64,000 nucleotides of DNA, taken from an uncultured Phycisphaerales bacterium (GTDB lineage Bacteria; Planctomycetota; Phycisphaerae; Tepidisphaerales; Tepidisphaeraceae). The stretch covers positions 3,488,001 through 3,552,000 of the forward strand of contig CAVWLP010000002.1 in assembly GCA_963755915.1 (NCBI GenBank). Reading direction: 5' to 3'. A model generated the notes under the pieces. The model was not told the DNA's origin. It worked only from the letters and a program-made list of their open reading frames with translations, and did no database searches. This document shows, in pieces, positions 1 to 64,000 of the stretch. Each line of letters starts with the position of its first letter. Positions within the stretch are counted from its first letter, which is position 1. Both the position numbers and the translations under genes were made by a program.

Positions 1-1368
1 GGTATTTGGAGCCGCAGCAGGCGTCGGTACACGAGCAGGCGTATACGCCCGGCGGGCCGGTGTTTGTGAATCCGGCGTATGCGCTGAACGAGATCGCCGG
101 CCGGGAGCAAGCCGGGGATTGAGGCGTCGCTGCGGGTGGGGACGGTTCTCAACGGCGGAGTGACGCGGTTTGACCGTCCGATCGGAATGCAGCTTCGCCA
201 TCCGCAGGCAAGCACGGCGCGAATACATCGAGCAGATGATCGGCGAGCGCTGGCAGGCGCCTACGCCGCTGGGAATGGTGCACGGGGATGGGACGGACCT
301 GGTCGCCAAGGCGGAGAATCCGGGGCTGGTGCGATCTGTACGTTCCGCCGACAGTATAAGGGGGATTGGAAGCATTTCCTGGGGGTGGTTTCGCATCTTT
401 ATCTGAATCAAGTCGCTGGAATTCCAGGCGGTGAAGATGCGGCAATTGCTGCGAGATCGTGCATCAGCCCAATGCGCCGCTGGCGGATATTTCGCTGTGC
501 TGGGAGGCGATGGGTGATCCGGTGATTCCGCAGATTGAGCCGCTGATAGCGGATGACAATCCGGACATGGCGTTCGCGGCGGCGCGGGCGGCGGCGTTTT
601 TGGGGGATTCAGCGGCGCGGCAGGCGCTGGTTTCGATGGCGCTGGATCCGCAGCCAGCCGAACCAGCTCGAGGCGGTTCACGTGCTGGGGGAGCTGCCGG
701 ATTCGCCGGAGGTGGATCATATGATCGCCCAGCTCCTGGATTCGGATCGGGCGGACGTTCGCATCGAGGCGTACAAAATGCTGGTCGCGAATCCGGACAG
801 CGAGGAGGCGAGCGACGATGGTGTTTCGCATCATTACGGGGTGATTACCTACAACATCAACCACCGGTTTCTGCTGGACATCGTGCCGAGCGGGGGCCCG
901 CCGATGATTTACTCGACAGCCACCGGCGTTCCGCGGATAGCGGTGATTGGGCATCACCTTTCCTTGCGTACGCCGCTGACGTTTACGGCGATGGATATGC
1001 GATTGAGCATCAGTTCGAGCGACGACACGAAACTGCTGACGATGTTTTATCGCGATCCGCTGTCGCCCGATCCGGCGCAGGCGAATTCGGATAATGACTT
1101 GCCGGAGATTCTGGCCCGGCTGGGTGGGGAGGGTCCGGAGGATGGGCAGCCGCGGTTTGATCTGAGCTTTGGGGACGTGGTGGCGGTGGCGCAGCAGATG
1201 GTTGCGCAGCACGATGTGTATGGGGCGAGCCTGGACCAGATGGCAAACCTGGAGTGCACGTTTGAGATGGAGCATCCGAATATCGATGCGGATCAGTGGT
1301 CGAGTATTCCGAATGAAAATCGGGAGGGGAGGCCGCAGGGAGGGGCGGCCGCCGCCGTGGCGAGGTAG
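1..1368 (+). CDS. FlgI-like (flagellar P-ring-like) protein with HEAT repeats, planctomycete type; 5'-truncated by the window, frameshifted
   Basis: Overlapping ORFs 136/170/459/553 join into one protein with GGPVFVNP...GTVLNGG segments and HEAT-like helices (AARAAAFLGD, VRIEAYKML); it lies directly upstream of smc. Confidence 0.5.
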
Positions 1369-1395
1369 GGGAATTTGGGCGTTTTTGGGCGGCGG

Positions 1396-1520
1396 AAACT
1401 CGAAACCCGAAACTCGAATGACGAAACCAGAAAACCGAATGAAATCCGAAACCCGAATGACGAATTGGATTCGAGCATTCGTCATTTGGGCTTGATTCTG
1501 GTTTCGGGTTTCTGGTTTAG
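1396..1520. repeat. Imperfect intergenic palindrome built from 7-mer units (aaacccg/aaactcg/aatgacg ... cgtcatt/gtttcgg)
   Basis: The left-arm units are reverse complements of the right-arm units. Confidence 0.6.
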
Positions 1521-1539
1521 TGCCTCGATAGGAAAAAGC

Positions 1540-1580
1540 CCCCTCCCCAACCCTCCCCCGGAGTACCGGGGGCGGGGGAA
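1540..1580. repeat. REP-like hairpin CCCTCCCC..CCCTCCCCCGGAGTACCGGGGG; related copies near 13303-13343, 17975-18013 and 31340-31410
   Basis: The GC-rich palindromic motif recurs in intergenic positions. Confidence 0.6.
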
Positions 1581-1697
1581 AAAGGGGAGAAGGAGCGGGC
1601 GTTGGAAAAATTCGATGAAGTCGGTTAAAGTAGTAGGTATCGCGGGACCACAGGCCACGGATTGGCCGCCGCGTTCGGTCAAGGAGGATCGCAAGCC

Positions 1698-4600
1698 ATG
1701 CGTCTGAAAAAGCTCATCCTTCACGGTTTTAAGAGCTTCGCGGATCGGACGGAGTTCGTCTTCGATCAGCCGATCACGGGCATCGTCGGGCCCAACGGGT
1801 GCGGCAAATCCAACGTCGTCGATGGGTTCAAGTGGGTGCTTGGCGAGCAATCCGCCAAGAGCCTGCGCGGCGACGCGATGATGGACGTGATCTTCAACGG
1901 CTCATCCAATCGCAAGCCGGCGGGGATGGCGGAAGTGGTGCTGGTGTTTGAGAACCCGCAGCGCGCCGATGGCACACGCATGCTGAATCTGCGACGCCGA
2001 TGAAGTGGCGGTCGGCCGGCGGCTGTTTCGCGACGGGACCAGCGAATATCAGGTCAACAACGCAGCGACTCGCCTGAAAGACGTCCGCGAACTGTTCCTC
2101 GACACCGGCATCGGCGTCGATGCGTACAGCGTGATCGAGCAGGGGCGCGTCGCGGCGATGCTGGAGGCCAATCCCGAGGAACGCCGGCTGATTTTCGAAG
2201 AGGCGGCGGGGATTTCGAAATTCAAGGCCCGCAAAAAAGAGTCGCAGCGGAAGCTGGAAAGGTGGATCAGAATCTGCTGCGCGTCAACGACATCGTCGAG
2301 GAAGTCGAAAAGCGTCTGCGCAGCGTGAAAATCCAGGCGGGCGAAGGCGCGGACATATCAGGAACATTCGACGAGGCTGGCCGAGATTGCGGCTGAGCTA
2401 CAGCCTGCAGGAATATCACACGCATGAGCGAATCGCGGCAAGAGCTGGAATCTCAGCGCGAGGAAGCTCAGTTTCGCTGGACGACGTCAGCGGCGATCTG
2501 GCGACGGCGCAGAACGGGCTGGCGGCGAAGAAGGAAGAGCTCGACAGTCTGTCGCAGAGCGCGGCAGCGCTTGGAATATCAACTCGTCCAGGCCCGGTCG
2601 CAGATTCAATCGGCCCGGCAGCGGCAGCAGTATGCCGTGCAGCAGCTTGAGCAGATCGCCGAGCAACTGGCGGGGTTTGAGCGGGATAAATCGGAGATCG
2701 AGGCGAAGCTGGCGGAGATGGCGGCGATCGCTGGCGGCGGAAACGGAGGCGCTGGCAGACGCTGACGGCCGAACTGGAAGAGCAGCGGAGACTGATCGAA
2801 TCGCGGCAGAAGCAGTTCAGCGACGGGCAGACTGCAGCTGAACTCGGCGCGGGCAGCAGATCGAAAAGCAGAAGTCGGCGATTTTGGATCTGATGCGGCA
2901 AGCTGGCGGCGATCGGCAGCCGGCTGGGGGCGATCGAGATCGAGCGGAAAAACGTGGCTTCCGCAGGAGTCTCGCCTGGGGACGCGGCGGGAGCAGGTGC
3001 GCAGGGAATTGGACAAGCTGGAAGCGGCCGCGCGAGGAACTGGCGGGGAAGCTGCGCGAAATTGTTCAGCGACGATCGAGCGGCAGCAGGCGGAACTGGA
3101 AGAGAAGCGCGGCAGGGCGGCGGCGCTGGGCAAACAGATTCGAGCAGGTCGGCGAGCGGCTGGGCGCGGCAAAGGAGCATCGTTCGGGGCTGATTTCGCG
3201 GCAGAAATTGCTGGCGCGATCTGGAAGCCAAGCGCGAAGGAGTCAGCGAAGGCGTGAAATCGGTGCTTCGGCAGCGCGAGACGGAATTTCCGTTTATCCG
3301 CGGCCTGGTGGCGGATGTGCTGCGCGTGGATGTCGAGCATGCGCACGATCATCGAAGCGGCGCTGGATGGACGCGATCAATTCTGGTGACGGATGATTCC
3401 GCCGGAGCGCTGGCGTCGCGTGAGCTGGAAGAACTGGAAGGGCGCGTGAATATGCTTTGCGCGGATCGGCTGAGCGATGCGGAGGATTCTTACGACTGGA
3501 ACCATCATCCGCAGGGGATTCGACTGGCGATCGATCTGGTGAGATTTGAGCCGGCGGATGCGGCGATCGCGCGGCATCTGCTGGGGCGGACGATTGTGGT
3601 GGATGATCTGACGGCCGCGCGCGAGCTGCTGGAGGCGGGGCCGGCGGGGTATCGGTATGTGACGCAGGAGCGGGGAAGTTTTGGAGGCGGATGGCGTGCT
3701 TCGCGCGGGGCCGCTGACGGCGGCGATGGGATTGCTCTCGCGCAGGTCGGAACTGGAAGTGCTGGGGCAGCAGATCGCGGAAGTCGATGAGCGAATCGAG
3801 CAGCTGGGACGCGAGCTGGCTGAGGGAAGTTCGCAGGTGCGGACGCTGGAAGAAGATATTTCGTCGCTGCGGAACGAGGTGTATCAGTCGAACACGGTGA
3901 AGGTGGAGCTGAGCAGCTCGGCAGCGCAGAATGCGGATCGGCGAGATGCGCTGAGGCGAGAGCTGCCGATCCTCGATGGGGAATTGAGATGCTGGCTACG
4001 CAGGGGCAGAAGCTGGCGGAGGATCAGGAAGTCGCTGGTCGAAGCAGCGCGGGGAGCTGGAAGCGGAGCAGGCCGAGGCGGGGAAGATGGTCGATGGAAT
4101 TGACGGCCGAGCAGGCGAGCATCTCGGCGAATCTTCAGCAGCTTGGCGAAGAGTTGACCGCGCTGCGCGTGCAACTGGGTCAGGTGGAGGAGAAGCAGAT
4201 TTCGCTGCGGCAGGCCGTGCAGCGGCAGACGGCGGCGCAGGGGGAACTCAAGCAGCAGATCGAGCGCGTGGAGAAGGCGGCGCAAGGCCGTCGCGGCGCG
4301 AAGGGCGGACGTGCAGGCACAGCAGCAGGCGGCGGCGCATGAGGAGGAGACGCTGAGCCGCAGCGTGGCGGCGGATGAGGAGAAATCGGGCGAATTGGCC
4401 GGGAAGATCGAAGAGGCGTCCGGGCAGGTCGGCGGAGCTTTCGGCGGCCGTCGAAAAAGCCCGCCAGCAGCGCGAAACGATCGAGCAGGAGATGCACGAT
4501 GCTGGAATTGAAGGCCGGCGAAGTGCGGGTGCGCATCGAAACGCTCGTGCAGCGGACGATGGAGGAATCGCAGCTGGATCTGCCGGCGAAATATGCGGAG

Positions 4601-5402
4601 CTCACCGCCGACGGCAAAGCCTACGAGCCGGCGGCGATGGATTGGGATGCTGTCGGCGAAGAGATCAAGGAGCTTCGCGAGAAGATTCAGCGGCTGGGGA
4701 ACGTGAATGTCGAATCGATCGGCGAGCAGGATGAGCTGGAGCAGCGCCGGCAGTTCCTCCAGACGCAGATGGACGATTTGATCGCGTCAAAGGCGCAGCT
4801 TGAGCAGCTCATACAGCGAGATCAACGTCGAGAGCGGCGTTCGCTTCGAGCAGACGTTCAACGCCGTGCGCGAGCATTTCCAGGGGATGTTCCGCAAGCT
4901 GTTCGGCGGCGGCAAGGCGGACATTTATCTGGAGACCGAGCTCGATCCGCCGAAAAACGCCCCGGTGCAGCTTGATGAGGCGGGGCAGCCGATCCCGCCG
5001 CAGAAGATCAAGGTGGATATCCTGGATGCGGGGATTGAGATCATCGCCCGTCCGCCCGGCAAGCAGCCGGTGTCGATCAGCCAGCTTTCCGGCGGCGAGA
5101 AGACGATGACGTGCGTCGCGCTGCTGATGAGCATTTTCAAATCCAAGCCGAGCCCGTTCTGCATCCTGGACGAAGTGGACGCCGCGCTGGACGAGGCCAA
5201 CAACCAGCGGTTCAACATGATCGTGCAGGAATTCCTGGAGCAGAGCCAGTTCATCATCATCACCCACAGCAAGCGGACGATGCAGATCGCCGACATGCTC
5301 TACGGCGTGACGATGCAGGAACAGGGCGTAAGCAAGCGCGTGAGCGTGAAGTTCGACCAGGTCGATTCGCAGGGCCGGATCAGCGAGCACGCAGCGGCGT
5401 AA
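1698..5402 (+). CDS. smc: Chromosome segregation protein SMC (multiple apparent frameshifts)
   Basis: [16 protein letters not shown], Walker [10 protein letters not shown], coiled coils, hinge, LSGGEK signature and [13 protein letters not shown] aaggagg. Confidence 0.95.
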
Positions 5403-5433
5403 GCGCCAATTCAATTGTAAAATCTAAGAGAGG

Positions 5434-5497
5434 CTCACGCAGAGGCGCAGAGGCGCGGAGAAAAAGGCATTATTCTCTCTGCGCCTTTGCGCCTCTG
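5434..5497. repeat. REP-like hairpin CTCACGCAGAGGCGCAGAG...CTCTGCGCCTTTGCGCCTCTG|CGTGAG, interrupted by the group II intron
   Basis: Removing 5498-7470 restores a perfect 15-bp outer stem, ctcacgcagaggcgc / gcgcctctgcgtgag. Confidence 0.85.
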
Positions 5498-7470
5498 GTG
5501 CGTCAGTGAAACCGGTTTTGTCTTGTGAACTGAAAGGAGTTCACCATGGAATGACCCGTTAGCCGTGTAGCCGCCCGGGCGTGACGACGGAGCAATCGGT
5601 CGCGCGAAGCCCCGGAAGGCGAAGGCGCGAGCCGTAGCGTTAAGCGAACCCAAACCAGCCTCGTTACGCCAATGGGAGTGGCCAACCCGTCAGAGAGGGC
5701 CAAGCCGGCGCGGACGATGAAGCAGCGGGTGCGAGCAATCGTCCGGCTCCTCGGGGTCGATGGGGACGGCGCGTGCCGACAGACAAGATCGGGAACTGAG
5801 AGACCCCACGCATCGTTGTGCGGCTCGTTGGAAAGACATAACCAAGGGACGGGAAGCGTGGGGAGTCGGATGGGCTCATAGTAGCTGAGAAGCGGGGTAA
5901 TGCCCGTGAGCGGAGGCGAAGCCTGCCGCGAGCCAAGGAGCCCTGACGGTATCGAGCGGAAGTAAGAAGAAGAGAGGCCCGCTTGCAGGGACAACCTGAC
6001 AGTACGGATGATCCGACAGACTTGCCGGAGCACCTGAGGGTGAACTCCAGGGGTCTGCCGGGGAAAGTCTTTCTTCTGAGACAGAAGCTATACCTCAAAG
6101 CCAAGCGGGAACCGGGGTTTCGGTTTTACACCTTGTACGACCGGATCTGCCGGCGCGATGTTCTGGAAGCGGCGTGGGACCGGGTGTCCGCCAACGGCGG
6201 GGCGCCCGGCTTGGACGGGGTGAGCATCGAGAAGGTGCAAAACTCCGAGCACGGCGTCAGTGGATTCCTGAGCGAGATCGAAGAATCGCTCAAGACCCGC
6301 ACCTACCGCCCGCAGCCGGTGAAGCGCGTGTACATTCCCAAAGCCAACGGCAAGCGGCGTCCATTGGGCATCCCCACGATCCGAGATCGCGTGGTGCAGA
6401 TGGCGGTGCTGCTGCTCATCGAGCCGATCTTCGAGGCGGATTTCCTGGACTGTTCGTATGGATTCCGTCCCGGTCGCTCGGCTCACGATGCGCTGGAGGC
6501 GATCAAGCAAAACCTCCAGCAGGGCCGAAGGGAAGTGTATGACGCGGATTTGCAGTCGTACTTCGACACGATTCCCCATGAGAAACTGATGGCGTGTGTC
6601 CAGAAGCGGATCACGGACGGAAGCGTGCTGAAGCTGATCCGGATGTGGCTGAAGGCGGTGATCGTCGAAGAAGGCGAGAAGCCCGGCGATCCACCGAAAG
6701 TCACCCGGAGCAAACAGGGAACGCCGCAGGGCGGAGTGATCTCGCCGCTGCTGGCCAACCTATATCTGCACTGGTTTGATAAATTGTTCCACCGATCCGA
6801 TGGCCCGCATCGCTGGGCGAACGCCCGGCTGATCCGGTACGCCGACGACTTTGTCATCATGGCAAGGTATATAGGCCCTCAGATCAAGCAGTTCGTGGAA
6901 CGCACGCTGCAAGGCCGGTTTGATCTGACGATCAACACCGACAAGACCCGCACGGTGAAGTTGAAAGAGCCGGGCGAAAGTCTGAACTTTCTCGGGTACA
7001 GGTTCCGGTACGACCGGAGCCTGCAAGGCGGGCCGGGGCGTTATCTGAACCTCTGTCCTTCGAGCAAGTCGATGCAGCGTGAGCGGGACAAATTGCGGGA
7101 GATGACCGGACCCGAAGCAGGCTTTGTGCCCATCCCGGCGTTGATCGTACAGATCAACGAGCACCTGAGAGGATGGGCCAACTACTTCGGCAAAGGCTAT
7201 CCGCGCAAGGCGTTCCGTCAGATCAACCGATTTGTGCAGGAGCGACTGGAACGACACCTTAAACGTCGCAGCCAGCGTCCGTTCCGTGTGCGCGGAGCGA
7301 GGAGCTGGTACGAACAGTTGCAGCGTCTGGGCCTCATCAGCCTGCGACCTGTTCCGACCGTGAATGCTTGAGAAGAACAATACCGTGAGAGCCGGATGCG
7401 GGAAACCCGCTCGTCCGGTTCGAAGAGGGAGAGCTGAGCGGCAATCGGGTCGTTCAGTTCTCTACTCTAC
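5498..7470 (+). mobile_element. Group II intron (ribozyme plus intron-encoded RT)
   Basis: 5' GTGCG at 5498; domain V gagccggatgcgggaaacccgctcgtccggttc at about 7389-7421; domain VI ends ...tctactctAC at 7470; flanks rejoin cleanly. Confidence 0.93.
5983..7371 (+). CDS. ltrA: Group II intron reverse transcriptase/maturase, no HNH endonuclease domain; start uncertain
   Basis: RT0 [49 protein letters not shown] and domain X RGWANYF. Confidence 0.95.
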
Positions 7471-8809
7471 CGTGAGATTCTTCTTCAATCGGCCTCGCAT
7501 CAGCCAGCGACCCAAACCGCCGTACCTGCGGCCAGATGAAAGCAGTCAGCCCCACAACCAGAAGTGTCCCAATTCCCCCGCCGACAACCGAGATGATCGG
7601 GCCGAAGATTTGGGCGGTCAGGCCGGATTCAAACCCGCCCAGTTCATTGCTCGCTCCGACGAAAATGTTGTTGACCGCGGAGACGCGGCCGCGCATGGAG
7701 TCGGGCGTAAGAGACTGCACAAGCGTATGGCGAACAAAAACGGAGATATTGTCGAACACGCCGGTGAGGAAGAGCATGGCCATCGAGAGCCAGAAATTCC
7801 GACTCAGGCCGAAGATGATCGTGGCGACGCCGAAGCCGGCGACGGCCAGGAGGAGCGACCGCCCGGCCCGCTTCAACGGCGGAAGGTGGGCGAGCACGAG
7901 CGCGCACAGGATCGCGCCCAAAGCCGGCGAGGCGCGGAGCCACCCGAACCCGCGGGCCCCGACGGCGAGGATTTTGGTGGCGAAGATGGGGAGGATATAG
8001 GTTGCCCCGCCGAGGAGGACCGCGAAAAGGTCCAGCGTGATGATGGCCAGGATGATCTGGTTGTCGACCACGAATTTGATTCCCGCCCCGAGGCTTTTGA
8101 GGGTCGCCGGTTCGCGGCGCGACGGGGCGGGGCGTTTGCGGATCAGGAGCGTTGTGATGACGAAGACGACGCCGCACATCGCGGTGATGAAGAAGGGGAC
8201 GGTTGGGTTCCATGCCACGAGGATTCCGCCCAGTGCCGGGCCCGCCATCGCGGCGGTTTCAAACGCGGTCGTGTTCCAGGCGATGGCGTTGGGAAAGATC
8301 GGCAGGGGAACCAGCGAGGGGACCAGCGCCGTCCGCGCCGGCCAGCCGATCGCTTTCGCCACGCCGGCCATGAACAGGACCGCGTAGACCAGAATCAGCG
8401 GGCTGGCGAACATCGAAAGAATTCCCAGCCCCACCGCACAGGCGATGGAGAGACTCTGCGTCGAAACCATGATCCACCGGCGATCAAACCGGTCGGCAAT
8501 TTGTCCGGCAGGCAGCGCCAGCAGAATGATCGGGGCAGCGGCGACCAAGCCCACCCACGCCAGCGTGATGGCGAGATGAGTTCGCTGGTAGAGGTTCCAC
8601 GCCACCGCCACTTCCAAAACCTGGCTGCCGATGACCGAGACGACCCACCCGGCAAGATAGAGGCAGAAATCGGGATACCGCAGTGCCGAATAGGGATCGT
8701 GGGCCGGTTTCGCCTCCAGAACCTCCGGCGGCGGCGCCGCGGCTGAGGCTGGTCGCTCGTCGTCGGGAGGTTCGTAGGCCAGCTTCGGCGGATTGGGCGA
8801 ATCGGACAT
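7454..8809 (-). CDS. MFS transporter (MFS_3/EntS-like)
   Basis: About 12 TM helices, AGQIADRFDRR motif, DLFAVLLGGA and MRGRVSAVN. Confidence 0.9.
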   Translation of the reverse strand: MSDSPNPPKLAYEPPDDERPASAAAPPPEVLEAKPAHDPYSALRYPDFCLYLAGWVVSVIGSQVLEVAVAWNLYQRTHLAITLAWVGLVAAAPIILLALPAGQIADRFDRRWIMVSTQSLSIACAVGLGILSMFASPLILVYAVLFMAGVAKAIGWPARTALVPSLVPLPIFPNAIAWNTTAFETAAMAGPALGGILVAWNPTVPFFITAMCGVVFVITTLLIRKRPAPSRREPATLKSLGAGIKFVVDNQIILAIITLDLFAVLLGGATYILPIFATKILAVGARGFGWLRASPALGAILCALVLAHLPPLKRAGRSLLLAVAGFGVATIIFGLSRNFWLSMAMLFLTGVFDNISVFVRHTLVQSLTPDSMRGRVSAVNNIFVGASNELGGFESGLTAQIFGPIISVVGGGIGTLLVVGLTAFIWPQVRRFGSLADARPIEEESHGRVEN

Positions 8810-9055
8810 ATAGCGTTTGCGGAATCGTTACCATTGCCGCAACTTTGGCAAGCTTTTCCGAAAATACTGATGCATATTTGCCGTTGCAGGTCTATAACAC
8901 ACAAAGGAATATCGGCGTTGAACCGGCGCGAGTCATCGGGAAAAAATGTGGTGCTGCGCTTGCGTCGGAACGCCACGGGAACGTAACTTAACGGACGAAT
9001 GGGATCTCCACTAGCTGGCAAGAATTCGGGCACCCAGGCGATTGAGAATCCATCA

Positions 9056-10180
9056 ATGGATTTGATGATGCGCCAATCGTTTCCAGAGCTGGCGGCCGCG
9101 CTGCGGGGGCGGCAGGAGCGCATTCTGGAACGGCTTCGCACGACGGTGAAGGAGATTCTCCCCTCGGCGGATGAGCTGACGTTTAACGAGCTCCGGGATG
9201 GCTTGCCGGATGCGCTGGAGGATCTGGCGACTGCCTTTGAGACCACGGGAATGGGGATGCGGCAGGGGCTTCTGGCAGACTCCCGCCATCACGGCGTCTG
9301 CCGCTACCACCAAAGCTTCAATTTGAGCGAATTGCTGGTCGAATACAGCATTTTACGTTCGATCATGATCGAGGAGATCAGCAAGGAGATGGATCGCCCC
9401 CTGACCCTGGAGGAAATTTCCGCCATCAATGTGGGGCTCGATGCCTCTGGCCGCAGGGCCGTGGAGAGCTTCGTCAAACATCAGCAGGAGGAGTCCCTCG
9501 CCGGCACCGAGGCGATGAGCAAATATCTCTCCTTCATCAGTCACGACCTGCGCGGAAGCTTGAACGGCATCCTCCTCACCATCGAAGTGCTGCGGCGTGA
9601 ATTCGGCGCCAGCGCCGGCCGCAACTCCTGGGTCGATGATCTGGAGACCATGCGCAAATCCATCCTCGATACTGTCGGCGCGATGGAGCGTTTTCTCCAT
9701 GCCGAGCGCTTCCGGCGTAAAAAGGTGGAGGTAAAGCCCAGCCCGATCAGCCTGGAATTTGTCATTCCCGATATGGTCCTCCAGTTTTCGGAGCCGGCCA
9801 AGAAAAAGGGGATTGAAATTGTCGCGGACACGACGGATTGCCCGTCGGTGACCAGCGACCGCGAGCTGGTCCAACTCATACTGCAAAACCTCGTCGGCAA
9901 CGCGGTGAAATATTCCAAACAGGGCCAGGTGAGGATCATCGCCAGGCAGATGGACAACGGCGGAATCCGAATCAGCGTTTCCGATGACGGGCCGGGCATA
10001 GCGCCCGAGCAATTGGGGAAGATCTTTCAACCCTACATTCGCGGAGCCGATCACGGCGAAGGCGGCATCGGCCTGGGCCTCTCAATCGCCCGCGAGGCGA
10101 CCGACCTCCTCAAGGGCCGCCTCTGGGCGGAAAACAGGCCCGTCGGCGGGGCAGTCTTTCATCTCGAATTACCGGCGTAA
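9056..10180 (+). CDS. Cytoplasmic sensor histidine kinase with RsbRD-N-like N-terminal domain
   Basis: HHGVCRYHQSF..L..EY.ILR N-domain, H-box SHDLR, NLVGNAVKY, DDGPG and GIGLGL. Confidence 0.88.
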   Translation: MDLMMRQSFPELAAALRGRQERILERLRTTVKEILPSADELTFNELRDGLPDALEDLATAFETTGMGMRQGLLADSRHHGVCRYHQSFNLSELLVEYSILRSIMIEEISKEMDRPLTLEEISAINVGLDASGRRAVESFVKHQQEESLAGTEAMSKYLSFISHDLRGSLNGILLTIEVLRREFGASAGRNSWVDDLETMRKSILDTVGAMERFLHAERFRRKKVEVKPSPISLEFVIPDMVLQFSEPAKKKGIEIVADTTDCPSVTSDRELVQLILQNLVGNAVKYSKQGQVRIIARQMDNGGIRISVSDDGPGIAPEQLGKIFQPYIRGADHGEGGIGLGLSIAREATDLLKGRLWAENRPVGGAVFHLELPA

Positions 10181-10324
10181 TTACCAGTTCTTCCGGTCAG
10201 GTGAGTCTAGCCAGGCTTTCCGCGGCATAAATCTCCCATTACTAAGACAAAATTTATATGGTTTATAACATAATATAATCAAATAGTTTACAACGCATAC
10301 TTTCTTGATAGTTGTCTATTTGGC

Positions 10325-10353
10325 TTGACAATGCCCCTTTTTTCGCCGATACT
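10325..10353 (+). promoter_or_regulatory. Sigma70-like promoter TTGACA-17-GATACT in an AT-rich upstream region
   Basis: Consensus -35, 17-bp spacer, upstream of the 10403 ORF. Confidence 0.55.
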
Positions 10354-10402
10354 CTATTAAACCTACAGGATTGTAGGGAATTCAAAGAAAGGATGTAGCG
10401 TC

Positions 10403-11493
10403 ATGAAGGGTCGATCGGCAAAAGGTTTTACGCTCGTGGAGCTTTTGGTTGTGATTGGAATTATCGCACTGCTCATTAGTATTTTGCTGCCGGCGCTCGC
10501 CAAGGCGCGCGAGCAGACCAATATCGTGAAATGCTCGTCAAACCTCCGCCAGATCGGACAGGCCATCGCCATTTATGAGGCCAATAGTTACGGCGCTTTG
10601 CCCCCGTCCAACTTTTACGTGGGGCTAAACATCAACCAATCCACCAGCCCGCCGACGCAGGGACCTTCAACGCCGGTGAATGGCTACGTTCATTGGTCCA
10701 GCCTCCTGTTCGCCAGCAATCTTGCCCAGTACGATCCCCGTTTCTACACCACCTCAGGCTGGGAAATGTTCCAGTGCCCCGATCTCATAAATGGCGGCGT
10801 TCCGCCCGCAAACACCTATCCCTCTAACAGCGACGGTCTTCCCAACGAAGCGCCCCCGAATGCTAGCGGACAGCCGGTCATCGACATGCAGGCACCAGAA
10901 TGTCGTACATGCTCAACGAGGCGCTCACCCCCCGCAGCATTTTCGTCGCCGGCTTCCGCAGCGCAGCGCGCCCTTATATCTTCGTCAAAGCAGGGAGCGT
11001 GAGTAATAGCGCAGGCACGATCCTGGCCACCGAGATGTGGGGAATTCAGACGATTATGCAGTCTACGTCAAACATTAGCTCAGGTGTCTATGTGAGCAAT
11101 AGCCGCCGTCCGGTGAGCGGAATCAGCGTAAAGGAGACTGCGGTTAGCGCCGTAAATTCCCCCGATCACGCCTACCTGCTGCCAATCGGCAACTCATTCG
11201 GGTGGGCGCAGCTCAAGGACATGAATCCGAATCCCGGTATTGTTAACTCCGCCGTAACCACCCCGGACACCACCCTCGATTTTGTCGGGCGAAACCATGG
11301 CTCAATCGGAGCGAAGTTCGGAAACATAACCTACACGCAGCCCAACGGCACCGTGACAACGATCTCCGGCTGGGACATGCGCACGTCCAACTTCCTCTAC
11401 CTCGATGGTCATGTCGAAAACAAGAACGTCGCCGACACCGTCTATCCGCAGGATCAATGGGGCGCAAAGTTCTACAGCCTCCCTCCCTATTGA
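10403..11493 (+). CDS. Prepilin-type N-terminal cleavage / H-X9-DG domain protein (frameshift near 10900)
   Basis: [37 protein letters not shown] and C-terminal [10 protein letters not shown]. Confidence 0.9.
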
Positions 11494-11519
11494 TCAAAAA
11501 AGTTGCGAATTGCAGCCCC

Positions 11520-11562
11520 GTAAGTTGCGAGTAAATGCTCCCGCCATTTGCTCGTAACTTGC
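11520..11562. terminator. Stem-loop downstream of the prepilin gene
   Basis: taagttgcgagtaaatg ... catttgctcgtaacttg inverted repeat (with G-U pairs). Confidence 0.45.
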
Positions 11563-11627
11563 ATTAATGATCTCTAACTTCAGATTGAGGGCTTTTATTT
11601 TCAGGAGGATGAACTAGAGTATCGCGC

Positions 11628-12536
11628 ATGTCGCGGGTGGAAGATCTTCAGAAACGCTTCGGAGTGAATGGAGTTGTGAAGGTTGAAGCGGGGAAGGGGG
11701 ATCTGCCACGGATCGTCGCCACCGCGGCGCGCGGCTCAGCCGAGATATATCTCTTCGGCGCCCACGTCGCCCATTTTCAGCCGCGCGGGGCCTCGCCCGT
11801 ATTATTCATGAGCAAGCACAGCGCTTTCGACGGCAAAAAGCCCATCCGCGGCGGTGTGCCGATTGTCTTTCCCTGGTTCGGGCCCAGGGAGGATAAGCCG
11901 GAGCTTCCGCCCCATGGCGTCGCCCGCACCCGCGATTGGGACATCGAATCCTGCGACGCCCGCGGCGATGGCTCCGTCCGCATCGTCCTCGGCACCGCCA
12001 GCGACGAACAGACCATGAAGCTCTGGCCCTTCGCTTTCGAGCTGCGCTTCATCGTCGTGGTTTCCGATTCCCTCGATATGACCCTCGAAGTCAGGAACGT
12101 CAACAAGCAGCCCTTCGAATTTGAAGAAGCCCTGCACTCCTATTTCAACATTGGAAACATCGAAAGCGTCTCCGTCGAGGGACTGTCCGGCTCGGAATAT
12201 CTAGACCGCGCGGATGGCGAAAAGCGCAAAAAGCAGCCCGATGAGCCCATCCGATTCACCGGCGAGACCGACCGCCTCTATTACAGCAGCGCTCCCCGCG
12301 TGCTCATCAAAGATCCCGCGCTCAAGCGGACGATTGCAATCGAAAAGTCACGCTCCAATGCCACCGTCACCTGGAATCCCTGGGCAGACAAGGCCGCCGC
12401 CATGAAAGACCTCGGCGCCGACCAGTGGCAGCAGATGGTCTGCGTCGAAACCGCCAACGCCCGCGACGCCAAGGTGAAGCTGCCCGGCGGGTCGATCCAT
12501 CGCATGGGCGCCCGAATCTCGGTTGAAAATTTGTAA
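11628..12536 (+). CDS. D-hexose-6-phosphate mutarotase (aldose 1-epimerase family)
   Basis: IRGGVPIVFPWFG, HGVAR, ALHSYF, WNPW and VCVE motifs. Confidence 0.9.
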   Translation: MSRVEDLQKRFGVNGVVKVEAGKGDLPRIVATAARGSAEIYLFGAHVAHFQPRGASPVLFMSKHSAFDGKKPIRGGVPIVFPWFGPREDKPELPPHGVARTRDWDIESCDARGDGSVRIVLGTASDEQTMKLWPFAFELRFIVVVSDSLDMTLEVRNVNKQPFEFEEALHSYFNIGNIESVSVEGLSGSEYLDRADGEKRKKQPDEPIRFTGETDRLYYSSAPRVLIKDPALKRTIAIEKSRSNATVTWNPWADKAAAMKDLGADQWQQMVCVETANARDAKVKLPGGSIHRMGARISVENL

Positions 12537-12571
12537 TTCGAAAGACCCAACAATTTCGAAAGGAGTCGATC

Positions 12572-13266
12572 ATGAACAATCGCGTCGCAATCATTACTGG
12601 CGCCGGACGCGGGATCGGCCGGGCGACGGCCGTCGAGCTCGCCCAATCCGAATACCGACTCGCACTCATCTCCCGAAACGCCGGCGAGCTCGATGAAACC
12701 CGAAAAATCTGCGGCGAAGAGGTCGAAAGATTCGTCTGCGACGTCTCCGATCCCGCCAAGGTCGATCGCATGATCGACGATGTCCTAAAACGCTTTGGCC
12801 GCATCGACGCCCTGGTCCACTGCGCCGGGCTGGGGATGGTCCGCACCGTCGAGAAAATGACCCCCGAAGAATGGCGGGCGACGATTGATACGAATCTCTC
12901 CTCCGTCTTCTATCTCTGCCACCGGCTCTGGCCGGTCTTCCGCAAGCACGGTGGTGGGGTGGTCGTGAATGTATCCTCCTACGCAGGCCGCGATCCATTT
13001 CCCGGCCTCGGCCCCTACGGCGCCGCCAAGGCCGGGATGAATCTCCTGGGCCTCGCCCTCTCCGCGAGGGAGCCGAGATCGGCGTGCGCGTACATACGGT
13101 TGCCCCCGCGGCGACAGAGACCGCCATGCTCCGCGCCAGTTTTTCCGAAGAGCAGATACCACGCGACAAAGTGCTGCCGCCCAGCGAGGTGGCGAAGGTG
13201 ATTGTCCAGTGCGTTTGCGGAGATCTGGGCTGCACCAGCGGCGAAGTGATCTACGTCCACAAGTAA
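12572..13266 (+). CDS. SDR family oxidoreductase (frameshift near 13070)
   Basis: TGAGRGIG, NVSS and YGAAK motifs; the C-terminus continues in ORF 13084-13266. Confidence 0.9.
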
Positions 13267-13391
13267 GCACGCCCTGCGCCTTCAACTTCCCGAGCGCCTT
13301 TACCCCCGCCTCCGGTATTCCGGGGGAGGGATCGGGAGGGGGCCGCCTCGCGAAAGATCGCCCCAAATATCTTCTCGCCCAATCTCCTCCA

Positions 13392-13712
13392 TCAATCAAG
13401 ATGAAACACTTCCTCCAGCACTTCCAGCGAAGTATCCGCCGCCCCCGTCCCCAGCGTCGTAAAAAAATCCTTCATCGCCGCCTGCCAGCGGACATTCACA
13501 TCTTCCCCCTGCATCCCCTCCACCGCCTTTTTAAAGTCCGGCGTCTCCACATATCCAACCAGCAGCCCATCCGATTTAAGGAAGAGCGAATAATTCGTCC
13601 ACCCATGCCGGCTCAGCGCCCCCAGCATTTCCGGCCAGACTGATTTATGCGCGCTCTTATATTCCCCGAGCCGATTAGGCTTTACGCGTAACAGAAAACA
13701 GACTCGCTGCAT
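13392..13712 (-). CDS. rhaM: L-rhamnose mutarotase
   Basis: EYKSAHKSVWPEM..AL...GW.NYSLF...EEVFHLD. Confidence 0.85.
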   Translation of the reverse strand: MQRVCFLLRVKPNRLGEYKSAHKSVWPEMLGALSRHGWTNYSLFLKSDGLLVGYVETPDFKKAVEGMQGEDVNVRWQAAMKDFFTTLGTGAADTSLEVLEEVFHLD

Positions 13713-13838
13713 GAATTCTCCAATCTTTTTCGGCATTATCCGAATGACCTCAAATCGATTCAAGCGCAGTTGCCGCGCCCTCAGGGGGTTACGTTTCCCC
13801 AATGGACCCCTCAACTTTCCCTGACTATGATGCCCCCT

Positions 13839-14954
13839 ATGAATGAACGGATTCGCGTTGGAGTAATCGGTTGCGGCGCCATCAGCGGGCGCTATTTACA
13901 GACCAGCCGCAATTTCCCCATCCTGGAGATTGCCGCCTGCGCCGATCTGAATCGCGAAGCCGCCGAGCGCAAGGCGGCCGATTACGCGGTCCCCAGGGTT
14001 CTTAGCGTCGACGAGCTCCTCGCCGACAAATCGATCGACCTGGTCCTGAATCTCACCGTCCCCAAGGCCCACATGCCCATCTGCATGGCCGCCCTCGAAA
14101 ACGGCAAGCACGTCTACGTCGAAAAACCCCTCGCCGTCACCCGCGAAGACGGCCAAACGATTTTGCACGAGGCTCAGCGCCGCAAGCTTCAGGTCGGCTG
14201 CGCCCCCGACACCTTCCTCGGCTGGGGCCTTCAAACCGCGCGCAAGGCGATCGACGAAGGAATCATCGGCCGCCCCGTCAGTTTCCTCGCCTTCATGATG
14301 TGTCCCGGCCACGAGCACTGGCACCCCAGCCCGGAATTCTACTACGAAGCTGGCGGTGGCCCCATGCTCGACATGGGCCCATACTATCTCACCGCTCTCC
14401 TAAATTGCCTCGGCCCTGTGCGCCGCCTGACCGGCCTCTCCGCCATCGAAATCCCCGAGCGCACCATCACCAGCGAAACGAAAAAGGGAAAGAAAATCAA
14501 AGTCGAAACCCCCGACCATGTCATCGGCAGCATCGAGTTCCAGCAGGGCGCCGTCGGCTCCATCGTCATGAGCTTCGCCACCCGCTTCGCCCAGTACGAC
14601 GGCAAAACCCCCATCACAATTTTCGGAACCGAGGGCACGATGCTCCTCCCCGACCCCAACGGCTTCGGTGGCCCCGTAAAAGTCCGGCGCAACGAAGACT
14701 CAGAATTCCGCGAAATTCCGCCGGTCTTCGAACACGTCTACGAGCGCTCAGTCGGCCTCGCCGAGATGGCCTGGGCCATCGCCAATTCCCGCACCCCCCG
14801 CTCCAGCGGCCAGCAGGGTCTCGCCGTCCTCGACCTGATGCTGGGATTCCTGGACTCCTCAACCGACGGAAAAGCCTATCGCCCCGTCGTCAGCTATACC
14901 CGCCCCGACCCCCTCGCGCCCAAAGTTCCCTTCGGCGGATTCGACCCCGCATAG
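13839..14954 (+). CDS. Gfo/Idh/MocA family oxidoreductase
   Basis: GVIGCGAIS, HVYVEKP, APDTFLG and GGGPMLDMGPYY. Confidence 0.92.
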   Translation: MNERIRVGVIGCGAISGRYLQTSRNFPILEIAACADLNREAAERKAADYAVPRVLSVDELLADKSIDLVLNLTVPKAHMPICMAALENGKHVYVEKPLAVTREDGQTILHEAQRRKLQVGCAPDTFLGWGLQTARKAIDEGIIGRPVSFLAFMMCPGHEHWHPSPEFYYEAGGGPMLDMGPYYLTALLNCLGPVRRLTGLSAIEIPERTITSETKKGKKIKVETPDHVIGSIEFQQGAVGSIVMSFATRFAQYDGKTPITIFGTEGTMLLPDPNGFGGPVKVRRNEDSEFREIPPVFEHVYERSVGLAEMAWAIANSRTPRSSGQQGLAVLDLMLGFLDSSTDGKAYRPVVSYTRPDPLAPKVPFGGFDPA

Positions 14955-14991
14955 CGCGAAATTCGAAACTCAATTATCCCCTCCCCTGGTA

Positions 14992-15052
14992 AAATTCGAA
15001 ATTTTAAATTTTAAATTTTAAATTCAAAATTCAAGATTCAAAATTCCAATTT
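14992..15052. repeat. AT-rich 7-mer tandem repeat (AAATTYN, about 8 units) between convergent genes
   Basis: aaattcg aaatttt aaatttt aaatttt aaattca aaattca agattca aaattcc. Confidence 0.75.
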
Positions 15053-15054
15053 CC

Positions 15055-15543
15055 CTACCCCGTATTCCCCTCCAGGTTCTCCATAAGCCCCCCAATCGTC
15101 ATCTGCAACACCGGATGCACCGCCCCCGGCGCAATCTCCGCCAGCGGCTCAAGCACAAACCTTCGCTCGTGCATCAGCGGGTGCGGTACCACCAACTCCT
15201 GGCTGCTGATGATCTGATCCCCAAACAGCAGAATATCAATATCAATCGTTCGCGGCTCCCATTTATGAACCCGCGTCCGCCCCAAACCCTTTTCAATCTC
15301 AAGCGTCCGATGCAGCAGCGCATGCGAGCCAAGTGTAGTACTAATTTCCGCCGCCCCATTCAAAAACGCCGGCGACCCAGCCGGCCCACCCACCGCCGGA
15401 TTCTCCAGCAGCGATGAAACCCGGGTAATCGAAACACCATCCGTGGATCCCAGCGCCGCCAGGGCCGCTCGGATATTTTCTTCCCGGTCGCCGAGATTGG
15501 CCCCAAGGCCCAGATATGCGATGACCGCCGGTTGAACGCGCAT
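15055..15543 (-). CDS. folK: 2-amino-4-hydroxy-6-hydroxymethyldihydropteridine diphosphokinase
   Basis: AYLGLGANLG, FLNGA, PRTIDIDILLF and PHPLMHERRFVL. Confidence 0.95.
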   Translation of the reverse strand: MRVQPAVIAYLGLGANLGDREENIRAALAALGSTDGVSITRVSSLLENPAVGGPAGSPAFLNGAAEISTTLGSHALLHRTLEIEKGLGRTRVHKWEPRTIDIDILLFGDQIISSQELVVPHPLMHERRFVLEPLAEIAPGAVHPVLQMTIGGLMENLEGNTG

Positions 15544-15549
15544 GCGATT

Positions 15550-16994
15550 TCAATTCCCCGCCGAGAGCGGAAATTCCTCGTCCCGCAGCGGAATCTGCAC
15601 GTATCGCCCAGGATCCCCCTCGTTCAGCGCGTTGACGATTCCGTTGACGCTCCCCAGATCGACCGAGGTCTTCTCTCCGCTCGCCGTGTCGTAAACCGTG
15701 CGATACCCGCGGATCACTTCATCGAAGTCGGCATTCGACCGGTCCTGGATCAGCTCGTCGTGCTGGATGGATTTCAGATACCCATCGAAGGCGTCTTCCT
15801 TCTCCTGCATCGAATGCTCGAAGGCGCAGAATCGCGCATTGGATGCCGCGATATCCTGCTGCGTGTGCTGCCCCAGCACCGCGTTGTCCAGCTTCCACGA
15901 TTGCGAAATCTCAATCATCAGCGGCAGATCCACGTCAAACGAACTATCCGGCCCCGTGATAACGCTGGCAAAAAGCCCCCACGTCCCATTGCCGATCGGA
16001 TAGCACTCAATCTGCGCCCACGCCCGGTAATGAATCGCCTGCCCGTTCAGCGAATGCGTCGTGCGAAAATAAATCCGCGCCGCCTGCCCCCCAGGCAGCT
16101 CCGCCTGCACCGGCGTAGACTGCATGATCTCATCCAGATCGATCCCCGGCCCCCCGCGCGCCTGCGACATATCGCTGAGCTGCGGCGAGAGATTCTTCAG
16201 CGCATCCTGCGGCCCCGTAAACGGCGCCACCAGCATCCGCGTCGCCGGCGTAAGCTGCCCCGTCGCCGCAAGCTGATTCTGCACCGCCGCCCCCATCGAG
16301 TTCGGCGTCACCACTTCAAACCCCGCCCCCAAACTGATCGATTGCCCCGCCGGCCCCGCAAGCGACACCGACCCAATATTGCTCGCGCTGACAATCTTCC
16401 AGTCCGGCGGAATCGAAATCGTCCCCACCCCATCCCCAAACGATTCCTCCTTCATCTGCGTATCCGCAGGTAGCGCCGCGGCAAGCTTATTCCACTCGGC
16501 AGCCGGCGCGTCGGCGGAGTCGTAAAGAATCGTAATCGCCGCCCCTTTCTCGCCGATCCCGCAGAATATAGTCCCCTGCACCGCTCGCGCGTGCAGCGAC
16601 CCCGAAAACGTCGCCCCCCCGCGCCGATGCTCATGCGCATCCGCAAACGCGCCCAGCACGGTTGGCTTCGAATCCAGCACCCGGCTCATATCCCGCAGCG
16701 CCGAGAGGATCGCCGCCTGCGGCGTAGTCGCATCCGATTTCTGCGCGAACATCGTATTTCCAACGCCCGCCGAGGCCAGCATCGTATATCCCAGAGACGT
16801 TGGATCGGAATCAGACGGCCCCTGGCGCTGGGGCTTGGCGCGGAAGATAGCGCCTGTGACTGCACGGTCGGTGCCGCGCCGGCCGCCGAGACGTCCGAGT
16901 TTTGAAACCCCGCCCGGATTGCAAAGATAACGCCAAGGATAAGCAAAACCACAAACCCCCCGGCTCCGCCGAGGAGGAGAAATTTGCTGCGCAT
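15550..16994 (-). CDS. Hypothetical membrane-anchored protein (frameshifted near the 5' end)
   Basis: N-terminal TM segment MRSKFLLLGGAGGFVVLL with GGAG RBS, continuing in the long ORF ending at 15550. Confidence 0.6.
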
Positions 16995-17169
16995 GTCGGA
17001 CTCCGTTGTGACCCCCAAATACTAACACGCCCTCCCGCCCCTTGCGAGTGAACTCCCTCAAAGCCCCCTCCCGTTTAGCCGCGCCCCGCAGGGAAGCGCG
17101 TCCCTCAGCAGCGCCCTCCGACTTCCGCAACCCGCGCCGAGCAACTCCCCTCCCCCCAAAATACCCTCC

Positions 17170-18395
17170 CCCCAAAATCCCCCCGACGACCATCGGGGGG
17201 CCTCCCACAAAAACCCGAGCCCGCCGCGCGACCCCCATCCCCCAACCGACTCCCATACCAAAGCTGTGGGGTGCTCGCACCCACAGAAACACCCCGGAAC
17301 CCACAACTCCTCCCATACTCGCGCACAAAATGGGGAAGCGCGATTCAAAGACATCCTCTCTCCCTGTGTAGCCGCCCCCGCCTGACTTCGGTGAGCTGTG
17401 TCGAACCGCGGGGCGCGTCTTTCGATGTCCACAAATCGCAGTCCCTCATTTTGCACTCCCACCAATTCTTCAATCTCCCAAACACGATCGGTCAGCCCTC
17501 ACGTCGCGCCTCTTCCGCATGACGCGCTATGCCGCTCCCCTTCACACGCCTGATCGTCGCCTCTCAAATTTCCCCGGAATTCGGTGGTGGGTCAGTTTGA
17601 AATTAAATTCTATTTTTGCGCAATCGAGATAAGCACGCGAGGATTAAATCAATTAACGACGCAACCCATGCGAACATTAGGATCGTGCCAATCGGTGCGA
17701 GGATCAACCCTTCTTCGGAACCACCAAGTATCATCAGGCTCGCCAACAGAACAATGGCGACCAGGCCGCACGAAAAGAGGATGAAACATTTCAAAGGCCC
17801 GCTTACGGAGGAGCGCGGACCGTGAGGAGGAGGAGAAGGAGGAGGAGGAGAGCGATAGTCGAGCGGATTAATCTCCGGCATTCCCCCAAATACTAATCGG
17901 TCAACCCCACCAATTCTTCAAGCTCCCGAGTGTAATTGGCCGGCGCGCATTGCTATCGCACATGCCCCTTTTTACCCCTCGCCCGGTACTCCGGGAGAGG
18001 GTTGGGGGTGAGGGTCTTCAGCATTTTTCACTCTACACGCGATTGCTCCGGGTCAACCCGCCCGCACCGCTACCGTGACGCGAAGCCCGCGGTGAATCCG
18101 GCAGCAGTTGCAGTGCATGAAGTGAAGCGCAACCATCGCCGCATGATCCTCGATTTATTTTGAAAAGGCATTCGTCAGGTGCGCAAATCGCCGTATCAAC
18201 ATCCCCATGACCAAATTAACGCGCTCAAAGGCAAAACACCCTTCCCCCCAAAGCCCCCCGATGGCCATCGGGGGCCTCCCACAAAAAACCTCCGCTCCGT
18301 CACGCGACACCAGTTCCCCACCGCGCCCCCATACCAAAGCTGTGGGACTTCGGCGAGCTCAGTCGAGCCGTGCTCGCACCCACAGAAATCCCCAC
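17170..18395. repeat. Two copies of a ~125-bp composite intergenic repeat (17170-17295 and 18247-18392)
   Basis: ccccccga.g.ccatcgggggcctcccacaaaaa...cccataccaaagctgtggg..tgctcgcacccacagaaa is present in both. Confidence 0.8.
17603..17881 (-). CDS. Small two-TM cassette protein with N-terminal P-L-D-Y motif
   Basis: MPEINPLDYRSPPPP followed by two hydrophobic helices; the stop abuts an IS1 IR. Confidence 0.7.
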   Translation of the reverse strand: MPEINPLDYRSPPPPSPPPHGPRSSVSGPLKCFILFSCGLVAIVLLASLMILGGSEEGLILAPIGTILMFAWVASLIDLILACLSRLRKNRI

Positions 18396-18528
18396 CCTGC
18401 ACCTAAAGATTTCAGCCCCCCGGAACGCCCACGGACTTCGGTGAGCTCAGTCGAACCGCGCTGCCGTGAGAAATTTCCAAATGCCCTCACCGACCGAAAT
18501 TGACCCGCCGCGCAAATTTCGGTTGTGG

Positions 18529-19155
18529 TCAATTAGAAATCGATTCCTTTTTCGAAGGAATCGTTCCGCATTCCGGACATCGCTCCGGCGTAGCGCGCAC
18601 GTCGTAGCCGCAGTTTACGCATTGGCCCAACGCCCCGCGCTGCCGTCTTCGCCGAATCCCGATGATTGCCACTACTGATGGGTACAACGAAAGCCCTATC
18701 AAGAACCAGTGCGGTACCGACACCGTGTCGATTCGGGAACTTTCAAATCCATTCCAGGGAAAGTCATCGCGCTCCCAATGAAACCCTATTCGATTCCAAA
18801 TCAGACTCGCGAAAGGCCCAAAAGCAGGTCCAGACTCATGATGGAAACCAGGATTGCTATCATATGGCATCAGGGCGAGACCAGGCTCAACATCGTTGCT
18901 GAGCGACAGAAAAGGAGGAAACGGATTTGAACCCGGCGGAGACGAAAACTGCATCGGCTCGTACTCGACCAAAATGCAGCCTCGGTTTGACTCCAATATA
19001 TAATTGGTCCAACGAGTTCCTCCGACATCGTGCGTGGGGTAACTTAGCTCGTCGAACCGCCAATAACTCCGCGCCCAGAAAGCCGCCGCCAGCACACTAA
19101 CTCCCAGTGACAACAACGCGAGCGCAGCTAACGACCATTGGTGATGCCGTCTCAT
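18529..19155 (-). CDS. Two-TM membrane protein with C-terminal zinc ribbon (CxxCGYDVRATPERCPECG)
   Basis: MRR..SL...FWARSY..VPHWFL..RRRR..CVNCGYD; ends ISN*, read from a degenerate IR. Confidence 0.85.
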   Translation of the reverse strand: MRRHHQWSLAALALLSLGVSVLAAAFWARSYWRFDELSYPTHDVGGTRWTNYILESNRGCILVEYEPMQFSSPPGSNPFPPFLSLSNDVEPGLALMPYDSNPGFHHESGPAFGPFASLIWNRIGFHWERDDFPWNGFESSRIDTVSVPHWFLIGLSLYPSVVAIIGIRRRRQRGALGQCVNCGYDVRATPERCPECGTIPSKKESISN

Positions 19156-19269
19156 CGAATGGGATTGTACCGCGTCTCAGTCGATCAGCTTCAGCAAATC
19201 CTCAATCTCCCAAACCGTATTAGATTGGCCAGTGGCCGGAATTCGAAAGTAGGTCAGTTTGAAATAAAA

Positions 19270-19788
19270 TTACTCTTTCGACAGTATTGTCCCGCATTCC
19301 GGGCAACGGTCGGGTGTGGCGCGTAGGTCGTAGCCACAAGAGGAACACATGCTTTGCACCTTAGTTCGCCGACGCCAAAACGAAATCGCAAATATCGCCG
19401 GAAAAACCGCCAGTAAAAGAGAAATGAACCAATCGGGGGTCTGCAAATGATAAAAGACGGAGGGAGCGGCTTTTGGAAAATAAGCGTCTGTTTGAATGAG
19501 TCGCTGGTAACGAAATCCCGAATCTCCCAGATTCGACTTTATCAATCTCGCTAGATCGGTGTCCCATCGCTCGTGTCGCCAATAGAAGCTATACCCGGCA
19601 GATCTATCGAGAATGTCGAAGTTCATCGAAACGAGCCCCAAATTGCTGCGAGCGACGATTTGATAATTTCCTTCCTTTCTGACCAGCATGTCCCAGCGCA
19701 GGTAACTGCGAATCCACAAAGCAATCATCGCAACGCACAGCACCAACGAGCCCGTCGCAATCGTATTGAATAACCGCCGCCGCTTCAT
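19270..19788 (-). CDS. Two-TM membrane protein with C-terminal zinc ribbon
   Basis: [43 protein letters not shown]. Confidence 0.85.
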   Translation of the reverse strand: MKRRRLFNTIATGSLVLCVAMIALWIRSYLRWDMLVRKEGNYQIVARSNLGLVSMNFDILDRSAGYSFYWRHERWDTDLARLIKSNLGDSGFRYQRLIQTDAYFPKAAPSVFYHLQTPDWFISLLLAVFPAIFAISFWRRRTKVQSMCSSCGYDLRATPDRCPECGTILSKE

Positions 19789-19887
19789 TTGCGGGAATTG
19801 TACCGCCCCTCAGTCGATCGTCCCCACCAATTCCTCAAGCTCACAAACATGATCGGCCAGCACCGCCGGTAGCGGGTCAGTTTCAAA

Positions 19888-20205
19888 TTATTTCGTGTTT
19901 TCTGTGAGTTTTGGAAGCGAGCGTAGACCTCTAACCAACTTCCAGGCACGCCAGATTACATAAAGAAATATCGCGATGCCGCAAAGCAGAAAACGCCACC
20001 CTAGTTCTTCGAAATGTTCCTTCTGAGGTTTCAGCGGGGTCGTGGAGGCAGCCCCAAAGTAATCCAGAGCGCCTAGGAGCAACCAAAACCCTATGAAAAA
20101 CGGAATCGACAGTAAAATCGCTTTTACGACGGGATAATGATTGTCATCGCGCCGTGTCGTATCTGGCGAGGCATAAGAAAGTGGTTCCATTGGCTTGTCT
20201 GCCAC
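19888..20205 (-). CDS. Small two-TM cassette protein with P-L-S-Y motif
   Basis: MADKPMEPLSYASP followed by two TM helices; the stop abuts an IR. Confidence 0.7.
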   Translation of the reverse strand: MADKPMEPLSYASPDTTRRDDNHYPVVKAILLSIPFFIGFWLLLGALDYFGAASTTPLKPQKEHFEELGWRFLLCGIAIFLYVIWRAWKLVRGLRSLPKLTENTK

Positions 20206-20375
20206 ACCTCAAAATACTACCGCAAAAGCCCCACCAATTCCCCGATCCACCAAACATCATTAATGCAGCCGTCACGTCACGCCTCTTCCGCTTGACGCGC
20301 TATGCGGCTCGCGATCACACGCCGGATTGTCGCCTGTCAAGTTTCTCCGGATTCCGGTAGTGGGTCAGTTTGAAA

Positions 20376-20786
20376 TTAAATAGTTTTTTCGACGGTTTTT
20401 CCGCATTCGGGGCAACGGTCCGGCGTGGTGCGGAGGTCGTAGCCACAGTCTCGACATGAGCCCGGAAGAATACGAGTAGCTTGCGCTTCACGGTATCGCA
20501 ACACGACCCAGCAGAGGGGGAGTGTTATCGTCGAAATGAAGGCTATACCAACCGGAATGCGCCATCCCAATGCGGGGAAGAATGGCCGAACGTGGGCAAG
20601 CGACGTGTCTTGATAGGTGAATACCCAGACGCCGTTCACATCGGTCGTTGTCATGGTTGTAGGAAGTGGCGGAGGCAAAGCGACAGGGCGTCTGAAGATA
20701 TAAACCCTATCGTAGACGAGGCCCACAAAGAGCAACAACGAAATGGCCGCAAGCCCGTTGAATACTTGTCGGCGGAAGCGTTTCAT
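20376..20786 (-). CDS. Two-TM membrane protein with C-terminal zinc ribbon
   Basis: [38 protein letters not shown]. Confidence 0.85.
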   Translation of the reverse strand: MKRFRRQVFNGLAAISLLLFVGLVYDRVYIFRRPVALPPPLPTTMTTTDVNGVWVFTYQDTSLAHVRPFFPALGWRIPVGIAFISTITLPLCWVVLRYREAQATRILPGSCRDCGYDLRTTPDRCPECGKTVEKTI

Positions 20787-20807
20787 CGCCGGAAATTGTA
20801 CCGCGCT

Positions 20808-20950
20808 TCAGTCAATCAGCTTCAGTAATTCCTCAATCTCCCAAACATGGTCGGCCAGCCCCGCCTGCATTGCTGGCGTCACGCGAAGCGTCTGCTGAAC
20901 CCGACAGTAATTGTAGTACATGAAGTGCAGGGCAACTTGCGCCGCGTGAT
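20808..20950 (-). pseudogene. Orphan IS1-family transposase C-terminal fragment
   Basis: NHAAQVALHFMYYNYCRVQQTLRVTPAMQAGLADHVWEIEELLKLID*, matching the C-terminus of the 57420 transposase. Confidence 0.85.
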
Positions 20951-21518
20951 TCAGTTCGCGGCAATCTCCTTTTTCGGCGGTGGGATGGTCCCGCACTCAG
21001 GGCAACGGTCGGGCGTGGGCGCAGATCGTAGCCGCAGTTGTGGCATATCCCGATGTGGCCTTTTTGTCTTCGCCTCAAAAACGCATAAAACCACCACGTT
21101 GGAGGTACAAGGAGTGCGATGAGTAGAAACCACAGCGGCACGATTAAATGATACTCCGTCGTTCCGTCAAACACCTTGACTACGCCGATTGCGAACCGAG
21201 ATCCCCTCAATCCGGACCATCCGCCGAGCGATTCCGCGCTAAAACCCTGGATGCCGTCTCCCGACTCCCAAGCAGTCGGACCGAATCCCCAGTGGCGGAA
21301 ATATCGCGGCAAGCCATACTCAGTCGCAATTTGTAGCGCGATTTGGCCGCCGCCTGTTCCAATAGTAACCCACTCAGGTCTAAAATGGGGGCTCACAATC
21401 GAAAAGCTAAAACTGTCGAAGTGGCTCACCGCGCCAACCAAAGCAACCCTACTCCGCCACTAAGCAGTAGCGAAACCATCGCCAGGCGGCGCAACATACG
21501 TTGGCCAAACCGTGTCAC
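20951..21518 (-). CDS. Two-TM membrane protein with C-terminal zinc ribbon (two apparent frameshifts)
   Basis: GTG start 6 nt after TATAAT; ..[37 protein letters not shown]. Confidence 0.75.
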
Positions 21519-21537
21519 GCTACAATTATATCGCATT

Positions 21538-21680
21538 TCATTCGATCAGCTTGAGCGAGTCCTCGGCCCACCGGACTGTCTCTGACAGACCAGTAGCCAT
21601 CGCGGGCCTGACGCGAAGCGTCGAATGGATTTTGCAAAAGTTGTAGTGCATGAAGTAGATCGCAATCGCGTGGGCGTGTT
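21538..21680 (-). pseudogene. Orphan IS1-family transposase C-terminal fragment
   Basis: HAHAIAIYFMHYNFCKIHSTLRVRPAMATGLSETVRWAEDSLKLIE*. Confidence 0.8.
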
Positions 21681-21780
21681 ATTTGAGTTGACGCAAGCGA
21701 AAAACCCCAATACATCACGAAAGAAGCCCAATTGTCCCCACCCGGCGGATCCCTCTCAATCACCCCCAAAAGCGACATCC

Positions 21781-21917
21781 AACAAACTGAACACTTTTTC
21801 CCAGACCCGCGCCGGCTTTGCCAGCAACTCGTTCCAACTCATTTCCGGTTAAACACTTGCGTCACTCCATAAAACTAGCATTCACTAATCAATTTTTGAA
21901 AAGTGTTCAGTTTTGTT
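21781..21917. repeat. MITE-like AT-rich element with terminal inverted repeats
   Basis: aacaaactgaacactttt ... aaaagtgttcagttttgtt, followed by further gttcagt units. Confidence 0.55.
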
Positions 21918-21937
21918 CAGTTCTGTTCAGTCGCTCC

Positions 21938-23181
21938 CTAGAACTCAAAATCCGTCCCGCCCAGCCGCAGGTCCACTTCCGCCAGCACCCGCCTCTCCTC
22001 CGCCTCGTCCTTTGCCGAGAACGTAACGCTGAACCGCACATACGCCCCCGCATCATCCCACGGAACGGTGCTGATGAGCTTTTCAGTGATCAGCCACTGG
22101 CTGAAATCCTCCGCCCGCCCGAACCCGATGCGCTTTCCGTCCTTGCCCACCCCGCTGCGCGGAGATTTCACATACAGAAAAAACGACCCGCACGGCTTCC
22201 TCGCCGGCAGCTTGTGGCGATTCAAGACCGCCACCAGGCCGTCCATCCGCCGCGAATATTTCGCCGCGATCGACCGGGTGATTTCCGGATGATCCAGCGC
22301 ATAGCGCAGGCTTCTTGGATCGCCAAAAACTGCCCCGAATCCGTGTTGTCCTTCACATCCGCGTAAGCCCGGACCAGCAGCCGGTTCCCCGCCACGAACC
22401 CCAGCCGCCACCCCGTCATGTTGAACGCTTTGCTCATGGAGTGCAGCTCGATGCCGACGTCGATCGCCCCAGGCGTCGCCAGGAACGAGAGCGGCTTGCC
22501 GTCAAACACCAGCGCCGCATACGCCGCGTCGTGAATGACCACGAGATTGTGCTGCTTGGCAAACGCGACAACCGCCGCGAAGAATTCGGGCGTGGCGCTC
22601 GCGCCGGTCGGATTGTTCGGATAGTTAATCACCAGCGTCTTGGCCCGCCGAAGCTTGTCGGCCGGCACCGAGTTCAAATCGGGTAGGAAACTGTTCTTCT
22701 CCAGCAGCGGGATGTTGTGCACTTCGCCGCCGTAATACTGCGCGTGCGTTCCGAAGACGGCGTAGCCCGGCGAAGTCATGAGGGCCACGTCGCCCGGGTT
22801 GATCAGGCACGCAGGCAGAATCGAGAGTGCCGCTTTCGAGCCGATCGAGTGCACGATTTCGCTTTCAGGGTTGATCCCCTCGACGCCGCAGACGTTTTCA
22901 AGCCATCGCGCCGCGGCCTCCCTGTAGATCGCACCGCCGTTATCCGCGTAAGTCCGGTTCTGCGGTTTTCCAGCCGCGTCCGCCAGCGCCCGGATGCATT
23001 CGGGAAACGCCATCGCGTCCGGCTCGCCGACGCCCATGTCAATCAGTTCGACGTTCGGATTGGCGGCCAGGGCGGCGCGCTTCGCACGTTTGATGATTTC
23101 GAATTTGTAGATCTCCGTGCTTTTGCCGAACTGCGCGCCGCCGATGCGGTTGGCGAATAGAGACTGGATGTATGGATCCAT
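21938..23181 (-). CDS. dapL: LL-diaminopimelate aminotransferase (frameshift near 22300)
   Basis: FANRIGG..FGK..IYKFE.IKRAK, INYPNNPTGA, HDAAY, SMSKAFNMTGWR and STVPWDDAG. Confidence 0.9.
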
Positions 23182-23229
23182 AGGGCGAGGAATTCTAGCG
23201 GTTTGCCGGCGATTTGAAACAGACGCCGT

Positions 23230-23895
23230 TCATTCCTTGACTACGGCAAGCGTAAATCCGTCGTATCCCTTGGAGCCAACGGTTTGCAATGCGGTCGCAG
23301 TGACGCGTTTTTCTTTGGAAAGGAGCTCGTTGAATCGGCGGATGCCCAGCACGTCGCGGTCGGAGCTCTTGGCGTCGATGACGGCGCCCTTGCGCACCAC
23401 GTTGTCCACCACAATGACGCTGCCGGGGCGCGAGAGCTTGAGGGACCAGTTGAAGTATTCAGCCGTGCTGGCTTTGTCGGCGTCGATGAAAAAGAGATCG
23501 AAGGGGCCGCGTTTTTCTGAGGCGAGCCGCGGCAGGGTTTGGATCGCGGGCGCGGTGATGATTTCAACGATGTTGGCGAGGCCCGCCTGGGCGATGTTGG
23601 TTTGCGCGACGGCGGCGTGCTTTGGCTCAGCCTCCAGCGTGATAAGCCGCCCCTCTTTGGGAAGCGCGCGGGCCAGCCAGATGGCGCTGTACCCGCCGAG
23701 CGTGCCGATTTCCAGGATTCGGCGGGCGCCGGAGATTCTCGCCAGCAGATGCAGGAATTTCCCCTCGTTGGGGGAGACACTGATCTTCGGCAGACCAGCG
23801 GCATCGATCGCGCCCATGGCGGCGTCCAATGCCGGGTCGGGGCCGACGAGAAGGTCGGTATAGTAGCGCTCAACATCGGTCCACTGCTGCGTCAT
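23230..23895 (-). CDS. SAM-dependent O-methyltransferase (CCoAOMT-like)
   Basis: LEIGTLGGYS, FIDADK, VDNVVR and KGYDGF. Confidence 0.92.
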   Translation of the reverse strand: MTQQWTDVERYYTDLLVGPDPALDAAMGAIDAAGLPKISVSPNEGKFLHLLARISGARRILEIGTLGGYSAIWLARALPKEGRLITLEAEPKHAAVAQTNIAQAGLANIVEIITAPAIQTLPRLASEKRGPFDLFFIDADKASTAEYFNWSLKLSRPGSVIVVDNVVRKGAVIDAKSSDRDVLGIRRFNELLSKEKRVTATALQTVGSKGYDGFTLAVVKE

Positions 23896-25078
23896 AGGTC
23901 TCCCGGGCTGATTGTTTTGATCGTCTTTGCGAGCTGATCGAAATCGTCTTGCGTATTGTAGATCTGACAGCACGGCCGGGCGTGAATTTTTTCCTGCCAG
24001 CGGAACAGAGGAACTTCGATCTTATATTGGTCGTGCAGCCGCGATTGGAGCACGCCAAGCTGCGAATCGGTCAGCTCGTCGAGCGGCGGCGGCAGGGGAA
24101 CGGTGGCCATCGAGCCGAGCATCGAACCGTCGAGAGGGCTGAGTGAGGTGGTTTGCCAAAAATCGCAAAGCATTTGATTCACCCAGACCGCCATTTGGTG
24201 ATTGTGCGAAAAGAGTTTCTCCCAGCCGAGGTCGGCCATGAACTGGACGGCGCGCGGGATCGTGAACCATGCCGCGAAATCGCGCGTGCCTTGCCAGACG
24301 AATTCGGCCGGGAGGCCTTTGCCCAGGTTGTGACTGATGATGGTCGGATGGAAATCGCTTTGACGATCGGGGCGAACCCAGACGAAGGCGCACCCCTTCG
24401 GAGCAAACGCCCATTTGTGGAGGTTGCCGGAATAATAAGCTGGCGCGAGTTTGGCGATCTTGAGATCGAGCATGCCCGGCGCATGGGCGCCGTCGATGAG
24501 CACGTCGACGTTTCGGCTCGCGCAGGCTGAGATGATCTCGGCCACTGGGAAGACGATGGCGGTGGGGGAGGTGACGTGGTCGATCACCAGAAGCCGGGTG
24601 CCCGGCGAGAGCGCGGAGACGATCGCCCGGAGGATCGCCTCCGGCGACTCGATGGGGGTGGGGATATCGATTTCACGATAGCCGGCGCCGCTGCGCTGCG
24701 CGACGTATTTCATGGCCTGCCGGACGGCGTTGTAAACATGATTCGTAGTGAGCAGCTCGTCTCCGCTGCTGAACCGGCGCAGCGCAGCACACAGTTGATT
24801 GCCTCGGTGGCATTGGTGACCAGGCCGAAGTCGGCGGGCTGCATGCCGAGCCAGTCGCCGACGGCGGATTTGGCGATGTCAATAAGTTTTGCCGACTGGC
24901 GGCCCAGGATTTCAACCGGGTCGTTTTCAATGCGCATTCGCCAGGCAGTATGTTCGTCAAAAACGACGCGCGGCATCGCGCCGAACGAGCCGTGATTGAG
25001 CATCGCCAAGCCCGGCGCCAGCATAAACTGGTCGCGCATGTTGGGGCGAAGCGGAGAAGGTGGTCCCTGAAGTTTCAT
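23892..25078 (-). CDS. Class V aminotransferase (isopenicillin-N epimerase / EgtE-like C-S lyase), frameshifted
   Basis: LNHGSFGA, NATE, DHVTSPTA, DGAHAPG, GNLHKW and QGTRD. Confidence 0.88.
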
Positions 25079-27065
25079 TGGGCTCCTGCTCCGCACCATA
25101 TTTGCCACATTTCGCGATAGGCCGATTCGACGTTGCGTGCGAATTGTGGCCCGTTCATCAGGGGCGACGCCAGCATGCGCGACCGCAATCCGGGCGCAGT
25201 TCATCGCGAAGTTTCCGGTTTTGTGCCAGGTCCACGGCGATGCGAACGTAATCCGCGGGACTTTGGGCAACGAATTGCGGTAGCCCGACGTTGGTGAGCA
25301 GGCTCACGCCAACGCGCGAGACGTGAGATTTTCCCGCCAGCGTGACGACTGGAAGCCCCATCCACAGGGATTCGCAGGTAGTGGTCGTGCCGTGATACGG
25401 AAACGTATCGAGCGCGATGTCGGCATCGAAATAGACTTTCAGATGGTCGCCCGCCCCCGGAGCGTAGGGACGAACATCGACACGGTCTTCGGAAACACCG
25501 CGCTTCGCGAATTCGGCGATCAGGCGCTTCTGGGTGGAGAGGGGACCCGTTCCCGATGATTTAAATAATATGTGCGCATGCGGAACGGCTTTGAGCAGAT
25601 CACCCCAGAGGTCAAGGACCTCGGGGCTTACCTTTGCCAATGCGTTGAAGCACGCGAAAGTCAGGCGGTCTTCGACGCGCATCTGGATCTCGGGGCTTTC
25701 GACCGGCGGCTGATAGCACCAGGCGCAGTCGGGCAGGCGCCAGAGTTTTTCGACGCAAAGTTCGTCGGCAAGTCCGGGGGGATCGACCAAGGCATCGGTG
25801 AAGCGATAGTCGATGGCGGCGATGCCGGTGGTATTTGGATAGCCGAGATAGGTGACCTGAACCGGCGCCGGTTTTTGGTTGAAGATGCCGAGACGATTTC
25901 CACCGGTGTGGCCGGTGAGATCGACGAGAATGTCGATCTGATCGGAGCGGATCAGGGTGGCCGCGTCTGCGTCGCTTTTGCCCAGGATCTCGCGCCAGTG
26001 TTGGAACAACGGTTTCATCCCCTCGGTCACAGTGTCTTCCTTGACCACGTTCGCGTAGGCGAAAAGCTCCACATTTTGCGGGTTGTGATTCTGTAGAAGG
26101 GGGAGGGTGAAAAAAGAGACGACGTGCCGGCGGAAATCCGGGGAGACGTAGCCGATGCGCAGGCGACGGTCTGGCGCTCGGTCGTTGGTGAAGGCAGGGG
26201 GTTCGACAGTCGGCAGGAGATGACGGGCTGCCCAGGCGCGGTGCTCTTCAAAAAGGGCCCGAGGATCGTCCCAGGAGAGATAGTTCAGCGTGAAGAGCAC
26301 GTCGCCTTGAATTTCGGGACTGTTGGGCTCGATCTGGCTTGCCTTGCGGTAGGCGGCAAGGGCCTCATCGACGCGGCCGAGGGTGCGGCGGACGTGACCG
26401 AGGTTGCTCCAGGCGGCGGCAAAATCGGGACGAAGGTCGATGGCACGGTTCAACTCCGTTTCCGCCTCATCGAGGGCCCGATTGTTCATCTGTGTGATGA
26501 CAGAGCGGACCATAGCGACACCAACATTATTGAACGCATCGGCGTGGTTGGGATCGAGAGCCAGGGCGGCGCGGAAAGCTTCCGCGGCATGCTCGGGGTC
26601 TTCGTTGACCAGCAGGGCCATGCCCAGGCTGTTGTGGGCATCGGGGTTTTGCGGCTGGAGGCGGACGGACTGGCGCTGGCAAGCGACGGCTTCCTCGGGC
26701 TGGCCGCGCTCGCGCAGCAGGTTTCCGAGGTTGCGGTGAGATTCGGGGAATTCGGGCTGGAGGCGCACCGCCTCGCGAAAGGCGGCGATGGCCTCGTCGA
26801 CCTTTGCGCTGTTGCGCAGAGCGTTGCCGAGGTTGTAATAAAGTTGTCCGGAGGGCTGGAGCTTGACAGCGCGTTGGAGAAGGGGGATGGCTTCGTCGAA
26901 ATGCTGCATCTGCGCGGCGATGACGCCGAGGGCTTGAAGGACGCCGGCGTTGTTGGGTTGTTTTGCGAGGAGGGAGCGGAAGATTTTTTCGGCCTGGTTG
27001 AGATCGCCTGTCGCGTTGGCCTGGAGGCCGCGGTGCATGGCGCGGTTGAATTCAATCGGCGTCAT
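25075..27065 (-). CDS. TPR-containing O-GlcNAc transferase (SPINDLY/GT41 family), frameshift near the C-terminus
   Basis: TPR repeats, RLRIGYVSPDFRRH, DILVDLTGHT, KPAPVQVTYLGYPNTTG and DTFPYHGTTTTCE. Confidence 0.92.
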
Positions 27066-27526
27066 CGGGGGCGAGGAATATAAACCGGGCGCTGGCGGCG
27101 ATCCAAATGGGACGCGGGTCAAACAGTTTGTTGGGGGGACTTTTGATTTTTCGTTTGGCCCTTCGGGTACAAAAGGTAACAGTCCGCAACAAGCTGGGTA
27201 GGATGGGCAATTTGGGGTAGAGGACATGGGGTGTATGGACATTGTTTAGTCTCGATTGTGTTTTTATTGTGGATATGCGATTTCAGGGCAAATTCGAAAC
27301 TCGAATGTTTGAAGAACGGATTCATCGCCGAGTCGCGGGCGGGGCAAAGCGCATAACATGCTCTATAGACGCGATAGGCGGATTCTGGATACTGCGGGTG
27401 CGGAAACAGAGACGAAGCGATGAGGGTTCGGTCTCGGTGCATTGGGGTGACGGGATTTGAACTGCGCCGTCACCGCTCGAGATTCCACTGAGATAATCAA
27501 TCACGGTTTCGTTTAAGTGAATCGCA

Positions 27527-27590
27527 TTTCTTGGCGCTCTTGGCGGTTATGAAGATTTTAACCGCCAAGACGCCAAGAGTGCCAAGAAAA
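27527..27590. repeat. REP-like palindrome (ttcttggcg..cttggcggtta / taaccgccaag.cgccaag)
   Basis: Inverted repeat visible in the sequence. Confidence 0.6.
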
Positions 27591-27657
27591 AAGATAGGGG
27601 GCCTTTACGGACGGGGTGATCAGTGACGGCCCCTTCAATAATAAACCCTCCGCCCCC

Positions 27658-28536
27658 TCATCGCGCCCGCTTCCGCCTCGCGGCCAACAGGCTAATCCCA
27701 ATCCCAACCAGACCCAGGCTCGCCGGCTCGGGAACAACGGCGGCGCCCGTCGTGAAGTCCACCTCCGTCTTGGTATCGAATAACTGGAATTGATTCACAT
27801 TATTGCCATCGGTGGTGCCGATGCGGTCGTCGAACGTCAACAGCACCGAGTAGCTGGTATCCGGCGCCAACGTGCTCGCGGGGATCACAAAGTTAGTCAG
27901 GCTCGCGGTCTGATCTGTGTACGTGGAGTAGACATCCGCGCCAAAGCCCGAAGTATACACGTCGAGAAACACGTAATGGTCGGCCCCGGCGGTGACGCCA
28001 AAGTCGGGGTTATCCAGCATCGGCGCGAACGCGACATTGATCGGCTGGCTCGTATCCGCTCCCTGCAACCCGTTAAAACTGGCCGCCGTCAGGGTCGGCA
28101 TATTCGCGGTGTAAAAGTCCGACGTATAGTTGATCGTGCTTGAGACCGGCCCGTTCGTTCCGCCGGTGAGACCATAGGTGTAACTGCCAAACGGGTAATC
28201 GGAATCCATCGCCGCCTGGGTGGGATAGGATGCGCTTTGGGTTATGTAATACCCCGCTGCCGTCTCGTTGTTTAAGAAAGTGTACGTTCCCGGAACGTCG
28301 ACCATCGCGGCAGGACTGCTTGGACCTGGATAAGTCAGCGTGGCATTATCGAAATCACCCGTATTTTGGTAAAAGGCGCGGGCTGCAAAATAGTCGTTCG
28401 TATCGGCCATGGTGCCGCCGGCAGAGACCTGCGTTTGCTGGAGCGATTTTCCCAGGTCAACCGTTATCAGCTGGGCCTGGGCAGCGCCACTGAAACCGCC
28501 GATCAGGCACACAACTGCAAATCGCAGAGCTTTCAT
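27658..28536 (-). CDS. PEP-CTERM sorting domain protein
   Basis: Signal peptide; C-terminal VPEPASLGLVGIGISLLAARRKRAR. Confidence 0.88.
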   Translation of the reverse strand: MKALRFAVVCLIGGFSGAAQAQLITVDLGKSLQQTQVSAGGTMADTNDYFAARAFYQNTGDFDNATLTYPGPSSPAAMVDVPGTYTFLNNETAAGYYITQSASYPTQAAMDSDYPFGSYTYGLTGGTNGPVSSTINYTSDFYTANMPTLTAASFNGLQGADTSQPINVAFAPMLDNPDFGVTAGADHYVFLDVYTSGFGADVYSTYTDQTASLTNFVIPASTLAPDTSYSVLLTFDDRIGTTDGNNVNQFQLFDTKTEVDFTTGAAVVPEPASLGLVGIGISLLAARRKRAR

Positions 28537-29047
28537 GAGGAACCTCCTGGAGAGCGTCAAAACCACACCCACGGCAAGTGCTGAACGTCAAGGAGCCAAG
28601 CGCGTCTTTACCAAAGGCAATGCCTGGCAAACGAATGAAGAGAGGCTGAATAAAAAAGAGCGACGCAACTGCGGTAGCACCCGACGCTTTTCAGCCTAAG
28701 GCAAATATATACAAGGCAAGCGGGAAGGCAAAACATTTTGGACGATTAACGAAATCCTCACATCTAGAGATGCACTTTCTGCTTCCTGATTTCCCGCCAC
28801 CACGAAGAATGGGGGGTTATGGATTTCTCACGGCCCTTTTACTCCCCGGCATGGGCAATGGTGGATGCGCCAAACTCCCGGATCACGAATGGAGGAGGCA
28901 ACGCGATCACTGTTGGAGATTAAAATCGGGACAACAAGACGGCTGTTGAACTTTTTCTGGCTTGCGCCCGGGGACTCGACGCCTCAATCCGGTTTTTGCC
29001 TTAAGCCCCCCTTGATCTGAGGATAAAGATCGACAATACTTAGTCGA

Positions 29048-29401
29048 ATGGCTAACAATTATGCCCAACTCGACCGCGTCTACCGCGCCTTGGGAGACCC
29101 GACGCGCCGGGCAGTGATAGAGCGATTGTGCGAGGGAGCCGCATCTGTTGGCGACTTAGCCAAGCCCTTCGACATGGCATTACCAACGTTCCTCCAGCAC
29201 CTGAAGGTAATGGAGGAATGCGGGCTGCTTAAGTCCCGAAAGGCGGGCCGGGTTCGAACTTTTGAGTTCGAACCAAAGGTATTAAAAAAGGCGGAAAGCT
29301 GGATGGCGGCACAGCGGGCCATCTGGGAACAACGCTTTGACCAATTCGACGATTACGTCAAGACTTTAAGGCACAAGGAGAAAACCAATGAGCCGGCTTA
29401 A
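29048..29401 (+). CDS. ArsR/SmtB family transcriptional regulator
   Basis: ALGDPTRR..., HLKVME..GL...K.GRVR; imperfect palindrome tacttag..ctaa overlaps the start. Confidence 0.9.
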
Positions 29402-29867
29402 CCCCGAACTCGACCTGATCTTTGAACGTGTGGTGGATGTCCCGCCAGAACTCGTGTGGGCCGCGTGGACCAAACCGCAGCACATCAAAAAGTGGTTCAC
29501 CCCGGCTCCATGGACGACGATCGATTGTGAAATTGACCTTCGGCCAGGTGGGATTTTTCGCACGGTCATGCGTTCACCAGAAGGGCATGAGTTTCCGAAT
29601 GTGGGTTGCTACCTTGAAATCATCGATAATCAAAAGCTCGTATGGACCGGCGCCTTGGAGCCTGGCTACCGTCCGCGCGACACTTCCGGTTTTCCATTCG
29701 TTTTCACGGCGATCATCAAGCTCGAACCGCATGGAAGTGGGACAAAGTACGTGGCCTGCCTCCTGCACAGTGATGCGGCCGGCCGGAAGAAGCATGAGGA
29801 TATGGGTTTTCACACCGGCTGGGGGAAAGCCCTTGATCAACTGGTCGCACTCGCAAAAACGATGTAA
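29388..29867 (+). CDS. SRPBCC/AHSA1 family protein
   Basis: [22 protein letters not shown] and HEDMGFH.GW. Confidence 0.9.
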
Positions 29868-29925
29868 GCACATCGACGGTAGTAAACGGCCAAGATTTCA
29901 AAATAATCGGTGGCCATTTGGACGC

Positions 29926-29965
29926 TTGACAATGGCAGAAAACGCGATATAGTTTCCTAGGAAAT
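29926..29965 (+). promoter_or_regulatory. Promoter TTGACA-16-TATAGT with an overlapping palindromic operator TTTCCTAGGAAA (probable MarR box)
   Basis: Perfect 12-bp palindrome directly after the -10, upstream of an operon containing marR. Confidence 0.65.
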
Positions 29966-29984
29966 CATTGAAGGAACCTTTCCT

Positions 29985-30380
29985 ATGGACATTGTCACCA
30001 AATCGGTTTTTCTGAAGTGTTCATCTCAGGCAGCGTGGAAATTGCTTGCCGACGGGGGGCAATGGCCGCGATGGGCTGTCCGGAATGTTCTGGCGTCCAG
30101 GACGGCCGGGGAGAATCGCTGGGAGATCCGGACGCCCCGCGGGCCGGGGGTGCTGGAGATTCGTGGCGTCGAGGCGTTTGGGATTCTCGATCACGACTTC
30201 ATCGACCCCAAGGAGGGGAAATGGAGCGTGCCGGCCCGGGTGGTTTCGGTTTCGACGGGGTCGGTGTTCATCATGACGCTGGAAAAACCTGCGGGGATGC
30301 CGAGGGACGCCTTTGAGCTTGGGCTGAAGGGGTTGGACGACGAGCTGGCCCAGTTGGCACAGTTAGCCTCGTCGCTTTGA
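29985..30380 (+). CDS. Polyketide cyclase / SRPBCC-like protein
   Basis: PRWA..., FGILDHDF and VPARVV. Confidence 0.7.
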   Translation: MDIVTKSVFLKCSSQAAWKLLADGGQWPRWAVRNVLASRTAGENRWEIRTPRGPGVLEIRGVEAFGILDHDFIDPKEGKWSVPARVVSVSTGSVFIMTLEKPAGMPRDAFELGLKGLDDELAQLAQLASSL

Positions 30381-30389
30381 GGAGAGCCG

Positions 30390-30851
30390 ATGGCGAGGAA
30401 AATCGAAGTCAGCGAACTGGAAAAACATCTCGGCTATTGGCTGCGGTTCGTCTCGAACCACGTCTCGCATGCGTTCATGCAGAAAGTGGAAGCGAAAGGC
30501 GTCACGGTTGCGGAGTGGGCAATCATGCGGGAAATGCTGGAGGCGGGGCCGGTGAATCCGAGTGAGTTGGCGGAGCGATTGGGCATGACGCGGGGAGCGA
30601 TTTCCAAGCTGGTCGAACGGCTTCGTCGCAAGGAATTTGCCGAGCGAACGGCGTCGAAGGGAGATCGCCGGTACCAGAGCGTGACTCTGACGGCGAAGGG
30701 GGAAAAGCTGGTTCCGAAGCTGGCCCAGCTTGCCGACGAGAACGACCGGGAGTTTTTCGGGCATCTCGGTGGAGAAGAGCAGGCGGGTCTTGTCCGGTTG
30801 CTCAAGGATGTGGTTCAGCGGCATGGATGGAAGGATGTTCCAGTCAGTTGA
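30390..30851 (+). CDS. MarR family transcriptional regulator
   Basis: HLGYWLRFVSNHVS, LGMTRGAISKL and DRR...LT.KG. Confidence 0.92.
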   Translation: MARKIEVSELEKHLGYWLRFVSNHVSHAFMQKVEAKGVTVAEWAIMREMLEAGPVNPSELAERLGMTRGAISKLVERLRRKEFAERTASKGDRRYQSVTLTAKGEKLVPKLAQLADENDREFFGHLGGEEQAGLVRLLKDVVQRHGWKDVPVS

Positions 30852-30882
30852 ATTGTTTGGTTCTAACCAGAAGGAGATATTT

Positions 30883-31167
30883 ATGATCGGCGGCGTGAAG
30901 CATGTGGTCGTGAATGAAGGGCAGGAAGAGAGTTTTCTTGCCCTGTTTCGAACGCTGAAATCGGAGATGGCCACGCATGAGCCGGGGAACGTGTACTACG
31001 ACTTGTACCGGTCGCGGAAGGCGCCGCGGACGTACGTGGTGACGGAGCGCTATCGTGATGAGGCGGCTTTCAAGTCGCATCAAACATCGGCGTATGGGCC
31101 GGGGCTTTTTAAGCAGATGCGGGCGATCATCACGATCGAGGTGGAGTATTTTGACAGCGTCGAATAA
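30883..31167 (+). CDS. Antibiotic biosynthesis monooxygenase (ABM) family protein
   Basis: EPGNVYYDL..., ERYRDEAAF.SH; RBS aaggag. Confidence 0.8.
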   Translation: MIGGVKHVVVNEGQEESFLALFRTLKSEMATHEPGNVYYDLYRSRKAPRTYVVTERYRDEAAFKSHQTSAYGPGLFKQMRAIITIEVEYFDSVE

Positions 31168-31517
31168 TTGCAGGAAAGGCTGGCTGGGCGTGTGTTTTGC
31201 CATGCCCAATTTTCCCAAAGCGCCCAGTTTGTTGCGGAGTGTCAAGTTTTGTATTGAAGGGGATGGGACAAAAATATCGCGGGTCGTGAGCAAATTGTCT
31301 CGCACGCTTCGCGGAATTTTTTTGCGCTACGAGTAAAAACCCCCTCCCCAACCCTCCCCTCTTCGAGCCTGAGCCTCAGAGCCGAAGGCCGGATTACCGG
31401 GGGCGGGGGAAGAGTGAGAGCTTTTTCTTTCATACTGAAATTAAAGGGTGTTTCGAGTAGATTGGTGGGCTTGGTACGGAAGGGCGGATGGGCCGGGCTG
31501 TTTGCGGACAATACATC

Positions 31518-33575
31518 ATGAATCACACTCAGTGGCGATATTCTGTCTGGGTTGCAGCGCTCGCACTTCTGGGTCCGGTGGCGGCATACGCGGACGGGGA
31601 TGGGACGCATATATTGCCGATGGACAGCCTGGCTCAGGAGCATTTCGGGAACGACGCGCCTTGGTATGAGCAGAACATACCCTTCTTCGATTGCTCGGAT
31701 CCCCAGATCACCCAGGTTTATTACTACCGCTGGCAGCTCTATAAATCGCACCTGCGGGATCTGGGTGACCGGGGGTATATCGTCACGGAATTTTTGGATG
31801 ATGTCGGCTGGGCCAAGCGGCCGTATCAAAGCCTCAACGATGCCACCGCGTTCCACATCTATGAAGGGAGATGGCTGAAAGACAACCGCTATGTCAAAGA
31901 GTACATCGATTACATGTACACCGGCGGGGGGAACGATCGGCATTTCAGCGAAGCCATCCCGGACGCGGTCTGGGGCTTTTACCTGGTGAATGGCGATCGG
32001 TCGTTTGCCACGAAGCATCTGGACGTGATGCAGCACATTTTTCACCTGTGGGACGACCGGTTCGACTTTTCGAAGAATCTGTACTTCATCGAGCCGATTT
32101 TGGACGCGACGGAATATTCGATCGCTTCAATCGACGCGACCGGCGGGCGGGACGGATTTCTCGGGGGCAACGCGTTTCGGCCGACGATCAACAGCTTCAT
32201 GTTTGCCAATGCGGTGGCGATCAGCAAGCTCGCGCAGCTCGCGGGGGATCGCGAGACGGCGCGGACGTTTGCCCGCACGGCGGCATCGATCAGGGAAAAC
32301 GTGCAGAAGAGTTTGTGGAATGGCGAGATGAACCATTTTGTGGATAGGTTCCAGGTAAACAATGAGTTTGTGCAATACTGGAACTTTGTGAGAGGGCGCG
32401 AGCTGGAGGGATACGTTCCGTGGTATTTCAATCTGCCGGATAACGACGAACGATTTGCGGCGTCGTGGCGACATCTGCTTTCGACCCAGGAGTTCGCGGG
32501 GCCGTACGGGCTTCGAACGGTGGAGCCGTCGTATGAGTATTACATGAGGCAGTACCGCTATGACGGGCCGACGGGGCGGCCGGAGTGTCAGTGGAACGGG
32601 CCCACCTGGCCGTTTGATACGACGCTGGTGCTGGGGGCGATGGCGAATCTGTTGAACAATTATTCGCAGGATGTGATTCACGCTGAGGATTATGTGAGGC
32701 TGCTTCGGCAATATGCGCATCAGCATTACCTCAATGGCCAACTTGACCTTCAGGAGGATTACAATCCTGATACGGGGCAGGTGATGGTGGGCTTGGCGCG
32801 CAGCCACCATTACAACCATTCCGACTTCGTCGATCTGGTGATATCGGGGCTGGTGGGTTTGCGGCCGCGGGCGGACGAGGTTCTTGAAGTCAATCCGCTG
32901 ATTCCGGTTGATGCGACCGGCGCAAATTCGATCAGTTATTTCTGCCTGGAAAATGTTCTATATCACGGGCAATTGGTGACGATTTTGTACGACCGCGATG
33001 GCACGCATTATGGATTGGGGGCGGGGCTGAGCGTGTATGTGGATGGGGCGCAGGTGATTGCGCCGTCGGAGGTGGGGAAGAAGACGGTGAAGATCGCCGA
33101 GGCGCCGGCGCCGAAATATGAGCCGCTGCCGGTGAATCTGGCGGTCAATTTTCGAAGGAGCGGGTTCCCAGTGCCATCGGCATCGATTAACGATGGGCCT
33201 GACGATTTTTACCGGGCGATTGACGGGCGGGTGTGGTTTTACCCGAACGTGAAAAACTACTGGTCGACGGTGGGCTCGGGGGGGACGCAGGATTGGTATG
33301 GTCTGGATTTCGGGCGCGACGTGTCGATGCGTTCGGTCAAGCTGTACTTTTATAGTGACGGGCAAGTTTTCAAGTCGCCCGACAGCTTTAAGCTGGAGTA
33401 CTGGAACGGCGGAGATTGGGCTGAGGTGCCGGGCCAAGTGAGGAAGCCGGATGGGCCGCTGGGTAATGGGGAGAACAGGGTCAGTTTTCCTGTCGTGCAG
33501 ACGTCGCGGTTGCGGGTGGTGTTCGACCATCAGAAAGACGCGGCGGTTGCGCTGGTGGAAATCCAAGTCTATTGA
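31518..33575 (+). CDS. MGH1/GH63-like glycoside hydrolase with C-terminal discoidin-like domain
   Basis: NIPFFDC...YYYRW, HIYEGRW, RPTINS, CQWNGP.WP and HYNHS. Confidence 0.8.
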   Translation: MNHTQWRYSVWVAALALLGPVAAYADGDGTHILPMDSLAQEHFGNDAPWYEQNIPFFDCSDPQITQVYYYRWQLYKSHLRDLGDRGYIVTEFLDDVGWAKRPYQSLNDATAFHIYEGRWLKDNRYVKEYIDYMYTGGGNDRHFSEAIPDAVWGFYLVNGDRSFATKHLDVMQHIFHLWDDRFDFSKNLYFIEPILDATEYSIASIDATGGRDGFLGGNAFRPTINSFMFANAVAISKLAQLAGDRETARTFARTAASIRENVQKSLWNGEMNHFVDRFQVNNEFVQYWNFVRGRELEGYVPWYFNLPDNDERFAASWRHLLSTQEFAGPYGLRTVEPSYEYYMRQYRYDGPTGRPECQWNGPTWPFDTTLVLGAMANLLNNYSQDVIHAEDYVRLLRQYAHQHYLNGQLDLQEDYNPDTGQVMVGLARSHHYNHSDFVDLVISGLVGLRPRADEVLEVNPLIPVDATGANSISYFCLENVLYHGQLVTILYDRDGTHYGLGAGLSVYVDGAQVIAPSEVGKKTVKIAEAPAPKYEPLPVNLAVNFRRSGFPVPSASINDGPDDFYRAIDGRVWFYPNVKNYWSTVGSGGTQDWYGLDFGRDVSMRSVKLYFYSDGQVFKSPDSFKLEYWNGGDWAEVPGQVRKPDGPLGNGENRVSFPVVQTSRLRVVFDHQKDAAVALVEIQVY

Positions 33576-33802
33576 TCCGGTCGGAATTTCTTTGACTTCG
33601 CGATGGTTTCCCACGAAAATGGTCCTCGCGGAGAAGTTCATTTCAGCGCAGAATCTGGCGTTCATTTCGGGAGAATTCTTAGTGCTCCCTGCCAATCGGG
33701 CTGAAATTCGACATTCGTTTCTCGCTTAGTGCAATTAACACAGATCAAAGCCAAGGCTGCGGGCCTGCGGCCGCGCGGGCCCAATGACCGCGTGAATTAA
33801 TC

Positions 33803-35329
33803 ATGATTCAAAATATCCTTGTGCTGGGCGGAGGGAGTGCAGGTTTGCTGGCGGCGATTTCGCTCAAGCGGAAAATCCCAAAGCTGGCGGTTCGGGTGGT
33901 TCGCAGCGCGGATATCGGGGTGATTGGCGTGGGGGAAAGCACCACGCCGGTTATTCCAAGACATCTTTTTGAATATCTGGGAATCAGCCGGAAGTACTTC
34001 TATGCGGCGGCAGAGCCAACCTGGAAAGTGGGAATTCATTTTATCTGGGGTCCGAGATCGAGCTTCAATTATCCATTCGATTTGCAACTGGATGCACAAT
34101 TTGCTGATCTGCCCAAGCCCAATGGGTTTTATTGCGACGAAGAATTTGAGGGGGCGAGCGCGTGCTCGGCATTGATGGCGTGCGGGAAGGCGTTTGCGCG
34201 GCGGGCCGGGAATAGTGGAGGGCACGGTCGAGGCAATGGGGGGCCGGAGATACCGGAATTCCAGGCGTTTCACCTTGAGAACGTGAAACTGGTGGCGTGC
34301 CTGGAGACGCTGGCGCGGCAGATCGGCGTGGAGTTCATCGATGCGAAAATCGCCGGCGCCCAGCGCGGGCCGGCGGGAATCGCGGCGGTGGTTCTGGAAG
34401 ACGGGAGAAAGCTGGAGGCGGATTTTTTTATCGATGCCAGCGGCTTCCGCAGCGAACTTCTTGGGCGAACGCTGGAAGAACCTTTCATTTCATTTGATCG
34501 GTCACTGTTCTGCGATCGGGCAATTGTCGGAAGCTGGAAGCGCGGGGAGGAGCCGATATTGCCGTATACGACCGCGGAAACGATGGACGCCGGGTGGTGT
34601 TGGCAGATCGAACATGAGCAATCGGTGAATCGAGGTTACGTCTATTGCTCGGCGGCGATTTCTGATGATGAGGCGCATGCGGAATTCATGCGGAAGAATC
34701 CCAAGGCTAAAACCTGGGATAGGACAGTGAAATTCCGGTCGGGGAGATACCGGCGGGGATGGGTTGAGAACGTGGTGGGTATGGGGAATGCGTGCGGTTT
34801 CGTGGAGCCGCTGGAGTCGAGCTCACTGATGGTGATCTGTTACCAATGTCAGGCGCTGGTGGAGTTTCTGATTCATAGCGAGCTCTGTCCGACGCCGACG
34901 ATGCGGGATCTTTACAATCGTTTCGCGGAGTCGACCTGGGATGAAATCCGGGAATTTCTGGCATTTCATTACCGGTTCAACACGCGGCTGGCGACGCCGT
35001 TCTGGACGCGATGCCAGAATGAGGTTGATGTGTCGGGCAGCGCGGCGCTTCTGGAGTTTTACGCGCAGAATGGACCGACGGGGCTGTGCCGGCATTTCCT
35101 GCGGAATCTGCCGGGAGCCGGATTTCAATATGGGGTGGAAGGGTTCCTGACATTGCTGGTGGGAAATCAGGTGCCGTATCGGAATCGGCATGTGGCCAGC
35201 GAGGCGGAGCGCGCGACCTGGAAACGTCATCTGGCCAGCTACCGGGCGATTGCACAAAATGGGATGGACGTGAAAGAGGCGCTGGGATTCGTCAAACATC
35301 CGGGGTGGTGCTGGAAAGCGGGGAATTGA
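33803..35329 (+). CDS. Tryptophan halogenase family flavoprotein
   Basis: GGGSAG, IGVGEST, FIDASGF, GWCWQI and GFVEPLES. Confidence 0.9.
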   Translation: MIQNILVLGGGSAGLLAAISLKRKIPKLAVRVVRSADIGVIGVGESTTPVIPRHLFEYLGISRKYFYAAAEPTWKVGIHFIWGPRSSFNYPFDLQLDAQFADLPKPNGFYCDEEFEGASACSALMACGKAFARRAGNSGGHGRGNGGPEIPEFQAFHLENVKLVACLETLARQIGVEFIDAKIAGAQRGPAGIAAVVLEDGRKLEADFFIDASGFRSELLGRTLEEPFISFDRSLFCDRAIVGSWKRGEEPILPYTTAETMDAGWCWQIEHEQSVNRGYVYCSAAISDDEAHAEFMRKNPKAKTWDRTVKFRSGRYRRGWVENVVGMGNACGFVEPLESSSLMVICYQCQALVEFLIHSELCPTPTMRDLYNRFAESTWDEIREFLAFHYRFNTRLATPFWTRCQNEVDVSGSAALLEFYAQNGPTGLCRHFLRNLPGAGFQYGVEGFLTLLVGNQVPYRNRHVASEAERATWKRHLASYRAIAQNGMDVKEALGFVKHPGWCWKAGN

Positions 35330-37518
35330 GGGTCGGAGGTGCGCCGGCGCCGGCAGGAAAGAACGGCGATGCTGCCAATTGTTATCAATCCAAACGACGC
35401 GGGCTCGGGGACATCGACGATCGCGGGCAGGGGCAATCCATTCGCAGCGGCGAAGGCATCCAGCGCGGCAATGTCGGCTGGGGAGACGGTCGCATCAGCG
35501 CCGCTGTTGCCCTGGCCGAAGTTGGCGGCGAGGGCGGAGAAATCGGAGCCGTTGATGGAGGGGCCGTAGAGGAAATTTCCCTGGTCCCAGTTGGTGAGGC
35601 CTTTGCCGAAGTTGGCGGCGAGGATGCTGAAATCGGTTCCGTTGACGACGCCGTCGAGATTGGCGTCGCCGAGAAGGGTGTATTTGATTTCAATTTGGCC
35701 GGAGGAGAGGCCGGAGACGACGCCGTCTTTTCCGTCGGCCCAGCCGAGGCCGTAGTCACGGTTGGTTGCGGCGGCGGAGGAGATGATTCCGGGGCCGTTC
35801 CAGTGGCCGTTGTTGTAGCCGGATTTTATGTACGCGGCGATGGAGGCGATGGGATCGGATGAGGTGTAGGTGAGTAGGAGGTGGTTGTTGTTTACGTCGA
35901 GCGTGCCGCCGGGGATGGAGAGGGAGTTGAGGGTGATATTCGTTGTGTTGGCGGCGAGTTTGAAAGTGCCCGCGGAGATGGTGAGGTTGGCGGCGGTGAG
36001 GGCGGTGCCGAGGGTTAGTGCGCCTGAGCCGCATTTGGTGAAACTGCCGGTGTCGATGATTTGGCCTGTGCCGGCAATGGAATAGTTTCCGGCGCTGTTG
36101 TTGACGGAAATGGAGGCGGCATTGACGGTAGTGCTCAGGGAGACGGTGTAATTGCCGTTGTTGGAATCGTTGAAGGTGACGGAATCGCCGGCGGAGAAGA
36201 CGGTGGTTGTATTGCCGCTAGTCCAGTTAGAGCTGGCGCCGTTGTCCCAGAGCTGGTTCCCGGAGGCGTTGGCCCAGGTGAGGGAGGAGGAACCGAGGAT
36301 GGAATTGGGGATAACGCCGGGCTGGAAGAGATCGGCGAGGCTGGTGGCGTTGGCGGCGTCGCCAAGGGCGCCGGTGGAGGTATTGCCGGCGACGCCGAAG
36401 ATCTCCTGCATGGTGAGCAGGTCCGACGAATGGGTGTACTCGGCAATTGTGCTGTCGTAGGGCGATCCGTTGACGTTCGGATGTGCCAGCGGCGAAATGA
36501 CGATGCAGGGAAGCGTGTAATCCAAACTATCCGGATTATTCGATGTTGAATCGGGCTCCGATTCGTCAAACCAGATGACGATCGCGCCGTTATTCTGGTA
36601 GGCGGAGGAACTCATGATTTCGGGGATAATCTTTGAAAGGAAATTGTCGCCCTGCGCGATATTGGCTGCGTCGCCGGTGTACGTGGTGCCGTTGTAGGTG
36701 AAACCGTTCGGCAGCTCGGTGTGCATATTGTTGTAGGCGTCGGGGGTGATCCAGTTGTAGCGGGCCACCGTGTTGTTTGCGAGGTCGGTTTGCAATTGTT
36801 GAAGGGGTGCGTAATGGGAGACTTCGGGGTTGGAGGCCGTGGTGTTGCCGTTGCCGTTGGTGTCCGTGAAATAGGCGAAAGGATCGTGGTGGACCATGTA
36901 ATAGTATTGGTTCGTGCCGTTGTAGGGATTCGTGCCGGAGTAGTTGCCGCTGGAATCGTTCAGCGGCACGGTCCACTGGCTCTGCGGAAGCACGGCGCCG
37001 GTGGTCGTGTTTATGTCGGTGTCTTCAGCATATTCCTTCCAGGAGATGCCGGCAGATTGTAGGAGTCCGGCAAAGTTTTGATTGCTGGTTTGGACGTCGT
37101 CAGGCGCGCCGCTTGACGTGTAGGGAGGATCGTCATTGTTGACGCCGAAGTTGGTGCCGGCCTGGGTCCAGATATAGTTCGGCAAAGAAGGATGGATGTC
37201 CTGAACATTGGATTCGTTGACGGTGGCATTGTAATAGGTGGAGGTAAATGCGGTCTGGGCGCTGACGTTCTCGGGGATGCCATTGATGGTAATCGTGCCG
37301 TTGCCGTTCACAAGGCTGTTGATGAATGGCGCGGCGGGGTTGCCATAGATCTGCTCGTTGTCGTTGGGATTGGAAATATTGCCGTCGGGCTGAGTCCAGT
37401 TGTGGTTTTCGAATGAAAGTACGAAGACATCGCCAATGGAAGAGGCGGCATAGGCGCGCGCCGCGGCAGCCGTGATGATGGCGGAAAAAACGGGGACTCT
37501 ACGCACCCTAGACGCCAT
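35239..37518 (-). CDS. Secreted phosphoesterase/acid-phosphatase domain protein with dockerin-like domain and PEP-CTERM
   Basis: ENH, HPSLPNY, HDPF.YF, NNMH, IWFDE and HSSDL; LLGDANLDG; VPEP plus TM plus RRRR. Confidence 0.85.
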   Translation of the reverse strand: MASRVRRVPVFSAIITAAAARAYAASSIGDVFVLSFENHNWTQPDGNISNPNDNEQIYGNPAAPFINSLVNGNGTITINGIPENVSAQTAFTSTYYNATVNESNVQDIHPSLPNYIWTQAGTNFGVNNDDPPYTSSGAPDDVQTSNQNFAGLLQSAGISWKEYAEDTDINTTTGAVLPQSQWTVPLNDSSGNYSGTNPYNGTNQYYYMVHHDPFAYFTDTNGNGNTTASNPEVSHYAPLQQLQTDLANNTVARYNWITPDAYNNMHTELPNGFTYNGTTYTGDAANIAQGDNFLSKIIPEIMSSSAYQNNGAIVIWFDESEPDSTSNNPDSLDYTLPCIVISPLAHPNVNGSPYDSTIAEYTHSSDLLTMQEIFGVAGNTSTGALGDAANATSLADLFQPGVIPNSILGSSSLTWANASGNQLWDNGASSNWTSGNTTTVFSAGDSVTFNDSNNGNYTVSLSTTVNAASISVNNSAGNYSIAGTGQIIDTGSFTKCGSGALTLGTALTAANLTISAGTFKLAANTTNITLNSLSIPGGTLDVNNNHLLLTYTSSDPIASIAAYIKSGYNNGHWNGPGIISSAAATNRDYGLGWADGKDGVVSGLSSGQIEIKYTLLGDANLDGVVNGTDFSILAANFGKGLTNWDQGNFLYGPSINGSDFSALAANFGQGNSGADATVSPADIAALDAFAAANGLPLPAIVDVPEPASFGLITIGSIAVLSCRRRRTSDPQFPAFQHHPGCLTNPSASFTSIPFCAIAR

Positions 37519-37539
37519 AGCGTACAATTGTACTCAAAT

Positions 37540-38546
37540 ATGTTGCAGATTCTATTTCGAATTCATTTGTTCGGGCGGGAAATTCCAATTTATGGATATG
37601 GACTCATGCTCGTCGTGGCATTCCTGGCCTGCGTGCAGACGTCGCGGTGGCTGGCGGCTCGGAAGGGGATGAACCCCGATCATTTTGTGGATGCGACGTT
37701 GATTGCGCTGGTTACCGGGCTGATTGGGGCGCGGCTTTGCCATGTGGTGGAGAATATTCCTGAATATACGCGGTCCGATCTGACCGTGGCGCAGAACATT
37801 TACAATATCGCCAATACGCGCGAAGGGGGGCTGACTTTTTATGGCGGGTTTATCTTTGCGACGCCATGCGTGATCGCCTACGGCATTTACCGCAAGGCGA
37901 ACATTTTGCTGGGGATGGATATTGTGGCGCCGGTGGTGATGGTGGGGCTGGGGTTTGGGCGGATTGGATGTTTTTTGAATGGGTGTTGCTATGGGGCGCA
38001 GTGTTCGCTGCCGTGGGCGGTGAGTTTTCCTTATTATTCGAATGCGTATATCGAACAGAGTGAGGCGGGGAAGATCACGATTCCGGATGAGTTGCGCGGG
38101 AGCAGCGGGGGGCCGATGAATCCGCAGTTGCCGCCGGTTTCGGATACGCCGCGGCTTCATGCGCTGGCGGCGAGCAGTCCGGCGCTGCCGGTGCATCCGG
38201 CGGAGTTGTATAGCTCTTTCACGGCCTTTCTGCTGGCGGCGCTGCTGATTGCTTACCTGGGGTTGCCGCATGAGAACGGGAAAGTTTTTGCCCTGATGAT
38301 GATGCTGGAAGGGGTGGCGCGGTATATCCTGGAGCTGATTCGCGTGGAGCCGGCCGTTTGCACGGTGAAGATTTTGGGCAGGAATATGGGATGAGCATCA
38401 GCATGATTATGGGGGCAGGGGTCGCGGTGGCGGGGGTGGTGATGTGGATTTTGCTATCGCGGCGAGGGAGAGCTGGGGGTAGGGCGGAGGGCGTTGGGGT
38501 CGCCGGTGGGGGGCGGGGCGTGGTCGGTCGAGCTGCGCGGGCCTAG
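37540..38546 (+). CDS. lgt: Prolipoprotein diacylglyceryl transferase (frameshift near 38390)
   Basis: YGYGLML, GARL, GGLTFYGG, GRIGCFLNGCCYG and HPAELY. Confidence 0.92.
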
Positions 38547-39293
38547 CAGTTGCGTGAGAAGGGGGCGGAGGGCGTCGGCCCAGATTTGATATCCGTTGAC
38601 CGTGGGATGGAGCTTATCAACGGTCATGCCGGGGAAGAGTTTGCCCTCGGGGTCGGCGAGCTTGTCGTTGACGTTGATATAGAAGATCGTTTTGCCGTCG
38701 GCGAATTTTTCGAGCTGATCGTTGATGCGCACAATTTCGGGGACGACGGCGGGATTGTCGTTGCGGGGGAAGATGGCGGTGACAATGATTTTTGCGTCCG
38801 GGGCCTTTGCGCGGCAGGCGGCGAGGAGGGTTTGGTAGCCATTGACGATGTCGTCGATTTTTTCGTGGTTGCCAACATCGTTGGTGCCGGCGAGGAGGAC
38901 GATGACCTTGGGATTCACGTTATCTAATTCGCCGTTGTCGATGCGCCAGAGAATGTTCTGGATGCGGTCGCCGCCCCAGCCGAAGTCGGCGGCGTTCCAG
39001 CCGAAGAAGTTCTGGTTCCAATTCTGGAGCATTGCGGACCACTGGGGGTCGGTGCATCCCCAGCGGCGGGTGATGGAGTCGCCGAGGAAGTAGAGGTCGA
39101 TGCCGCCGGCGCGGGCTTTGGCGAGGAGCTGCTGGTGGGCGAGGATGGAGTTCGCGTCGGTGCGCGGGGCGGGGATGGAGGCGGAGTCGGGTGGGGGGGA
39201 GGGCATGGTGGTCGTTGGCTGGGCGCGGACGGGGGAGAATGTTTGGAGGAGAATCAGGGCGATTGCCCCGAAAAGAACCTTCTGACTAAACAT
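38454..39293 (-). CDS. GDSL/SGNH hydrolase (PAF-acetylhydrolase-like)
   Basis: GDSIT, FGWGGD, GTND and DKLHP. Confidence 0.9.
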   Translation of the reverse strand: MFSQKVLFGAIALILLQTFSPVRAQPTTTMPSPPPDSASIPAPRTDANSILAHQQLLAKARAGGIDLYFLGDSITRRWGCTDPQWSAMLQNWNQNFFGWNAADFGWGGDRIQNILWRIDNGELDNVNPKVIVLLAGTNDVGNHEKIDDIVNGYQTLLAACRAKAPDAKIIVTAIFPRNDNPAVVPEIVRINDQLEKFADGKTIFYINVNDKLADPEGKLFPGMTVDKLHPTVNGYQIWADALRPLLTQLLGPRSSTDHAPPPTGDPNALRPTPSSPSPR

Positions 39294-39360
39294 GAGTCCT
39301 CCTGCCGGGAGCTGCCGGTGAAATGGCAGTTCGTGCGATCAGACATTATCCTGTTTCGCA

Positions 39361-41072
39361 GTGATTCGCACACGATTTGGCCATTTCTCGAACTTGGTCT
39401 TCGTAGCCATTATCATGATATGTTTGCAAGCGGCTGTTTCTCAGGAAGTGAACTTGCAGACGATTTCCATTCCGCATCTGCGCACGACGGGGCAGGTTAC
39501 ACAACTCTACGTTAACGATAAGCCGTTTTTGGCCCTTGGGGGCGAGCTGGGGAATTCGGATGCGTCTGATTTAAACGTTTTGGAGAGCGCGTTTGCCAAG
39601 TGCCAGCGGATGAATTTGAACACGGTGATGCTGCCGGTCTATTGGGATTTGATTGAGCCCCAGGAGGGGAAGTTTGATTTTTCGCTGGTACAGGGGGCGA
39701 TCGATGGGGCCCGCAGTCACGGCTTGCACCTGGTCTACCTGTGGTTTGGCACCTGGAAGAACAGCATGTCGTGTTACGCGCCAAGCTGGGTGAAGCGCGA
39801 TACGGCTCGCTTTGCGCGGGCGAAACAAAGCTCGGGCGAATCGATGGAGATCATCAGTCCATCGAGCAGCGAGGCAAATGACGCGGATGCGCGGGCATTT
39901 TTTGAGCTGATGCGCTGGACGCGGAATTATGATGCGAAGCAGCAGACGGTGTTCATGGTGCAGGTCGAGAATGAGATCGGCATGATCCCGGAGCCGAGGG
40001 ACCATAGCGAAAAATCGGAGGCGGCATATCGCGGGCCCGTGCCAGGGCAGTTGCTCTCGATGGCGCAGAAGGGGGAGCTTGGGCCGGAGGTGGGGGGGCT
40101 GTGGGAGAGGGCGGGGAAGAGGACTTCGGGGACGTGGGGTGATGTGTTTGGCGGGAGGCGCAGGGCCAGGAAGTTTTTTCGGCGTGGCAGTTTGCCAGTT
40201 ATGTGGAGAACGTTGCGGCAGCGGGGAAGAAAGAATATCCGCTGCCGATGTATGCGAACGCGGTGCTCGTTCGACCTGGGTATCAGCCGGGGCAATATCC
40301 CAGTGCGGGGCCGCTGCCGCATCTGCTGGAGGTTTGGCGCAGCGGAGCCCCGTCGCTGGATATGATCTGTCCGGATATTTATTTTCCGAATTTCATGGAG
40401 TGGTGCGGGAAATATGTGCGGAATGGGAATCCGCTGTTTATTCCCGAGATGGCGGCGTCGGCGCGGGCGGCGGGAAATGCGGTTTGTGCGGCGGCGAAGT
40501 TTGGGGCGATTGGGTTTGGGCCGTTTTCGATTGAGAATGTGAGCGCGGAGAGGGAGCGGGAGATTGGGAATTGCTATGGCGTTTTGGCGGGATTGTCGGG
40601 GATGATTTTGAATTGCCAGGCGGAGGAGAAGATTTTGGGTCTTTCGCCGCAGATTGGGTTTGACTGGTCGGTGGCGGATCAGACGCCGCTGGGGACATTG
40701 GGGGGAGTTGAGTTTGAGGCGACCTTTGACAAGCCGGTGATTGGCGGGAGCGGGGTGACGACGGCGTTGCCGACGCTGGGAATGGGGCGGTGGGACGCGC
40801 CGCCGGCGACGCCGGATGGGGCGGCGATGGTTTTGCAGGTGGCGGATGAGGAGTTTGTGATCGTGGGGATGGGGACGACGATTACGTTTGCGCCGGCGGA
40901 TGGCAAGGGGAAGATTGGGATTGATCGCGTGCAGGAAGGGCGGTACGAAAAGGACGGAACGTGGGTTGGGGGGCGGTGGCTGAATGGGGATGAGACGCAC
41001 CAGGGACGACATGTTCGATTTAACGATGAGGAGTGGTCGGTGCAGCGGGTGATGCTTTATCGATATCAATAA
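39361..41072 (+). CDS. GH35-like beta-galactosidase / DUF5597 protein (frameshift near 40170; start uncertain)
   Basis: GGELGNS, WDLIEP.EG.FDF, WFGTWKNSMS.YAP, QVENE, PDIY and LNGDETHQG. Confidence 0.85.
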
Positions 41073-41124
41073 ACATTTTTTCGCCGGACTGTGCTGAAGC
41101 CAGGCGCCGTCGCCAGACGCCGTC

Positions 41125-41153
41125 TTGCCGATTCGGAATGAGGCGGATACCAT
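41125..41153 (+). promoter_or_regulatory. Sigma70-like promoter TTGCCG-17-TACCAT ahead of the tRNA 5' fragment
   Basis: Exact 17-bp spacer; lies 11 nt upstream of GGGCGATTGGCGCAG. Confidence 0.55.
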
Positions 41154-41370
41154 CCTTAGTGATAGGGCGATTGGCGCAGTTGGCTACGATACCACGTCTA
41201 TAAACCCTGGCGATTCCAGTCAGTTACAAAAACCCGCAGACCCCCCGACAGCATGTTTGTCAGCAGTCAGTGCAGAATTGCAGGCCGTGATTGAGTCTTG
41301 GCCGTTACTTCCGCAAGCCGCACGGCAAGCGATTCTGGCCACGATCCGAGCGGCAAAGGGGAAATGATCC

Positions 41371-41826
41371 ATGCCCTACACCGGACGCGAACGTGGCTCA
41401 CTGACAGGCCAAGAGCTTGAGGTTAAAGAGGCCCTGCACTTCTATTACCCGGACATCAACTCCGATTCCCGAATCTGGACTCCACTGACCGTGCTGTATG
41501 CCGCATACCTACGGCATTGGCAAGCCTGCAAGAAACGCGGATGGCGACGTGAGTCGATGAATGGCGTGCTGCTGTCCCCGCCAGTTGATCCGAAGCCGTT
41601 ACGGTTGAATCAATTTGGCCGGGTGATCCGCAGAGTGTTCCCGAATGCGAGCAAGGTCCGGCGAGTTGTGCGAGAGGCGGTCCGCACCCTGATTGCTGAC
41701 GATCCACAACGGGTAACGCTTCGCACCCGATGGCGTGTCCGATGGGGTTACACACTGGCCGGGCCGATGGCACTCCATTCCCACACACCACGCGGCGGGA
41801 AACGGAAGAACACCACGCCCATTTGA
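41371..41826 (+). CDS. Hypothetical protein
   Basis: 151-aa ORF within the element; no recognised motif. Confidence 0.45.
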   Translation: MPYTGRERGSLTGQELEVKEALHFYYPDINSDSRIWTPLTVLYAAYLRHWQACKKRGWRRESMNGVLLSPPVDPKPLRLNQFGRVIRRVFPNASKVRRVVREAVRTLIADDPQRVTLRTRWRVRWGYTLAGPMALHSHTPRGGKRKNTTPI

Positions 41827-42114
41827 TACGCGGATGAACCGCCCTCTCACGATGCTGTACTGATCCGTTGCGTTGAGTGAATGATTGATGCTGCGATGAT
41901 GCACACAGTTGAGACGGGGGGTGATACCTTTTGATCGTCAAATGGGTCCCATCCACTACCTTCTATAGCCATCAGTCGCGTATATAAAATTTAGCCTTGA
42001 CGATCTCGCCGGATACAAGATTGGTGAGCACTACCTCAACCCATCTTTTTTCCCAGTGTGCCGGCAGACTGGCGCGGAATGAAGTAGTCGTATCGACGTG
42101 GGGACGGCGTTGGC

Positions 42115-43014
42115 CTACCCATTCCAGAACTCCTCAAGTTCCTTGTTGTCTATTGGCGACGACAATTCGCCGAGGAGATGTTGACAAGTTCCTGCCTGCT
42201 GTTTGATTAGACCAATGTCCGAGTTGTATGTTTGCAAATCGGTATCGTTTTCAAACAGGATTATGCCGTTCTGGATTTCAAAATGTCCAAGCCGTGACTC
42301 CAAAAAGTTCAACTCATCGAGCACAGTTGCATGGAATTGCCGATTGGTATCGAATATCGCATGTGCCGTCGCCAGCGTAGCAGCCGCTTTGACCCGACAC
42401 GCGCCAACAAGCGATGATTTTGATGAGTTGTCTATTGGTATCGCTTGCAAGCGGTCAGGACACGACTCTATCAGTGAGCATATTTGTTTCTCAAATTCTT
42501 CACCGAGTTTTTCGCTTTGTTCAACCTTGGATCGTGCGGCAACAATCTTTTCCTTTGTGTCCAAATTCTCCGGTTTAAGGATTCCGTTACCCCAAATCGC
42601 ATTCATCTGGGCATTGTATTGATTCGCCAACTGCATCGTCTCCGCCTCGTATGCTTTTGCCTCATGCCGCAGTTGTTCGGTATCGCTTGCACTGACGGAT
42701 TGTGGTGTTGGTTTAGTAATTTCTGCACCGATCATTAGTGCTGCGATTATCACAACGGTGCCGTCAAAGGCACCCTTCGCGTTTTTGATTCGATTGCCCG
42801 GAAAACACACCGCCAGTCCCGCCACGACCATGCCGAAGAGTGCTGCGTCAAAAATTGATGCGGTTACAGTTTGCCACCAGCCATTGTCGCCAATCACTGA
42901 TATCGAGTAAAAAATAGCGGCAAGCAACACGCAGATTGTTCGCACTCGCCACCGCTTTTCCGGTCGTTTCGGTTGACTTTCTGCATCGGGCTGAGCAAGA
43001 AGTTCGTCACTCAT
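42115..43014 (-). CDS. Hypothetical membrane protein
   Basis: Three TM segments followed by a helical domain. Confidence 0.6.
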   Translation of the reverse strand: MSDELLAQPDAESQPKRPEKRWRVRTICVLLAAIFYSISVIGDNGWWQTVTASIFDAALFGMVVAGLAVCFPGNRIKNAKGAFDGTVVIIAALMIGAEITKPTPQSVSASDTEQLRHEAKAYEAETMQLANQYNAQMNAIWGNGILKPENLDTKEKIVAARSKVEQSEKLGEEFEKQICSLIESCPDRLQAIPIDNSSKSSLVGACRVKAAATLATAHAIFDTNRQFHATVLDELNFLESRLGHFEIQNGIILFENDTDLQTYNSDIGLIKQQAGTCQHLLGELSSPIDNKELEEFWNG

Positions 43015-43039
43015 TGGTATTCCTAATCCTGCCCAAAGT

Positions 43040-43447
43040 TCACTGACCAATCGCAATTGATGCAGTCGCGGATAATCCATTGCATGTAACGGTCACACTC
43101 CCCACGCCGGGTTCAGTCTTACTTCCGATCTTCCACGTCCACGAAACCCTGCCATCGGAATCGGCTATTTGGCTCACCAGCCCGGCCGCCCGGCTGATCG
43201 TGCCGTGGGGTGTGACGTATCGGATCGCACATTCGGCCCCCGGAATCGTTTGAGCAGTAACGCTCGCGTACCCGTCTGGACTCGCGCCACGCACCGAAAC
43301 GAATGTTACGCCGTTGGTGCTGGGCGATGCAGCGGATAATCGCGCCGGTGGTTGAGTTGTCGGCTGACTGCCCCGCGAAAACGCCGTGATAGTCACAGCA
43401 CCTATGCAGATGCACAGGGCGCTCCACCCGATAGATTTCAATAACAT
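43040..43447 (-). CDS. Hypothetical exported protein (Ig-like; G.VSWTWKIG motif)
   Basis: Signal-like N-terminus MLLKSIGWSALC. Confidence 0.6.
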   Translation of the reverse strand: MLLKSIGWSALCICIGAVTITAFSRGSQPTTQPPARLSAASPSTNGVTFVSVRGASPDGYASVTAQTIPGAECAIRYVTPHGTISRAAGLVSQIADSDGRVSWTWKIGSKTEPGVGSVTVTCNGLSATASIAIGQ

Positions 43448-43523
43448 TGTTGACCCTCCCGTGCGGACCCATTGGGCGCTATCGACTATCGGAGGGAACA
43501 GGTTGAGGATTATTTGCCGCGTC

Positions 43524-44598
43524 CTATGCTGGCCGGGCAGTGTTCGATTTAGCCACGGATCGGCGAAGTGACAACGCAAATCCAGCAAAGGCGAGAAGTG
43601 AAAAACTGGCAGGCTCCGGCACGGGGGTTAGTAAAAAAGCGTCGGGCTGGCCGTCAGGATTTATGCCGTTGCCGACAATCTGGCCTTCATCGTTGATCGC
43701 AACGGCGGTGTTAAGTGTCCAGCCGGAATTGGCAGGGACTAGATCGCTAAGATTGTCCGTATCCCCATCGCTATAGATGAAGGGAAATTCTCCGACGCCA
43801 ACAACCTGACCGTTTGAATTGATGCTGTTAGCGATGCTGTTCGATGGATCGGAAGCGTCGATGTCGATCATTTCCCCGTTGCTGTAAAGAAATGCGTGAG
43901 CAACTGTATCACCATTCAGTGCGGCCTGGCCCACGATCTCTCCGGTTGAGTTGATCGCGGTTGCAGCACTCCACGTTCCACCTAATGATCCTAAATATCC
44001 CACGGTCGATGAGTAAGCGTAGCCGTTAACGACTCCAACAATCTCCCCGGCATCGTTGATGGCAGTTGGAGCAAGTGGGCCGAGGTAAATCAATTTGTTG
44101 TTTTCCCAAAGGAATTCGCCACTGTTGCCATAGTCGAAATATTGGAGCCATGCTGAGTAGCCGACAATCGCACCGCTGTCATTGATCCCTGTGGCATAAC
44201 CCCCTGTCCAATCTGGATCGTAATCTGAGACGATACTGCCAAGATCATCGACTGACCCTCCGCCTTCAAACAATGCGGCATGAATGACTGAGACCGTTTC
44301 GGATTCGTAGTAAGGCTCGGCAAACGTCGCCCAACCAACGGCTTCTCCGCTGTTATTGATGGCCAGAGCTTCGCTTCCTGGTCCGCTCAAAGTGGTGAGA
44401 ATCCCACTGTCGTAAAGAACCGCCTCCATCCCCACGTTAGTTTCAGCCCACCCAACAATCTGCCCATTGTTGTTCATGGCTGTCGCGTTGAAATTCCCCA
44501 AGTCGGTAATCGAATATTCCACGCTCGCGGACACTGCACCGGCAAACGCGCAGAGAACAGCGCCCACGGCAACAGACGTAAGCCGAATGATGCCCATG
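43524..44598 (-). CDS. HAF-family extracellular repeat protein with PEP-CTERM
   Basis: Repeated A.AIN..G.IVG and HAFLY; AFLLTPVPEPAS plus TM. Confidence 0.88.
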
Positions 44599-44956
44599 TG
44601 AACCCCTACTGGCGAGAGGATGGGGGAATTATCGGACATCCGATCAAAATCCTGCACTCTTTCGCTTACGGGATTGGAAATGACGGCTGGATCGTGGGAA
44701 TGAGGGTGGGCGGGATTAGCGGGGTGTGCGTATGACCATCGGGACTTGATGCGGCGGCGACAGCAGACCTTTGACGACCATCAACGGCCGTTGCCTTGAC
44801 AATCCCCCCAGCCCTTACAGATTGACCCCGCAATCTGCTGATTCCGCAGCAATGATGCTTTGTACCACCTGACACAACATCAATCGTGGTGAATATTTTC
44901 TGTAGTGATCGTGTTTGTGGACGTGGATCGTTCCGCCATTGCCGGAGTTTCGGGAT

Positions 44957-45808
44957 ATGCAGACAGTGCAAAAGTCAGGATTTTGTCAGCAAAGTAGGTT
45001 TGCCGTTCGCGTGGATCATCTGCTAGGGCAATACCAGCACGGTCACTCATTTGCCGGTGCGATGGTGGCGGATTGGATTGGCCGGAAAACGGAATGGGAG
45101 ATCGCCGAAGTGCAATTTATGCGGGACACAGACATTTCGACCCCGGATGCTCGTGAGTATTGGGAGTCAAAACTATCGCGTGTACAACGGGGCGACGAGT
45201 ATAGCCGTTCATTTCGGATCGTGGATGACTTGGATTATGCCGTTTACGCCCTGGCACTGCGGGATTCCGTTCCCGGTTTTGAAAAAGTCTACGGCAACGA
45301 TCCACACAGATTCTACGGCGACGAGCTTATTCAGAATGGATACCGCTACGCTGGGTCCGCCGTGACCCTATCCGATGGAAGCATCCAGCCCGGCATCTAT
45401 GGGTTCATCCATCGCCCCCAAATTTGGGACGAATCCCTTGCAGCTTTGAAACGCCAGTTGGAATCTCTCGTAACGCATTCGCGTCGGCAGCAAGCCGAAC
45501 CCGCTCGCCAACGAAAGCGGTCAAGTATCCGGGGCGTGAGTAGCACAGTTCTTGTGGCCAAAATAGCGGACCTACGGAGAGAGAAGCCGGACATTACCAC
45601 GCCGCAAATCGCGGAAGAATTAGACTGTGACAAGAGCGCGTTGTACCGTCGTGCGGAGGAAAATACGACCCTCGACAAAATTCTCAACTCCACCGCAACT
45701 GCAACCAGCCAATCCATTTCGACGGTGGAGGATCGTGGCGGAGCACACAGCAAAAAAGACCGCATCAACTCCGATCATTCCCGCCGTGATACTGACGACG
45801 ATGAATAA
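44957..45808 (+). CDS. Hypothetical regulator with C-terminal HTH
   Basis: ITTPQIAEELDCDKSALYR. Confidence 0.55.
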   Translation: MQTVQKSGFCQQSRFAVRVDHLLGQYQHGHSFAGAMVADWIGRKTEWEIAEVQFMRDTDISTPDAREYWESKLSRVQRGDEYSRSFRIVDDLDYAVYALALRDSVPGFEKVYGNDPHRFYGDELIQNGYRYAGSAVTLSDGSIQPGIYGFIHRPQIWDESLAALKRQLESLVTHSRRQQAEPARQRKRSSIRGVSSTVLVAKIADLRREKPDITTPQIAEELDCDKSALYRRAEENTTLDKILNSTATATSQSISTVEDRGGAHSKKDRINSDHSRRDTDDDE

Positions 45809-45812
45809 GGCA

Positions 45813-45899
45813 TAGCAACTGCCTTAGCAACTGGATAGCAACTACTCCCACCTGAAAACACCGGGGAATCCATCATTTTAGCAACTCTGGCCAGCAACT
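45813..45899 (+). repeat. Five direct (T/C)AGCAACT repeats, operator/iteron-like
   Basis: Copies at 45813, 45825, 45836, 45879 and 45892. Confidence 0.7.
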
Positions 45900-45973
45900 C
45901 CGGCCCAAGGGTACAGCAGCCGCGGCGTTGTCGGCCAGAATCAGCGTTCAATGGTTTTTACCGGAGATTGTCC

Positions 45974-46177
45974 ATGCCTCTTACCGTATCTGACGTGGCC
46001 AAACGATTAGGCGTCCGGCCACAGGATATTTCAAGTTTGTTTTACAGGCAAAAGTTGCGGGATGATGAATGCCCCGTTGTCGCCGGGCGTCGATTGATCC
46101 CTGAGCATTACATTGACTTCATCGCAATGGCCTTGCGCCGGGAAGGCAAGTTGCTGCTGAAAGGGGAACAACGATGA
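45974..46177 (+). CDS. Small HTH DNA-binding protein
   Basis: LTVSDVAKRLGVRPQDIS.LFY. Confidence 0.65.
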   Translation: MPLTVSDVAKRLGVRPQDISSLFYRQKLRDDECPVVAGRRLIPEHYIDFIAMALRREGKLLLKGEQR

Positions 46178-46380
46178 ACGATTCAAACCTGAGTGTGCCC
46201 ACTCTTGTCAGTCCGAAAACAACCGCCGCAATTTTGGACATTTCGATTCGTTCCCTTTGGAGAATCGTCTCGACGGGGGAGTTGAAGCCCGTGCGGTTGA
46301 CGGGACGCATCGTGAGGTTCAAAGCAATGGATATCCAATCTTTTATTGATGCGAAAGCTGGTATCACCCATGCTTCCTGA
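46174..46380 (+). CDS. AlpA/excisionase-like HTH protein
   Basis: TAAILDISIRSLWR...GEL.PVRL.GRIVRF...DI..FI. Confidence 0.8.
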   Translation: MNDSNLSVPTLVSPKTTAAILDISIRSLWRIVSTGELKPVRLTGRIVRFKAMDIQSFIDAKAGITHAS

Positions 46381-48403
46381 ACAACTATCGCCAGAGCGGA
46401 TGCGAGAATTGAGCATAAAGTTTAAGAAGCATTTCACTCCGCCGGTCCCAACTGCGCGACGATTTAATCTTGAGAATCTGCGCAACAACGTCCCTGCCTA
46501 CATGCAGGACTTGTGCATTTGGGTGGCGTGGAAGTTTGGGCCACCCGAACGCAACGGGAAAAAACGAGCAAAGATTCCGTACACCATCAACGGCGATCTT
46601 GCCAGCAGCACCGATCCTGAGACTTGGAGCAGACAGGCCGATGTATTAAATGCGTTGGCGGGTGGTCGCTATGACGGGGTAAACTTTGCGACCGGCTTGC
46701 ATGAGGATGGATACTACTATTTGTCCATCGACATTGATGATGCTTTCGATGTTAACAGCAATCTCACACCGGATGCGAAGAAGATCATAGAATTGGCGCG
46801 CTCTTATGCCGAGCGTTCTCCCAGCGGCAAAGGTGTTCGGATCATCCTTCGCAGTCGGACCCCGTGCATACTCACTCGCCATCGCATCGCGGGTTGGAAC
46901 GTGGAAGTGGAATGGGGCGGAAAATTCCAAAGCGTAACCGGCAACCACATTGGCGGCACGCCGGATGAGTTGTCCGATGGCCAGGATGCCATTGCCTACA
47001 TCCAACGGCGTTTCGCTGAATTGGCAAACCCGAATGATGTCTGTGTGGGCGAGCCGGGCCAGTCACGTTTCTCTGACGATAATTTGATCCGCCGTGCGAG
47101 CCGAGCCAAGAACGGAAAACGGTTCGATGATCTTATGTCCGCCAAACCGTTCACGAACGAATCGGAAGCAGATTTTGAGTTGGCCTGCATCGTTTCCTTT
47201 TGGAGTAATAGGGATCACAACCAAATTGAGCGGATAATTTCCAACTGCCCTCGTGGCCAGCGTGCTAAGTGGAAGAATCGCCCCGATTATCGACGCAGCA
47301 CGATTGAGGCTGCAATACGTGCCACGGCCAATACATTCGGTTCGGGTGAAACGTCAAAGGAAAAGCATCCGGTTTCTCAGCCGATCATTGTTTGTTTGTG
47401 CGACGTGGAAGCCCGGCCCGTGAATTGGCTTTGGCCGAACCGAATCCCCTTCGGCAAAATCACACTGCTTGCTGGATACCCAGGCTACGGAAAAAGTTTT
47501 GCCACACTGGATATGGCGATGCGAGTTTCTACCGGCACGGCTTGGCCCGATGGCCCGGCTTGCCCAATTGGTGACGTGCTGATTATCAGCGCCGAAGATG
47601 ATCCGGCAGATACCTTGCGGCCCCGGCTCGATGGGATGGGTGCGGATGTAACCCGCATCCAAATCCTCTCAATGGTTCAAAATCCGAACGATGCCGGAGA
47701 GCGGATGTTTTCATTGTTGGACCTACTAGCCCTTGAATCGGCGATTCAACAAATACCCGCGTGTAAGCTCATCATCATTGATCCAATCGGGTCATTCGTC
47801 GGCGGAGAAACCAATACCGACAAAGACAATCAAGTGAGATCGGTGCTGGCCCCGGTCGCAAAGCTGGCCGAACAGTACGGCGTTGCGGTTTTGATTGTGG
47901 CTCATCGTCGTAAGGCATCCGGCGAACGGGCCGACGATTCGATTCTCGGATCGGTCGGCTTCGTCGGCATTGCCCGCGCCACAATGCACCTTGTCCGCGA
48001 CCGTGACGACAAAGAACGGAGGTTGCTATTGCCCGGCAAAAATAACCTCGCACCAGAAGGCACGGGATTGGCTTTCAAGATCATTGGCAGGCCGGGAATC
48101 GTGCAGTGGGAACCGGAACCCGTCACTGTGCGAGCGGATGATTTCTTCTCCGCCCAACAGGACAGCAAGCCCGGCCCCGATCCCACGGCCCGCAATGAAG
48201 CCGGGCAATGGCTGGTGAGTCTTTTGGCTGACGGAAAGGAAGTTGCGGTGAAGGACATCAAAGCCGGGGCGACGGCGATGGGGCACGCATGGGCAACGGT
48301 CAAGCGAGCGGCTGATGGTTTGCCCATAGTCAAGCGTTGGGGTGGTCCGGGGGAGCCGGGTTACTGGCGGATTCCAACGCCGGGTGCTTCCGATGCAGTC
48401 TGA
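46370..48403 (+). CDS. Primase (Prim-Pol/NrS-1-like) fused to an AAA_25/RepA-type helicase
   Basis: KIPY...ASSTDPETW, IDIDD, E.SPSGKG and SEADF; Walker A GYPGYGKS, IIIDPI, VAH and KNNL. Confidence 0.88.
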   Translation: MLPEQLSPERMRELSIKFKKHFTPPVPTARRFNLENLRNNVPAYMQDLCIWVAWKFGPPERNGKKRAKIPYTINGDLASSTDPETWSRQADVLNALAGGRYDGVNFATGLHEDGYYYLSIDIDDAFDVNSNLTPDAKKIIELARSYAERSPSGKGVRIILRSRTPCILTRHRIAGWNVEVEWGGKFQSVTGNHIGGTPDELSDGQDAIAYIQRRFAELANPNDVCVGEPGQSRFSDDNLIRRASRAKNGKRFDDLMSAKPFTNESEADFELACIVSFWSNRDHNQIERIISNCPRGQRAKWKNRPDYRRSTIEAAIRATANTFGSGETSKEKHPVSQPIIVCLCDVEARPVNWLWPNRIPFGKITLLAGYPGYGKSFATLDMAMRVSTGTAWPDGPACPIGDVLIISAEDDPADTLRPRLDGMGADVTRIQILSMVQNPNDAGERMFSLLDLLALESAIQQIPACKLIIIDPIGSFVGGETNTDKDNQVRSVLAPVAKLAEQYGVAVLIVAHRRKASGERADDSILGSVGFVGIARATMHLVRDRDDKERRLLLPGKNNLAPEGTGLAFKIIGRPGIVQWEPEPVTVRADDFFSAQQDSKPGPDPTARNEAGQWLVSLLADGKEVAVKDIKAGATAMGHAWATVKRAADGLPIVKRWGGPGEPGYWRIPTPGASDAV

Positions 48404-48415
48404 GAGTGTGATATT

Positions 48416-48512
48416 GAGCCAAGGGAGATTGAGCTATGGGAAATTTCGCTAAAATCAGGGGTGTACCCTCATTATTTCGCAAATAGCGCTTAGCTCAAAG
48501 TCGCTTGGCTCA
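48416..48512. repeat. Nested inverted repeats downstream of the primase-helicase (candidate origin)
   Basis: tgagccaag..ttgagcta ... tagctcaa..cttggctca. Confidence 0.55.
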
Positions 48513-48658
48513 CATTCGCTCTCACGGTGCTGTCCTAAGCAACGCCCGTCCGAGCAGTGAAGATTGGAGGCCGAATGTCGCAATAAGCTGTATTTAATAT
48601 GGTCATCATATACGTTACAGATAAACCTTTTTGATCGCATCAATTGAGGAGTTTAACC

Positions 48659-49078
48659 ATGAGTGAGTATCTTTCCCGAAAGCAATTCGGACCCGTGCTT
48701 GTGACCATCGACAGTATGTCCCTAACCGGCGTGAATCTCCGATTTGAGTCCGTAGAAGGCGAAGTCCGCGTCACCGACAATTCTAAGGAAAGCGTCGCCC
48801 TGTGCTCGGACGTTGGTGTGTTTTCTTCGGCAGAAATGTTCCGCTGGCTTGGTGATGAAATCATGCGACTTCAAACAATCAAAAACACTGTTGACGCTGT
48901 GGAGGCCGATATGCGGCCCCGCGTCCAGCGGATGATTGATGATGCGTTCGCAGCCAAGGCATATTCATTGCGGGATATGGACCACATGAGTTTTCAGGTT
49001 GGATATCAGGAAAACAAAGATCGTGATCGGGCAGAGCGCCAGTCAAACGGCGATACAGAGAATGGCGGTGCTGCATGA
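48659..49078 (+). CDS. Hypothetical protein
   Basis: RBS gaggag; 139-aa ORF. Confidence 0.6.
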   Translation: MSEYLSRKQFGPVLVTIDSMSLTGVNLRFESVEGEVRVTDNSKESVALCSDVGVFSSAEMFRWLGDEIMRLQTIKNTVDAVEADMRPRVQRMIDDAFAAKAYSLRDMDHMSFQVGYQENKDRDRAERQSNGDTENGGAA

Positions 49079-49356
49079 GCGGATACCCCGATGAAGCCAG
49101 ACTCCCTAATGTCATTCGCGCGAGTCGTCTTCATTTGATCTTGGCCGAATGGATCGGGCTGAAAATTAGTCGGCAGCGCGTGAATCAATGGATTCATCAG
49201 GGTGTGCGCGGTTATGTGTTGGCTGCTGAGAAACGCCCCGATCCCGCCCGGCCCTCAGCCGAAATTCTTGTTGTGCGCCGGGAAGACTTGTGTCAATTCC
49301 TGCGCGATGCGTTGGGTATCTCGATTGTGCGCACTCAGATAATCCAAAAAGCATGA
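49075..49356 (+). CDS. Small HTH/excisionase-like protein
   Basis: ISRQRVNQWIHQGVRG; immediately upstream of the integrase. Confidence 0.55.
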   Translation: MSGYPDEARLPNVIRASRLHLILAEWIGLKISRQRVNQWIHQGVRGYVLAAEKRPDPARPSAEILVVRREDLCQFLRDALGISIVRTQIIQKA

Positions 49357-49399
49357 TGCGGATTTTCATGTTATATTGATCGCAACGGGAGTAAATGCA

Positions 49400-50821
49400 A
49401 TGGCAAGTGTATTCAAACGTGGTGGGAAAGCTAACCGGCTTGGCCACTACACTGCATCGTGGTTCGATGAACATGGCAAGCGCGTGAGCCGATCCACAGG
49501 TACAGCAGACTTTGACGTGGCAAATCAAATCGCGGCCAAGTGGGAAACAGACACGGCCCTTCGCAAATCTGGCATCATCAATTCATCGCAAGCCCGTGTT
49601 GCCGATCATAATCAGACACCAATTGCTCAGCACGTTGCCGAATACATCGCCCACTGCAAGCATTTGGGACAGGACCATGTACACGTTTCCAACAAAGAGA
49701 CACAGTTGGACAAGTTGATTGAGAAAACGGGCGCTTCGCGGCTATCAGATATTGATCCGCACAAGGTTGAACGATACTTGGCGGGGCTGATTAAAGCTGG
49801 CAAGTCGCATCGAACGCACAATCAGCACCGTGCAACCGCTGTTTCGTTTTGCGAATGGCTTGTTGAGCAAACCCGCATTGCATCGAATCCGTTGACGATT
49901 GTTCCAACGCTCAATGAGGCGAAGGATCGGCGACGTGTTCGCCGGGCGATGAGCGAAAATGAACTATCGAAATTGCTGGCCGTATCGGATGGACGCAAGC
50001 CTTATTATGAATTTGCCTACTACACGGGCTTGCGAGTGAAGGCGGTTAAGGCGGCTGTCTGGGGCGACGTGGATTTTGACGCGGCAATGATCCGCGTGAA
50101 AGTCGGCAATGCCAAAGGCAAAAAGGACGATATCTACTTGCCGCTGCATCCGGCCCTGGCGGCTACGCTTCAAGCCATCAAACCCGCCTTCACCCTGGCA
50201 ACCACGCGAATCTTCAAGGCCGTGCCGACTGTCCGCACGTTCCACCGTGATTGCGAGCGGGCTGGCATCGCCCGGTACGACGCGGAAGGGCGGCAGTTGG
50301 ATCGCCACGCGCTGCGGACTACCCTTGGCACTCACCTTGCCCGTGCTGGTGTATTGCCTCAATCGGCGATGCGAGTGCTGGGGCATTCGGACGTGCGTAT
50401 CACGATGAAGCATTACACGGCGTTGAGGATTGAGGATACGGCCAAGGCGGTTCAAGCACTGCCGACTATTGAGCCGAGCAAGGCGGTTGCCAGCAACGTG
50501 GAAGCGATGAAGGCCACGGGTACGGATGGCAAGTCATCAGAAAAACCATCGCCCTCGAAAGTAGCAGGTGCTGGACGACAGCAGAATCGACAGCAGTTGT
50601 GCGGCTCCATGACGCATGACCCGGCATTGCCTGTCGCTAATGGCGACAAAGAAAATCCCGATGGTATGAAAATGCCGGCGCTCCATTTCGCTCGGAAAAA
50701 CAAGGGTTTTGACACTGCCGAGCATTGCGTGTCACTACCTGACTTGAACCAAACGAGCGAAAGCGATAGCATCGAAAAAGTACGGGCGATTGGCGCAGTT
50801 GTCCAACTGACCATTTCATAA
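49400..50821 (+). CDS. Tyrosine recombinase / phage integrase
   Basis: YTGLR, HALR, LGHS and MKHY catalytic motifs; the ORF reads through the att site (RAIGAV). Confidence 0.93.
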   Translation: MASVFKRGGKANRLGHYTASWFDEHGKRVSRSTGTADFDVANQIAAKWETDTALRKSGIINSSQARVADHNQTPIAQHVAEYIAHCKHLGQDHVHVSNKETQLDKLIEKTGASRLSDIDPHKVERYLAGLIKAGKSHRTHNQHRATAVSFCEWLVEQTRIASNPLTIVPTLNEAKDRRRVRRAMSENELSKLLAVSDGRKPYYEFAYYTGLRVKAVKAAVWGDVDFDAAMIRVKVGNAKGKKDDIYLPLHPALAATLQAIKPAFTLATTRIFKAVPTVRTFHRDCERAGIARYDAEGRQLDRHALRTTLGTHLARAGVLPQSAMRVLGHSDVRITMKHYTALRIEDTAKAVQALPTIEPSKAVASNVEAMKATGTDGKSSEKPSPSKVAGAGRQQNRQQLCGSMTHDPALPVANGDKENPDGMKMPALHFARKNKGFDTAEHCVSLPDLNQTSESDSIEKVRAIGAVVQLTIS

Positions 50822-50977
50822 CCACGATTTATATAGAGAGTTACAGGGGGGCGCTCTGACCGTGTGCCTTTAGTGTGCCAAAATCTGCACGGGATGGATT
50901 GTCGGCACACTCAGTCGCGTAATCTTTGCACAGACATTGTAGGCAGGAAATCGCCCATGGATGGAGCGCAGGTGCGG

Positions 50978-51333
50978 TTACTTCGCGTGGGCTGAATCGT
51001 GGGCACCAAAGGGCAGGAATGGGGTATGCCGGGCATCGTACTGGCGGGCGATCCGGCGCTCGTCTGCCGTTACAGGCAGTGGTTCAAATTGCGGCTTACG
51101 TCCGCCGAAGCGCCGCTTCAATTCTCGCTCGCTACGATTTGCTTCCCGCGTGTACCTAGATTTGAGCCGGGCATAGTAGCGATACGCTGGTGTGCCGGGA
51201 ATAAGAGCACGACGCATATACCGTTCAGTCTGTGTGACAGCGTTGTATTCGATGCCCATTACGGACATTTCAACGGACCCGGCCAATAGCTTGTATTGGC
51301 GGATCGTCGATACCAAATCTCCGTAGTCGCTCA
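50978..51333 (-). CDS. Hypothetical protein
   Basis: ORF with an RBS-like ggggga, downstream of ardC. Confidence 0.45.
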
Positions 51334-51404
51334 TGTTCAGTCCCCCATTTGTTCCACGACATTGCGGCACTCGCACCGAATGACCGATGCGAGAGCCGGA
51401 AAGT

Positions 51405-52277
51405 CTAGGCATCCGCTGCAATGCTTTGGCCGCGAATCAGGTCCGATGCCCGCTGGGCAGCACCAGCCGCGACGATAACCAATCGTTTGTCGCTGCGGAT
51501 CGTCTTTAACCATCCCGCAATGTAACTCGCCTGATTGTCGATGACCGATGGGTTAATACCCGCGTGGCCACACAGGAAAGCGGACGCCATTTCGGCAACC
51601 AATTCCTCGCGGCCGTAGTCGGATGAGCCAAAGGGTTTGGGTGCAGTATCTAGCTTGCGATCCAGCCGCTTACTATGGCCAGTGCTATGAGCCAATTCGT
51701 GAAACAGGACCGAATAATATTCCTCACCGGACGTGTAGCGCGTAGGTTCGGGCACGCGAACTAAATCGACAGCCGGGCGATAGAATGCCTGATTACCCCC
51801 ATGCTCGATTGTGGGCGGATCGGCGTAGGTTTTGACGATTGCTTCCGCCGCTTCCAACGGTTTGAAGTCAATGGGCTGGAATAACTTTGCATCGGGCGGA
51901 TTGATCCCCTCGCATTGTGCCACGTTGAATACGTTGAAGTATCGCAAGACGGGGATTGTTTTCGGCTTGCCGGTTTTCTCATCCGTGATTGCGTGTTGCT
52001 TCCAGAATACAACCATTGTCGATTTCTCACCCTTGCGAACCGATCCGCCGCGATTCTTAGCCTGATTGAATGTGAGCCAATACGACGATTCATAGCCGTG
52101 AGCGAATGCTTTGACGGCCAGTAGGAACACGTTGACGCCGCGATAGGCTTTGCCGCTTTCCAGATTCATTGGGTGTCCGGCAGTGCCCCGCCCCAGAATC
52201 GGATTGCGCCAAGGGACAACGCCATTATCCAGCATCCGGACAATTTGATCGGTGATTTCCTGATAAAGATCGAACAT
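51405..52277 (-). CDS. ardC: ArdC family antirestriction protein (DUF1738 ssDNA-binding plus zincin domain)
   Basis: DLYQEITD, VPW, YRGVN, WLTFNQA, VRKGEK, VFNV.Q, HELAH.TGH and EELVAE. Confidence 0.92.
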   Translation of the reverse strand: MFDLYQEITDQIVRMLDNGVVPWRNPILGRGTAGHPMNLESGKAYRGVNVFLLAVKAFAHGYESSYWLTFNQAKNRGGSVRKGEKSTMVVFWKQHAITDEKTGKPKTIPVLRYFNVFNVAQCEGINPPDAKLFQPIDFKPLEAAEAIVKTYADPPTIEHGGNQAFYRPAVDLVRVPEPTRYTSGEEYYSVLFHELAHSTGHSKRLDRKLDTAPKPFGSSDYGREELVAEMASAFLCGHAGINPSVIDNQASYIAGWLKTIRSDKRLVIVAAGAAQRASDLIRGQSIAADA

Positions 52278-52291
52278 TGCATTTCCTCCAG

Positions 52292-52537
52292 TTAGGACAA
52301 CTTGACTCCAATTTGTTCCTGTACCCATTCGACAATGCACGAATCACAGGCTTGGACGTGACAACCACCGATGGTGCTTCCCGCCGTAATCTGGTCGCAT
52401 ATTCGGCAGTGTGTTGAATCGTGCTGATTGACGATCCGCATTTGTTCCGCGAATTCAGTGTTTTGCCTCGCGATCAATTCCGCCTCGATTGCGGCTGCGT
52501 CGGCTAGAAATCCCGCGTGTGCTGTTTCGTGTTGCAT
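52292..52537 (-). CDS. Small hypothetical protein with CxxC pairs
   Basis: HCRIC...ACDSC; RBS ggagg. Confidence 0.5.
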   Translation of the reverse strand: MQHETAHAGFLADAAAIEAELIARQNTEFAEQMRIVNQHDSTHCRICDQITAGSTIGGCHVQACDSCIVEWVQEQIGVKLS

Positions 52538-53002
52538 TTGACCCTCCGTTGTTTGTGGTAATTGCAAGACAGATATGCAACACAATTCGTCCGTAGTCAA
52601 ACATGTATTGCGATTATTTAGTTAACAATCATTCGTGCGCGGTGTGTCAGCGGGGCGATTGTTTGGGTGGGGTCCAACCTTGCCCATGACCATGCCGGGT
52701 GGGGCTGGAATCCGATAGTCGAAAAACGGATACGCAAATTCCAAAAATGACTTTCAGTCGGACATTCGGCAGACACAAACGTAGCCTACTCATCCCGGTA
52801 GGCATCGAATCCATTTTTAGACCCCCACCCCGTCGGAATCTGACTCGCAAAATAAATATGCGAAATTTTGGGGCTGTTATCTCACATTGCCGTCAGACGT
52901 GACATTCAATTCACGCAAGCTCGATTACGGGAGATTGAGGATTTGCTGAAGTTGATTGACTGAGGCGTGGTAGGATACGGAGCCATTAAACGCCACCACC
53001 CA

Positions 53003-53470
53003 ATGTTGATGTTGCTTATGTCATTTGCGATGGCATTCATCTTCGCAATCGCATGGGTCATCGTCATGACGTTGACATTGCCCGCGACGGATGAAATGCA
53101 TGGACAGATGCCCTTTGCAGACCCGCTTGTCTTTCCGATCATGTCAATTGGGGCATCAATAAGCGCTGTTCTCACCTTTCCATTCTTTTACTTTTCCCTG
53201 CGCGACCGTCCGCTAAATACATCCGTTTGGATAGTCGTTGGGACTGTGCTGGGAGAAATCGTAATCGTTGTTCCAGTAAACGCGGCAATGGGGCTTCTAG
53301 GATCATTTTTGGCGTTCGGCATCGGAATATATCTAGCCAGGAAATTCACCAAATCCATGATATCCGCAGGCCATTGCGTTAAATGTGGCTACGACCTCCG
53401 GGCCACGCCCGACCGTTGCCCGGAATGCGGGACAATCCCGCCGCCGAAAAAAGAAATCACCGCAACATGA
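53003..53470 (+). CDS. Four-TM membrane protein with C-terminal zinc ribbon
   Basis: ..[31 protein letters not shown]. Confidence 0.8.
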
Positions 53471-53634
53471 AGTATTCCCACAACGTCGCGTTGCGTTTCA
53501 CGCACCTCAACTATCGCCGGATTCACCAGACGCTTCGCGTCACGCCAGCCATGCAAGCCGGGCTGGCCGATCATGTTTGGGAGCTTGAGGAATTGGTGAA
53601 TCTGATCGGCTAAAGTGCGTTATGATTACAGGCA

Positions 53635-54178
53635 ATGAAACGCTTGCACAAATTGCCACTCAAGGCTGCTGTGGCGATATCGCTGGCTTTGAATATAGCA
53701 TGTGTTGCGGCATACGTTTTCGGCGGAGCAAACCGACATATAACATTCGGTGACGCAACGCGCGGCTCTAAAAGTCAATATGACTTTGAGGTTGACCACA
53801 AAGCGTTCACCGTTAGCAAAAAAATTGGAATTGACCACATCCCGGCGGGCGCACGGTTTCGGACAAAAGAACCGGTTCTCCGTACAATTAGACGATTGGT
53901 ATATCTTTACGAATTGGCACGTCGGAAGTGAAATTGCCGGAGAGTATCCGGATGAAGATAGAGGCATCCACCTAATTTCCGCCCGCGTGCCCTTGTGGTG
54001 GCCTCTAATTCTAACAACGATACTACCCTTTGGTTGGATGACCTCATCGGTTCTCCGGCGACGCCGCGCCAGACCGGGCCATTGCACTTCTTGCGGCTAC
54101 GATCTCCGCGCCACGCCCGACCGATGCCCGGAATGCGGGACAATCCCGCCGCCGAAAAAAGAAATCACCGCAACATGA
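53635..54178 (+). CDS. Two-TM membrane protein with zinc ribbon (one frameshift)
   Basis: [47 protein letters not shown]. Confidence 0.8.
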
Positions 54179-54339
54179 AGTATTCCCACAACGTCGCGTT
54201 GCGTTTCACGCACCTCAACTATCGCCGGATTCACCGGACGCTTCGCGTCACGCCAGCCATGCAAGCCGGGCTGGCCGATCATGTTTGGGAGCTTGAGGAA
54301 TTGGCGGGGCTGATCGGCTGAGCGCGGTACAATTCCGCA

Positions 54340-54836
54340 GTGAATCGGTTCTGCCGATGGCTACTCAACGGGCTCGCCGTAGCATCATCGCTCTTGTGCT
54401 TGGCGTCCGTCTTTGCTTGGGTTAGCAGCTATCACGCCGAAAAGAGCTTTGCGCTGCCTTTCGGCGCTGGTCCGTATTGACATTTGCAAATGGCGATATG
54501 GAAGGCTTCTGGACTGGTCCTGATTCTCGATTCGACAGCTTCAGCGGCGGCTTCAGGATAAGTCATTATGAATCTTTTGTTGGCAGTCTGGATGGACGGA
54601 CAAGAGGTCCCGAATATCCCGGCGTCGCGTATTGGTCTTGGGTAATACATGACTGGTTCATCGTGACCGTACTCATAGCGCCAGCAGTGGGCTTATTTAT
54701 CCATCGTTTCCTTGCAAAGAGAATCACATCAGATGGTTTTTGTTTTCAGTGCGGCTACGACCTTCGGGCCACGCCCGATCGATGCCCGGAATGCGGGACA
54801 ATCCCGCCGCCGAAAAAAGAAATCACCGCAACATGA
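54340..54836 (+). CDS. Two-TM membrane protein with zinc ribbon (one frameshift)
   Basis: GTG start, [49 protein letters not shown]. Confidence 0.8.
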
Positions 54837-54967
54837 AGTATTCCCACAACGTCGCGTTGCGTTTCACGCACCTCAACTATCGCCGGATTCACCAGACGCT
54901 TCGCGTCACGCCAGCCATGCAAGCCGGGCTGGCCGATCATGTTTGGGAGCTTGAGGAATTGGTGGGG

Positions 54968-55327
54968 CTAATGAACTGAGGAAGCAGACATTGTTTCAAT
55001 GAACCGCGCGACAAACTTTCTTTCATCGCTAAGTGTTGCTCCCCTCACTTTCGCTCGCAGTTGATTTATTTCCCAAACGACCGATTGTTCAATCGGAGAA
55101 TCCAGTTTAAGCCGCAATGCAAGGATTTCCTTCTCCAACCATTCAAGACGCGCCGCCTCTTTATCTCGCCAATGTTTGCCAGCGAAAGCTCCCCTGGGAC
55201 GGAGCGCCCGTATAGCGGCTCTGGAAAACTGGCCGTCAAGGCAAGCCCGGAAGGCGGCGATGGCCGTGTCTCGGTATTCACCCTCCATTTGTTCAAGCCG
55301 TTTTAATAGCCGGTCGGCCTTGGCCAT
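54968..55327 (-). CDS. Hypothetical IS passenger protein
   Basis: 119-aa ORF between the last tail and the IR. Confidence 0.6.
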   Translation of the reverse strand: MAKADRLLKRLEQMEGEYRDTAIAAFRACLDGQFSRAAIRALRPRGAFAGKHWRDKEAARLEWLEKEILALRLKLDSPIEQSVVWEINQLRAKVRGATLSDERKFVARFIETMSASSVH

Positions 55328-55462
55328 GATATGCCCCTGTTGTCCACCACCGGCATTCTAACTGATTCTGTGATTATTTTTCAAACTGACCCACTACCCG
55401 AAATCGGGTATTGGTATATTCTGGAGCCATCGAAAAATAAATCTTTGCGGTAGAATCCCGGC

Positions 55463-55675
55463 ATGAAAAAGCCGAAGCGCTATGACGTTGCCCAAACCGC
55501 CAAACGGATCGTTGACCAGACCATAGCTGAGCATGAGAAGCCCCTCCCGCCCGGCATAGAGGCGGCATGGGAAGAGTGGTCGCGAGGCATAGGGAAAGTC
55601 GATGCGAGGGGCATGTTGCTGCTCAGGGCAGCGTTTGATGTGGGGGTGAAGGCGGCAACGCGAGAAAGCAAATAA
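55463..55675 (+). CDS. Small protein at the IS left end, resembling the N-terminus of the 62865 protein
   Basis: YDVAQTAKRIVDQTI versus RDPNQLAKMIVDMAT. Confidence 0.6.
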   Translation: MKKPKRYDVAQTAKRIVDQTIAEHEKPLPPGIEAAWEEWSRGIGKVDARGMLLLRAAFDVGVKAATRESK

Positions 55676-55681
55676 GCGGCA

Positions 55682-56811
55682 TTATTTTTCTGCGTGCCGA
55701 TATTTGTTTACTTCCGGTTCGATGGAATTCCAGGTAGCGATTATCTTGTTGAAGTGATTTGCCAATATGCCGTCTTTGTCTAGGGCGGCAAATGCTTTCA
55801 TCTTTCCATCTACACCGCCGTTCGTAATTTCCATCAGGGCATTTCTTCCGTGAACGATTGCGTATCCGATAACGTCCCTAATTGCTCGCGAGTGTGCCTC
55901 GCCGTCCGTGTACCGAGCAAATTGGCAGACAGTGTCGAAAGCCCGTGTCGCCCGACGTTCTGGTGGAGGGTGCGTGGAACCATCTAGGTCGTTCGGATCA
56001 ATCCCCTCAGCGAACATCCAAAACATGATGAGTACGGCAAAGGCCCAATCGAACACTATTAGGACAGTCGGGCTGACAATATGATCGCCCCTTTGGAGTA
56101 AAGGACGAACATTTTGTTCGTAATGTGTAGGATGCTGAAGGCCGCGCATAAAACTGGTGATGGCGGCATACCCGTCGGTGCTCGTTTCGATGCTTGCATC
56201 TTGAGGTTATCAGCGGCCTTCGATCCCTTCGCGTAAAGCTCCATGAGGAATGGTAGATTGTTTTTGGCCGCATATTCGGCGTGACCAAACGTGATGTGTG
56301 CCAGTTCATGGTAGACCAAAAATTCAACCGCGTGTTCCGCAAGCAATTCGGCGTAGCGTTTTCGACCGGGGTCTATGGGAGCCATTTCGGCCAATGATTC
56401 GCCCGTGCGCCGTCCGCTTAATAACAAGGTTTCATAGTTACTCCAAAGTCCGGGGAGGCTTCGCGCTGTCTCCACCGTAGCGTCACCTGTGGTGCCCATC
56501 GCTTTCGGATGTGCCATTATTCTGTAAAACGTGTCGTATAGCAGCGGCACGGTAGCAGTGAAAATGCCAATGATTCCCGTATGTGATGGGCGGTCGTATC
56601 CGGCATTGAGGTTGAAATCCGGGTTCTCAACATAGCCAAATTCGATCTGCGGCATTTGCGTATTACGGGCATTAATATGCCCCTGAATGAGCCTCTCTGC
56701 TTCCTTCAGGTTTAACGTGCGCAGGTCGTTCGCGGCTGTGTCGTGTGTGCTTGGATCGGGCTTTTGCAGTGGAGCAAACGCCTGATCGAAGATTTCTTTT
56801 GGGGTTGGCAT
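55682..56811 (-). CDS. Passenger HExxH metallopeptidase-like protein (frameshift near 56150)
   Basis: EFLVYHELAHITFGH; ..E..AD region. Confidence 0.6.
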
Positions 56812-56841
56812 TTCGCCACTTCGTTATTTACAAGGAGTCTA

Positions 56842-57135
56842 ATGACCACTGCTGAGTTTTCTGATTTGGAATTACGAATTGCCATTGCAAAATCGCTGCC
56901 GTTTGCTTGGAAGAATATTCACATGCAGGACGGCAACGTGGTTGGCTGGGTTCAGGGAGGAATCTCAGAGCGCCCGATCTCCATTCCGCACTGGACCCGC
57001 AGTTTGGCGGACGCGAGGTTTTTGGAAGAAATGATGCTGTCTCGCTTCCCAAAACAGTATTCATTGGGCCTCCATTCCTTGGGCGTTCGTGTTGGCGCGG
57101 CTTCCCGCGCCAAATTTGCGAAGCCGCACTTATGA
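56842..57135 (+). CDS. Hypothetical passenger protein
   Basis: RBS aaggag; IPHWTRSLADA motif. Confidence 0.5.
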   Translation: MTTAEFSDLELRIAIAKSLPFAWKNIHMQDGNVVGWVQGGISERPISIPHWTRSLADARFLEEMMLSRFPKQYSLGLHSLGVRVGAASRAKFAKPHL

Positions 57136-57339
57136 CTTTGCAGTCGTCCGCTTCCCCGGCTTAGCCTTTTTGTTCAGCTTGTCTTCAGCAAACCCCAACA
57201 GAAGCGGCCTAGCCCAAGTTGCAACGTCCGCCCCGTCCGCAGCAGCGGCCTCAGAAACAATTTTCTTCTGCTCCTCTGTAAGCGGAATCCGCAACTCTTC
57301 GCTTTTCCGCTCCGACGGGTCTTTGTGTGGTCTTGCCAT
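57130..57339 (-). CDS. Ribbon-helix-helix-like regulator divergent from the transposase
   Basis: MARPHK....LRIPLTEEQK..V.EAA...G.DVATWAR. Confidence 0.7.
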   Translation of the reverse strand: MARPHKDPSERKSEELRIPLTEEQKKIVSEAAAADGADVATWARPLLLGFAEDKLNKKAKPGKRTTAKS

Positions 57340-57422
57340 GCTGATTATTATAGCAATAAAAATCTGAGTCGTCAAGGATTTTCCTTTACTCATTGATTAC
57401 TATTGCTATAATAATCAGCATG
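57337..57422. promoter_or_regulatory. Symmetric divergent leaderless promoters (perfect 22-bp inverted repeat)
   Basis: catgctgattattatagcaata at 57337-57358 and tattgctataataatcagcatg at 57401-57422. Confidence 0.85.
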
Positions 57423-58169
57423 TACAAACTGACCACGAATGAGCGGGCGCAAATCCTTGCGGCTCTGGTTGAAGGCGTCAGCATCGCCTCTATCTGCCGC
57501 ATGTACGGCGTGAACAAAATCACTGTGCTCCGGCTACTGGCCGACGCCGGAACGCTCGCCGCTCAATATCACGATTTGACCGTTTGCGACATTAAATCGC
57601 GACGAATTCAATGTGACGAAATTTGGGCATTCGTGGGAGCGAAACAGCGCAATGTTCCCGAAGAAAGTCGCGGTCAATTTGGTCGTGGCGATTGTTGGAC
57701 TTGGGTTGGCATTGACGCGGACAGCAAGCTTGTCGTCTCCTATATGCTCGGCCTGCGTGACGGCGGATACGCCAAGGACTTCATGTGCGATCTGGCCAGC
57801 CGACTTGCCAACAAGGTTCAGTTGACCACCGATGGCCTCAGCGTCTATCTGGACGCGGTTGACGATGCCTTTGGCGGCGACATTGACTATGCCCAGCTTG
57901 TGAAGATTTACGGCCCCACAAAGGCCGATCCGGGCCGCTACAGCCCGCCGCAAGTCATCGGCGCTGTAAAAGAGACGGTATGTGGTTCACCACAACCGCG
58001 CCACGTTTCCACCAGCTATATCGAACGCCAGAACTTGACGGTTCGAATGGGCAATCGGCGCTTTACCCGTCTGACAAACGCGTATTCAAAAAAAGTCGAG
58101 AACCATGGCCACATGGTTGCGCTGCAATACTTCCATTACAACTTCTGCCGCATTCACATGACTATTGAA
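57420..58169 (+). pseudogene. IS1-family DDE transposase, 5' part (interrupted; the 3' part resumes at 62628)
   Basis: HTH, QCDEIW, WTWVGID, TTDG, STSYIERQN, RRFTRLTNAYSKK and YNFCRIHMTIE. Confidence 0.9.
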
Positions 58170-58638
58170 TGGCGATTTGCCATATGGAGCCGCGGCGACA
58201 TACGGATTCACTGTAACGGACTCGGCGGGCACTTGCAGAGGTAGTACCAACTCAACTTGCACTGGAAATAAAGCCACAGGTAATGGTAATGGCCAGATTG
58301 AAGGTAACTTTAATGGTGGAATCGATCTATCGCGCATTTCCAATATGGGAACGGCCAGCAACCTCTGGCACGCAGGTGGGAGAAAGGCGAGGGAGGCAGG
58401 TGCGGTCACAGATAGCAACCGCGTGCTGTGACTCAGTCGTCGTCAGCCATTCAGATGATAGGCGCCTGGGAGCGAAAAGAAATCAAAAACTCCCCGGGCG
58501 ACCGATGTTTCACTGGCGTGTCAGTACGGACGTTACTGCCATCGGATGATTCGGGCGTTGCTGAGGAAAGAAAGATTCGTTGTGTGGGCGATATGTGGAG
58601 TGCACTCCAGACACCGCGCACCTAAGCTTTGCATCCAT

Positions 58639-60867
58639 TCATCTTCTCCTCCGCCGCGCCAGCGCTCCGAGACCGGCCATTGCGAACAGTCCCAGGCAGG
58701 CCGGCTCGGGTACCGCGCCAATCATGGGCAAAGGCAAGCCGTTGGCGATGGCAAACGCGTCCAACGCCGTGATATCTGCCGTGGATACGCTTGTATCTGC
58801 ACTGCTGTCGCCCTGCCCGAAGTTGGTGGCGAGGGCGGAGAAGTCGGAGCCGTTCACGGATGAGCTGAAGAGGAAATTCCCCTGGTCCCAGTTGGTGACG
58901 CCTTTGCCGAAATTGGCGGCGAGGATGCTGAAATCGCTTCCGTTGACAGTGCCGTCGAGATTGGCGTCGCCGAGAAGCGTGTACTTCAATTCGATCTCAC
59001 CCGACGGCAGTCCGGAGACGATTTTGTCCGCGCCGTCGGCGAAGCCGACGCCGTAGTGGAGGCCGTTGGTGAGAGACTGGGCGTTGGAGGAGATGATGCC
59101 TGGGCCGTTCCAGTTTCCCCCGTTGTAGCCGCTCTTGATGTAGCCGGCGATTGAGGAGATTGGATCGCTTCCCGAGCCGTAATCGATGAATAGATGGGTG
59201 TTAGTCAGGTCCAGCGTCGCGCTGATGCTCAACGACGCAAGAGTCTGAACCGAGTGAATCTGCACTGTTCCCCCGGTAATTGCAACGGGGCCGGTTGGAT
59301 CAAGGGTAGCGCCCATATTAAAGACCGATGTTCCACCGGTGAAGTTCACCGCGCCCGCGCCGCCGAGCGTGCTGGTAGCGGTAAAGGTATGTCCGCCGGA
59401 CAAGTTTAATGCCGCTCCGCCGCTGACGGTGAAACCGCCCGATTGACTGCCTCCTCCTGTCAGTGAAAGTGTCCCGGTCTGGACGTTTACCTGGCCACTG
59501 TTGTTGAATTCCGTTTCCATGGTCGTCGTGCCGGTGCCGACCGATTTTGTGAAGGTGCCAGCATTATTGAATACGTCAGGGACAGTGGAGGTTGAGCCGC
59601 GTCCATCGTAAGTATTGTTCCCTTGTAGGTTGAAATTCGCGCCCGATAAATTGTTGAAGGTGGTGTTCTGGCCAGATTTATTATTGCCTTGCGCCTCAAT
59701 GTTGCCGCTGGTCCAATTGGCCGTAGCGGAATTATTGATTGTGGCCTCGGGGCTCAAAACCGGTGACCCGCTAAAGGAGATGCCGCCGTTGGCGGTGAGG
59801 GTCTGGGTGTTGGTGCCACTGCCGAAGGTTCCGCCGGTCCAGGTGAAAGTCCCACTGGTAGTGATTGTGTCCGAGCCGGCGAGGGTGCCACCGCTGAGCG
59901 CGAGGGCTACGAGGCTATCGGTTTGGCCCGTGTTGAAGTTAACCACCGCAGCGATGCCAATTGCAGTGTTCCCGGCGCTGTCGCCGGAGCCGGTGTTAAA
60001 GTTGTTGGTTCCACCAATGAACTGAACAGTACCGGACCCGCCAATGCTGCTGCCCGTAAAGCTAAAGGTTCCCTGCTCGTATAGCTCGAGAACTGCTCCG
60101 CCACTGATCGTAAAATCGCCCGTTGCGCTACCTCCTCCATCAAGGTACAACGTCCCATTTTGCACGTTCACCTGACCGGTATTGTTAAATTCGGAGGTGA
60201 TGATCGTCGTCCCGGTTTCGGGGGACTCGGTAAATGTTCCGGCATTGTTGAAAACGTCGGGATTTCCGGCGGTCGAACCGTTTCCGCCGTAGGTGCCATT
60301 GCCCGGTATTGTTACATTGAAGTTGGCGCCGGCTAGATTGTTGAAAATGGCGGCACCCTCGCCGCCGCTGTTGCCGGTGCTAATGCTGCCGCTCTTCCAA
60401 GTGCTTGTGCCGGAACTGTTGAGTGTTGCGCCGTCAAATAAGAATTCGTTCATGCCATTGAAGTTAACCCCGCCGACATTCACCGTAATTTGGTCGTTCA
60501 ACCCATCTCCAACCTCGCCACCAGACCAGTTAAAGACACCATTAACCGCCAACGTACCCGGCGTCGATGCACTCTCGGGCACAATGGCGCCGCCGGCCAT
60601 GCTAAGCCCATCAATGGTTGGATTTACGCCTAGCGTGATCGACGGAGCCCCATCGGGAATGGAGACCGTGTAGAGTGAGCCGGGTGGATTACTGTTGTCG
60701 GGATAATATGGATAACTGGACCAATCGTTGGCGTCAGACCAACTGCCCGAGATGCCGCTGATCCATTCTGCGGACTGGCCGCGTGCGGAATTTTGAAATC
60801 CGCTAACCAGCCCAAATCCAATAACCGCCAGTACCAGAGCGCACGTGCGATTGACGGGCTTAAACAT
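58639..60867 (-). CDS. Large beta-strand-repeat surface protein with dockerin-like domain and PEP-CTERM
   Basis: Signal peptide; repeated FNNAGTFT / FNN.GQVNVQ.GTL; LLGDANLDG; VPEPACLGL..RRRR. Confidence 0.88.
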   Translation of the reverse strand: MFKPVNRTCALVLAVIGFGLVSGFQNSARGQSAEWISGISGSWSDANDWSSYPYYPDNSNPPGSLYTVSIPDGAPSITLGVNPTIDGLSMAGGAIVPESASTPGTLAVNGVFNWSGGEVGDGLNDQITVNVGGVNFNGMNEFLFDGATLNSSGTSTWKSGSISTGNSGGEGAAIFNNLAGANFNVTIPGNGTYGGNGSTAGNPDVFNNAGTFTESPETGTTIITSEFNNTGQVNVQNGTLYLDGGGSATGDFTISGGAVLELYEQGTFSFTGSSIGGSGTVQFIGGTNNFNTGSGDSAGNTAIGIAAVVNFNTGQTDSLVALALSGGTLAGSDTITTSGTFTWTGGTFGSGTNTQTLTANGGISFSGSPVLSPEATINNSATANWTSGNIEAQGNNKSGQNTTFNNLSGANFNLQGNNTYDGRGSTSTVPDVFNNAGTFTKSVGTGTTTMETEFNNSGQVNVQTGTLSLTGGGSQSGGFTVSGGAALNLSGGHTFTATSTLGGAGAVNFTGGTSVFNMGATLDPTGPVAITGGTVQIHSVQTLASLSISATLDLTNTHLFIDYGSGSDPISSIAGYIKSGYNGGNWNGPGIISSNAQSLTNGLHYGVGFADGADKIVSGLPSGEIELKYTLLGDANLDGTVNGSDFSILAANFGKGVTNWDQGNFLFSSSVNGSDFSALATNFGQGDSSADTSVSTADITALDAFAIANGLPLPMIGAVPEPACLGLFAMAGLGALARRRRR

Positions 60868-60945
60868 CTCCCCTCCCTTTTTGAAGACGTGGTGGCTCCT
60901 TCGATTGCTAATGTTTTTCTATAAGGTCCGGAAAAACTCGCTTAT

Positions 60946-62627
60946 CCGGGATTTCCCATATGACACTCCGCCCACGAACGTCGCCGGCAATTTTGCGTAG
61001 CATACCCAAGTCAGGAGCGAGGATCAAGTGTTTTCTTGGCTCCCCACCGTCGCAATCCCGAAGATTTGTACGGCCTTCCCCTTCATTTTGTCACTTCCGG
61101 CAGGCTTTTCGATGCCCTGCGAACAGACTGCCACCGTTGCCCCAAACATTTCGCAAGCTTTTCACGCTGTCCGTTGTCATCCCGATGCCGCCATCGGCGA
61201 GTCGAAGTCGCCGGATTCTTGCCAGGATCAGCCGGAACAACTCGCGGGGAACCGCCACCTCCGCCATCTGGAACACCACCGACCGGGCGTGATGCACCAC
61301 TTTCGCCCCGATCTTGATCAGTTTCTCCCGCAGCGTGGTCAGCGACCAGTGCTTTACGCCAACGGGCAACGCCAATCGCCGCAGGAAGTTCCCCAGGTTG
61401 TAGGCCAGGGCGAACAGTTGCAGCCGCACCTGATTGTCGGCGAAGTCGTGGCAACTCAGCCGCGTCCAGTTCACCGCATTCTTGCCTTCCTTGATCCACT
61501 GCTCCGCCGTTCCGCGACCGTTGTAAAACCACACCACGCTGGCGGCTCCGCCGCCCAGGTTGGTGACGATGAAGCCGACGCGGGGAAACAATTCGCCCTG
61601 ATGCCACTCGACCTTGGCCACGACACGACGGGCCTTGTCCCAACTGGCGGCCTGATACATGAAGTCGTGATACCAGCACGATGGGCTTCTTCGGCGGGCG
61701 ACCCGACCGGGCGCTTCAGCAGGTGCTCGATTTCCCGCTCCAGCAGGCTGTTGGACTTCAGGCGGATCGCATAGCCGTAATCTTCGGCTTCCAGAAACAG
61801 ATACAACTCGGGAATGGCGAATGCCGCATCACCGCGAAAGAACTTCTTCACCGTCGTTGTTCGATAGCGGGCGACCACCGGCTCCAGCACCGATCGCCAG
61901 TCATCGGCACTATGGACATTGCCGTTGCGAAGCAGGGCGCGTTCCAGGTCTCCATCCTGATTGAAACAGAACAACGGATGGTAGCAGGTGCATTCAAAGT
62001 GGCCGTTGTACGCCGAGCCTTCCTGATGGCCGTGCGTCTCGCTCACCGAGCTATCCATATCGAGGATGATCCGGTCGCCGGGCTTGCGCTGCCGCAACCC
62101 GTCGATCCATTGCCCGGACAGGTCGGTCAGGACTTTCAGATTGCCTGGCTGCGTCAGCACGTCGGTCTCAAACCGGCCCATCTGGCTGGTGGAGGCGGCG
62201 GTGCGTTCCCTGGCTCTCCCGCCCACGACCTGCCGCATCGTCGGATCAACCGCCAATCGTTCGGCATCATTGGTATCCTCGTAACCGGCCAGGCGGCTGT
62301 AGATCGACTGACGCAAAAGCCCCACCAAAGTGTGCTGGATGTTCTTTCCGGTGCGCCAATCCTGGAGCAGCGTGCCGGCCATTGTCGTCAAGCCCAGCGC
62401 CTCATCCAGTTCCCGGTAGACCAGCAATCCCGCGTCGCTGGTCACTCTTCGAGCCGTGGAATTCGAGCTTCAAACTGCCGTCAAAACCCACCCGAAGAGC
62501 GTCCTTGCTGCTTTCACCCATTGGATTCTCCGGACTTCATGTCCTGAATGTCGAAAAAGAGCCTGATTTGTGCGGCCAAACGACAAACCACTATACGTGA
62601 AGTCCACTGCCATCTGGCAAATCCGGG
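60946..62627 (-). mobile_element. IS1380-family insertion sequence
   Basis: IRL cccggatttgccagatg (read on the minus strand from 62627) and IRR ccgggatttcccatatg at 60946. Confidence 0.88.
61091..62521 (-). CDS. IS1380-family transposase (frameshifted)
   Basis: [50 protein letters not shown] and LIKIGAKVV. Confidence 0.92.
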
Positions 62628-62776
62628 TTGAAACAACGCCAGCGGTAAAGGCAGGCATCGCCGACAAGGTTTGGACGATGGTTGATTTTGTGAAGATGCT
62701 GGAGCGTGAAGAGGGCTTGCTTGGCGGTCGGTTGACGAACTACAAGCCGAATGTTCCGAAAAAACGGGCATATTGA
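62628..62776 (+). pseudogene. IS1-family transposase, 3' part
   Basis: ETTPAVKAGIADKVWTMVDFVKML..., in frame with 57420-58169 once the insertion is removed. Confidence 0.88.
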
Positions 62777-62864
62777 GAATATACCAATACCCGAAATCGG
62801 GTAGTGGGTCAGTTTGATTCCTCGAAAGTTTGACGCCAAACGCAACTTGTGGCAAGGTTCATCC

Positions 62865-63101
62865 ATGCTTAAACGATCAAGAATGCCCCGCGATCCTAAC
62901 CAGCTTGCCAAGATGATCGTCGATATGGCCACGGGGAACGCCCCAGCCGAACCCGCTGGCCCGGCGAAGAATCCGGCGGCGGTCGCGCTGGGAAAGCTGG
63001 GGGGACCAAAGGGCGGCACTGCAAGGGCAAAGGCGCTATCGCCTAAGCGGCGGAAAGAGATTGCCAAAAAGGCGGCGGCGAAGCGGTGGGGAAAGGCTTA
63101 A
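62865..63101 (+). CDS. Small basic protein of the type found beside IS1/IS1595-like transposases (often labelled histone H1-like)
   Basis: PRDPNQLAK.IVD.ATG..KNPAAVALGKLGG.KGG.ARA..LS...RKEIAKKAA.KRW. Confidence 0.8.
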   Translation: MLKRSRMPRDPNQLAKMIVDMATGNAPAEPAGPAKNPAAVALGKLGGPKGGTARAKALSPKRRKEIAKKAAAKRWGKA

Positions 63102-64000
63102 TCGCGAACAATCCTCATTCGCACCCCATCACTGCTCCAAGCCGGGGCATCCGCATCTGCAAGCATCTGAGCAACATCTCGCTCTGTTACGAACAATAGG
63201 TCTGCCAAATCCTGACGAGAATACCCGGCTTCAATATGTTTGCGTAATAGATCACTAAAAACCCTGGGGGTCTCCCCCTCGATCGCCACCGGTTCGGTTT
63301 TCCGCCAACCCTTTCGCGACAATTGAACAAATATTGATTCGTAACGCCGGTCATCAATGGCACCGATCGCTTTTGCGCGAAATGCGATCGCCTGCATTGA
63401 CACCCGCCATTTCCGTTTCAAGGTTGCCAAATCCGCCAAGGCGATTCCCGGACGAACATCACGCCGAAAGTCCTTTTCGGGCATCAAAAAAGCCGACGCA
63501 AACGCGTTGGCTTCGCGCTCTGCATCCTCCGGCCTCCGATCCTTTCCAAAGTGCATTACTGTATGCCCCAATTCGTGCGCGAGACTGAATCGTGTTCTAT
63601 CTGCGGGCTTTGCTCCGTTTAAAAAGAACAGCTTGGGCAATTCGGGCACCCATCGACAAAGCGCATCAATTTCCTCAACTTCGAGATGGCGGTCGATAAC
63701 GATTCCACCATGCGCCTCTATCCGTTCAACTAAATTCGGCAACGGGCCAGGCGGTATGTTCATTGCCACGCGGGCCATCGCAGCGACTTTCTCGACATCA
63801 CCCGCTTGGTTTTCGGGATCAATTTCCGGAATTCTGTCCGGTGCGATTTCGGTTAATCGTAGAAGGCGATCAATCTGGATATCAACGATGCTGCATCGGG
63901 CATGCACCGCCTTCACATGAGAACGCTTCGCGCAGAGAGGGCCCGATGGTAGAAATCGGACATGCTGGCCAGCCTTCGCGGTCGATCAACGAAGAAGAGA
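63098..64000 (-). CDS. ImmA/IrrE family metallopeptidase (5' part outside the window or frameshifted)
   Basis: RFSLAHELGH, EREANAFASAFLMP and LKRKWRVSMQAI. Confidence 0.88.

Follow-up and report, generated by a model that had tools for sequence, protein, structure and literature searches.

In the window, by which we mean the whole 64,000-nucleotide stretch of DNA that was analysed, positions 17458-21678 of the minus strand hold an array of seven 3'-end remnants (tails) of IS1-family transposase genes and six small genes. Four of the genes encode zinc-ribbon (ZR) membrane proteins and two encode small proteins with two transmembrane segments (2-TM), and the array includes four clear copies of a right inverted repeat (IRR), all on the minus strand, and one degenerate copy. 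This agrees closely with the first-pass annotation. Its six genes and seven remnants were all recovered by reading the open reading frames and by an nhmmer search, in which remnant T2 was weak; the inverted repeat that it placed after five genes is clear after four and degenerate after the fifth, whose product ends in ISN*; and its four zinc-ribbon and two LDY/LSY 2-TM genes are as described. The 21-mer of the repeat, with up to three mismatches, matches six times in the window against 0.00 expected, and the tail motif nine times against 0.01 expected, with five of the nine inside the array region. A tail-DNA profile searched with nhmmer against the 6.6-Mb genome gave 29 matches at E<=1; seven of these (T0-T6) lie in the array, the weakest being T2 (E=0.21).

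Read along the minus strand, the array begins with T0 (21538-21678), the last ~46 codons of a transposase gene of an IS_B-like lineage, which ends ...LKLIE* and matches by tblastn (E=5.7e-10), by nhmmer (E=8e-11) and by blastn to positions 2921-2979 of IS_A, an intact element at the end of the window. The ZR membrane gene G0 (20951-21518) ends in a hybrid junction without an IRR terminus, and its 3' end is fused to T1 (20808-20960), a tail from ~aa 225 (RELNHAAQ...LKLID*) with 86% identity to IS_A 2895-3052 (tblastn E=8e-30, self). G1 (20376-20786) encodes a 136-aa ZR membrane protein, with the hexamer TACAAT ending 8 nt ahead of its ATG, and its stop codon abuts an IRR free of mismatches (20356-20376). 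Outside this IRR are a 95-bp spacer (20261-20355) and the degenerate short tail T2 (20217-20260; DVWWIGELVGLLR*; blastn to IS_A 2996-3029). G2 (19888-20190) encodes a 2-TM protein of the LSY type, of 100 aa from its ATG or 105 from an upstream GTG (span with the alternative end, 19888-20190/20205). Its IRR (19868-19888, 2 mismatches) passes directly into T3 (19810-19867; …AVLADHVCELEELVGTID*; nhmmer E=1.4e-18). The ZR membrane protein gene G3 (19270-19788, 172 aa) is followed by an IRR with 3 mismatches (19245-19265), the 8-mer gaattccg and the short tail T4 (19177-19236; …VWEIEDLLKLID*; nhmmer E=1.2e-17). The 208-aa ZR membrane protein of G4 (18529-19155) ends SISN*, and its last codons read into the degenerate IRR (18521-18540), which was read by eye, lacks one base and matches at 13/21 positions ungapped. 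Beyond it lie a longer transposase fragment with stops (18074-18208, ~aa 201-259, 77% identity to IS_A 2836-2970), an inserted repeat (17930-18073, with high depth at 17975-18007) and T5 (17893-17948; nhmmer E=6e-4), the tail remnant ahead of G5 (17603-17881), a 2-TM gene of the LDY type (92 aa). An IRR with 1 mismatch (17583-17603) follows G5, and the array closes at 17458-17582 with a second spacer copy (17499-17582) and T6 (17458-17498), after which there is no gene. Every part of the units can be aligned with IS_A, the tails at 2836-3067 and the gene ends with their IRRs at 3506-3614. Only transposase tails of 10-50 codons lie between the genes, and what comes after each IRR differs from unit to unit. 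A scan of the genes beside the array gave folK, an aminotransferase gene and a gene for an unknown protein of 480 aa.

The hybrid junction that the first-pass annotation placed at the end of G0 is present: PPPKKEIAAN* is followed by NHAAQVAL in another frame, the IRR being kept up to AACTGA and the transposase resuming from ~aa 227. G0 looks frameshifted as assembled. Its two frame breaks have no counterpart in short-read contigs (public runs, one study), in which an additional C stands behind 21018 (four runs) and an additional G behind 21434 (both runs that cover the position). The breaks are probably assembly errors, since the two extra bases restore a 198-aa open frame that includes the zinc ribbon.

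The ZR and 2-TM cargo families are unrelated and interleaved, and the gene bodies show no similarity in their DNA and at most ~30% amino acid identity. For G3, the predicted structure (pLDDT 86) consists of a TM helix, a beta domain, a second TM helix and the zinc ribbon. ZR cargo passed no curated cut-off in Pfam or NCBIfam, with sub-threshold ribbon matches only (e.g. DZR, 16.8-20.1 bits against a cut-off of 27.3), and had no match in PADLOC or PHROG; its more than 7,400 homologues are named 'hypothetical protein' at most. A hexamer (TACAAT, TAGTAT or TATAAT) stands 6-8 nt before the cargo start codons and may act as the promoter for leaderless transcripts. Of 32 C-terminal ZR motifs, 15 are preceded by a tail at a distance of no more than 900 nt, against ~0.06 expected from 29 tail matches in 6.6 Mb, and the association is thus beyond random, as had been proposed; the IRR is retained at 7/32 ZR gene ends. 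In the sole alignable pair of units (91.5% nucleotide identity, 682 bp), a dN/dS of 0.35 suggests that the cargo is under constraint, and its retention may reflect usefulness to the host.

The intact reference, IS_A, begins at 62800 on the plus strand and extends past position 64000, the last of the window, for a further 2,413 bp (C2:3550800-3554413). It is 3,614 bp long and has 21-bp inverted repeats and an 8-bp target duplication, cgaaatcg. In its right part the transposase gene is followed by a ZR gene (177 aa), whose ATG has a TATAAT 8 nt ahead of it and whose stop codon abuts the IRR; a Peptidase_M78-like gene and its neighbours lie upstream of the transposase inside the repeats. Because IS_A shows transposase, -10-like hexamer, ZR gene and IRR in this order, the array units can be identified as right ends of passenger-carrying insertion sequences, as the first-pass annotation had proposed in calling them IS1-family 'passenger slots'. 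With the same layout in intact IS_A, the units do not represent a separate type of cassette. Classical IS1 has terminal inverted repeats of ~20 bp, target duplications of 8-9 bp and two reading frames joined by a programmed frameshift. Repeats of 21 bp and 8-bp duplications are also found in IS_B1, IS_B2 and the copies in relatives G009 and G010, and the transposases are single open frames of 284-292 aa rather than two frames. The IS_A transposase (284/286 aa) passes Pfam PF03400 DDE_Tnp_IS1 (29.5 bits, cut-off 24.1), and among four IS models NCBIfam transpos_IS1 (NF033558) scores highest, at 58.3 bits; as this is below the equivalog cut-off of 100, we assign it to a distant subgroup and not to classical IS1. 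The genome has one left-type repeat of the IS_A kind, that of IS_A itself, and 12 right-type ends. Elements of 88-112 bp that lie between IS1-like repeats are present in it as well.

A second, younger array on the plus strand (52906-55398) has three ZR genes with hybrid junctions between them, followed by an opposite-strand gene of 119 aa and an IRR. Next to it, at 55399-62799, the 8-mer cgaaatcg, IS_E (55407-62791, plus strand), a second and interrupted IS1-type element, and cgaaatcg again are found, so that the order is array-2 IRR, cgaaatcg, IS_E, cgaaatcg, IS_A, cgaaatcg. In G009 an IR end is followed by ggcggttc, an insertion sequence and ggcggttc. One 8-mer has thus been used three times in this genome and another twice in the relative. 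New copies insert exactly beside the ends of resident copies, as seen at two places only (five copies of two 8-mers); among 80 related loci from other phyla, none had a left repeat of the same type within 20 bp after the IRR.

Across 13 genomes of the genus we found 98 matches to the transposase (71 tail-only, 17 full length and 10 other fragments), with tail-only remnants in 13/13. The interval between folK and the aminotransferase gene is variable, in agreement with the turnover expected by the first-pass annotation: it is empty in G006 (~207 bp) and G009 (~210 bp) and holds four other ZR genes in the closest relative, G001. G001 and the genome studied here share the last IRR, the spacer and T6 at 88% identity, and the segment from the IRR at 17583-17603 down to 17170 is orthologous (88% over 438 bp). 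Relatives of the IS_A-type transposase occur in many phyla. In a survey of 80 such loci, with up to 4 mismatches accepted in the IRR, the IRR lay 57-1892 bp past the transposase stop with varied cargo at 41 and overlapped or abutted the stop at 25; the right-end cargo slot is general. The closest related locus, in a Tepidisphaeraceae MAG, is an intact element at 82% identity with a G5-like 2-TM cargo.

We consider it likely that the array arose from a series of IS1-family insertion sequences with passengers, of which decayed right ends in a row are what remains. In the intact element such an end consists of the transposase end, then, a few bases beyond the stop, a -10-like hexamer, one cargo gene beginning 6-8 nt after the hexamer, and the IRR, which the cargo stop codon abuts or overlaps. 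A new element would land exactly at a resident end and reuse its 8-bp target, giving end-to-end stacking. Deletions, at least some of them at short homologies, would then strip the downstream copy of its left repeat, upstream genes and most of its transposase gene, with tail, hexamer, cargo gene and IRR surviving. Later recombination at conserved boundaries (tail, first codons, zinc-ribbon end and IRR) would allow units to be gained, lost and swapped. The readable junctions look like microhomology deletions or direct abutment; at C2:1389281, for example, an IRR passes into transposase codon ~173 across a shared CTAC. Unit anatomy, intact reference, target reuse, microhomology junctions and turnover between relatives are observed directly; the order of events is one that we infer, and the history of the array is reconstructed from other loci because no intact element lies at the array itself. 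Elements that kept inserting beside resident ends and then decayed would account for the arrays without a new mechanism of mobilisation, and the array would then show IS1-type elements seeding the chromosome with new genes rather than a new cassette machine.

The first-pass annotation had the right-end slot kept and multiplied, with domesticated IS1 ends as a cassette frame that intact IS1 transposases possibly move in trans. The slot is borne out by IS_A; this mode of multiplication is not, as the readable junctions look like deletion or abutment. On such a reading each unit of tail, gene and IRR would be a non-autonomous cassette, moved by an intact IS1-family transposase that either uses the IRR with a cryptic left end in the tail or carries out one-ended transposition, and the array would grow by cassette insertion adjoining an IRR. 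Short tails do start within a few bases of one point (~aa 250, 'AGLADHVW') in four left contexts, namely IRR (T3), IRR plus 8-mer (T4), spacer (T2, T6 and two in C3) and unrelated DNA (C2:2031306), a recurrence that random deletion does not predict. The 91.5%-identical unit is found at two loci, with homology from the short-tail start to 14 nt beyond the IRR; the 71 tail-only remnants against 17 full genes in the genus and the IRRs kept at ZR gene ends also fit. However, no 8-bp duplication or left inverted repeat was found around any unit examined, which leaves mobilisation in trans unsupported, and the genome has 12 right-type ends against the one left-type end of IS_A. The tail boundary matches the left repeat at ~11/18 positions with gaps, by eye, and the starts of the tails are spread over aa 154-252, where the hybrid junction explains a second peak at 224-232. 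We regard movement of single units in trans as unlikely.

We see a similarly small chance that this IS1 subgroup has in its right end a true platform for gene capture and display, moving or stacking units of promoter, cargo and IRR beside resident IRRs through a transposase that recognises the IRR and a site in the last ~25 codons of its own gene. Integron-like arrays of fast-varying membrane proteins would then arise without an integrase. Its footprints would be the recurrent short-tail boundary, near-identical junctions around unrelated bodies and the spacer outside the IRRs. This spacer of 84-95 bp comes after four IRRs in this genome and after one in G001. It is not a structured RNA (z=-0.15, no Rfam match); compared with the transposase and left-end sequence it resembled neither, and it scored only weakly when left-end interiors were used for a position-weight test. 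In array 2 the junction and tail segments are 87-98% identical around gene bodies that do not align at all, so gene conversion or cassette exchange is needed besides decay.

Tandem duplication of one ancestral unit by unequal crossing-over, with fast divergence of the bodies and boundaries homogenised by gene conversion, is improbable as the sole origin. It would explain the single orientation of all units, the identity of boundary segments (75-88% here and as above in array 2), the IRR-spacer-tail module that occurs twice in the array at 82% identity, and the difference in content from G001, which fits unequal exchange. It is at odds with the divergence of the gene bodies, the two interleaved cargo families, the origin of T0 from a different transposase lineage and the differing sequence after each IRR, and alone it cannot generate new cargo. 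Tandem duplication probably acts on top of repeated insertion, not in its place. An integron-like system, with the repeats as sites of site-specific recombination and the genes as true gene cassettes, is very improbable: small promoter-proximal genes in one orientation, a conserved ~21-bp separator and content varying between relatives would suit it, but the separator is the terminal repeat of a transposon whose intact copy is flanked by target duplications, the conserved upstream piece is a pseudogene fragment of that transposon's transposase, and no integrase was seen among the neighbouring genes scanned, which are those named above.

The proposed row of decayed right ends resembles several known systems in part. 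The locus looks like an array of integron cassettes and turns over between relatives as they do, but its boundary is a transposon end with a piece of transposase pseudogene, and no attC-like site was seen. IS30 targets its own inverted repeats, and dimers of IS3, IS30 and IS21 have IRR-IRL junctions; insertion next to an IS end is common to these and to our elements. The spacing here is that of the 8-bp target duplication rather than 2-3 bp, and because IS_E and IS_A are different family members, they represent independent insertions and not dimers. IS26 translocatable units build arrays by insertion adjoining a resident IS26, and here too new DNA arrives exactly at the edge of a resident copy, giving cargo arrays of one orientation. 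IS26 arrays have a full IS copy between cargo segments, which our array does not, and no new duplication, whereas here the 8-bp target is duplicated anew with each insertion and transposase genes are lost later. MICs and MITEs are transposase-less derivatives that keep both terminal repeats and are moved in trans. The array units likewise are IS-derived, have no transposase and may carry a gene, but with a right repeat only and no target duplications they are without the defining features of a MIC. ISfinder lists long single-ORF IS1-family members that carry passengers (the ISMhu11 group); the literature that we searched held no mention of ISMhu11 and no paper describing a cargo slot of fixed layout with arrays of decayed right ends. 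Insertion sequences with passenger genes appear under the term tIS in PMC7986276, a review of the IS6 family. IS_A, with non-transposition genes inside its terminal repeats and with target duplications, is of this kind, and like tIS, IS_A and 41 of the 80 related loci carry extra genes within the repeats, downstream of a single-ORF IS1-type transposase. Unlike tIS, the elements described here have a fixed cargo slot, in which the hexamer comes right past the transposase stop and the stop codon of the cargo lies in or at the IRR, and their decayed right ends persist as arrays in this genus.

The six small genes between folK and an aminotransferase gene, together with the transposase remnants among them, are best read as what is left of IS1-family elements with cargo that were stacked by targeting of resident ends and then decayed. 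On this reading, such elements have become the main vehicle of one membrane-protein family in this genus. The array occupies 17458-21678 on the minus strand of the window, which spans positions 3488001-3552000 of contig C2 in an assembly of 6.63 Mb (59% G+C, three contigs); soil-metagenome runs of one study contain the stretch. It is flanked by the HPPK gene (folK, 15055-15543) with an adjoining, unassigned 480-aa gene (15550-16992) on one side, and by a class I/II aminotransferase gene (21938-23181) on the other.

Read along the minus strand from 21678 to 17458, the array opens with a transposase tail (T0), gene G0, tail T1 (fused to G0), gene G1, a right inverted repeat (IRR) and a 95-bp spacer. 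The second block consists of T2, G2 and an IRR; T3, G3, an IRR and an 8-mer; and T4, G4 and a degenerate IRR. Next come a stretch of ~310 bp in which short dispersed repeats occur, then 135 bp of transposase fragment and an inserted repeat of 144 bp, after which T5, G5, an IRR, an 84-bp spacer and T6 close the array. The 21-mer of the inverted repeat (≤3 mismatches) was matched six times in the window against 0.00 expected, four times within the array, and the tail motif nine times against 0.01 expected, five times within the array. All seven tails were recovered by an nhmmer profile, which gave 29 matches in the genome at E ≤ 1. The array noticed in the first-pass annotation is real and was correctly described. 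G0, G1, G3 and G4 encode zinc-ribbon (ZR) membrane proteins ending in C-x2-C-GYD(L/V)R-x-TP-x-RCPECG, while the small products of G2 and G5 each have an L(S/D)Y motif at the N-terminus and two stretches of hydrophobic residues; none of the six reaches any curated family cut-off. A dispersed motif of ~30-40 bp, around ...cgactgagctcaccgaagtc..., has ~33-48 copies in the genome and occurs at 18209-18520 and 17100-17440. A second repeat, at 17975-18007, has a depth 10-20x that of its surroundings in two of four runs. Both repeats interleave with the array, in genus relative G001 as well.

At four homopolymer-like positions, all covering short-read contigs have an extra base: behind 21018 and 17612 in four runs each, and behind 21434 and 22303 in two runs each. 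With the bases at 21018 and 21434 restored, G0 is open for 198 aa, ribbon included, and is therefore probably intact; with the base at 22303, the aminotransferase has a 430-aa frame, as in the nearest relative. Errors of the assembly probably account for the two breaks in G0 and for the frameshift in the aminotransferase gene. Joints of the short-read contigs fall in repeated boundary segments and may stem from related strains or from repeat assembly.

Full-length transposase genes elsewhere in the genome were located by tblastn with a tail as query. One belongs to IS_A, an intact element starting at 62800 in the window, which measures 3,614 bp and has 21-bp inverted repeats and an 8-bp duplication (cgaaatcg) at both sides. 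Its leftmost gene encodes a basic protein of 78/95 aa; a Peptidase_M78 (IrrE-like) gene and two further genes on the opposite strand come next, and then the transposase gene, whose product passes Pfam DDE_Tnp_IS1 and falls below the NCBIfam IS1 cut-off. A 177-aa ZR gene lies 3' of the transposase, with TATAAT 8 nt before its ATG and a stop codon that abuts the IRR. The cargo left of the transposase (62865-64000 and beyond) comprises the Peptidase_M78 gene, its 109-aa neighbour, a 216-aa gene and the basic protein, the C-terminal part of which recurs near the left end of IS_B. This second element is present in two identical copies of 2,442-2,443 bp with 8-bp duplications, and only 117 bp separate its transposase stop from the IRR. 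Every conserved piece of the array aligns to IS_A 2836-3067 or 3506-3614, so what is repeated here is the right end of elements of this type. A further mobile element may lie right of IS_A, beyond the window (contig C2, 3554414-3558500), in DNA that encodes an 834-aa protein along with several small minus-strand ORFs.

Relatives of the transposase were found in 586 stretches of species-representative genomes, and the best 80 (59-82% identity) were analysed. These 80 come from Planctomycetota, Acidobacteriota, Zixibacteria, Nitrospirota, proteobacterial lineages and others, the closest named relative among them being from an uncultured Tepidisphaeraceae MAG. In 25 of the 80 loci the transposase stop touches or overlaps the IRR, and in 41 an IRR (≤4 mismatches) lies 57-1892 bp past it; in a further six only a 5-mismatch candidate was found, and in eight none. 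Across these 80 loci the slot is filled by DNA methyltransferase genes, in two cases with TACAAT placed 8-9 nt ahead of the ATG, by DUF4065-like genes, by genes for membrane proteins and by many genes of unknown kind. A ZR gene is cargo in only one of the 80, from a Phycisphaerales MAG; the closest of them carries a 95-aa relative of G2 and G5 whose final codons (…FISN and stop) enter the IRR. In the genus, the cargo is a different 169-aa membrane protein beside the G001 transposase (84% identity) and a methyltransferase-like gene beside that of G010 (70%). The cargo slot belongs to the IS group as such. Nearly all the related elements (L017-L096) also have 0.8-3.5 kb between left repeat and transposase start, and the group therefore carries cargo on both sides. 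As for arrays in other phyla, a second right-pointing end was found in three of the best 80 loci, with a convincing tail between the ends in none.

Arrays would begin by insertion exactly beside a resident element end, with reuse of the adjoining 8-mer. To the right of array 2, a younger array of three ZR genes (52906-55398, plus strand), the order is IRR, cgaaatcg, IS_E, cgaaatcg, IS_A, cgaaatcg, where IS_E is another IS1-type element, which has repeats of its own and is interrupted. Since one 8-mer stands three times at three element borders, two later insertions must each have struck the exact 8 bp beside a resident end. A comparable order occurs in relative G009 (IR end, ggcggttc, complete element, ggcggttc), where the elements lie tail to tail. 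Several IRRs of the arrays are followed by similar 8-mers, in the present array gaattccg twice and ggaatccg once, and in an array on contig C3 gaattcca and gaattccg. In IS_E (55407-62791), the transposase body (57420-58244) and tail (62618-62776) are separated by ~4.4 kb that hold a further DDE-type transposase-like ORF and a gene for a 742-aa protein whose C-terminus is hydrophobic and rich in arginine. At two loci of G001 (L097 and L098, contig C4), IS copies lie 12 kb apart; ccatttca flanks one of them on the left and the other on the right, and neither has a matching duplication of its own; the pattern suggests rearrangement between both copies.

Stacked elements would then lose their transposase and retain the cargo gene. 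At position 1389281 of C2, an IRR passes into transposase codon ~173 across a shared CTAC, leaving a 102-codon tail. T3 follows its IRR directly, with no spacer. At the hybrid junction of G0 and T1, of the kind that also joins the genes of array 2, the IRR is kept only to AACTGA and is followed by transposase codon ~227; the last codons and stop of the gene are therefore IRR-derived. Across 13 genus genomes we found 98 transposase matches, 17 full length, 71 tail-only and 10 others. Start points of the tail-only remnants range over aa 154-252 and peak at 224-232 and from 238 onward; such remnants occur in all 13 genomes, seven of which have no full copy. Counted from the list of ends, the assembly has 12 right-type ends of the IS_A-type repeat and one left-type end. 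Three pairs of facing IS1-like repeats on C3, 88-112 bp apart (1297899-1297986, 1278433-1278544 and 584788-584877), look like MITEs of a related element.

Turnover of the interval between relatives, which the first-pass annotation had put forward as a check, was confirmed: it is near-empty in G006 (~207 bp between the aminotransferase and 480-aa genes) and G009 (~210 bp), and holds other genes in G001. It spans ~6.7 kb in G007; in G011 the 480-aa gene is absent and folK follows after ~50 bp. G001, whose flanks are 87-88% identical in DNA, has four ZR genes ~30-44% identical to those described here. The last IRR, spacer, T6 and repeat-rich stretch are common to both genomes (88% over 438 bp), and the gene just upstream of that IRR is G5 here versus a 192-aa ZR gene in G001. 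Boundary segments are 75-88% identical within the array versus 87-98% in array 2, which fits the earlier description of the array as the older one. The gene bodies of array 2 do not align, and the conserved boundaries around them show that boundary exchange or conversion acts on top of insertion and decay. Two units at separate loci form a pair with 91.5% identity across 682 bp, and its dN/dS is 0.35 (180 codons).

Independent movement of the units, along the lines of the cassette frame first proposed, is unlikely, and is kept alive by three observations: the short tails share a start near aa 250 in four different contexts, the array 2 junctions are near-identical around unrelated gene bodies, and the spacer is found only outside IRRs. 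Should the units prove to be independently mobile, a DDE transposase would be driving a cassette system here. The spacer was also compared with the interior of left ends. Smith-Waterman scores of four spacers against the left ends of IS_A and IS_B were within shuffle range, and blastn against 66 left ends of other loci plus those of IS_A and IS_B gave nothing below E = 0.19. A position-weight test of flanks against left-end interiors gave weak scores, with p ~0.03-0.04 for four, 0.006 and 0.0005 for two and no signal for the rest, with 4 of 67 control flanks above the 99th percentile. The spacer as an RNA was rejected (no Rfam match at E ≤ 0.1; fold no better than shuffles, z = -0.15).

ZR genes were also surveyed genome-wide. 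The ribbon motif has 38 matches, from which G0 is missing because of its frame break; 32 are C-terminal, and six with >30 residues after the motif were dropped. Their association with tails, a genome-wide check put forward in the first-pass annotation, was well above chance: a tail lies ≤900 nt upstream of 15 of the 32. An IRR lies at the stop of seven, with the next tail within 260 nt instead in five. Degenerate IRRs in register with the stop were found for three tail-less ZR genes and one with a weak tail (E = 0.058), at 16, 14, 14 and 13 of 21 matches; among 20,000 random 60-mers, 3 reach 16, 50 reach 14 and 275 reach 13. TAnnnT ends 5-10 nt before the first ATG in 12 of 29 ZR genes versus 2.6% of random ATGs, and a sigma-70 promoter scan of the array region gave 2 sites versus 2.4 expected. 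Among the best 120 homologues of G3, 119 have the ribbon motif, and an IRR-like C-terminus was seen by eye in ~5; judged from these sequences, the link to the vehicle is weak outside this lineage.

Of 8,000 proteins scored, 7,408 match the ZR family at E ≤ 0.001, and none of these has a name. In an AlphaFold model (80 sequences; pLDDT 86, pTM 0.70), a TM helix leads into a domain of six strands and one helix, which is followed by a second TM helix and then the ribbon. ZR proteins are predicted to flank a variable outer beta domain with two TM helices and to carry their zinc ribbon in the cytoplasm. Foldseek searches of the model against the PDB gave no match at E ≤ 0.001 (TM-scores up to 0.21), and the best VIA-align wide matches (Z up to 7.0) cover only the two long helices, with no convincing structure. 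For the two-helix protein, the best Protein Atlas score was 0.83, with no family.

In the literature searched, on passengers of the IS1 family, on tIS and on zinc-ribbon or IS arrays of planctomycetes, no arrays like these are described; the term tIS and alternative IS1 pathways are mentioned in PMC7986276. The locus shows stepwise how a passenger-carrying insertion sequence can leave working genes in the core chromosome: arriving with a start signal of its own, the element stacks beside earlier copies and loses its transposase, and the cargo stays. A very large membrane-protein family without assigned function is also tied to a mobile vehicle in one bacterial lineage, and the data point to an IS1 subgroup, present in many phyla, that has a regular cargo slot.

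What the first reader, a model, noticed from the sequence alone, without database searches (positions are those of the whole stretch)
18529..54836. Seven polymorphic membrane proteins sharing a constant C-terminal [19 protein letters not shown] zinc ribbon
Seen: seven copies (18529, 19270, 20376, 20951, 53003, 53635, 54340). Most share a basic N-terminus, TM1 (often ending WxxSY), a completely variable aromatic-rich loop of about 60-130 aa, a PxW-type TM2, an Arg cluster and the zinc ribbon. One copy fuses a different four-TM body to the same tail. Inference: this variable-sensor/constant-tail architecture resembles a receptor or immunity-protein repertoire (toxin immunity, phage exclusion, kin recognition) that signals or is degraded through one shared cytoplasmic partner.
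Basis: partly seen in the sequence, partly recalled or inferred. Interest (0 to 1): 0.7.

Follow-up and report, generated by a model that had tools for sequence, protein, structure and literature searches.

The report
Transposon-borne zinc-ribbon membrane protein arrays
Seven genes for small membrane proteins with the same zinc-binding tail are real, belong to a very large unnamed family of soil planctomycete proteins, and here sit inside decayed copies of a jumping gene, which explains their tandem arrays and shared ends; what the proteins do is still unknown.

Summary
The window has 7 copies of the [19 protein letters not shown] tail against 0.01 expected. Six copies have the layout basic N-terminus, TM1, periplasmic beta-rich domain, PxWF-TM2, Arg cluster, C4 ribbon. 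One copy joins a different 4-TM body to the same tail.

New points:
1. The family is very large and unnamed. It has 61,711 clusters at 50% identity and no Pfam or NCBIfam model. It is centred on Tepidisphaerales-like Phycisphaerae, with 7-57 matches per genome in this genus.
2. In this window every copy lies in the cargo slot of an IS1-family element, between the transposase stop codon and the right terminal inverted repeat. An intact 3.6-kb element of this kind starts at 62800 and carries an eighth copy just past the window.
3. The two "clusters" are stacks of decayed elements. Only the last 15-75 transposase codons, the cargo gene and the IR remain.
4. The apparent frameshift in copy 4 is an assembly error. 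Copies 6 and 7 are untested.
5. The ribbon and TM1 are under purifying selection. Array content differs completely between the two closest genomes.

Function is not established. An accessory, conflict-type role is plausible but unproven.

The parts
18529..19155 (-). Copy 1, 208 aa, 2-TM zinc-ribbon protein. The tail ...KKESISN* runs into a degenerate inverted repeat.
19270..19788 (-). Copy 2, 172 aa. Reference member, folded with AF2.
20376..20786 (-). Copy 3, 136 aa, tail KTVEKTI*. The IR follows the stop directly.
20951..21497 (-). Copy 4. The window sequence lacks one base at 21018 (in the ribbon) and one at 21434. Read-derived contigs restore both.
53003..53470 (+). Copy 5: the 4-TM body of a different small family, fused to the ribbon tail.
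53635..54178 (+). Copy 6. The TM1 ORF (53635-53931) and the C-terminal ORF (from 53744) are in different frames. The break is untested and may be an assembly error.
54340..54836 (+). Copy 7, GTG start. The N-terminal ORF stops near 54480 and the C-terminal ORF is in another frame. The break is untested.
17583..17600 (-). Right terminal inverted repeat (IR) after the small TM cargo gene.
19245..19262 (-). IR after copy 2 (3 mismatches).
19868..19885 (-). IR after the 105-aa small TM cargo gene.
20356..20373 (-). IR after copy 3 (perfect).
55381..55398 (+). IR closing the cluster-2 array (perfect).
17603..17881 (-). 92-aa small 2-TM cargo gene without a ribbon, between a transposase remnant and an IR.
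19888..20205 (-). 105-aa small TM cargo gene without a ribbon.
17457..17498 (-). Transposase 3'-end remnant.
17895..17953 (-). Transposase 3'-end remnant, 13 nt upstream of the 92-aa gene.
18053..18229 (-). Transposase remnant (aa about 201-259, with stops).
19177..19234 (-). Transposase 3'-end remnant, 21 nt upstream of copy 1.
19810..19872 (-). Transposase 3'-end remnant, 21 nt upstream of copy 2.
20811..20954 (-). Transposase remnant (aa 227-274), joined to the tail of copy 4 and 21 nt upstream of copy 3.
21544..21693 (-). Transposase remnant (aa 224-273) upstream of copy 4.
52928..52963 (+). Transposase 3'-end remnant upstream of copy 5.
53473..53613 (+). Transposase remnant (aa 229-273) between copies 5 and 6. 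Part of the 243-nt repeat D1.
54178..54321 (+). Transposase remnant between copies 6 and 7 (D1 copy, 94%).
54839..54979 (+). Transposase remnant after copy 7 (D1 copy, 93%).
57420..58170 (+). IS1-family transposase gene, C-terminally truncated.
62800..64000 (+). Left IR and first 1.2 kb of an intact 3614-bp IS1-family cargo element. It continues beyond the window and ends with transposase, an eighth zinc-ribbon gene and the right IR.

Best explanation
SHOWN:
- The seven genes belong to a very large, unnamed, lineage-restricted family of bitopic inner-membrane proteins. By the positive-inside rule the N-terminus is cytoplasmic. The parts are a conserved TM1, a fast-evolving periplasmic beta-rich domain of about 60-130 aa, a conserved PxWF-TM2, an Arg cluster and an almost invariant cytoplasmic C4 zinc ribbon.
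- In this genome the copies are cargo of IS1-family 'transporter IS' elements. The gene starts about 21 nt after the transposase stop codon and ends at, or inside, the right terminal inverted repeat. In some copies the IR itself encodes the last residues and the stop codon.
- An intact element with this layout starts at 62800.
- The two clusters are head-to-tail stacks of decayed elements that keep only the last 15-75 transposase codons, the cargo gene and the IR.

INFERRED:
- The stacks arose because the right end of one element was joined into the transposase gene of the next, as in IS-mediated adjacent deletion or nested insertion. Survivors always kept the cargo gene and the conserved sequence just upstream of it.
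- The shared tail has two causes: common descent of the IS 3' end, and strong protein-level selection on the ribbon.

FUNCTION (inferred, weakest step):
- The constant TM pair and ribbon dock every paralogue to one conserved cytoplasmic or membrane partner.
- The variable periplasmic domain provides specificity.
- Carriage on a mobile element, presence/absence at syntenic sites and complete turnover between sister genomes point to an accessory, conflict-type role (exclusion, immunity or envelope recognition) rather than housekeeping.
For: Family:
- 7408 of 8000 scored candidates have E<=1e-3, and the best 120 listed carry no name beyond 'hypothetical protein'.
- 61,711 / 33,140 / 4,910 cluster representatives match at E<=1e-3 / 1e-10 / 1e-30.
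- No Pfam or NCBIfam model reaches its cut-off.
- 12 of 12 other genomes of the genus have 7-40 matches, and the own genome has 57.

IS identity:
- The transposase passes Pfam DDE_Tnp_IS1 (29.7 and 31.5 bits against a cut-off of 24.1).
- Two 99.8% identical 2.4-kb copies are bounded by perfect 20-bp IRs and 8-bp direct repeats.
- The motif after the zinc-ribbon genes matches that IR. It occurs 6 times in the window against 0.01 expected.

Cargo position:
- The intact 3614-bp element has IRs at both ends and CGAAATCG on both flanks. It contains the transposase, then a zinc-ribbon gene, then the IR.
- A second intact example comes from another MAG (L184).
- In the own genome, 11 of 28 transposase-3'-end matches are followed by a ribbon ORF, mostly at +20 to +23 nt. 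Two more are followed by family N-terminal fragments.
- In 12 other genomes, 18 of 52 C-terminal transposase remnants are followed by a family ORF. My rough estimate of the chance rate is under 1%.

Real genes:
- In ribbon codons that the search pattern did not fix, pS is 0.55 and pN is 0.21.
- A recent paralogue pair has dN/dS 0.37 overall, 0 in TM1 and 0.56 in the periplasmic part.
- The c4 frameshift is an assembly error.

Turnover:
- The array at the locus between the 592-aa gene and the aminotransferase is present only in the own genome and G001.
- The other seven genus genomes fetched hold no ribbon ORF there, and in three of them (G003, G006, G009) the spacer is about 600 nt or less.
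- The G000 and G001 arrays share no orthologues: 30-42% aa identity, against 94% for the flanking gene.
Against: - 0 of 11 full-length transposase loci fetched from other genomes of the genus carry a ribbon ORF of 90 aa or more. The gene is therefore optional cargo, not a core IS gene.
- Most family members show no IS signature. This holds for 13 of 19 in-frame full-length members in the own genome. Of 79 loci across related MAGs, only 6 have a transposase match upstream and 7 have an IR after the gene.
- The arrays have no left IR, so the way they were built is inferred.
- The 8-bp flank repeat of the intact element lies in a palindromic target. It could partly be an extension of the IR.
- No canonical promoter was found upstream of the genes: 1 site against 2.8 expected.
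- There is no expression evidence, no partner, no fold match and no defence-family match, so the functional part is conjecture.
Confidence: 0.62

Rival explanations
1. This is a chromosomal paralogue family into which the IS inserts by target preference. The genes would then be neighbours of the IS, not its cargo.
For: - Most family members have no IS signature.
- 0 of 11 full-length transposase loci in other genomes carry the gene.
- The conserved 5' and 3' ends of the genes could serve as insertion targets.
Against: - The gene lies between the transposase and the right IR, on the same strand, inside an element with IRs at both ends and matching 8-bp flanks, and likewise in L184.
- The stop codon can lie within the IR.
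- The offset of about 21 nt from the transposase stop is constant.
Confidence: 0.1
2. This is an immunity, exclusion or defence repertoire. Each variable periplasmic domain neutralises or blocks a different incoming toxin or phage, and the ribbon is a shared output or turnover handle.
For: - High paralogue number, a fast-evolving exposed domain and carriage on mobile elements.
- Presence/absence at syntenic loci, and non-orthologous arrays in sister genomes.
- Cluster 2 lies in an island with an integrase, ArdC and a primase-helicase.
Against: - No toxin or effector gene lies beside any of about 20 loci examined.
- 0 of 10 proteins match PADLOC.
- Only 6 loci were found in 2.9 million viral contigs, and just 1 covers the full length.
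- dN/dS is below 1 in the only close pair.
- An immunity protein has no obvious need for an invariant ribbon.
Confidence: 0.25
3. The C-terminal module (PxWF motif, TM helix, Arg cluster, ribbon) is a sorting or processing tag. It would be analogous to the PEP-CTERM tripartite signals (recalled), recognised by a dedicated lineage-specific enzyme. The middle domain would be the sorted cargo.
For: - The motif-TM-Arg layout.
- The tail occurs on unrelated bodies: c5 and its relatives, and proteins of 195-645 aa in other Phycisphaerae families.
- Many substrate-like paralogues per genome.
Against: - The N-terminal TM1 is far more conserved than a signal peptide.
- Sizes are uniform and the whole length aligns.
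- No candidate sorting enzyme was sought or found.
- c5 is a polytopic membrane protein, not a secreted domain.
Confidence: 0.08
4. This is an integron-like or recombinase-driven cassette array (attC-type sites plus an integrase).
For: - Same-orientation small ORFs are separated by repeats.
- A tyrosine recombinase gene lies at 49376-50821, 2 kb from cluster 2.
Against: - The repeats are transposase C-terminal remnants plus an IS inverted repeat.
- Cluster 1 has no recombinase nearby.
- Arrays elsewhere in the genome show the same IS remnants.
Confidence: 0.03
5. These are repeat-derived pseudo-ORFs or decaying pseudogenes with no function.
For: - Three of seven are out of frame in the window.
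- 4 of 42 ribbon sites in the genome have out-of-frame spacing.
Against: - The c4 break is an assembly error, and so is a break in a housekeeping gene.
- Synonymous sites are near saturation while residues are kept.
- dN/dS is 0.37 in a recent pair.
- Thousands of full-length homologues exist.
Confidence: 0.02

Closest known systems
IS1-family insertion sequences carrying passenger genes ('transporter IS', tIS; definition seen in passages of PMC9330008)
   Same: - A DDE transposase that passes Pfam DDE_Tnp_IS1.
- Terminal IRs of about 20 bp.
- 8-bp target duplications.
- Passenger genes inside the IRs.
   Different: - The transposase is a single ORF with an N-terminal HTH. It has no InsA-type zinc finger and no frameshift; the classical IS1 layout is recalled, not tested against ISfinder.
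- The cargo slot between the transposase and the right IR holds small membrane-protein genes.
- The cargo ORF can end inside the IR.
- Decayed copies are stacked into arrays.
ZitP of Caulobacter and other bacterial zinc-finger membrane proteins (named as closest known in earlier scan notes e1-7721171 and e1-4023833; recalled otherwise)
   Same: A small cytoplasmic zinc-binding module joined to a membrane anchor and a variable extracytoplasmic part. The earlier notes describe paralogue families in Planctomycetota.
   Different: - Here the ribbon is C-terminal, after a second TM helix.
- None of the zinc-ribbon Pfam hits listed for these proteins at E<=1 reaches its cut-off.
- The motif [19 protein letters not shown] is distinct.
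- The link to an IS is new.
Generic zinc-ribbon Pfam families (DZR PF12773, Zn_Ribbon_1, Zn_ribbon_3)
   Same: CxxC...CxxC knuckle spacing.
   Different: Scores of 16.8-23.5 bits are below the DZR cut-off of 27.3. These models say nothing about the membrane architecture.
Orphan-immunity or cassette arrays (recombinase-associated immunity islands, integron cassettes; recalled)
   Same: Same-orientation small variable genes are separated by conserved repeats, and content turns over fast between strains.
   Different: The repeats are IS transposase remnants and IRs. No attC-like sites, toxin genes or array-linked recombinase were shown.
PEP-CTERM-type C-terminal sorting signals (recalled)
   Same: The order short motif, TM helix, Arg cluster. 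The tail is found on unrelated bodies.
   Different: - No PEP-CTERM (PF07589) hit is listed for these proteins.
- There is an extra zinc ribbon after the Arg cluster.
- The N-terminal TM is conserved.

Membership tests
IS1 family (transposase) | DDE transposase matching the family profile | tested here: met
   Pfam DDE_Tnp_IS1 scores 31.5 bits (window copy) and 29.7 bits (intact element), against a cut-off of 24.1.
IS1 family (transposase) | NCBIfam equivalog transpos_IS1 | tested here: not met
   52.5 bits against a cut-off of 100 for the truncated window copy. It is a divergent member.
IS1 family (element) | Terminal inverted repeats and short target-site duplication (8-9 bp is recalled as typical) | tested here: met
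   Perfect 20-bp IRs and 8-bp direct repeats flank two 99.8% identical copies. The 3614-bp element has IRs plus CGAAATCG on both flanks.
IS1 family (classical IS1) | InsA zinc finger and programmed -1 frameshift giving InsAB' (recalled) | tested here: not met
   The transposase is a single uninterrupted ORF of 268-274 aa that starts with an HTH-like segment. This would fit a single-ORF subgroup (recalled, not tested).
Transporter IS (tIS) | Passenger gene(s) located between the element's IRs | tested here: met
   The zinc-ribbon gene, an M78/IrrE-like gene and an HTH gene lie inside the 3614-bp element. In L184 the order is transposase, ribbon gene, IR.
Pfam DZR / zinc-ribbon families | Score above the gathering cut-off | tested here: not met
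   The best score is 23.5 bits against 27.3.
Known anti-phage defence families (PADLOC-DB 2.0) | Profile match | tested here: inconclusive
   0 of 10 proteins match at E<=0.01. The library holds only systems described by 2023.
PEP-CTERM sorting signal | PF07589 match at the C-terminus | tested here: not met
   No PF07589 hit is listed for the 7 ribbon proteins at E<=1. A true PEP-CTERM protein in the same window is detected at 27658-28572.
Integron cassette array | IntI integrase adjacent and attC sites after each ORF (recalled) | tested here: not met
   The intergenic repeats are transposase remnants and IS IRs. Cluster 1 has no recombinase. attC folding was not tested.
Known protein fold for the periplasmic domain | Structural match to a solved chain | tested here: inconclusive
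   Foldseek best E is 0.076. VIA-align best Z is 4.9 over 57 residues.

The most novel reading that the evidence does not exclude
The ribbon-coding 3' end and the IS inverted repeat form one module. An IS1-family element would then have adopted a hypervariable, periplasm-exposed membrane protein as its habitual cargo. By stacking decayed copies it would build rapidly turning-over 'cassette' arrays. That would make this an IS-disseminated recognition or immunity repertoire specific to soil Phycisphaerae, with an invariant zinc ribbon coupling every variant to one cytoplasmic partner, possibly the transposition machinery itself.
Probability: 0.15. Interest if true: 0.8.

Novelty: new variant of a known kind. 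Interest (0 to 1): 0.55.

Why it matters
- A protein family with over 60,000 clusters at 50% identity has no name, no model in Pfam or NCBIfam and no paper I could find. The motif searches returned 0 papers and a taxon-plus-zinc-ribbon search returned nothing relevant.
- It appears to be one of the main expanding gene families of a widespread group of soil planctomycetes.
- The link to an IS1-family cargo element gives a concrete mechanism for its spread, for the tandem arrays and for the DNA-level constancy of the tail.
- It also shows how an IS end can supply the C-terminus and stop codon of a cargo gene.
- The invariant ribbon is a clear handle for finding the partner.
- The case is a caution as well: apparent pseudogenes in long-read MAGs can be assembly indels.

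Tried and rejected
- Expression: no RNA holder was listed for the stretch, so expression could not be addressed.
- Joints between ribbon segments in metagenome contigs (table 5) have short sides and were laid at 90% likeness. I take them to be other paralogues or organisms, not evidence of recombination.
- Fold searches gave nothing usable: Foldseek/PDB best E is 0.076 and VIA-align wide best Z is 4.9.
- The PDB sequence search matched only the CPECG knuckle of designed C2H2 fingers and weak ribbons in Spt4, bL32 and RadA.
- The ESM Atlas returned only unnamed Planctomycetota clusters.
- PADLOC gave no hit.
- The promoter scan found 1 site against 2.8 expected, so I make no promoter claim. Only a conserved GGTACAAT about 8 nt before the start codons is noted.
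- I first read the GGGTCAGTATGAA before the transposase ATG as the left IR. Comparing 13 transposase loci showed it is the promoter and short 5' leader (TTGACA, 17 nt, CATAAT, 7 nt, ATG). The true left IR lies further upstream.
- I first counted 3 of 7 copies as pseudogenes and withdrew this.
- Homodimer prediction (complex prediction) never ran because the queue was full, so oligomerisation remains only a suggestion from tandem-fused forms.
- I did not attempt a tree of IS-linked against unlinked members, because only 19 in-frame full-length members exist.
- Pfam on bodies of other Phycisphaerae proteins that carry the tail gave no domains.
- Viral contigs: 6 loci, of which 1 is full length. 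The family is not phage-centred.

Full report
**1. Observation**

A degenerate DNA pattern for the CGYD.R core finds 7 sites in the window, against 0.01 expected from shuffles. ORF lists and the sequence itself give these models:

| Copy | Coordinates | Size / note |
|---|---|---|
| c1 | 18529-19155(-) | 208 aa |
| c2 | 19270-19788(-) | 172 aa |
| c3 | 20376-20786(-) | 136 aa |
| c4 | 20951-21497(-) | out of frame in the window |
| c5 | 53003-53470(+) | 4-TM body |
| c6 | 53635-54178(+) | out of frame in the window |
| c7 | 54340-54836(+) | out of frame in the window |

- An AF2 model of c2 built on that alignment has mean pLDDT 79.6 and pTM 0.59. It gives helix 2-28, six strands between 33 and 118, helix 119-144 and a small ribbon.
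- Hydropathy finds 2 TM segments in c1-c3 and 4 in c5.

**2. Three copies looked broken, and at least one is not**

In the window sequence, c4 has a 46-nt ribbon spacing instead of 47. c6 and c7 change frame between TM1 and the rest. I laid contigs of four soil-metagenome DNA runs on 17400-23300.

- All four runs, at full depth, insert one base behind 21018, exactly at the c4 ribbon break.
- Two runs insert one base behind 21434 (the c4 N-terminus).
- Two runs insert one base behind 22303, inside a housekeeping aminotransferase that the window also shows split.
- All four insert one base at 17612.

The assembly therefore carries about four single-base omissions in 5.9 kb, and c4 is intact. The best holder may be the sample the window was assembled from, so this corrects the assembly. 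It is not independent evidence of presence.

**3. The family**

- With c2 as query, 7408 of 8000 scored candidates have E<=1e-3. The best 120 listed carry no name beyond 'hypothetical protein', and many cover 95-99% of the query at 30-40% identity. The middle domain is therefore fast-evolving, not unalignable.
- A profile search of 1.84 billion cluster representatives gives 61,711 hits at E<=1e-3, 33,140 at 1e-10 and 4,910 at 1e-30. Many of the best 150 are two to six units fused in tandem.
- No Pfam or NCBIfam model reaches its cut-off. The ESM Atlas returns only unnamed Planctomycetota clusters.
- The 79 loci kept in a scan of species-representative genomes are, all but one, MAGs titled Tepidisphaerales, Tepidisphaeraceae, Humisphaera, Phycisphaerales, Phycisphaeraceae, Phycisphaerae or Planctomycetota.
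- In the window's genus, 12 of 12 other genomes have 7-40 matches and the own genome has 57 (matches are not exact copy numbers).
- Among 300 other Planctomycetota genomes drawn evenly, 9 match at E<=1e-5, and 8 of these are in the same class. The matches there cover only TM2 plus ribbon, inside proteins of other sizes. Only 11 candidates per genome were scored in that call.
- The own genome has 42 DNA-pattern sites, against 0 for the reversed control, and 39 protein-motif hits. Most are C-terminal, and about five are N-terminal followed by polytopic bodies.

**4. The tail is modular**

- The first 120 residues of c5 find 10 proteins among 24 candidates.
- Of 6 relatives fetched, 5 are 4-TM proteins of 128-156 aa that end without any ribbon. 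One has a variant ribbon.

**5.

- Downstream of each gene in cluster 2, and between the genes of cluster 1, lies a repeat that translates as ...RIHQTLRVTPAMQAGLADHVWELEELVxLI*.
- This is the C-terminus of a transposase. A truncated copy sits at 57420-58170. It passes Pfam DDE_Tnp_IS1 (31.5 against 24.1 bits) but not the NCBIfam equivalog (52.5 against 100).
- tblastn finds 7 long copies and about a dozen C-terminal remnants in the genome, and nearly all remnants sit beside ribbon genes.
- After several ribbon genes comes TTTCAAACTGACCCACTACC.
- Two 99.8% identical 2.4-kb elements elsewhere in the genome are bounded by perfect 20-bp inverted repeats, GGTACTGGTTCAGTTTGAAT. They are flanked by 8-bp direct repeats, AATCGCCG and TAATATTG.
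- The motif after the ribbon genes is the same IR in a sister lineage. It occurs 6 times in the window against 0.01 expected: four times as the right end of minus-strand units in cluster 1, once closing cluster 2 (55381-55398), and once as a left end at 62800.
- From 62800 an intact 3614-bp element runs past the window end. It has IRs at both ends and CGAAATCG on both flanks. Its contents, in order, are a small basic ORF, antisense M78/IrrE-like and HTH genes, the transposase, a 177-aa zinc-ribbon gene and the right IR.
- A second intact example (transposase, ribbon gene, IR) comes from another MAG (L184). There the last codons ...EISN* and the stop are encoded by the IR itself (ATT TCA AAC TGA).
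- The same reading explains the tails of c1 and of a copy at C2:1625464, and in degenerate form the ...KKEIxAx* tails of c4-c7.

**6. Strength of the association**

*Own genome.* Of 28 matches to the last 75 nt of the transposase gene (nhmmer, E<=1, some spurious):
- 11 are followed by an ORF with the ribbon motif, mostly starting 20-23 nt after the transposase stop.
- 2 more are followed by family N-terminal fragments.
- One is followed by a 92-aa TM gene without a ribbon, and then the IR.

*Twelve other genomes of the genus.*
- 18 of 52 C-terminal transposase remnants have a family ORF within 900 nt.
- About a dozen others have an IR 400-900 nt downstream, with different or no ORFs between.
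- With about 20 family genes per 5 Mb, my rough estimate of the chance expectation is below 1%.

*Against a core role for the gene.*
- 0 of 11 full-length transposase loci fetched from those genomes carry a ribbon ORF.
- Only 6 of 79 loci across related MAGs have a transposase match upstream, and 7 have an IR after the gene.
- 13 of 19 in-frame full-length members of the own genome show neither sign.

The family is therefore mainly chromosomal. A subset, including every copy in this window, is IS cargo. Passenger-carrying IS derivatives are known as transporter IS (passages of PMC9330008).

**7. How the arrays were probably built (inference)**

- Each unit keeps only the last 15-75 transposase codons, the cargo gene and the right IR.
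- The IR of one unit abuts the transposase remnant of the next.
- No N-terminal transposase pieces and no left IRs are present.
- Break points recur near residues 227-229, 242-243 and 248-252 of the transposase in several genomes.

This is what IS-mediated adjacent deletion, or insertion of one element's right end into the transposase gene of a downstream copy, would leave. Survival would require the cargo gene and the short conserved sequence before it to stay intact. I did not demonstrate this.

**8. Selection and turnover**

- Across 33 in-frame genomic ribbons, synonymous sites are close to saturation. The five codons not fixed by my search pattern (ATPDR) have pS 0.55 and pN 0.21. The figures for the whole ribbon are circular, because the pattern fixes most residues.
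- A recent paralogue pair has dN/dS 0.37 overall, 0 in the N-terminus plus TM1, 0.56 in the periplasmic part and 0.28 in TM2 plus ribbon. That is purifying selection, relaxed in the exposed domain, with no sign of positive selection in this single pair.
- Cluster 1 lies between a 592-aa gene and an aminotransferase. Those two genes are adjacent on one contig in nine genus genomes.
- I fetched the spacer from eight of them. Only the nearest, G001, holds ribbon genes: four, one with a mutated motif. G003, G006 and G009 have spacers of about 600 nt or less. G004, G007, G008 and G012 hold other genes.
- The G000 and G001 arrays share no orthologues (best 30-42% aa identity), although the flanking aminotransferase is 94% identical.

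**9. Function**

- Neighbours of 20 other loci in the genome are unrelated housekeeping genes and assorted transposases. There is no recurring partner.
- PADLOC, PDB sequence, Foldseek and VIA-align searches give nothing usable. Viral contigs hold only 6 loci.
- What remains is inference from anatomy and population behaviour. The anchor and the nearly invariant cytoplasmic ribbon ([10 protein letters not shown] surface) argue for one common partner.
- The variable periplasmic domain, the high paralogue number, the tandem-fused forms, carriage on a mobile element and rapid turnover argue for an accessory, conflict-type or recognition role.

**10. Verdict**

The main advance is that the 'constant tail' and the arrays are tied to an IS1-family cargo element, and that the proteins belong to a very large undescribed family. 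Motif searches of the paper library returned nothing, and a search combining the taxon with zinc-ribbon and IS terms found nothing relevant. I file it as a new variant of a known kind: a transporter IS with a novel, hypervariable membrane-protein cargo.

Noticed in passing
window 21938-23181; 23892-25270; 3254-3790: Housekeeping genes are split into overlapping ORFs: a class I/II aminotransferase, a class V aminotransferase and SMC fragments. Read contigs insert a base at 22303. The assembly therefore has single-base omissions, and apparent pseudogenes here need checking.
   Followed up: partly
window 17965-18018; 1534-1587; 13299-13343: A G/C-rich palindromic repeat (…CCCTCCCCCGGAGTACCGGGGG…) occurs in several places. 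Metagenome contig depth over 17975-18007 is about 50 times that of the flanks, with loose ends on both sides. It is a very abundant REP-like element.
   Followed up: no
window 55399-55422 and 62776-62799: The DNA just outside the cluster-2 IR and just outside the left IR of the intact element forms the two halves of a 40-nt perfect palindrome (AGAATATACCAATACCCGA AA TCGGGTATTGGTATATTCT). This suggests a palindromic insertion target, or a rearrangement linking the two elements across 7.4 kb.
   Followed up: partly
window 42000-52600: A lower-GC island (about 52-53%) holds an NrS-1-type primase/AAA_25 helicase (46346-48403), a tyrosine integrase (49376-50821) and an ArdC anti-restriction/zincin protein (51405-52340). 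It sits directly upstream of cluster 2 and is probably an integrative mobile element.
   Followed up: no
window 5983-7371: Group II intron reverse transcriptase/maturase ORF (RVT_1 + GIIM).
   Followed up: no
window 35239-37527 and 58639-60867: Two large paralogous ORFs (762 and 742 aa, no Pfam hit) share 78-80% identical DNA segments (repeats D2 and D8). One of them lies between the IS elements.
   Followed up: no
window 61471-62445: An IS4-like transposase (DDE_Tnp_1_4) lies just left of the intact IS1-family element.
   Followed up: no
G000 C2:1474700-1478600 and C2:2154500-2158500: Two 99.8% identical 2.4-kb IS1-family elements carry about 1.3 kb of antisense cargo (an HTH/XRE-like gene and a small toxin-like ORF) upstream of the transposase. 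They have no ribbon gene. This is a recently active tIS.
   Followed up: partly
window 53468-53613, 54176-54321, 54834-54979: In cluster 2 the transposase remnant begins with an ATG that overlaps the ribbon gene's stop (ATGA). This gives a 48-aa ORF ([11 protein letters not shown]…EELV…). Whether it is translated is unknown.
   Followed up: no
window 27658-28572: A PEP-CTERM protein, showing that an exosortase-type sorting system is present in this genome.
   Followed up: no

Follow-up and report, generated by a model that had tools for sequence, protein, structure and literature searches.

The window, as we call the whole 64,000-nucleotide stretch analysed here, carries a row of three genes in one orientation, separated by remnants of a transposase gene and closed by an inverted repeat (Table 1). 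The array products are predicted to be small proteins of the inner membrane whose C-terminal C4 zinc ribbon (ZnR) is cytoplasmic. The body of gene 1 is a member of a family with four transmembrane segments (4-TM) that also exists without the zinc ribbon. Its full-length homologues (49–75% identity) include proteins without the ribbon, and its own DZR match is weak and below the cutoff. In three other MAGs its homologues stand alone as ordinary genes, and the 4 kb around them hold no IS remnant. Genes 2 and 3, of an N-terminal-anchor type, have this anchor and the C-terminal ribbon in common. The bodies are not all homologous; the first-pass annotation of this DNA had likewise called them unrelated. 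No nucleotide match beyond short family motifs was found between the three bodies or between them and the 6.6-Mb genome. As protein queries they were found in 0 of 40 relatives, and in a DNA search of the relatives the matches were limited to the conserved ribbon and tail parts. The 119-aa ORF at the right of the array has no family match and no second copy in the genome, and a promoter-like site is directed inward from the right inverted repeat (IRR).

Table 1. Features of the array and its surroundings, in window coordinates.
Feature	Position	Strand	Description
Older, more decayed array	17460..21039	-	Array of the same kind; IRR copies and pieces of transposase tail lie between the ZnR genes
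Upstream tail remnant	52929..52963	+	35 nt, IS1-family transposase 3′ end (...WEIEDLLKLID*), just 5′ of gene 1
Gene 1	52967..53470	+	ORF; multi-pass (~4 TM) membrane protein, C-terminal zinc ribbon; hydrophobic segments
Repeat copies (243 nt)	53369-53611; 54077-54319 (94%); 54735-54977 (93%)		Spacing 708 and 658
Repeat core R1	53417..53596	+	Last 18 codons of gene 1 including stop, then transposase tail remnant
Tail remnant 1	53485..53613	+	H N V A L R F T H L N Y R R I H Q T L R V T P A M Q A G L A D H V W E L E E L V N L I G *
Gene 2	53635..54178	+	N-terminal anchor, variable middle, second hydrophobic stretch, zinc ribbon
Repeat core R2	54125..54304	+	Sole difference G54236
Gene 3	54340..54836	+	Family-typical N-terminus MNRFCRWLLNGLAV...; variable middle, TM2, zinc ribbon
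Repeat core R3	54783..54962	+	Identical to R1
119-aa ORF	54968..55327	-	Between last tail remnant and IRR
IRR_A	55380..55398	-	TTCAAACTGACCCACTACC on + strand; right inverted repeat of the IS1-like element ending the array
Octamer CGAAATCG	55399..55406	.	First of three direct copies
IS_C	55407..62791	+	7.4-kb IS1-like transporter IS, 16-bp inverted repeats GGTATTGGTATATTCT
IS_B, left part	62800..64000	+	Whole element G000:C2:3550800-3554413, intact

A search of the window for direct repeats returned one family, three copies of 243 nt. The first-pass annotation had described three near-identical 180-bp direct repeats with dissimilar stretches of ~480–530 bp between them, each repeat combining the 3′ end of a zinc-ribbon gene with a 3′ remnant of an IS1-family transposase, in an array that closes at an IS inverted repeat. 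This description was accurate, and the DNA between the repeats is unique. The cores differ at 1, 0 and 1 of 180 positions in the three pairs (179–180/180 identical), and the alignment of the three copies has a single variable position, A53528/G54236/A54894. On the left flank (35 nt) the three pairs have 6, 5 and 6 mismatches, and on the right flank (18 nt), where the tail ends differ by 33–50%, they have 6, 9 and 6. Evenly spread mismatches would give this pattern of core and flank with a probability of 2e-7 to 1e-9. In the 33 nt 5′ of the core each pair of genes differs at 4 positions, judged by eye to be synonymous since the three peptides are identical there; in these 33 nt the three genes are at least as distant from one another as from unlinked paralogues, and ~12% of the silent sites immediately 5′ of the core differ. 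The ends of the identity block agree within ~3 nt in all three pairs, a coincidence that the copying of a discrete unit fits more easily than two independent conversion tracts.

With 0–1 mismatches per 180 positions in the cores and bodies without mutual nucleotide match, the earlier argument that homogenised repeats beside differing bodies contradict simple tandem duplication followed by drift holds good. A version in which one ancestral gene was duplicated in tandem, its bodies diversified by selection and its 3′ end and spacer conserved by selection would suit the shared anchor and ribbon of genes 2 and 3 and the conserved ends and variable middles of arrays in relatives. Yet ~125 of the 180 identical nucleotides are non-coding transposase remnant, both the silent sites just upstream and the tail ends beyond the core have diverged, and the body of gene 1 comes from the different, 4-TM family. 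The block pattern disfavours this explanation, the 180 nt have no Rfam match (no RNA family at E ≤ 0.1 in a search of 52000-56000), and we hold it to be very improbable. The 180-bp block was also considered as a mobile element of its own (a MITE) and rejected; it has neither inverted repeats at its ends nor duplications, and the homology of its diverged copies extends into their flanks. A −10 box had been proposed at the end of each repeat, which a consensus promoter scan did not bear out (2 sites against 2.3 expected, none at repeat ends); a conserved GGTACAAT follows repeat 2 only. Terminator-like sites were not found (3.9 expected in shuffles).

The assembly was checked against independent short-read contigs from four soil-metagenome runs, some of which may be the source sample. 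The junctions from body 1 to core, core to body 2, body 2 to core and body 3 to core are reproduced without differences in contigs. Four contig stretches (52928-53574, 53545-53751, 54031-54235 and 54729-54925) show 0 differences, and one unitig begins exactly at 53417, at ~2–3x the depth of its flanks. Gene 2, split over two frames in the window, regains a 181-aa frame through a 2-nt insertion after 53848 that is present in the contigs of 3 of the 4 runs, and gene 3 becomes a single 165-aa frame with a 1-nt insertion after 54462 (one contig, X3). The two frameshifts are indel errors of this assembly, which mimic pseudogenes and deserve a flag. Assembly or polishing could have produced a false order of units or a false identity of cores, as might be suspected from these indels, from an estimated completeness of 81% for a 3-contig genome and from the array being spanned by no single contig of the four runs (the passages from core to body 3 and from core to the sequence after the array are not bridged). 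The exact agreement of the four stretches, the raised depth of the unitig at the core start and the coincidence of the single R2 difference with a contig end at 54235 speak against such an artefact, which is scarcely credible. The joints 53436→52929, 53430→55379/55382 and 54150→55379, candidates for circles or alternative junctions, were set aside as explained by paralogous loci: the joint that goes back 508 and those that skip match C2:3507179-3507290, C2:1389301 and C2:3508376 of the same genome. Contig depth was only 2–9x; in run X3 the gene 1 stretch was without cover, and in X1 depth differed between genes.

Only ~45 codons of transposase are left between the array genes. Tail remnant 1 aligns with the C-terminus of full-length transposase copies and is 88% identical in nucleotides to the IS_B tail and to that at C2:1388981, and the upstream remnant matches the tail ends of other copies at 84–94% (blastn). 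The different endings, ...EDLLKLID* upstream versus ...EELV(N/G)L(I/M)(G/N)* in the repeat tails, indicate that at least two transposase lineages contributed. At the joint in the array, the tail sequence, from about residue 240 on, comes immediately after the ZnR stop codon. This joint occurs seven times in the genome (three in the array and four elsewhere, 75–86% between loci) and again in a congeneric genome (79%). No recognisable IRR lies between the ZnR stop and the tail (11/21 positions match, by eye), and the joint may have originated from a decayed IRR (21 nt after GAAATC) or from an illegitimate deletion. The C-terminal extension of the ZnR protein (IPPPKKEI...) may be transposase sequence read in another frame.

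IS_B is an intact element, in which the left inverted repeat (IRL) is followed by IrrE-like/HTH cargo on the − strand, the transposase, 21 nt, a ZnR gene and the IRR. The IRR starts right after the ZnR stop codon, and the 8-bp duplication is CGAAATCG. The cargo 5′ of the transposase comprises an IrrE-like protein (PF06114, 71.6 bits) and other ORFs. The ZnR body of IS_B found itself alone at E ≤ 1e-5 among 1224 candidates, and in the Atlas its matches were Planctomycetota clusters only, without names. The transposase copy in the window matches Pfam DDE_Tnp_IS1 (PF03400) at 31.5 bits against a cutoff of 24.1; its membership of the IS1 family is distant, since the same protein scores 52.5 against NCBIfam NF033558, below the equivalog cutoff of 100. 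The genome has 9 transposase loci. Two complete 2448-bp elements are 99.8% identical and have inverted repeats, different 8-bp duplications and cargo ORFs. The inverted repeats of the elements are of the types GGTACTGG..., GGTAGTGG... and GGTATTGG..., and the 8-bp target duplications are CAATATTA, about AATCGCC(G), and CGAAATCG. These inverted-repeat types and transposases may belong to the ISMhu11 group of IS1. The IS1 family has target duplications of 8–9 bp and ends of the form GGnnnTG.

To the right of the array, the elements are piled up in the order IRR_A / CGAAATCG / IS_C / CGAAATCG / IS_B / CGAAATCG, where the second copy of the octamer is at 62792-62799 and the third immediately follows IS_B, outside the window. 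IS_C has its transposase at 57393-58244; among its cargo are a 742-aa protein and a DDE_Tnp_1_4 transposase with a frameshift. The element sits precisely between IRR_A and IRL_B. Two elements entered the same octamer abutting IRR_A, a clean natural example of target reuse by two insertions into the same 8 bp beside an IS end. An intact IRR–8 bp–IRL joint is present in another genus (G081). The flanks of IRR_A and IRL_B were also considered as the halves of a palindromic target (a circle captured by an IS dimer); the supposed halves are the 16-bp inverted repeats of IS_C, and the idea was dropped. At C2:1389281 (residue 183) and C2:3507868, IRRs adjoin transposase-internal sequence. No IRL to match IRR_A was found within 4 mismatches between positions 20374 and 55380 of the window.

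A ZnR frame lies directly 3′ of the transposase in 4 of 24 transposase loci from 9 genomes, two other genera (L043, L048) included, and of the genome's 32 ZnR frames of the C-terminal type, 15 touch a tail remnant or an inverted repeat. These arrangements indicate that the ZnR genes of this genome and of the bacterial family to which it belongs are passengers of IS1-like transporter IS (tIS) with the order IRL–cargo–transposase–ZnR–IRR. Arrays of [transposase tail–ZnR] units are found at at least four other loci in the genome and its relatives, and an older, more decayed one of this kind lies in the same window (Table 1). The perfect 180-bp block must be a local event, since the repeats of the other arrays are only 75–93% identical. 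A 682-bp module (tail end, ZnR and IRR) recurs at C2:2031306 and C3:1340802 with 91.5% identity, and neither place has a full transposase.

The first-pass annotation had envisaged an undescribed integron-like system, with variable gene bodies exchanged between constant, dedicated recombination anchors. The repeat proves to be the junction of passenger gene and transposase tail of an IS1-family tIS. As a rule such anchors do not stay constant: the four further copies of the junction in this genome have 75–86% identity, the two in the C3 array are only 85.6% alike, and the repeats of arrays in relatives, where conserved ends and a variable middle recur, are at 78–93%. Such divergence of the repeats had itself been named beforehand as telling against the integron-like view. 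Like integron cassette arrays, the locus presents a one-directional row of small unrelated genes with a recurring element between them, and a gene for a tyrosine recombinase (49376-50821), which might use the 180-bp repeat as its site, lies 2.1 kb upstream. Unlike them, it is without attC-like folding, integron integrase and attI/Pc, and what recurs in it is a coding stretch joined to transposase debris, with diverged homologous copies elsewhere. The recombinase is a generic Phage_integrase, scoring 48.5 bits on TIGR02249 (cutoff 265) and 34.8 on NF011946 (cutoff 435); an ArdC-like gene stands between it and the array, and arrays of the same kind elsewhere do not lie beside such an integrase, as judged from the feature map alone. 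An attC-like hairpin was sought in the 180-nt repeat and rejected: as single-stranded DNA it folds no better than shuffles (z −1.20 on the + strand, with 29/200 shuffles folding as well, and −1.10 on the − strand, with 27/200). The repeat search returned no inverted repeat inside the array units. Site-specific cassette exchange by a dedicated recombinase is very improbable.

The array is better accounted for by repeated transposon insertion, by deletion and by the local copying of sequence than by a new integron-like cassette system. The array is probably a pile-up of 3′ modules of IS1-family tIS, shaped by local copying. In the element of this lineage, the ZnR gene begins ~20 nt after the transposase stop and ends at or inside the IRR. 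The IS1-like transposase would act on the predicted GGTAGTGGG... ends, and the elements would favour resident copies as targets, landing at or inside them. Deletions would afterwards remove the IRL and most of the transposase to give [transposase tail–ZnR gene] units in a row, with a single IRR remaining at the right end of the array. The joint of ZnR stop and tail would have arisen once, long ago, and be found now at several loci, whereas the 180-bp stretch over the joint would have been made identical in the three units recently, by homologous recombination. Gene conversion and unequal exchange are its likely forms, with putative end points in the two islands conserved best, TGCCCGGAATGCGG and GATCATGTTTGGGAGCTTGAGGAATTGG. 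Gene conversion between conserved sequence islands appears the most likely source of the perfect block, and these homology islands may account for its coincident ends. The sequence directly shows what each part is, the intact element with its target duplication, the reuse of one octamer beside IRR_A, the older and diverged paralogous arrays and the sharp block of identity, whereas the order of the events, the deletion of the transposase 5′ parts and gene conversion as the homogenising step are what we infer from these end products. To the left of this array, as of the other arrays, there is no IRL and there are no transposase 5′ fragments, so that the insertion history of the three units is unreadable from the sequence.

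The units might also be swapped or amplified at present, with the repeats as portable homology, either through RecA-mediated [repeat + gene] circles that re-integrate or through mobilisation of [tail–ZnR–IRR] in trans by the IS1-like transposase. Such a process would be akin to the translocatable units of IS26 or to mobile insertion cassettes and would make the array a working, transposon-built library of variable membrane proteins. Perfect identity over 180 bp suffices for homologous recombination, non-homologous bodies stand between the same anchors, and the genes are intact once the read-supported indels are counted; the shared 682-bp module and the recurrence of conserved-end, variable-middle arrays in relatives agree with exchange as well. 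We nonetheless consider it unlikely: no second locus holds a close copy of any body, the contigs hold no circle or alternative junction beyond the paralogous loci, the units are without a left inverted repeat, and the other arrays are not homogenised. It is a tentative proposition, with an outside chance of being correct, that IS1-family tIS of this Phycisphaerae lineage build gene arrays in which the tail/ribbon joints are anchors to amplify, convert and swap single genes. If so, the elements would carry a hypervariable ZnR family, target the octamer next to a resident IRR and lose their transposase; a transposon would have made, and recombination would maintain, a library of membrane proteins whose outer parts vary.

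Insertion sequences with passenger genes are known as tIS in the IS1595/IS1 group (PMC3129680 and PMC7986276, citing Siguier, Gagnevin & Chandler 2009). As far as these accounts describe them, tIS resemble the present elements in the IS1-family DDE transposase, the terminal inverted repeats, the 8-bp target duplication and the non-transposition genes inside; they differ in that the passenger here is a zinc-ribbon membrane protein with its stop codon at or in the IRR, and in that 3′ modules accumulate as arrays. Our literature search found neither ZnR cargo nor this array layout described for IS elements. IS26-type arrays form by tandem amplification (IS-gene-IS-gene-IS) and through translocatable units (PMC7986276). 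In the features given there, they are alike in that unrelated genes alternate with identical IS-derived direct repeats and new units enter beside a resident IS. Unlike theirs, the repeat here is a 130–180-bp remnant rather than a whole active IS, the family is IS1 and not IS6, and neither a circular unit nor a conservative targeted reaction is in evidence. Nor are there complete direct IS copies between the passengers, as in IS26-like pseudo-compound structures; the array units also carry no inverted repeat on either side, whereas MITEs and mobile insertion cassettes have both on the unit.

Deletions adjacent to an IS and recombination between IS copies are described in PMC11708052. Within what is given there, the likeness lies in IS ends joined to neighbouring or internal sequence without target duplications, as at C2:1389281; the difference is that here such deletions are deduced from end products and that the array joint has no clear IRR. 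Tandem gene families undergo concerted evolution by gene conversion. The sharply bounded identity block in old paralogues, with homology islands at its bounds, is of this kind, but the tract here consists of a gene end and non-coding IS debris, not of a selected coding region. An apparent new cassette system would in this way come down to a tIS, insertion beside resident copies, deletion and gene conversion, and a false lead would be removed. The analysis also ties to a transposon a large gene family of Planctomycetota that lacks annotation and encodes small membrane proteins with a ribbon at the C-terminus. The ZnR family, with ~32 copies in the genome and hundreds of public relatives, all labelled "hypothetical", travels as IS1-like cargo and is multiplied in arrays by IS1-like elements; such carriage may explain part of its expansion and of its pattern of conserved ends and variable middles.

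The array consists of three zinc-ribbon membrane-protein (ZnR) genes, each with a body of its own. A repeat search of the window gave a single family with three copies of 243 nt, starting at 53369, 54077 and 54735 (spacing 708 and 658), within which alignment showed 180 nt, the core, to be identical (53417-53596, 54125-54304, 54783-54962) except for G54236 in the second copy. Pairwise mismatches outside the core numbered 5-6 in the 35 nt leftward and 6-9 in the 18 nt rightward; if mismatches were evenly spread, so clean a core would have p = 2e-7 to 1e-9. The first-pass annotation had described three near-identical direct repeats, each encoding a 17-residue ZnR end and then a transposase C-terminus, separated by dissimilar DNA and closed by an inverted repeat, and these features were confirmed. 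The intervening bodies have no nucleotide similarity to one another or to the rest of the 6.63-Mb genome, except that body 3 opens with a short motif of the family, and the closing repeat, IRR_A, occupies 55380-55398.

The transposase behind the tails is of the IS1 family (PF03400, 31.5 bits against a cutoff of 24.1; NF033558, 52.5, under the cutoff of 100), and the genome has nine loci of IS1-family transposase. In IS_B, a complete IS1-like element to the right of the array, the left inverted repeat (IRL) is followed by some 2.2 kb of opposite-strand cargo, among it an IrrE-like peptidase (PF06114), and then by the transposase. Its ZnR gene, of 177 aa, starts after a further 21 nt, and the right inverted repeat (IRR) directly abuts the ZnR stop codon. 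The gap between the tail stop and the ATG of gene 2 is likewise 21 nt. Given this order and the matching spacing, the ZnR gene is a passenger gene of an IS1-family element, and the hybrid repeat consists of the 3' end of a ZnR gene and, fused to it, the last ~45 transposase codons. Another complete IS1-like element, of 2448 bp, is likely to be active and carries as cargo two small opposite-strand ORFs, one HTH-like by eye.

Rows of tail-ZnR units recur at five further places in the genome (see table), with several kinds of joint between successive genes. The joint of the present array (stop codon, then tail from about residue 240, no clear IRR) occurs seven times, and the joint ZnR-IRR-octamer-~95-nt spacer-tail end four times. 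Elsewhere (C2:1389281 and C2:3507868) the IRR is joined straight to an internal part of the transposase, at residue 183 and near residue 262 respectively. Adjacent deletions are the standard route joining IS ends to neighbouring sequence, according to the available text of PMC11708052. Of 24 other genomes of the family, 23 yielded the conserved parts (ribbon and tail); 16 genomes from other families of the class yielded none. In three relatives (G001, G011, G012) such units likewise stand in rows, and in two other genera (L043, L048) an IRR-closed ZnR frame lies directly 3' of the transposase end. A ZnR gene follows directly at 4 of the 24 transposase loci, those loci coming from 9 of 26 genomes. 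The relatives' tallies take in the unpublished genome G014 (L021, L033, L041, L045), on which alone no claim is made. The array at 17460-21039 alternates ZnR genes with IRR copies, octamer plus ~95-nt conserved spacer, and tail fragments; in one of its ZnR frames the ribbon motif is interrupted by a gap of 1 nt.

The seven joint copies are 75-86% identical between loci (two in the C3 array, 85.6%), the copy of a congeneric genome stands at 79%, and repeats inside relatives' arrays at 78-93%. The joint itself is old. Since its copies have diverged in other loci, arrays and relatives, near-perfect identity is special to this array. The 33 nt left of the core, coding for 11 residues, carry four differences per gene pair, synonymous by eye and leaving the peptides identical; over this stretch the array genes are no closer to one another than to unlinked paralogues, the nearest of which differ at 2-3 positions. 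To the right, the last six tail codons are a third to a half different in sequence. With diverged flanks around an identical core, the three units are thus old and different, and the insert that they share is young; its edges lie in TGCCCGGAATGCGG on the left and ...GGGAGCTTGAGGAATTGG on the right, the two best-conserved stretches among all copies. We infer that the homogenising step was gene conversion or unequal exchange, which would have been resolved in these two conserved islands. The donor of the identical block would have lain inside the array, because no copy outside it is closer than 88%. The conversion reading is weakest where the block edges are concerned, which nearly coincide in all three pairs.

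The alternation of variable bodies and constant repeats had been taken in the first-pass annotation for an undescribed integron-like cassette system. The single-stranded fold of the repeat was no better than that of shuffles (z -1.2 and -1.1), and the repeat region had no Rfam match. The 481-aa tyrosine recombinase at 49376-50821 scored far under the integron-integrase cutoffs (48.5 against 265; 34.8 against 435); next to an ArdC-like gene, it has more the look of a component of an integrated mobile element. Contig joints hinting at circles (53436->52929 and others) were matched by paralogous loci of the same genome. With the diverged repeats elsewhere, these results leave a dedicated cassette system highly improbable. 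A weaker form of the first-pass idea is rather unlikely: single genes would continue to be amplified or exchanged, with the repeats as anchors of homology, or tail-ZnR-IRR modules would be mobilised in trans. A 682-bp module common to two loci at 91.5%, neither with a full transposase, and the recurring pattern of conserved ends and variable middle are compatible with this reading and do not demonstrate it. The region upstream of the array looks like an integrated mobile element; the window has no tRNA gene.

The window, G000:C2:3488001-3552000, belongs to an assembly of three contigs with an estimated completeness of 81%. Logan contigs of four soil-metagenome runs, some of which may be the source sample, were compared with 52600-55420. 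One unitig has its start at precisely 53417 and a depth of 10, compared with 3-7 alongside. As no contig of the four runs spans the whole array and some runs are possibly the source sample, support for the assembly is piecemeal only (see table). Contigs of three of the four runs have an extra 'GC' after 53848, and one run has an extra 'G' after 54462, the others having no listed contig there. With these letters gene 2 becomes a single 181-aa frame and gene 3 a single 165-aa frame, so the apparent frameshifts are assembly errors or strain variants. All three array genes are probably intact, and the assembly may hold many further indels that mimic pseudogenes.

Coordinates of the array, its neighbours and related loci (bare numbers are window positions)
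Feature	Position	Strand	Remarks
ArdC-like antirestriction/zincin protein	51405-52340	-	
102-aa ORF	within 49376-52600		just upstream of array
Tail remnant of another lineage	just before gene 1		35 nt; ...EDLLKLID*
Contig cover, 0 differences	52928-53574		gene 1 into core
Contig cover, 0 differences	53545-53751		core into gene 2
Contig cover, 0 differences	54031-54235		gene 2 into second core; stops one base short of sole variant position
Contig cover, 0 differences	54729-54925		gene 3 into third core
Tail stop, first unit	53611-53613		gene 2 ATG at 53635
IRR_A	ends 55398		…CCCACTACC, then CGAAATCG
IS_C, 7.4 kb	55407-62791		16-bp IRs GGTATTGGTATATTCT (left), AGAATATACCAATACC (right); duplication CGAAATCG
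NikA-like small ORF	57130-57393		
IS1-type transposase of IS_C	57393-58244		
742-aa cargo protein of IS_C	58639-60867	-	PEP-CTERM-like tail (own reading; no Pfam match)
DDE_Tnp_1_4 transposase, IS_C cargo	61091-62445	-	frameshifted
IRL_B	from 62800		GGTAGTGGG…; CGAAATCG again after IS_B
IS_B	C2:3550800-3554413 (from 62800)		IRs GGTAGTGGGTCAGTTTGA(T/A); duplication CGAAATCG
IS1-like element, 2448 bp	C2:1476044-1478489, C2:2155901-2158349		two copies, 99.8% identical; IRs GGTACTGGTTCAGTTTGAA; different 8-bp duplications
Tail-ZnR row	C2:3505.4-3509.0k (17.4-21.0 kb; 17460-21039)	-	second, older array
Tail-ZnR row	C3:1338.9-1342.0k		
Tail-ZnR row	C2:1624.6-1626.1k		
Tail-ZnR row	C2:1388.6-1389.9k		
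Tail-ZnR row	C2:2030.2-2033.7k		
L068, head-to-tail joint of two IS1-like elements	G081:C2:1171794-1174833		IRR - GAGATGGC - IRL; another genus of family

The motif C..CGY.L...C.ECG is present in 42 open frames of the genome, at the C-terminal end of frames of at least 89 aa in 32 (own count from the frame table). At the N-terminus, most of these 32 have basic residues and then a hydrophobic anchor (type MKRFxRWxFNxLxxxSLxLC...W.RSY); a middle of variable sequence comes next, then another hydrophobic segment, arginines and finally the ribbon. Of the 32, 15 touch a tail remnant or inverted repeat by our count. From the charge distribution, the N-terminus and ribbon are predicted to be cytoplasmic and the variable middle outside. 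Gene 1 is a member of a 4-TM family; its full-length relatives share 49-75% identity with it, and the ribbon is missing from some of them. Since its body is known among public proteins (P0006-P0012) both with and without the C-terminal ribbon, the ribbon behaves as a module joined to unrelated membrane bodies. Three other Planctomycetota/Phycisphaerae MAGs have homologues of gene 1 that stand alone, the surrounding 4 kb being free of IS remnants. A search of 40 relatives yielded neither the body of gene 2 nor that of gene 3, and for the IS_B passenger body none of 1224 candidates was a relative at E <= 1e-5. Public annotation of the whole ZnR family is 'hypothetical', some matches being labelled Tepidisphaeraceae.

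The array is real and unusual-looking, and it reduces to known processes. By the available text of the sources, it comes nearest in kind to the transporter IS of the IS1/IS1595 group (PMC3129680, PMC7986276); for the alternation of different genes with identical direct repeats derived from an IS, the nearest analogue is the IS26 array (PMC7986276). Our literature search returned no IS1-family element with zinc-ribbon membrane-protein cargo, nor rows of its 3' modules.

To the right of the array, these elements have piled up at one another's ends. IS_C is a third IS1-like element, a transporter IS bounded by 16-bp inverted repeats similar to GGTAGTGGTATACTCT, which is present at the ends of two other copies. 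As the octamer CGAAATCG stands in three direct copies, one 8-bp target served two insertions, both times beside an IS end. Similar near-palindromic octamers (CGAAATCG, CCGGAATTC and the like) flank 9 of 13 GGTAGTGGG-type inverted repeats in our own genome-wide reading. Among 120 other genomes of the family, one (G081) yielded an intact IRR-8 bp-IRL joint; most of the 120 are short-read MAGs, where such repeats rarely assemble. A near-palindromic octamer lies 3' of most IRRs, in four places with a conserved ~95-nt spacer with AAACTTGACA next, which may belong to the element or be a favoured target. The C-terminus of the IS_C transposase departs from its family after ...CRIHMTI, possibly through another indel.
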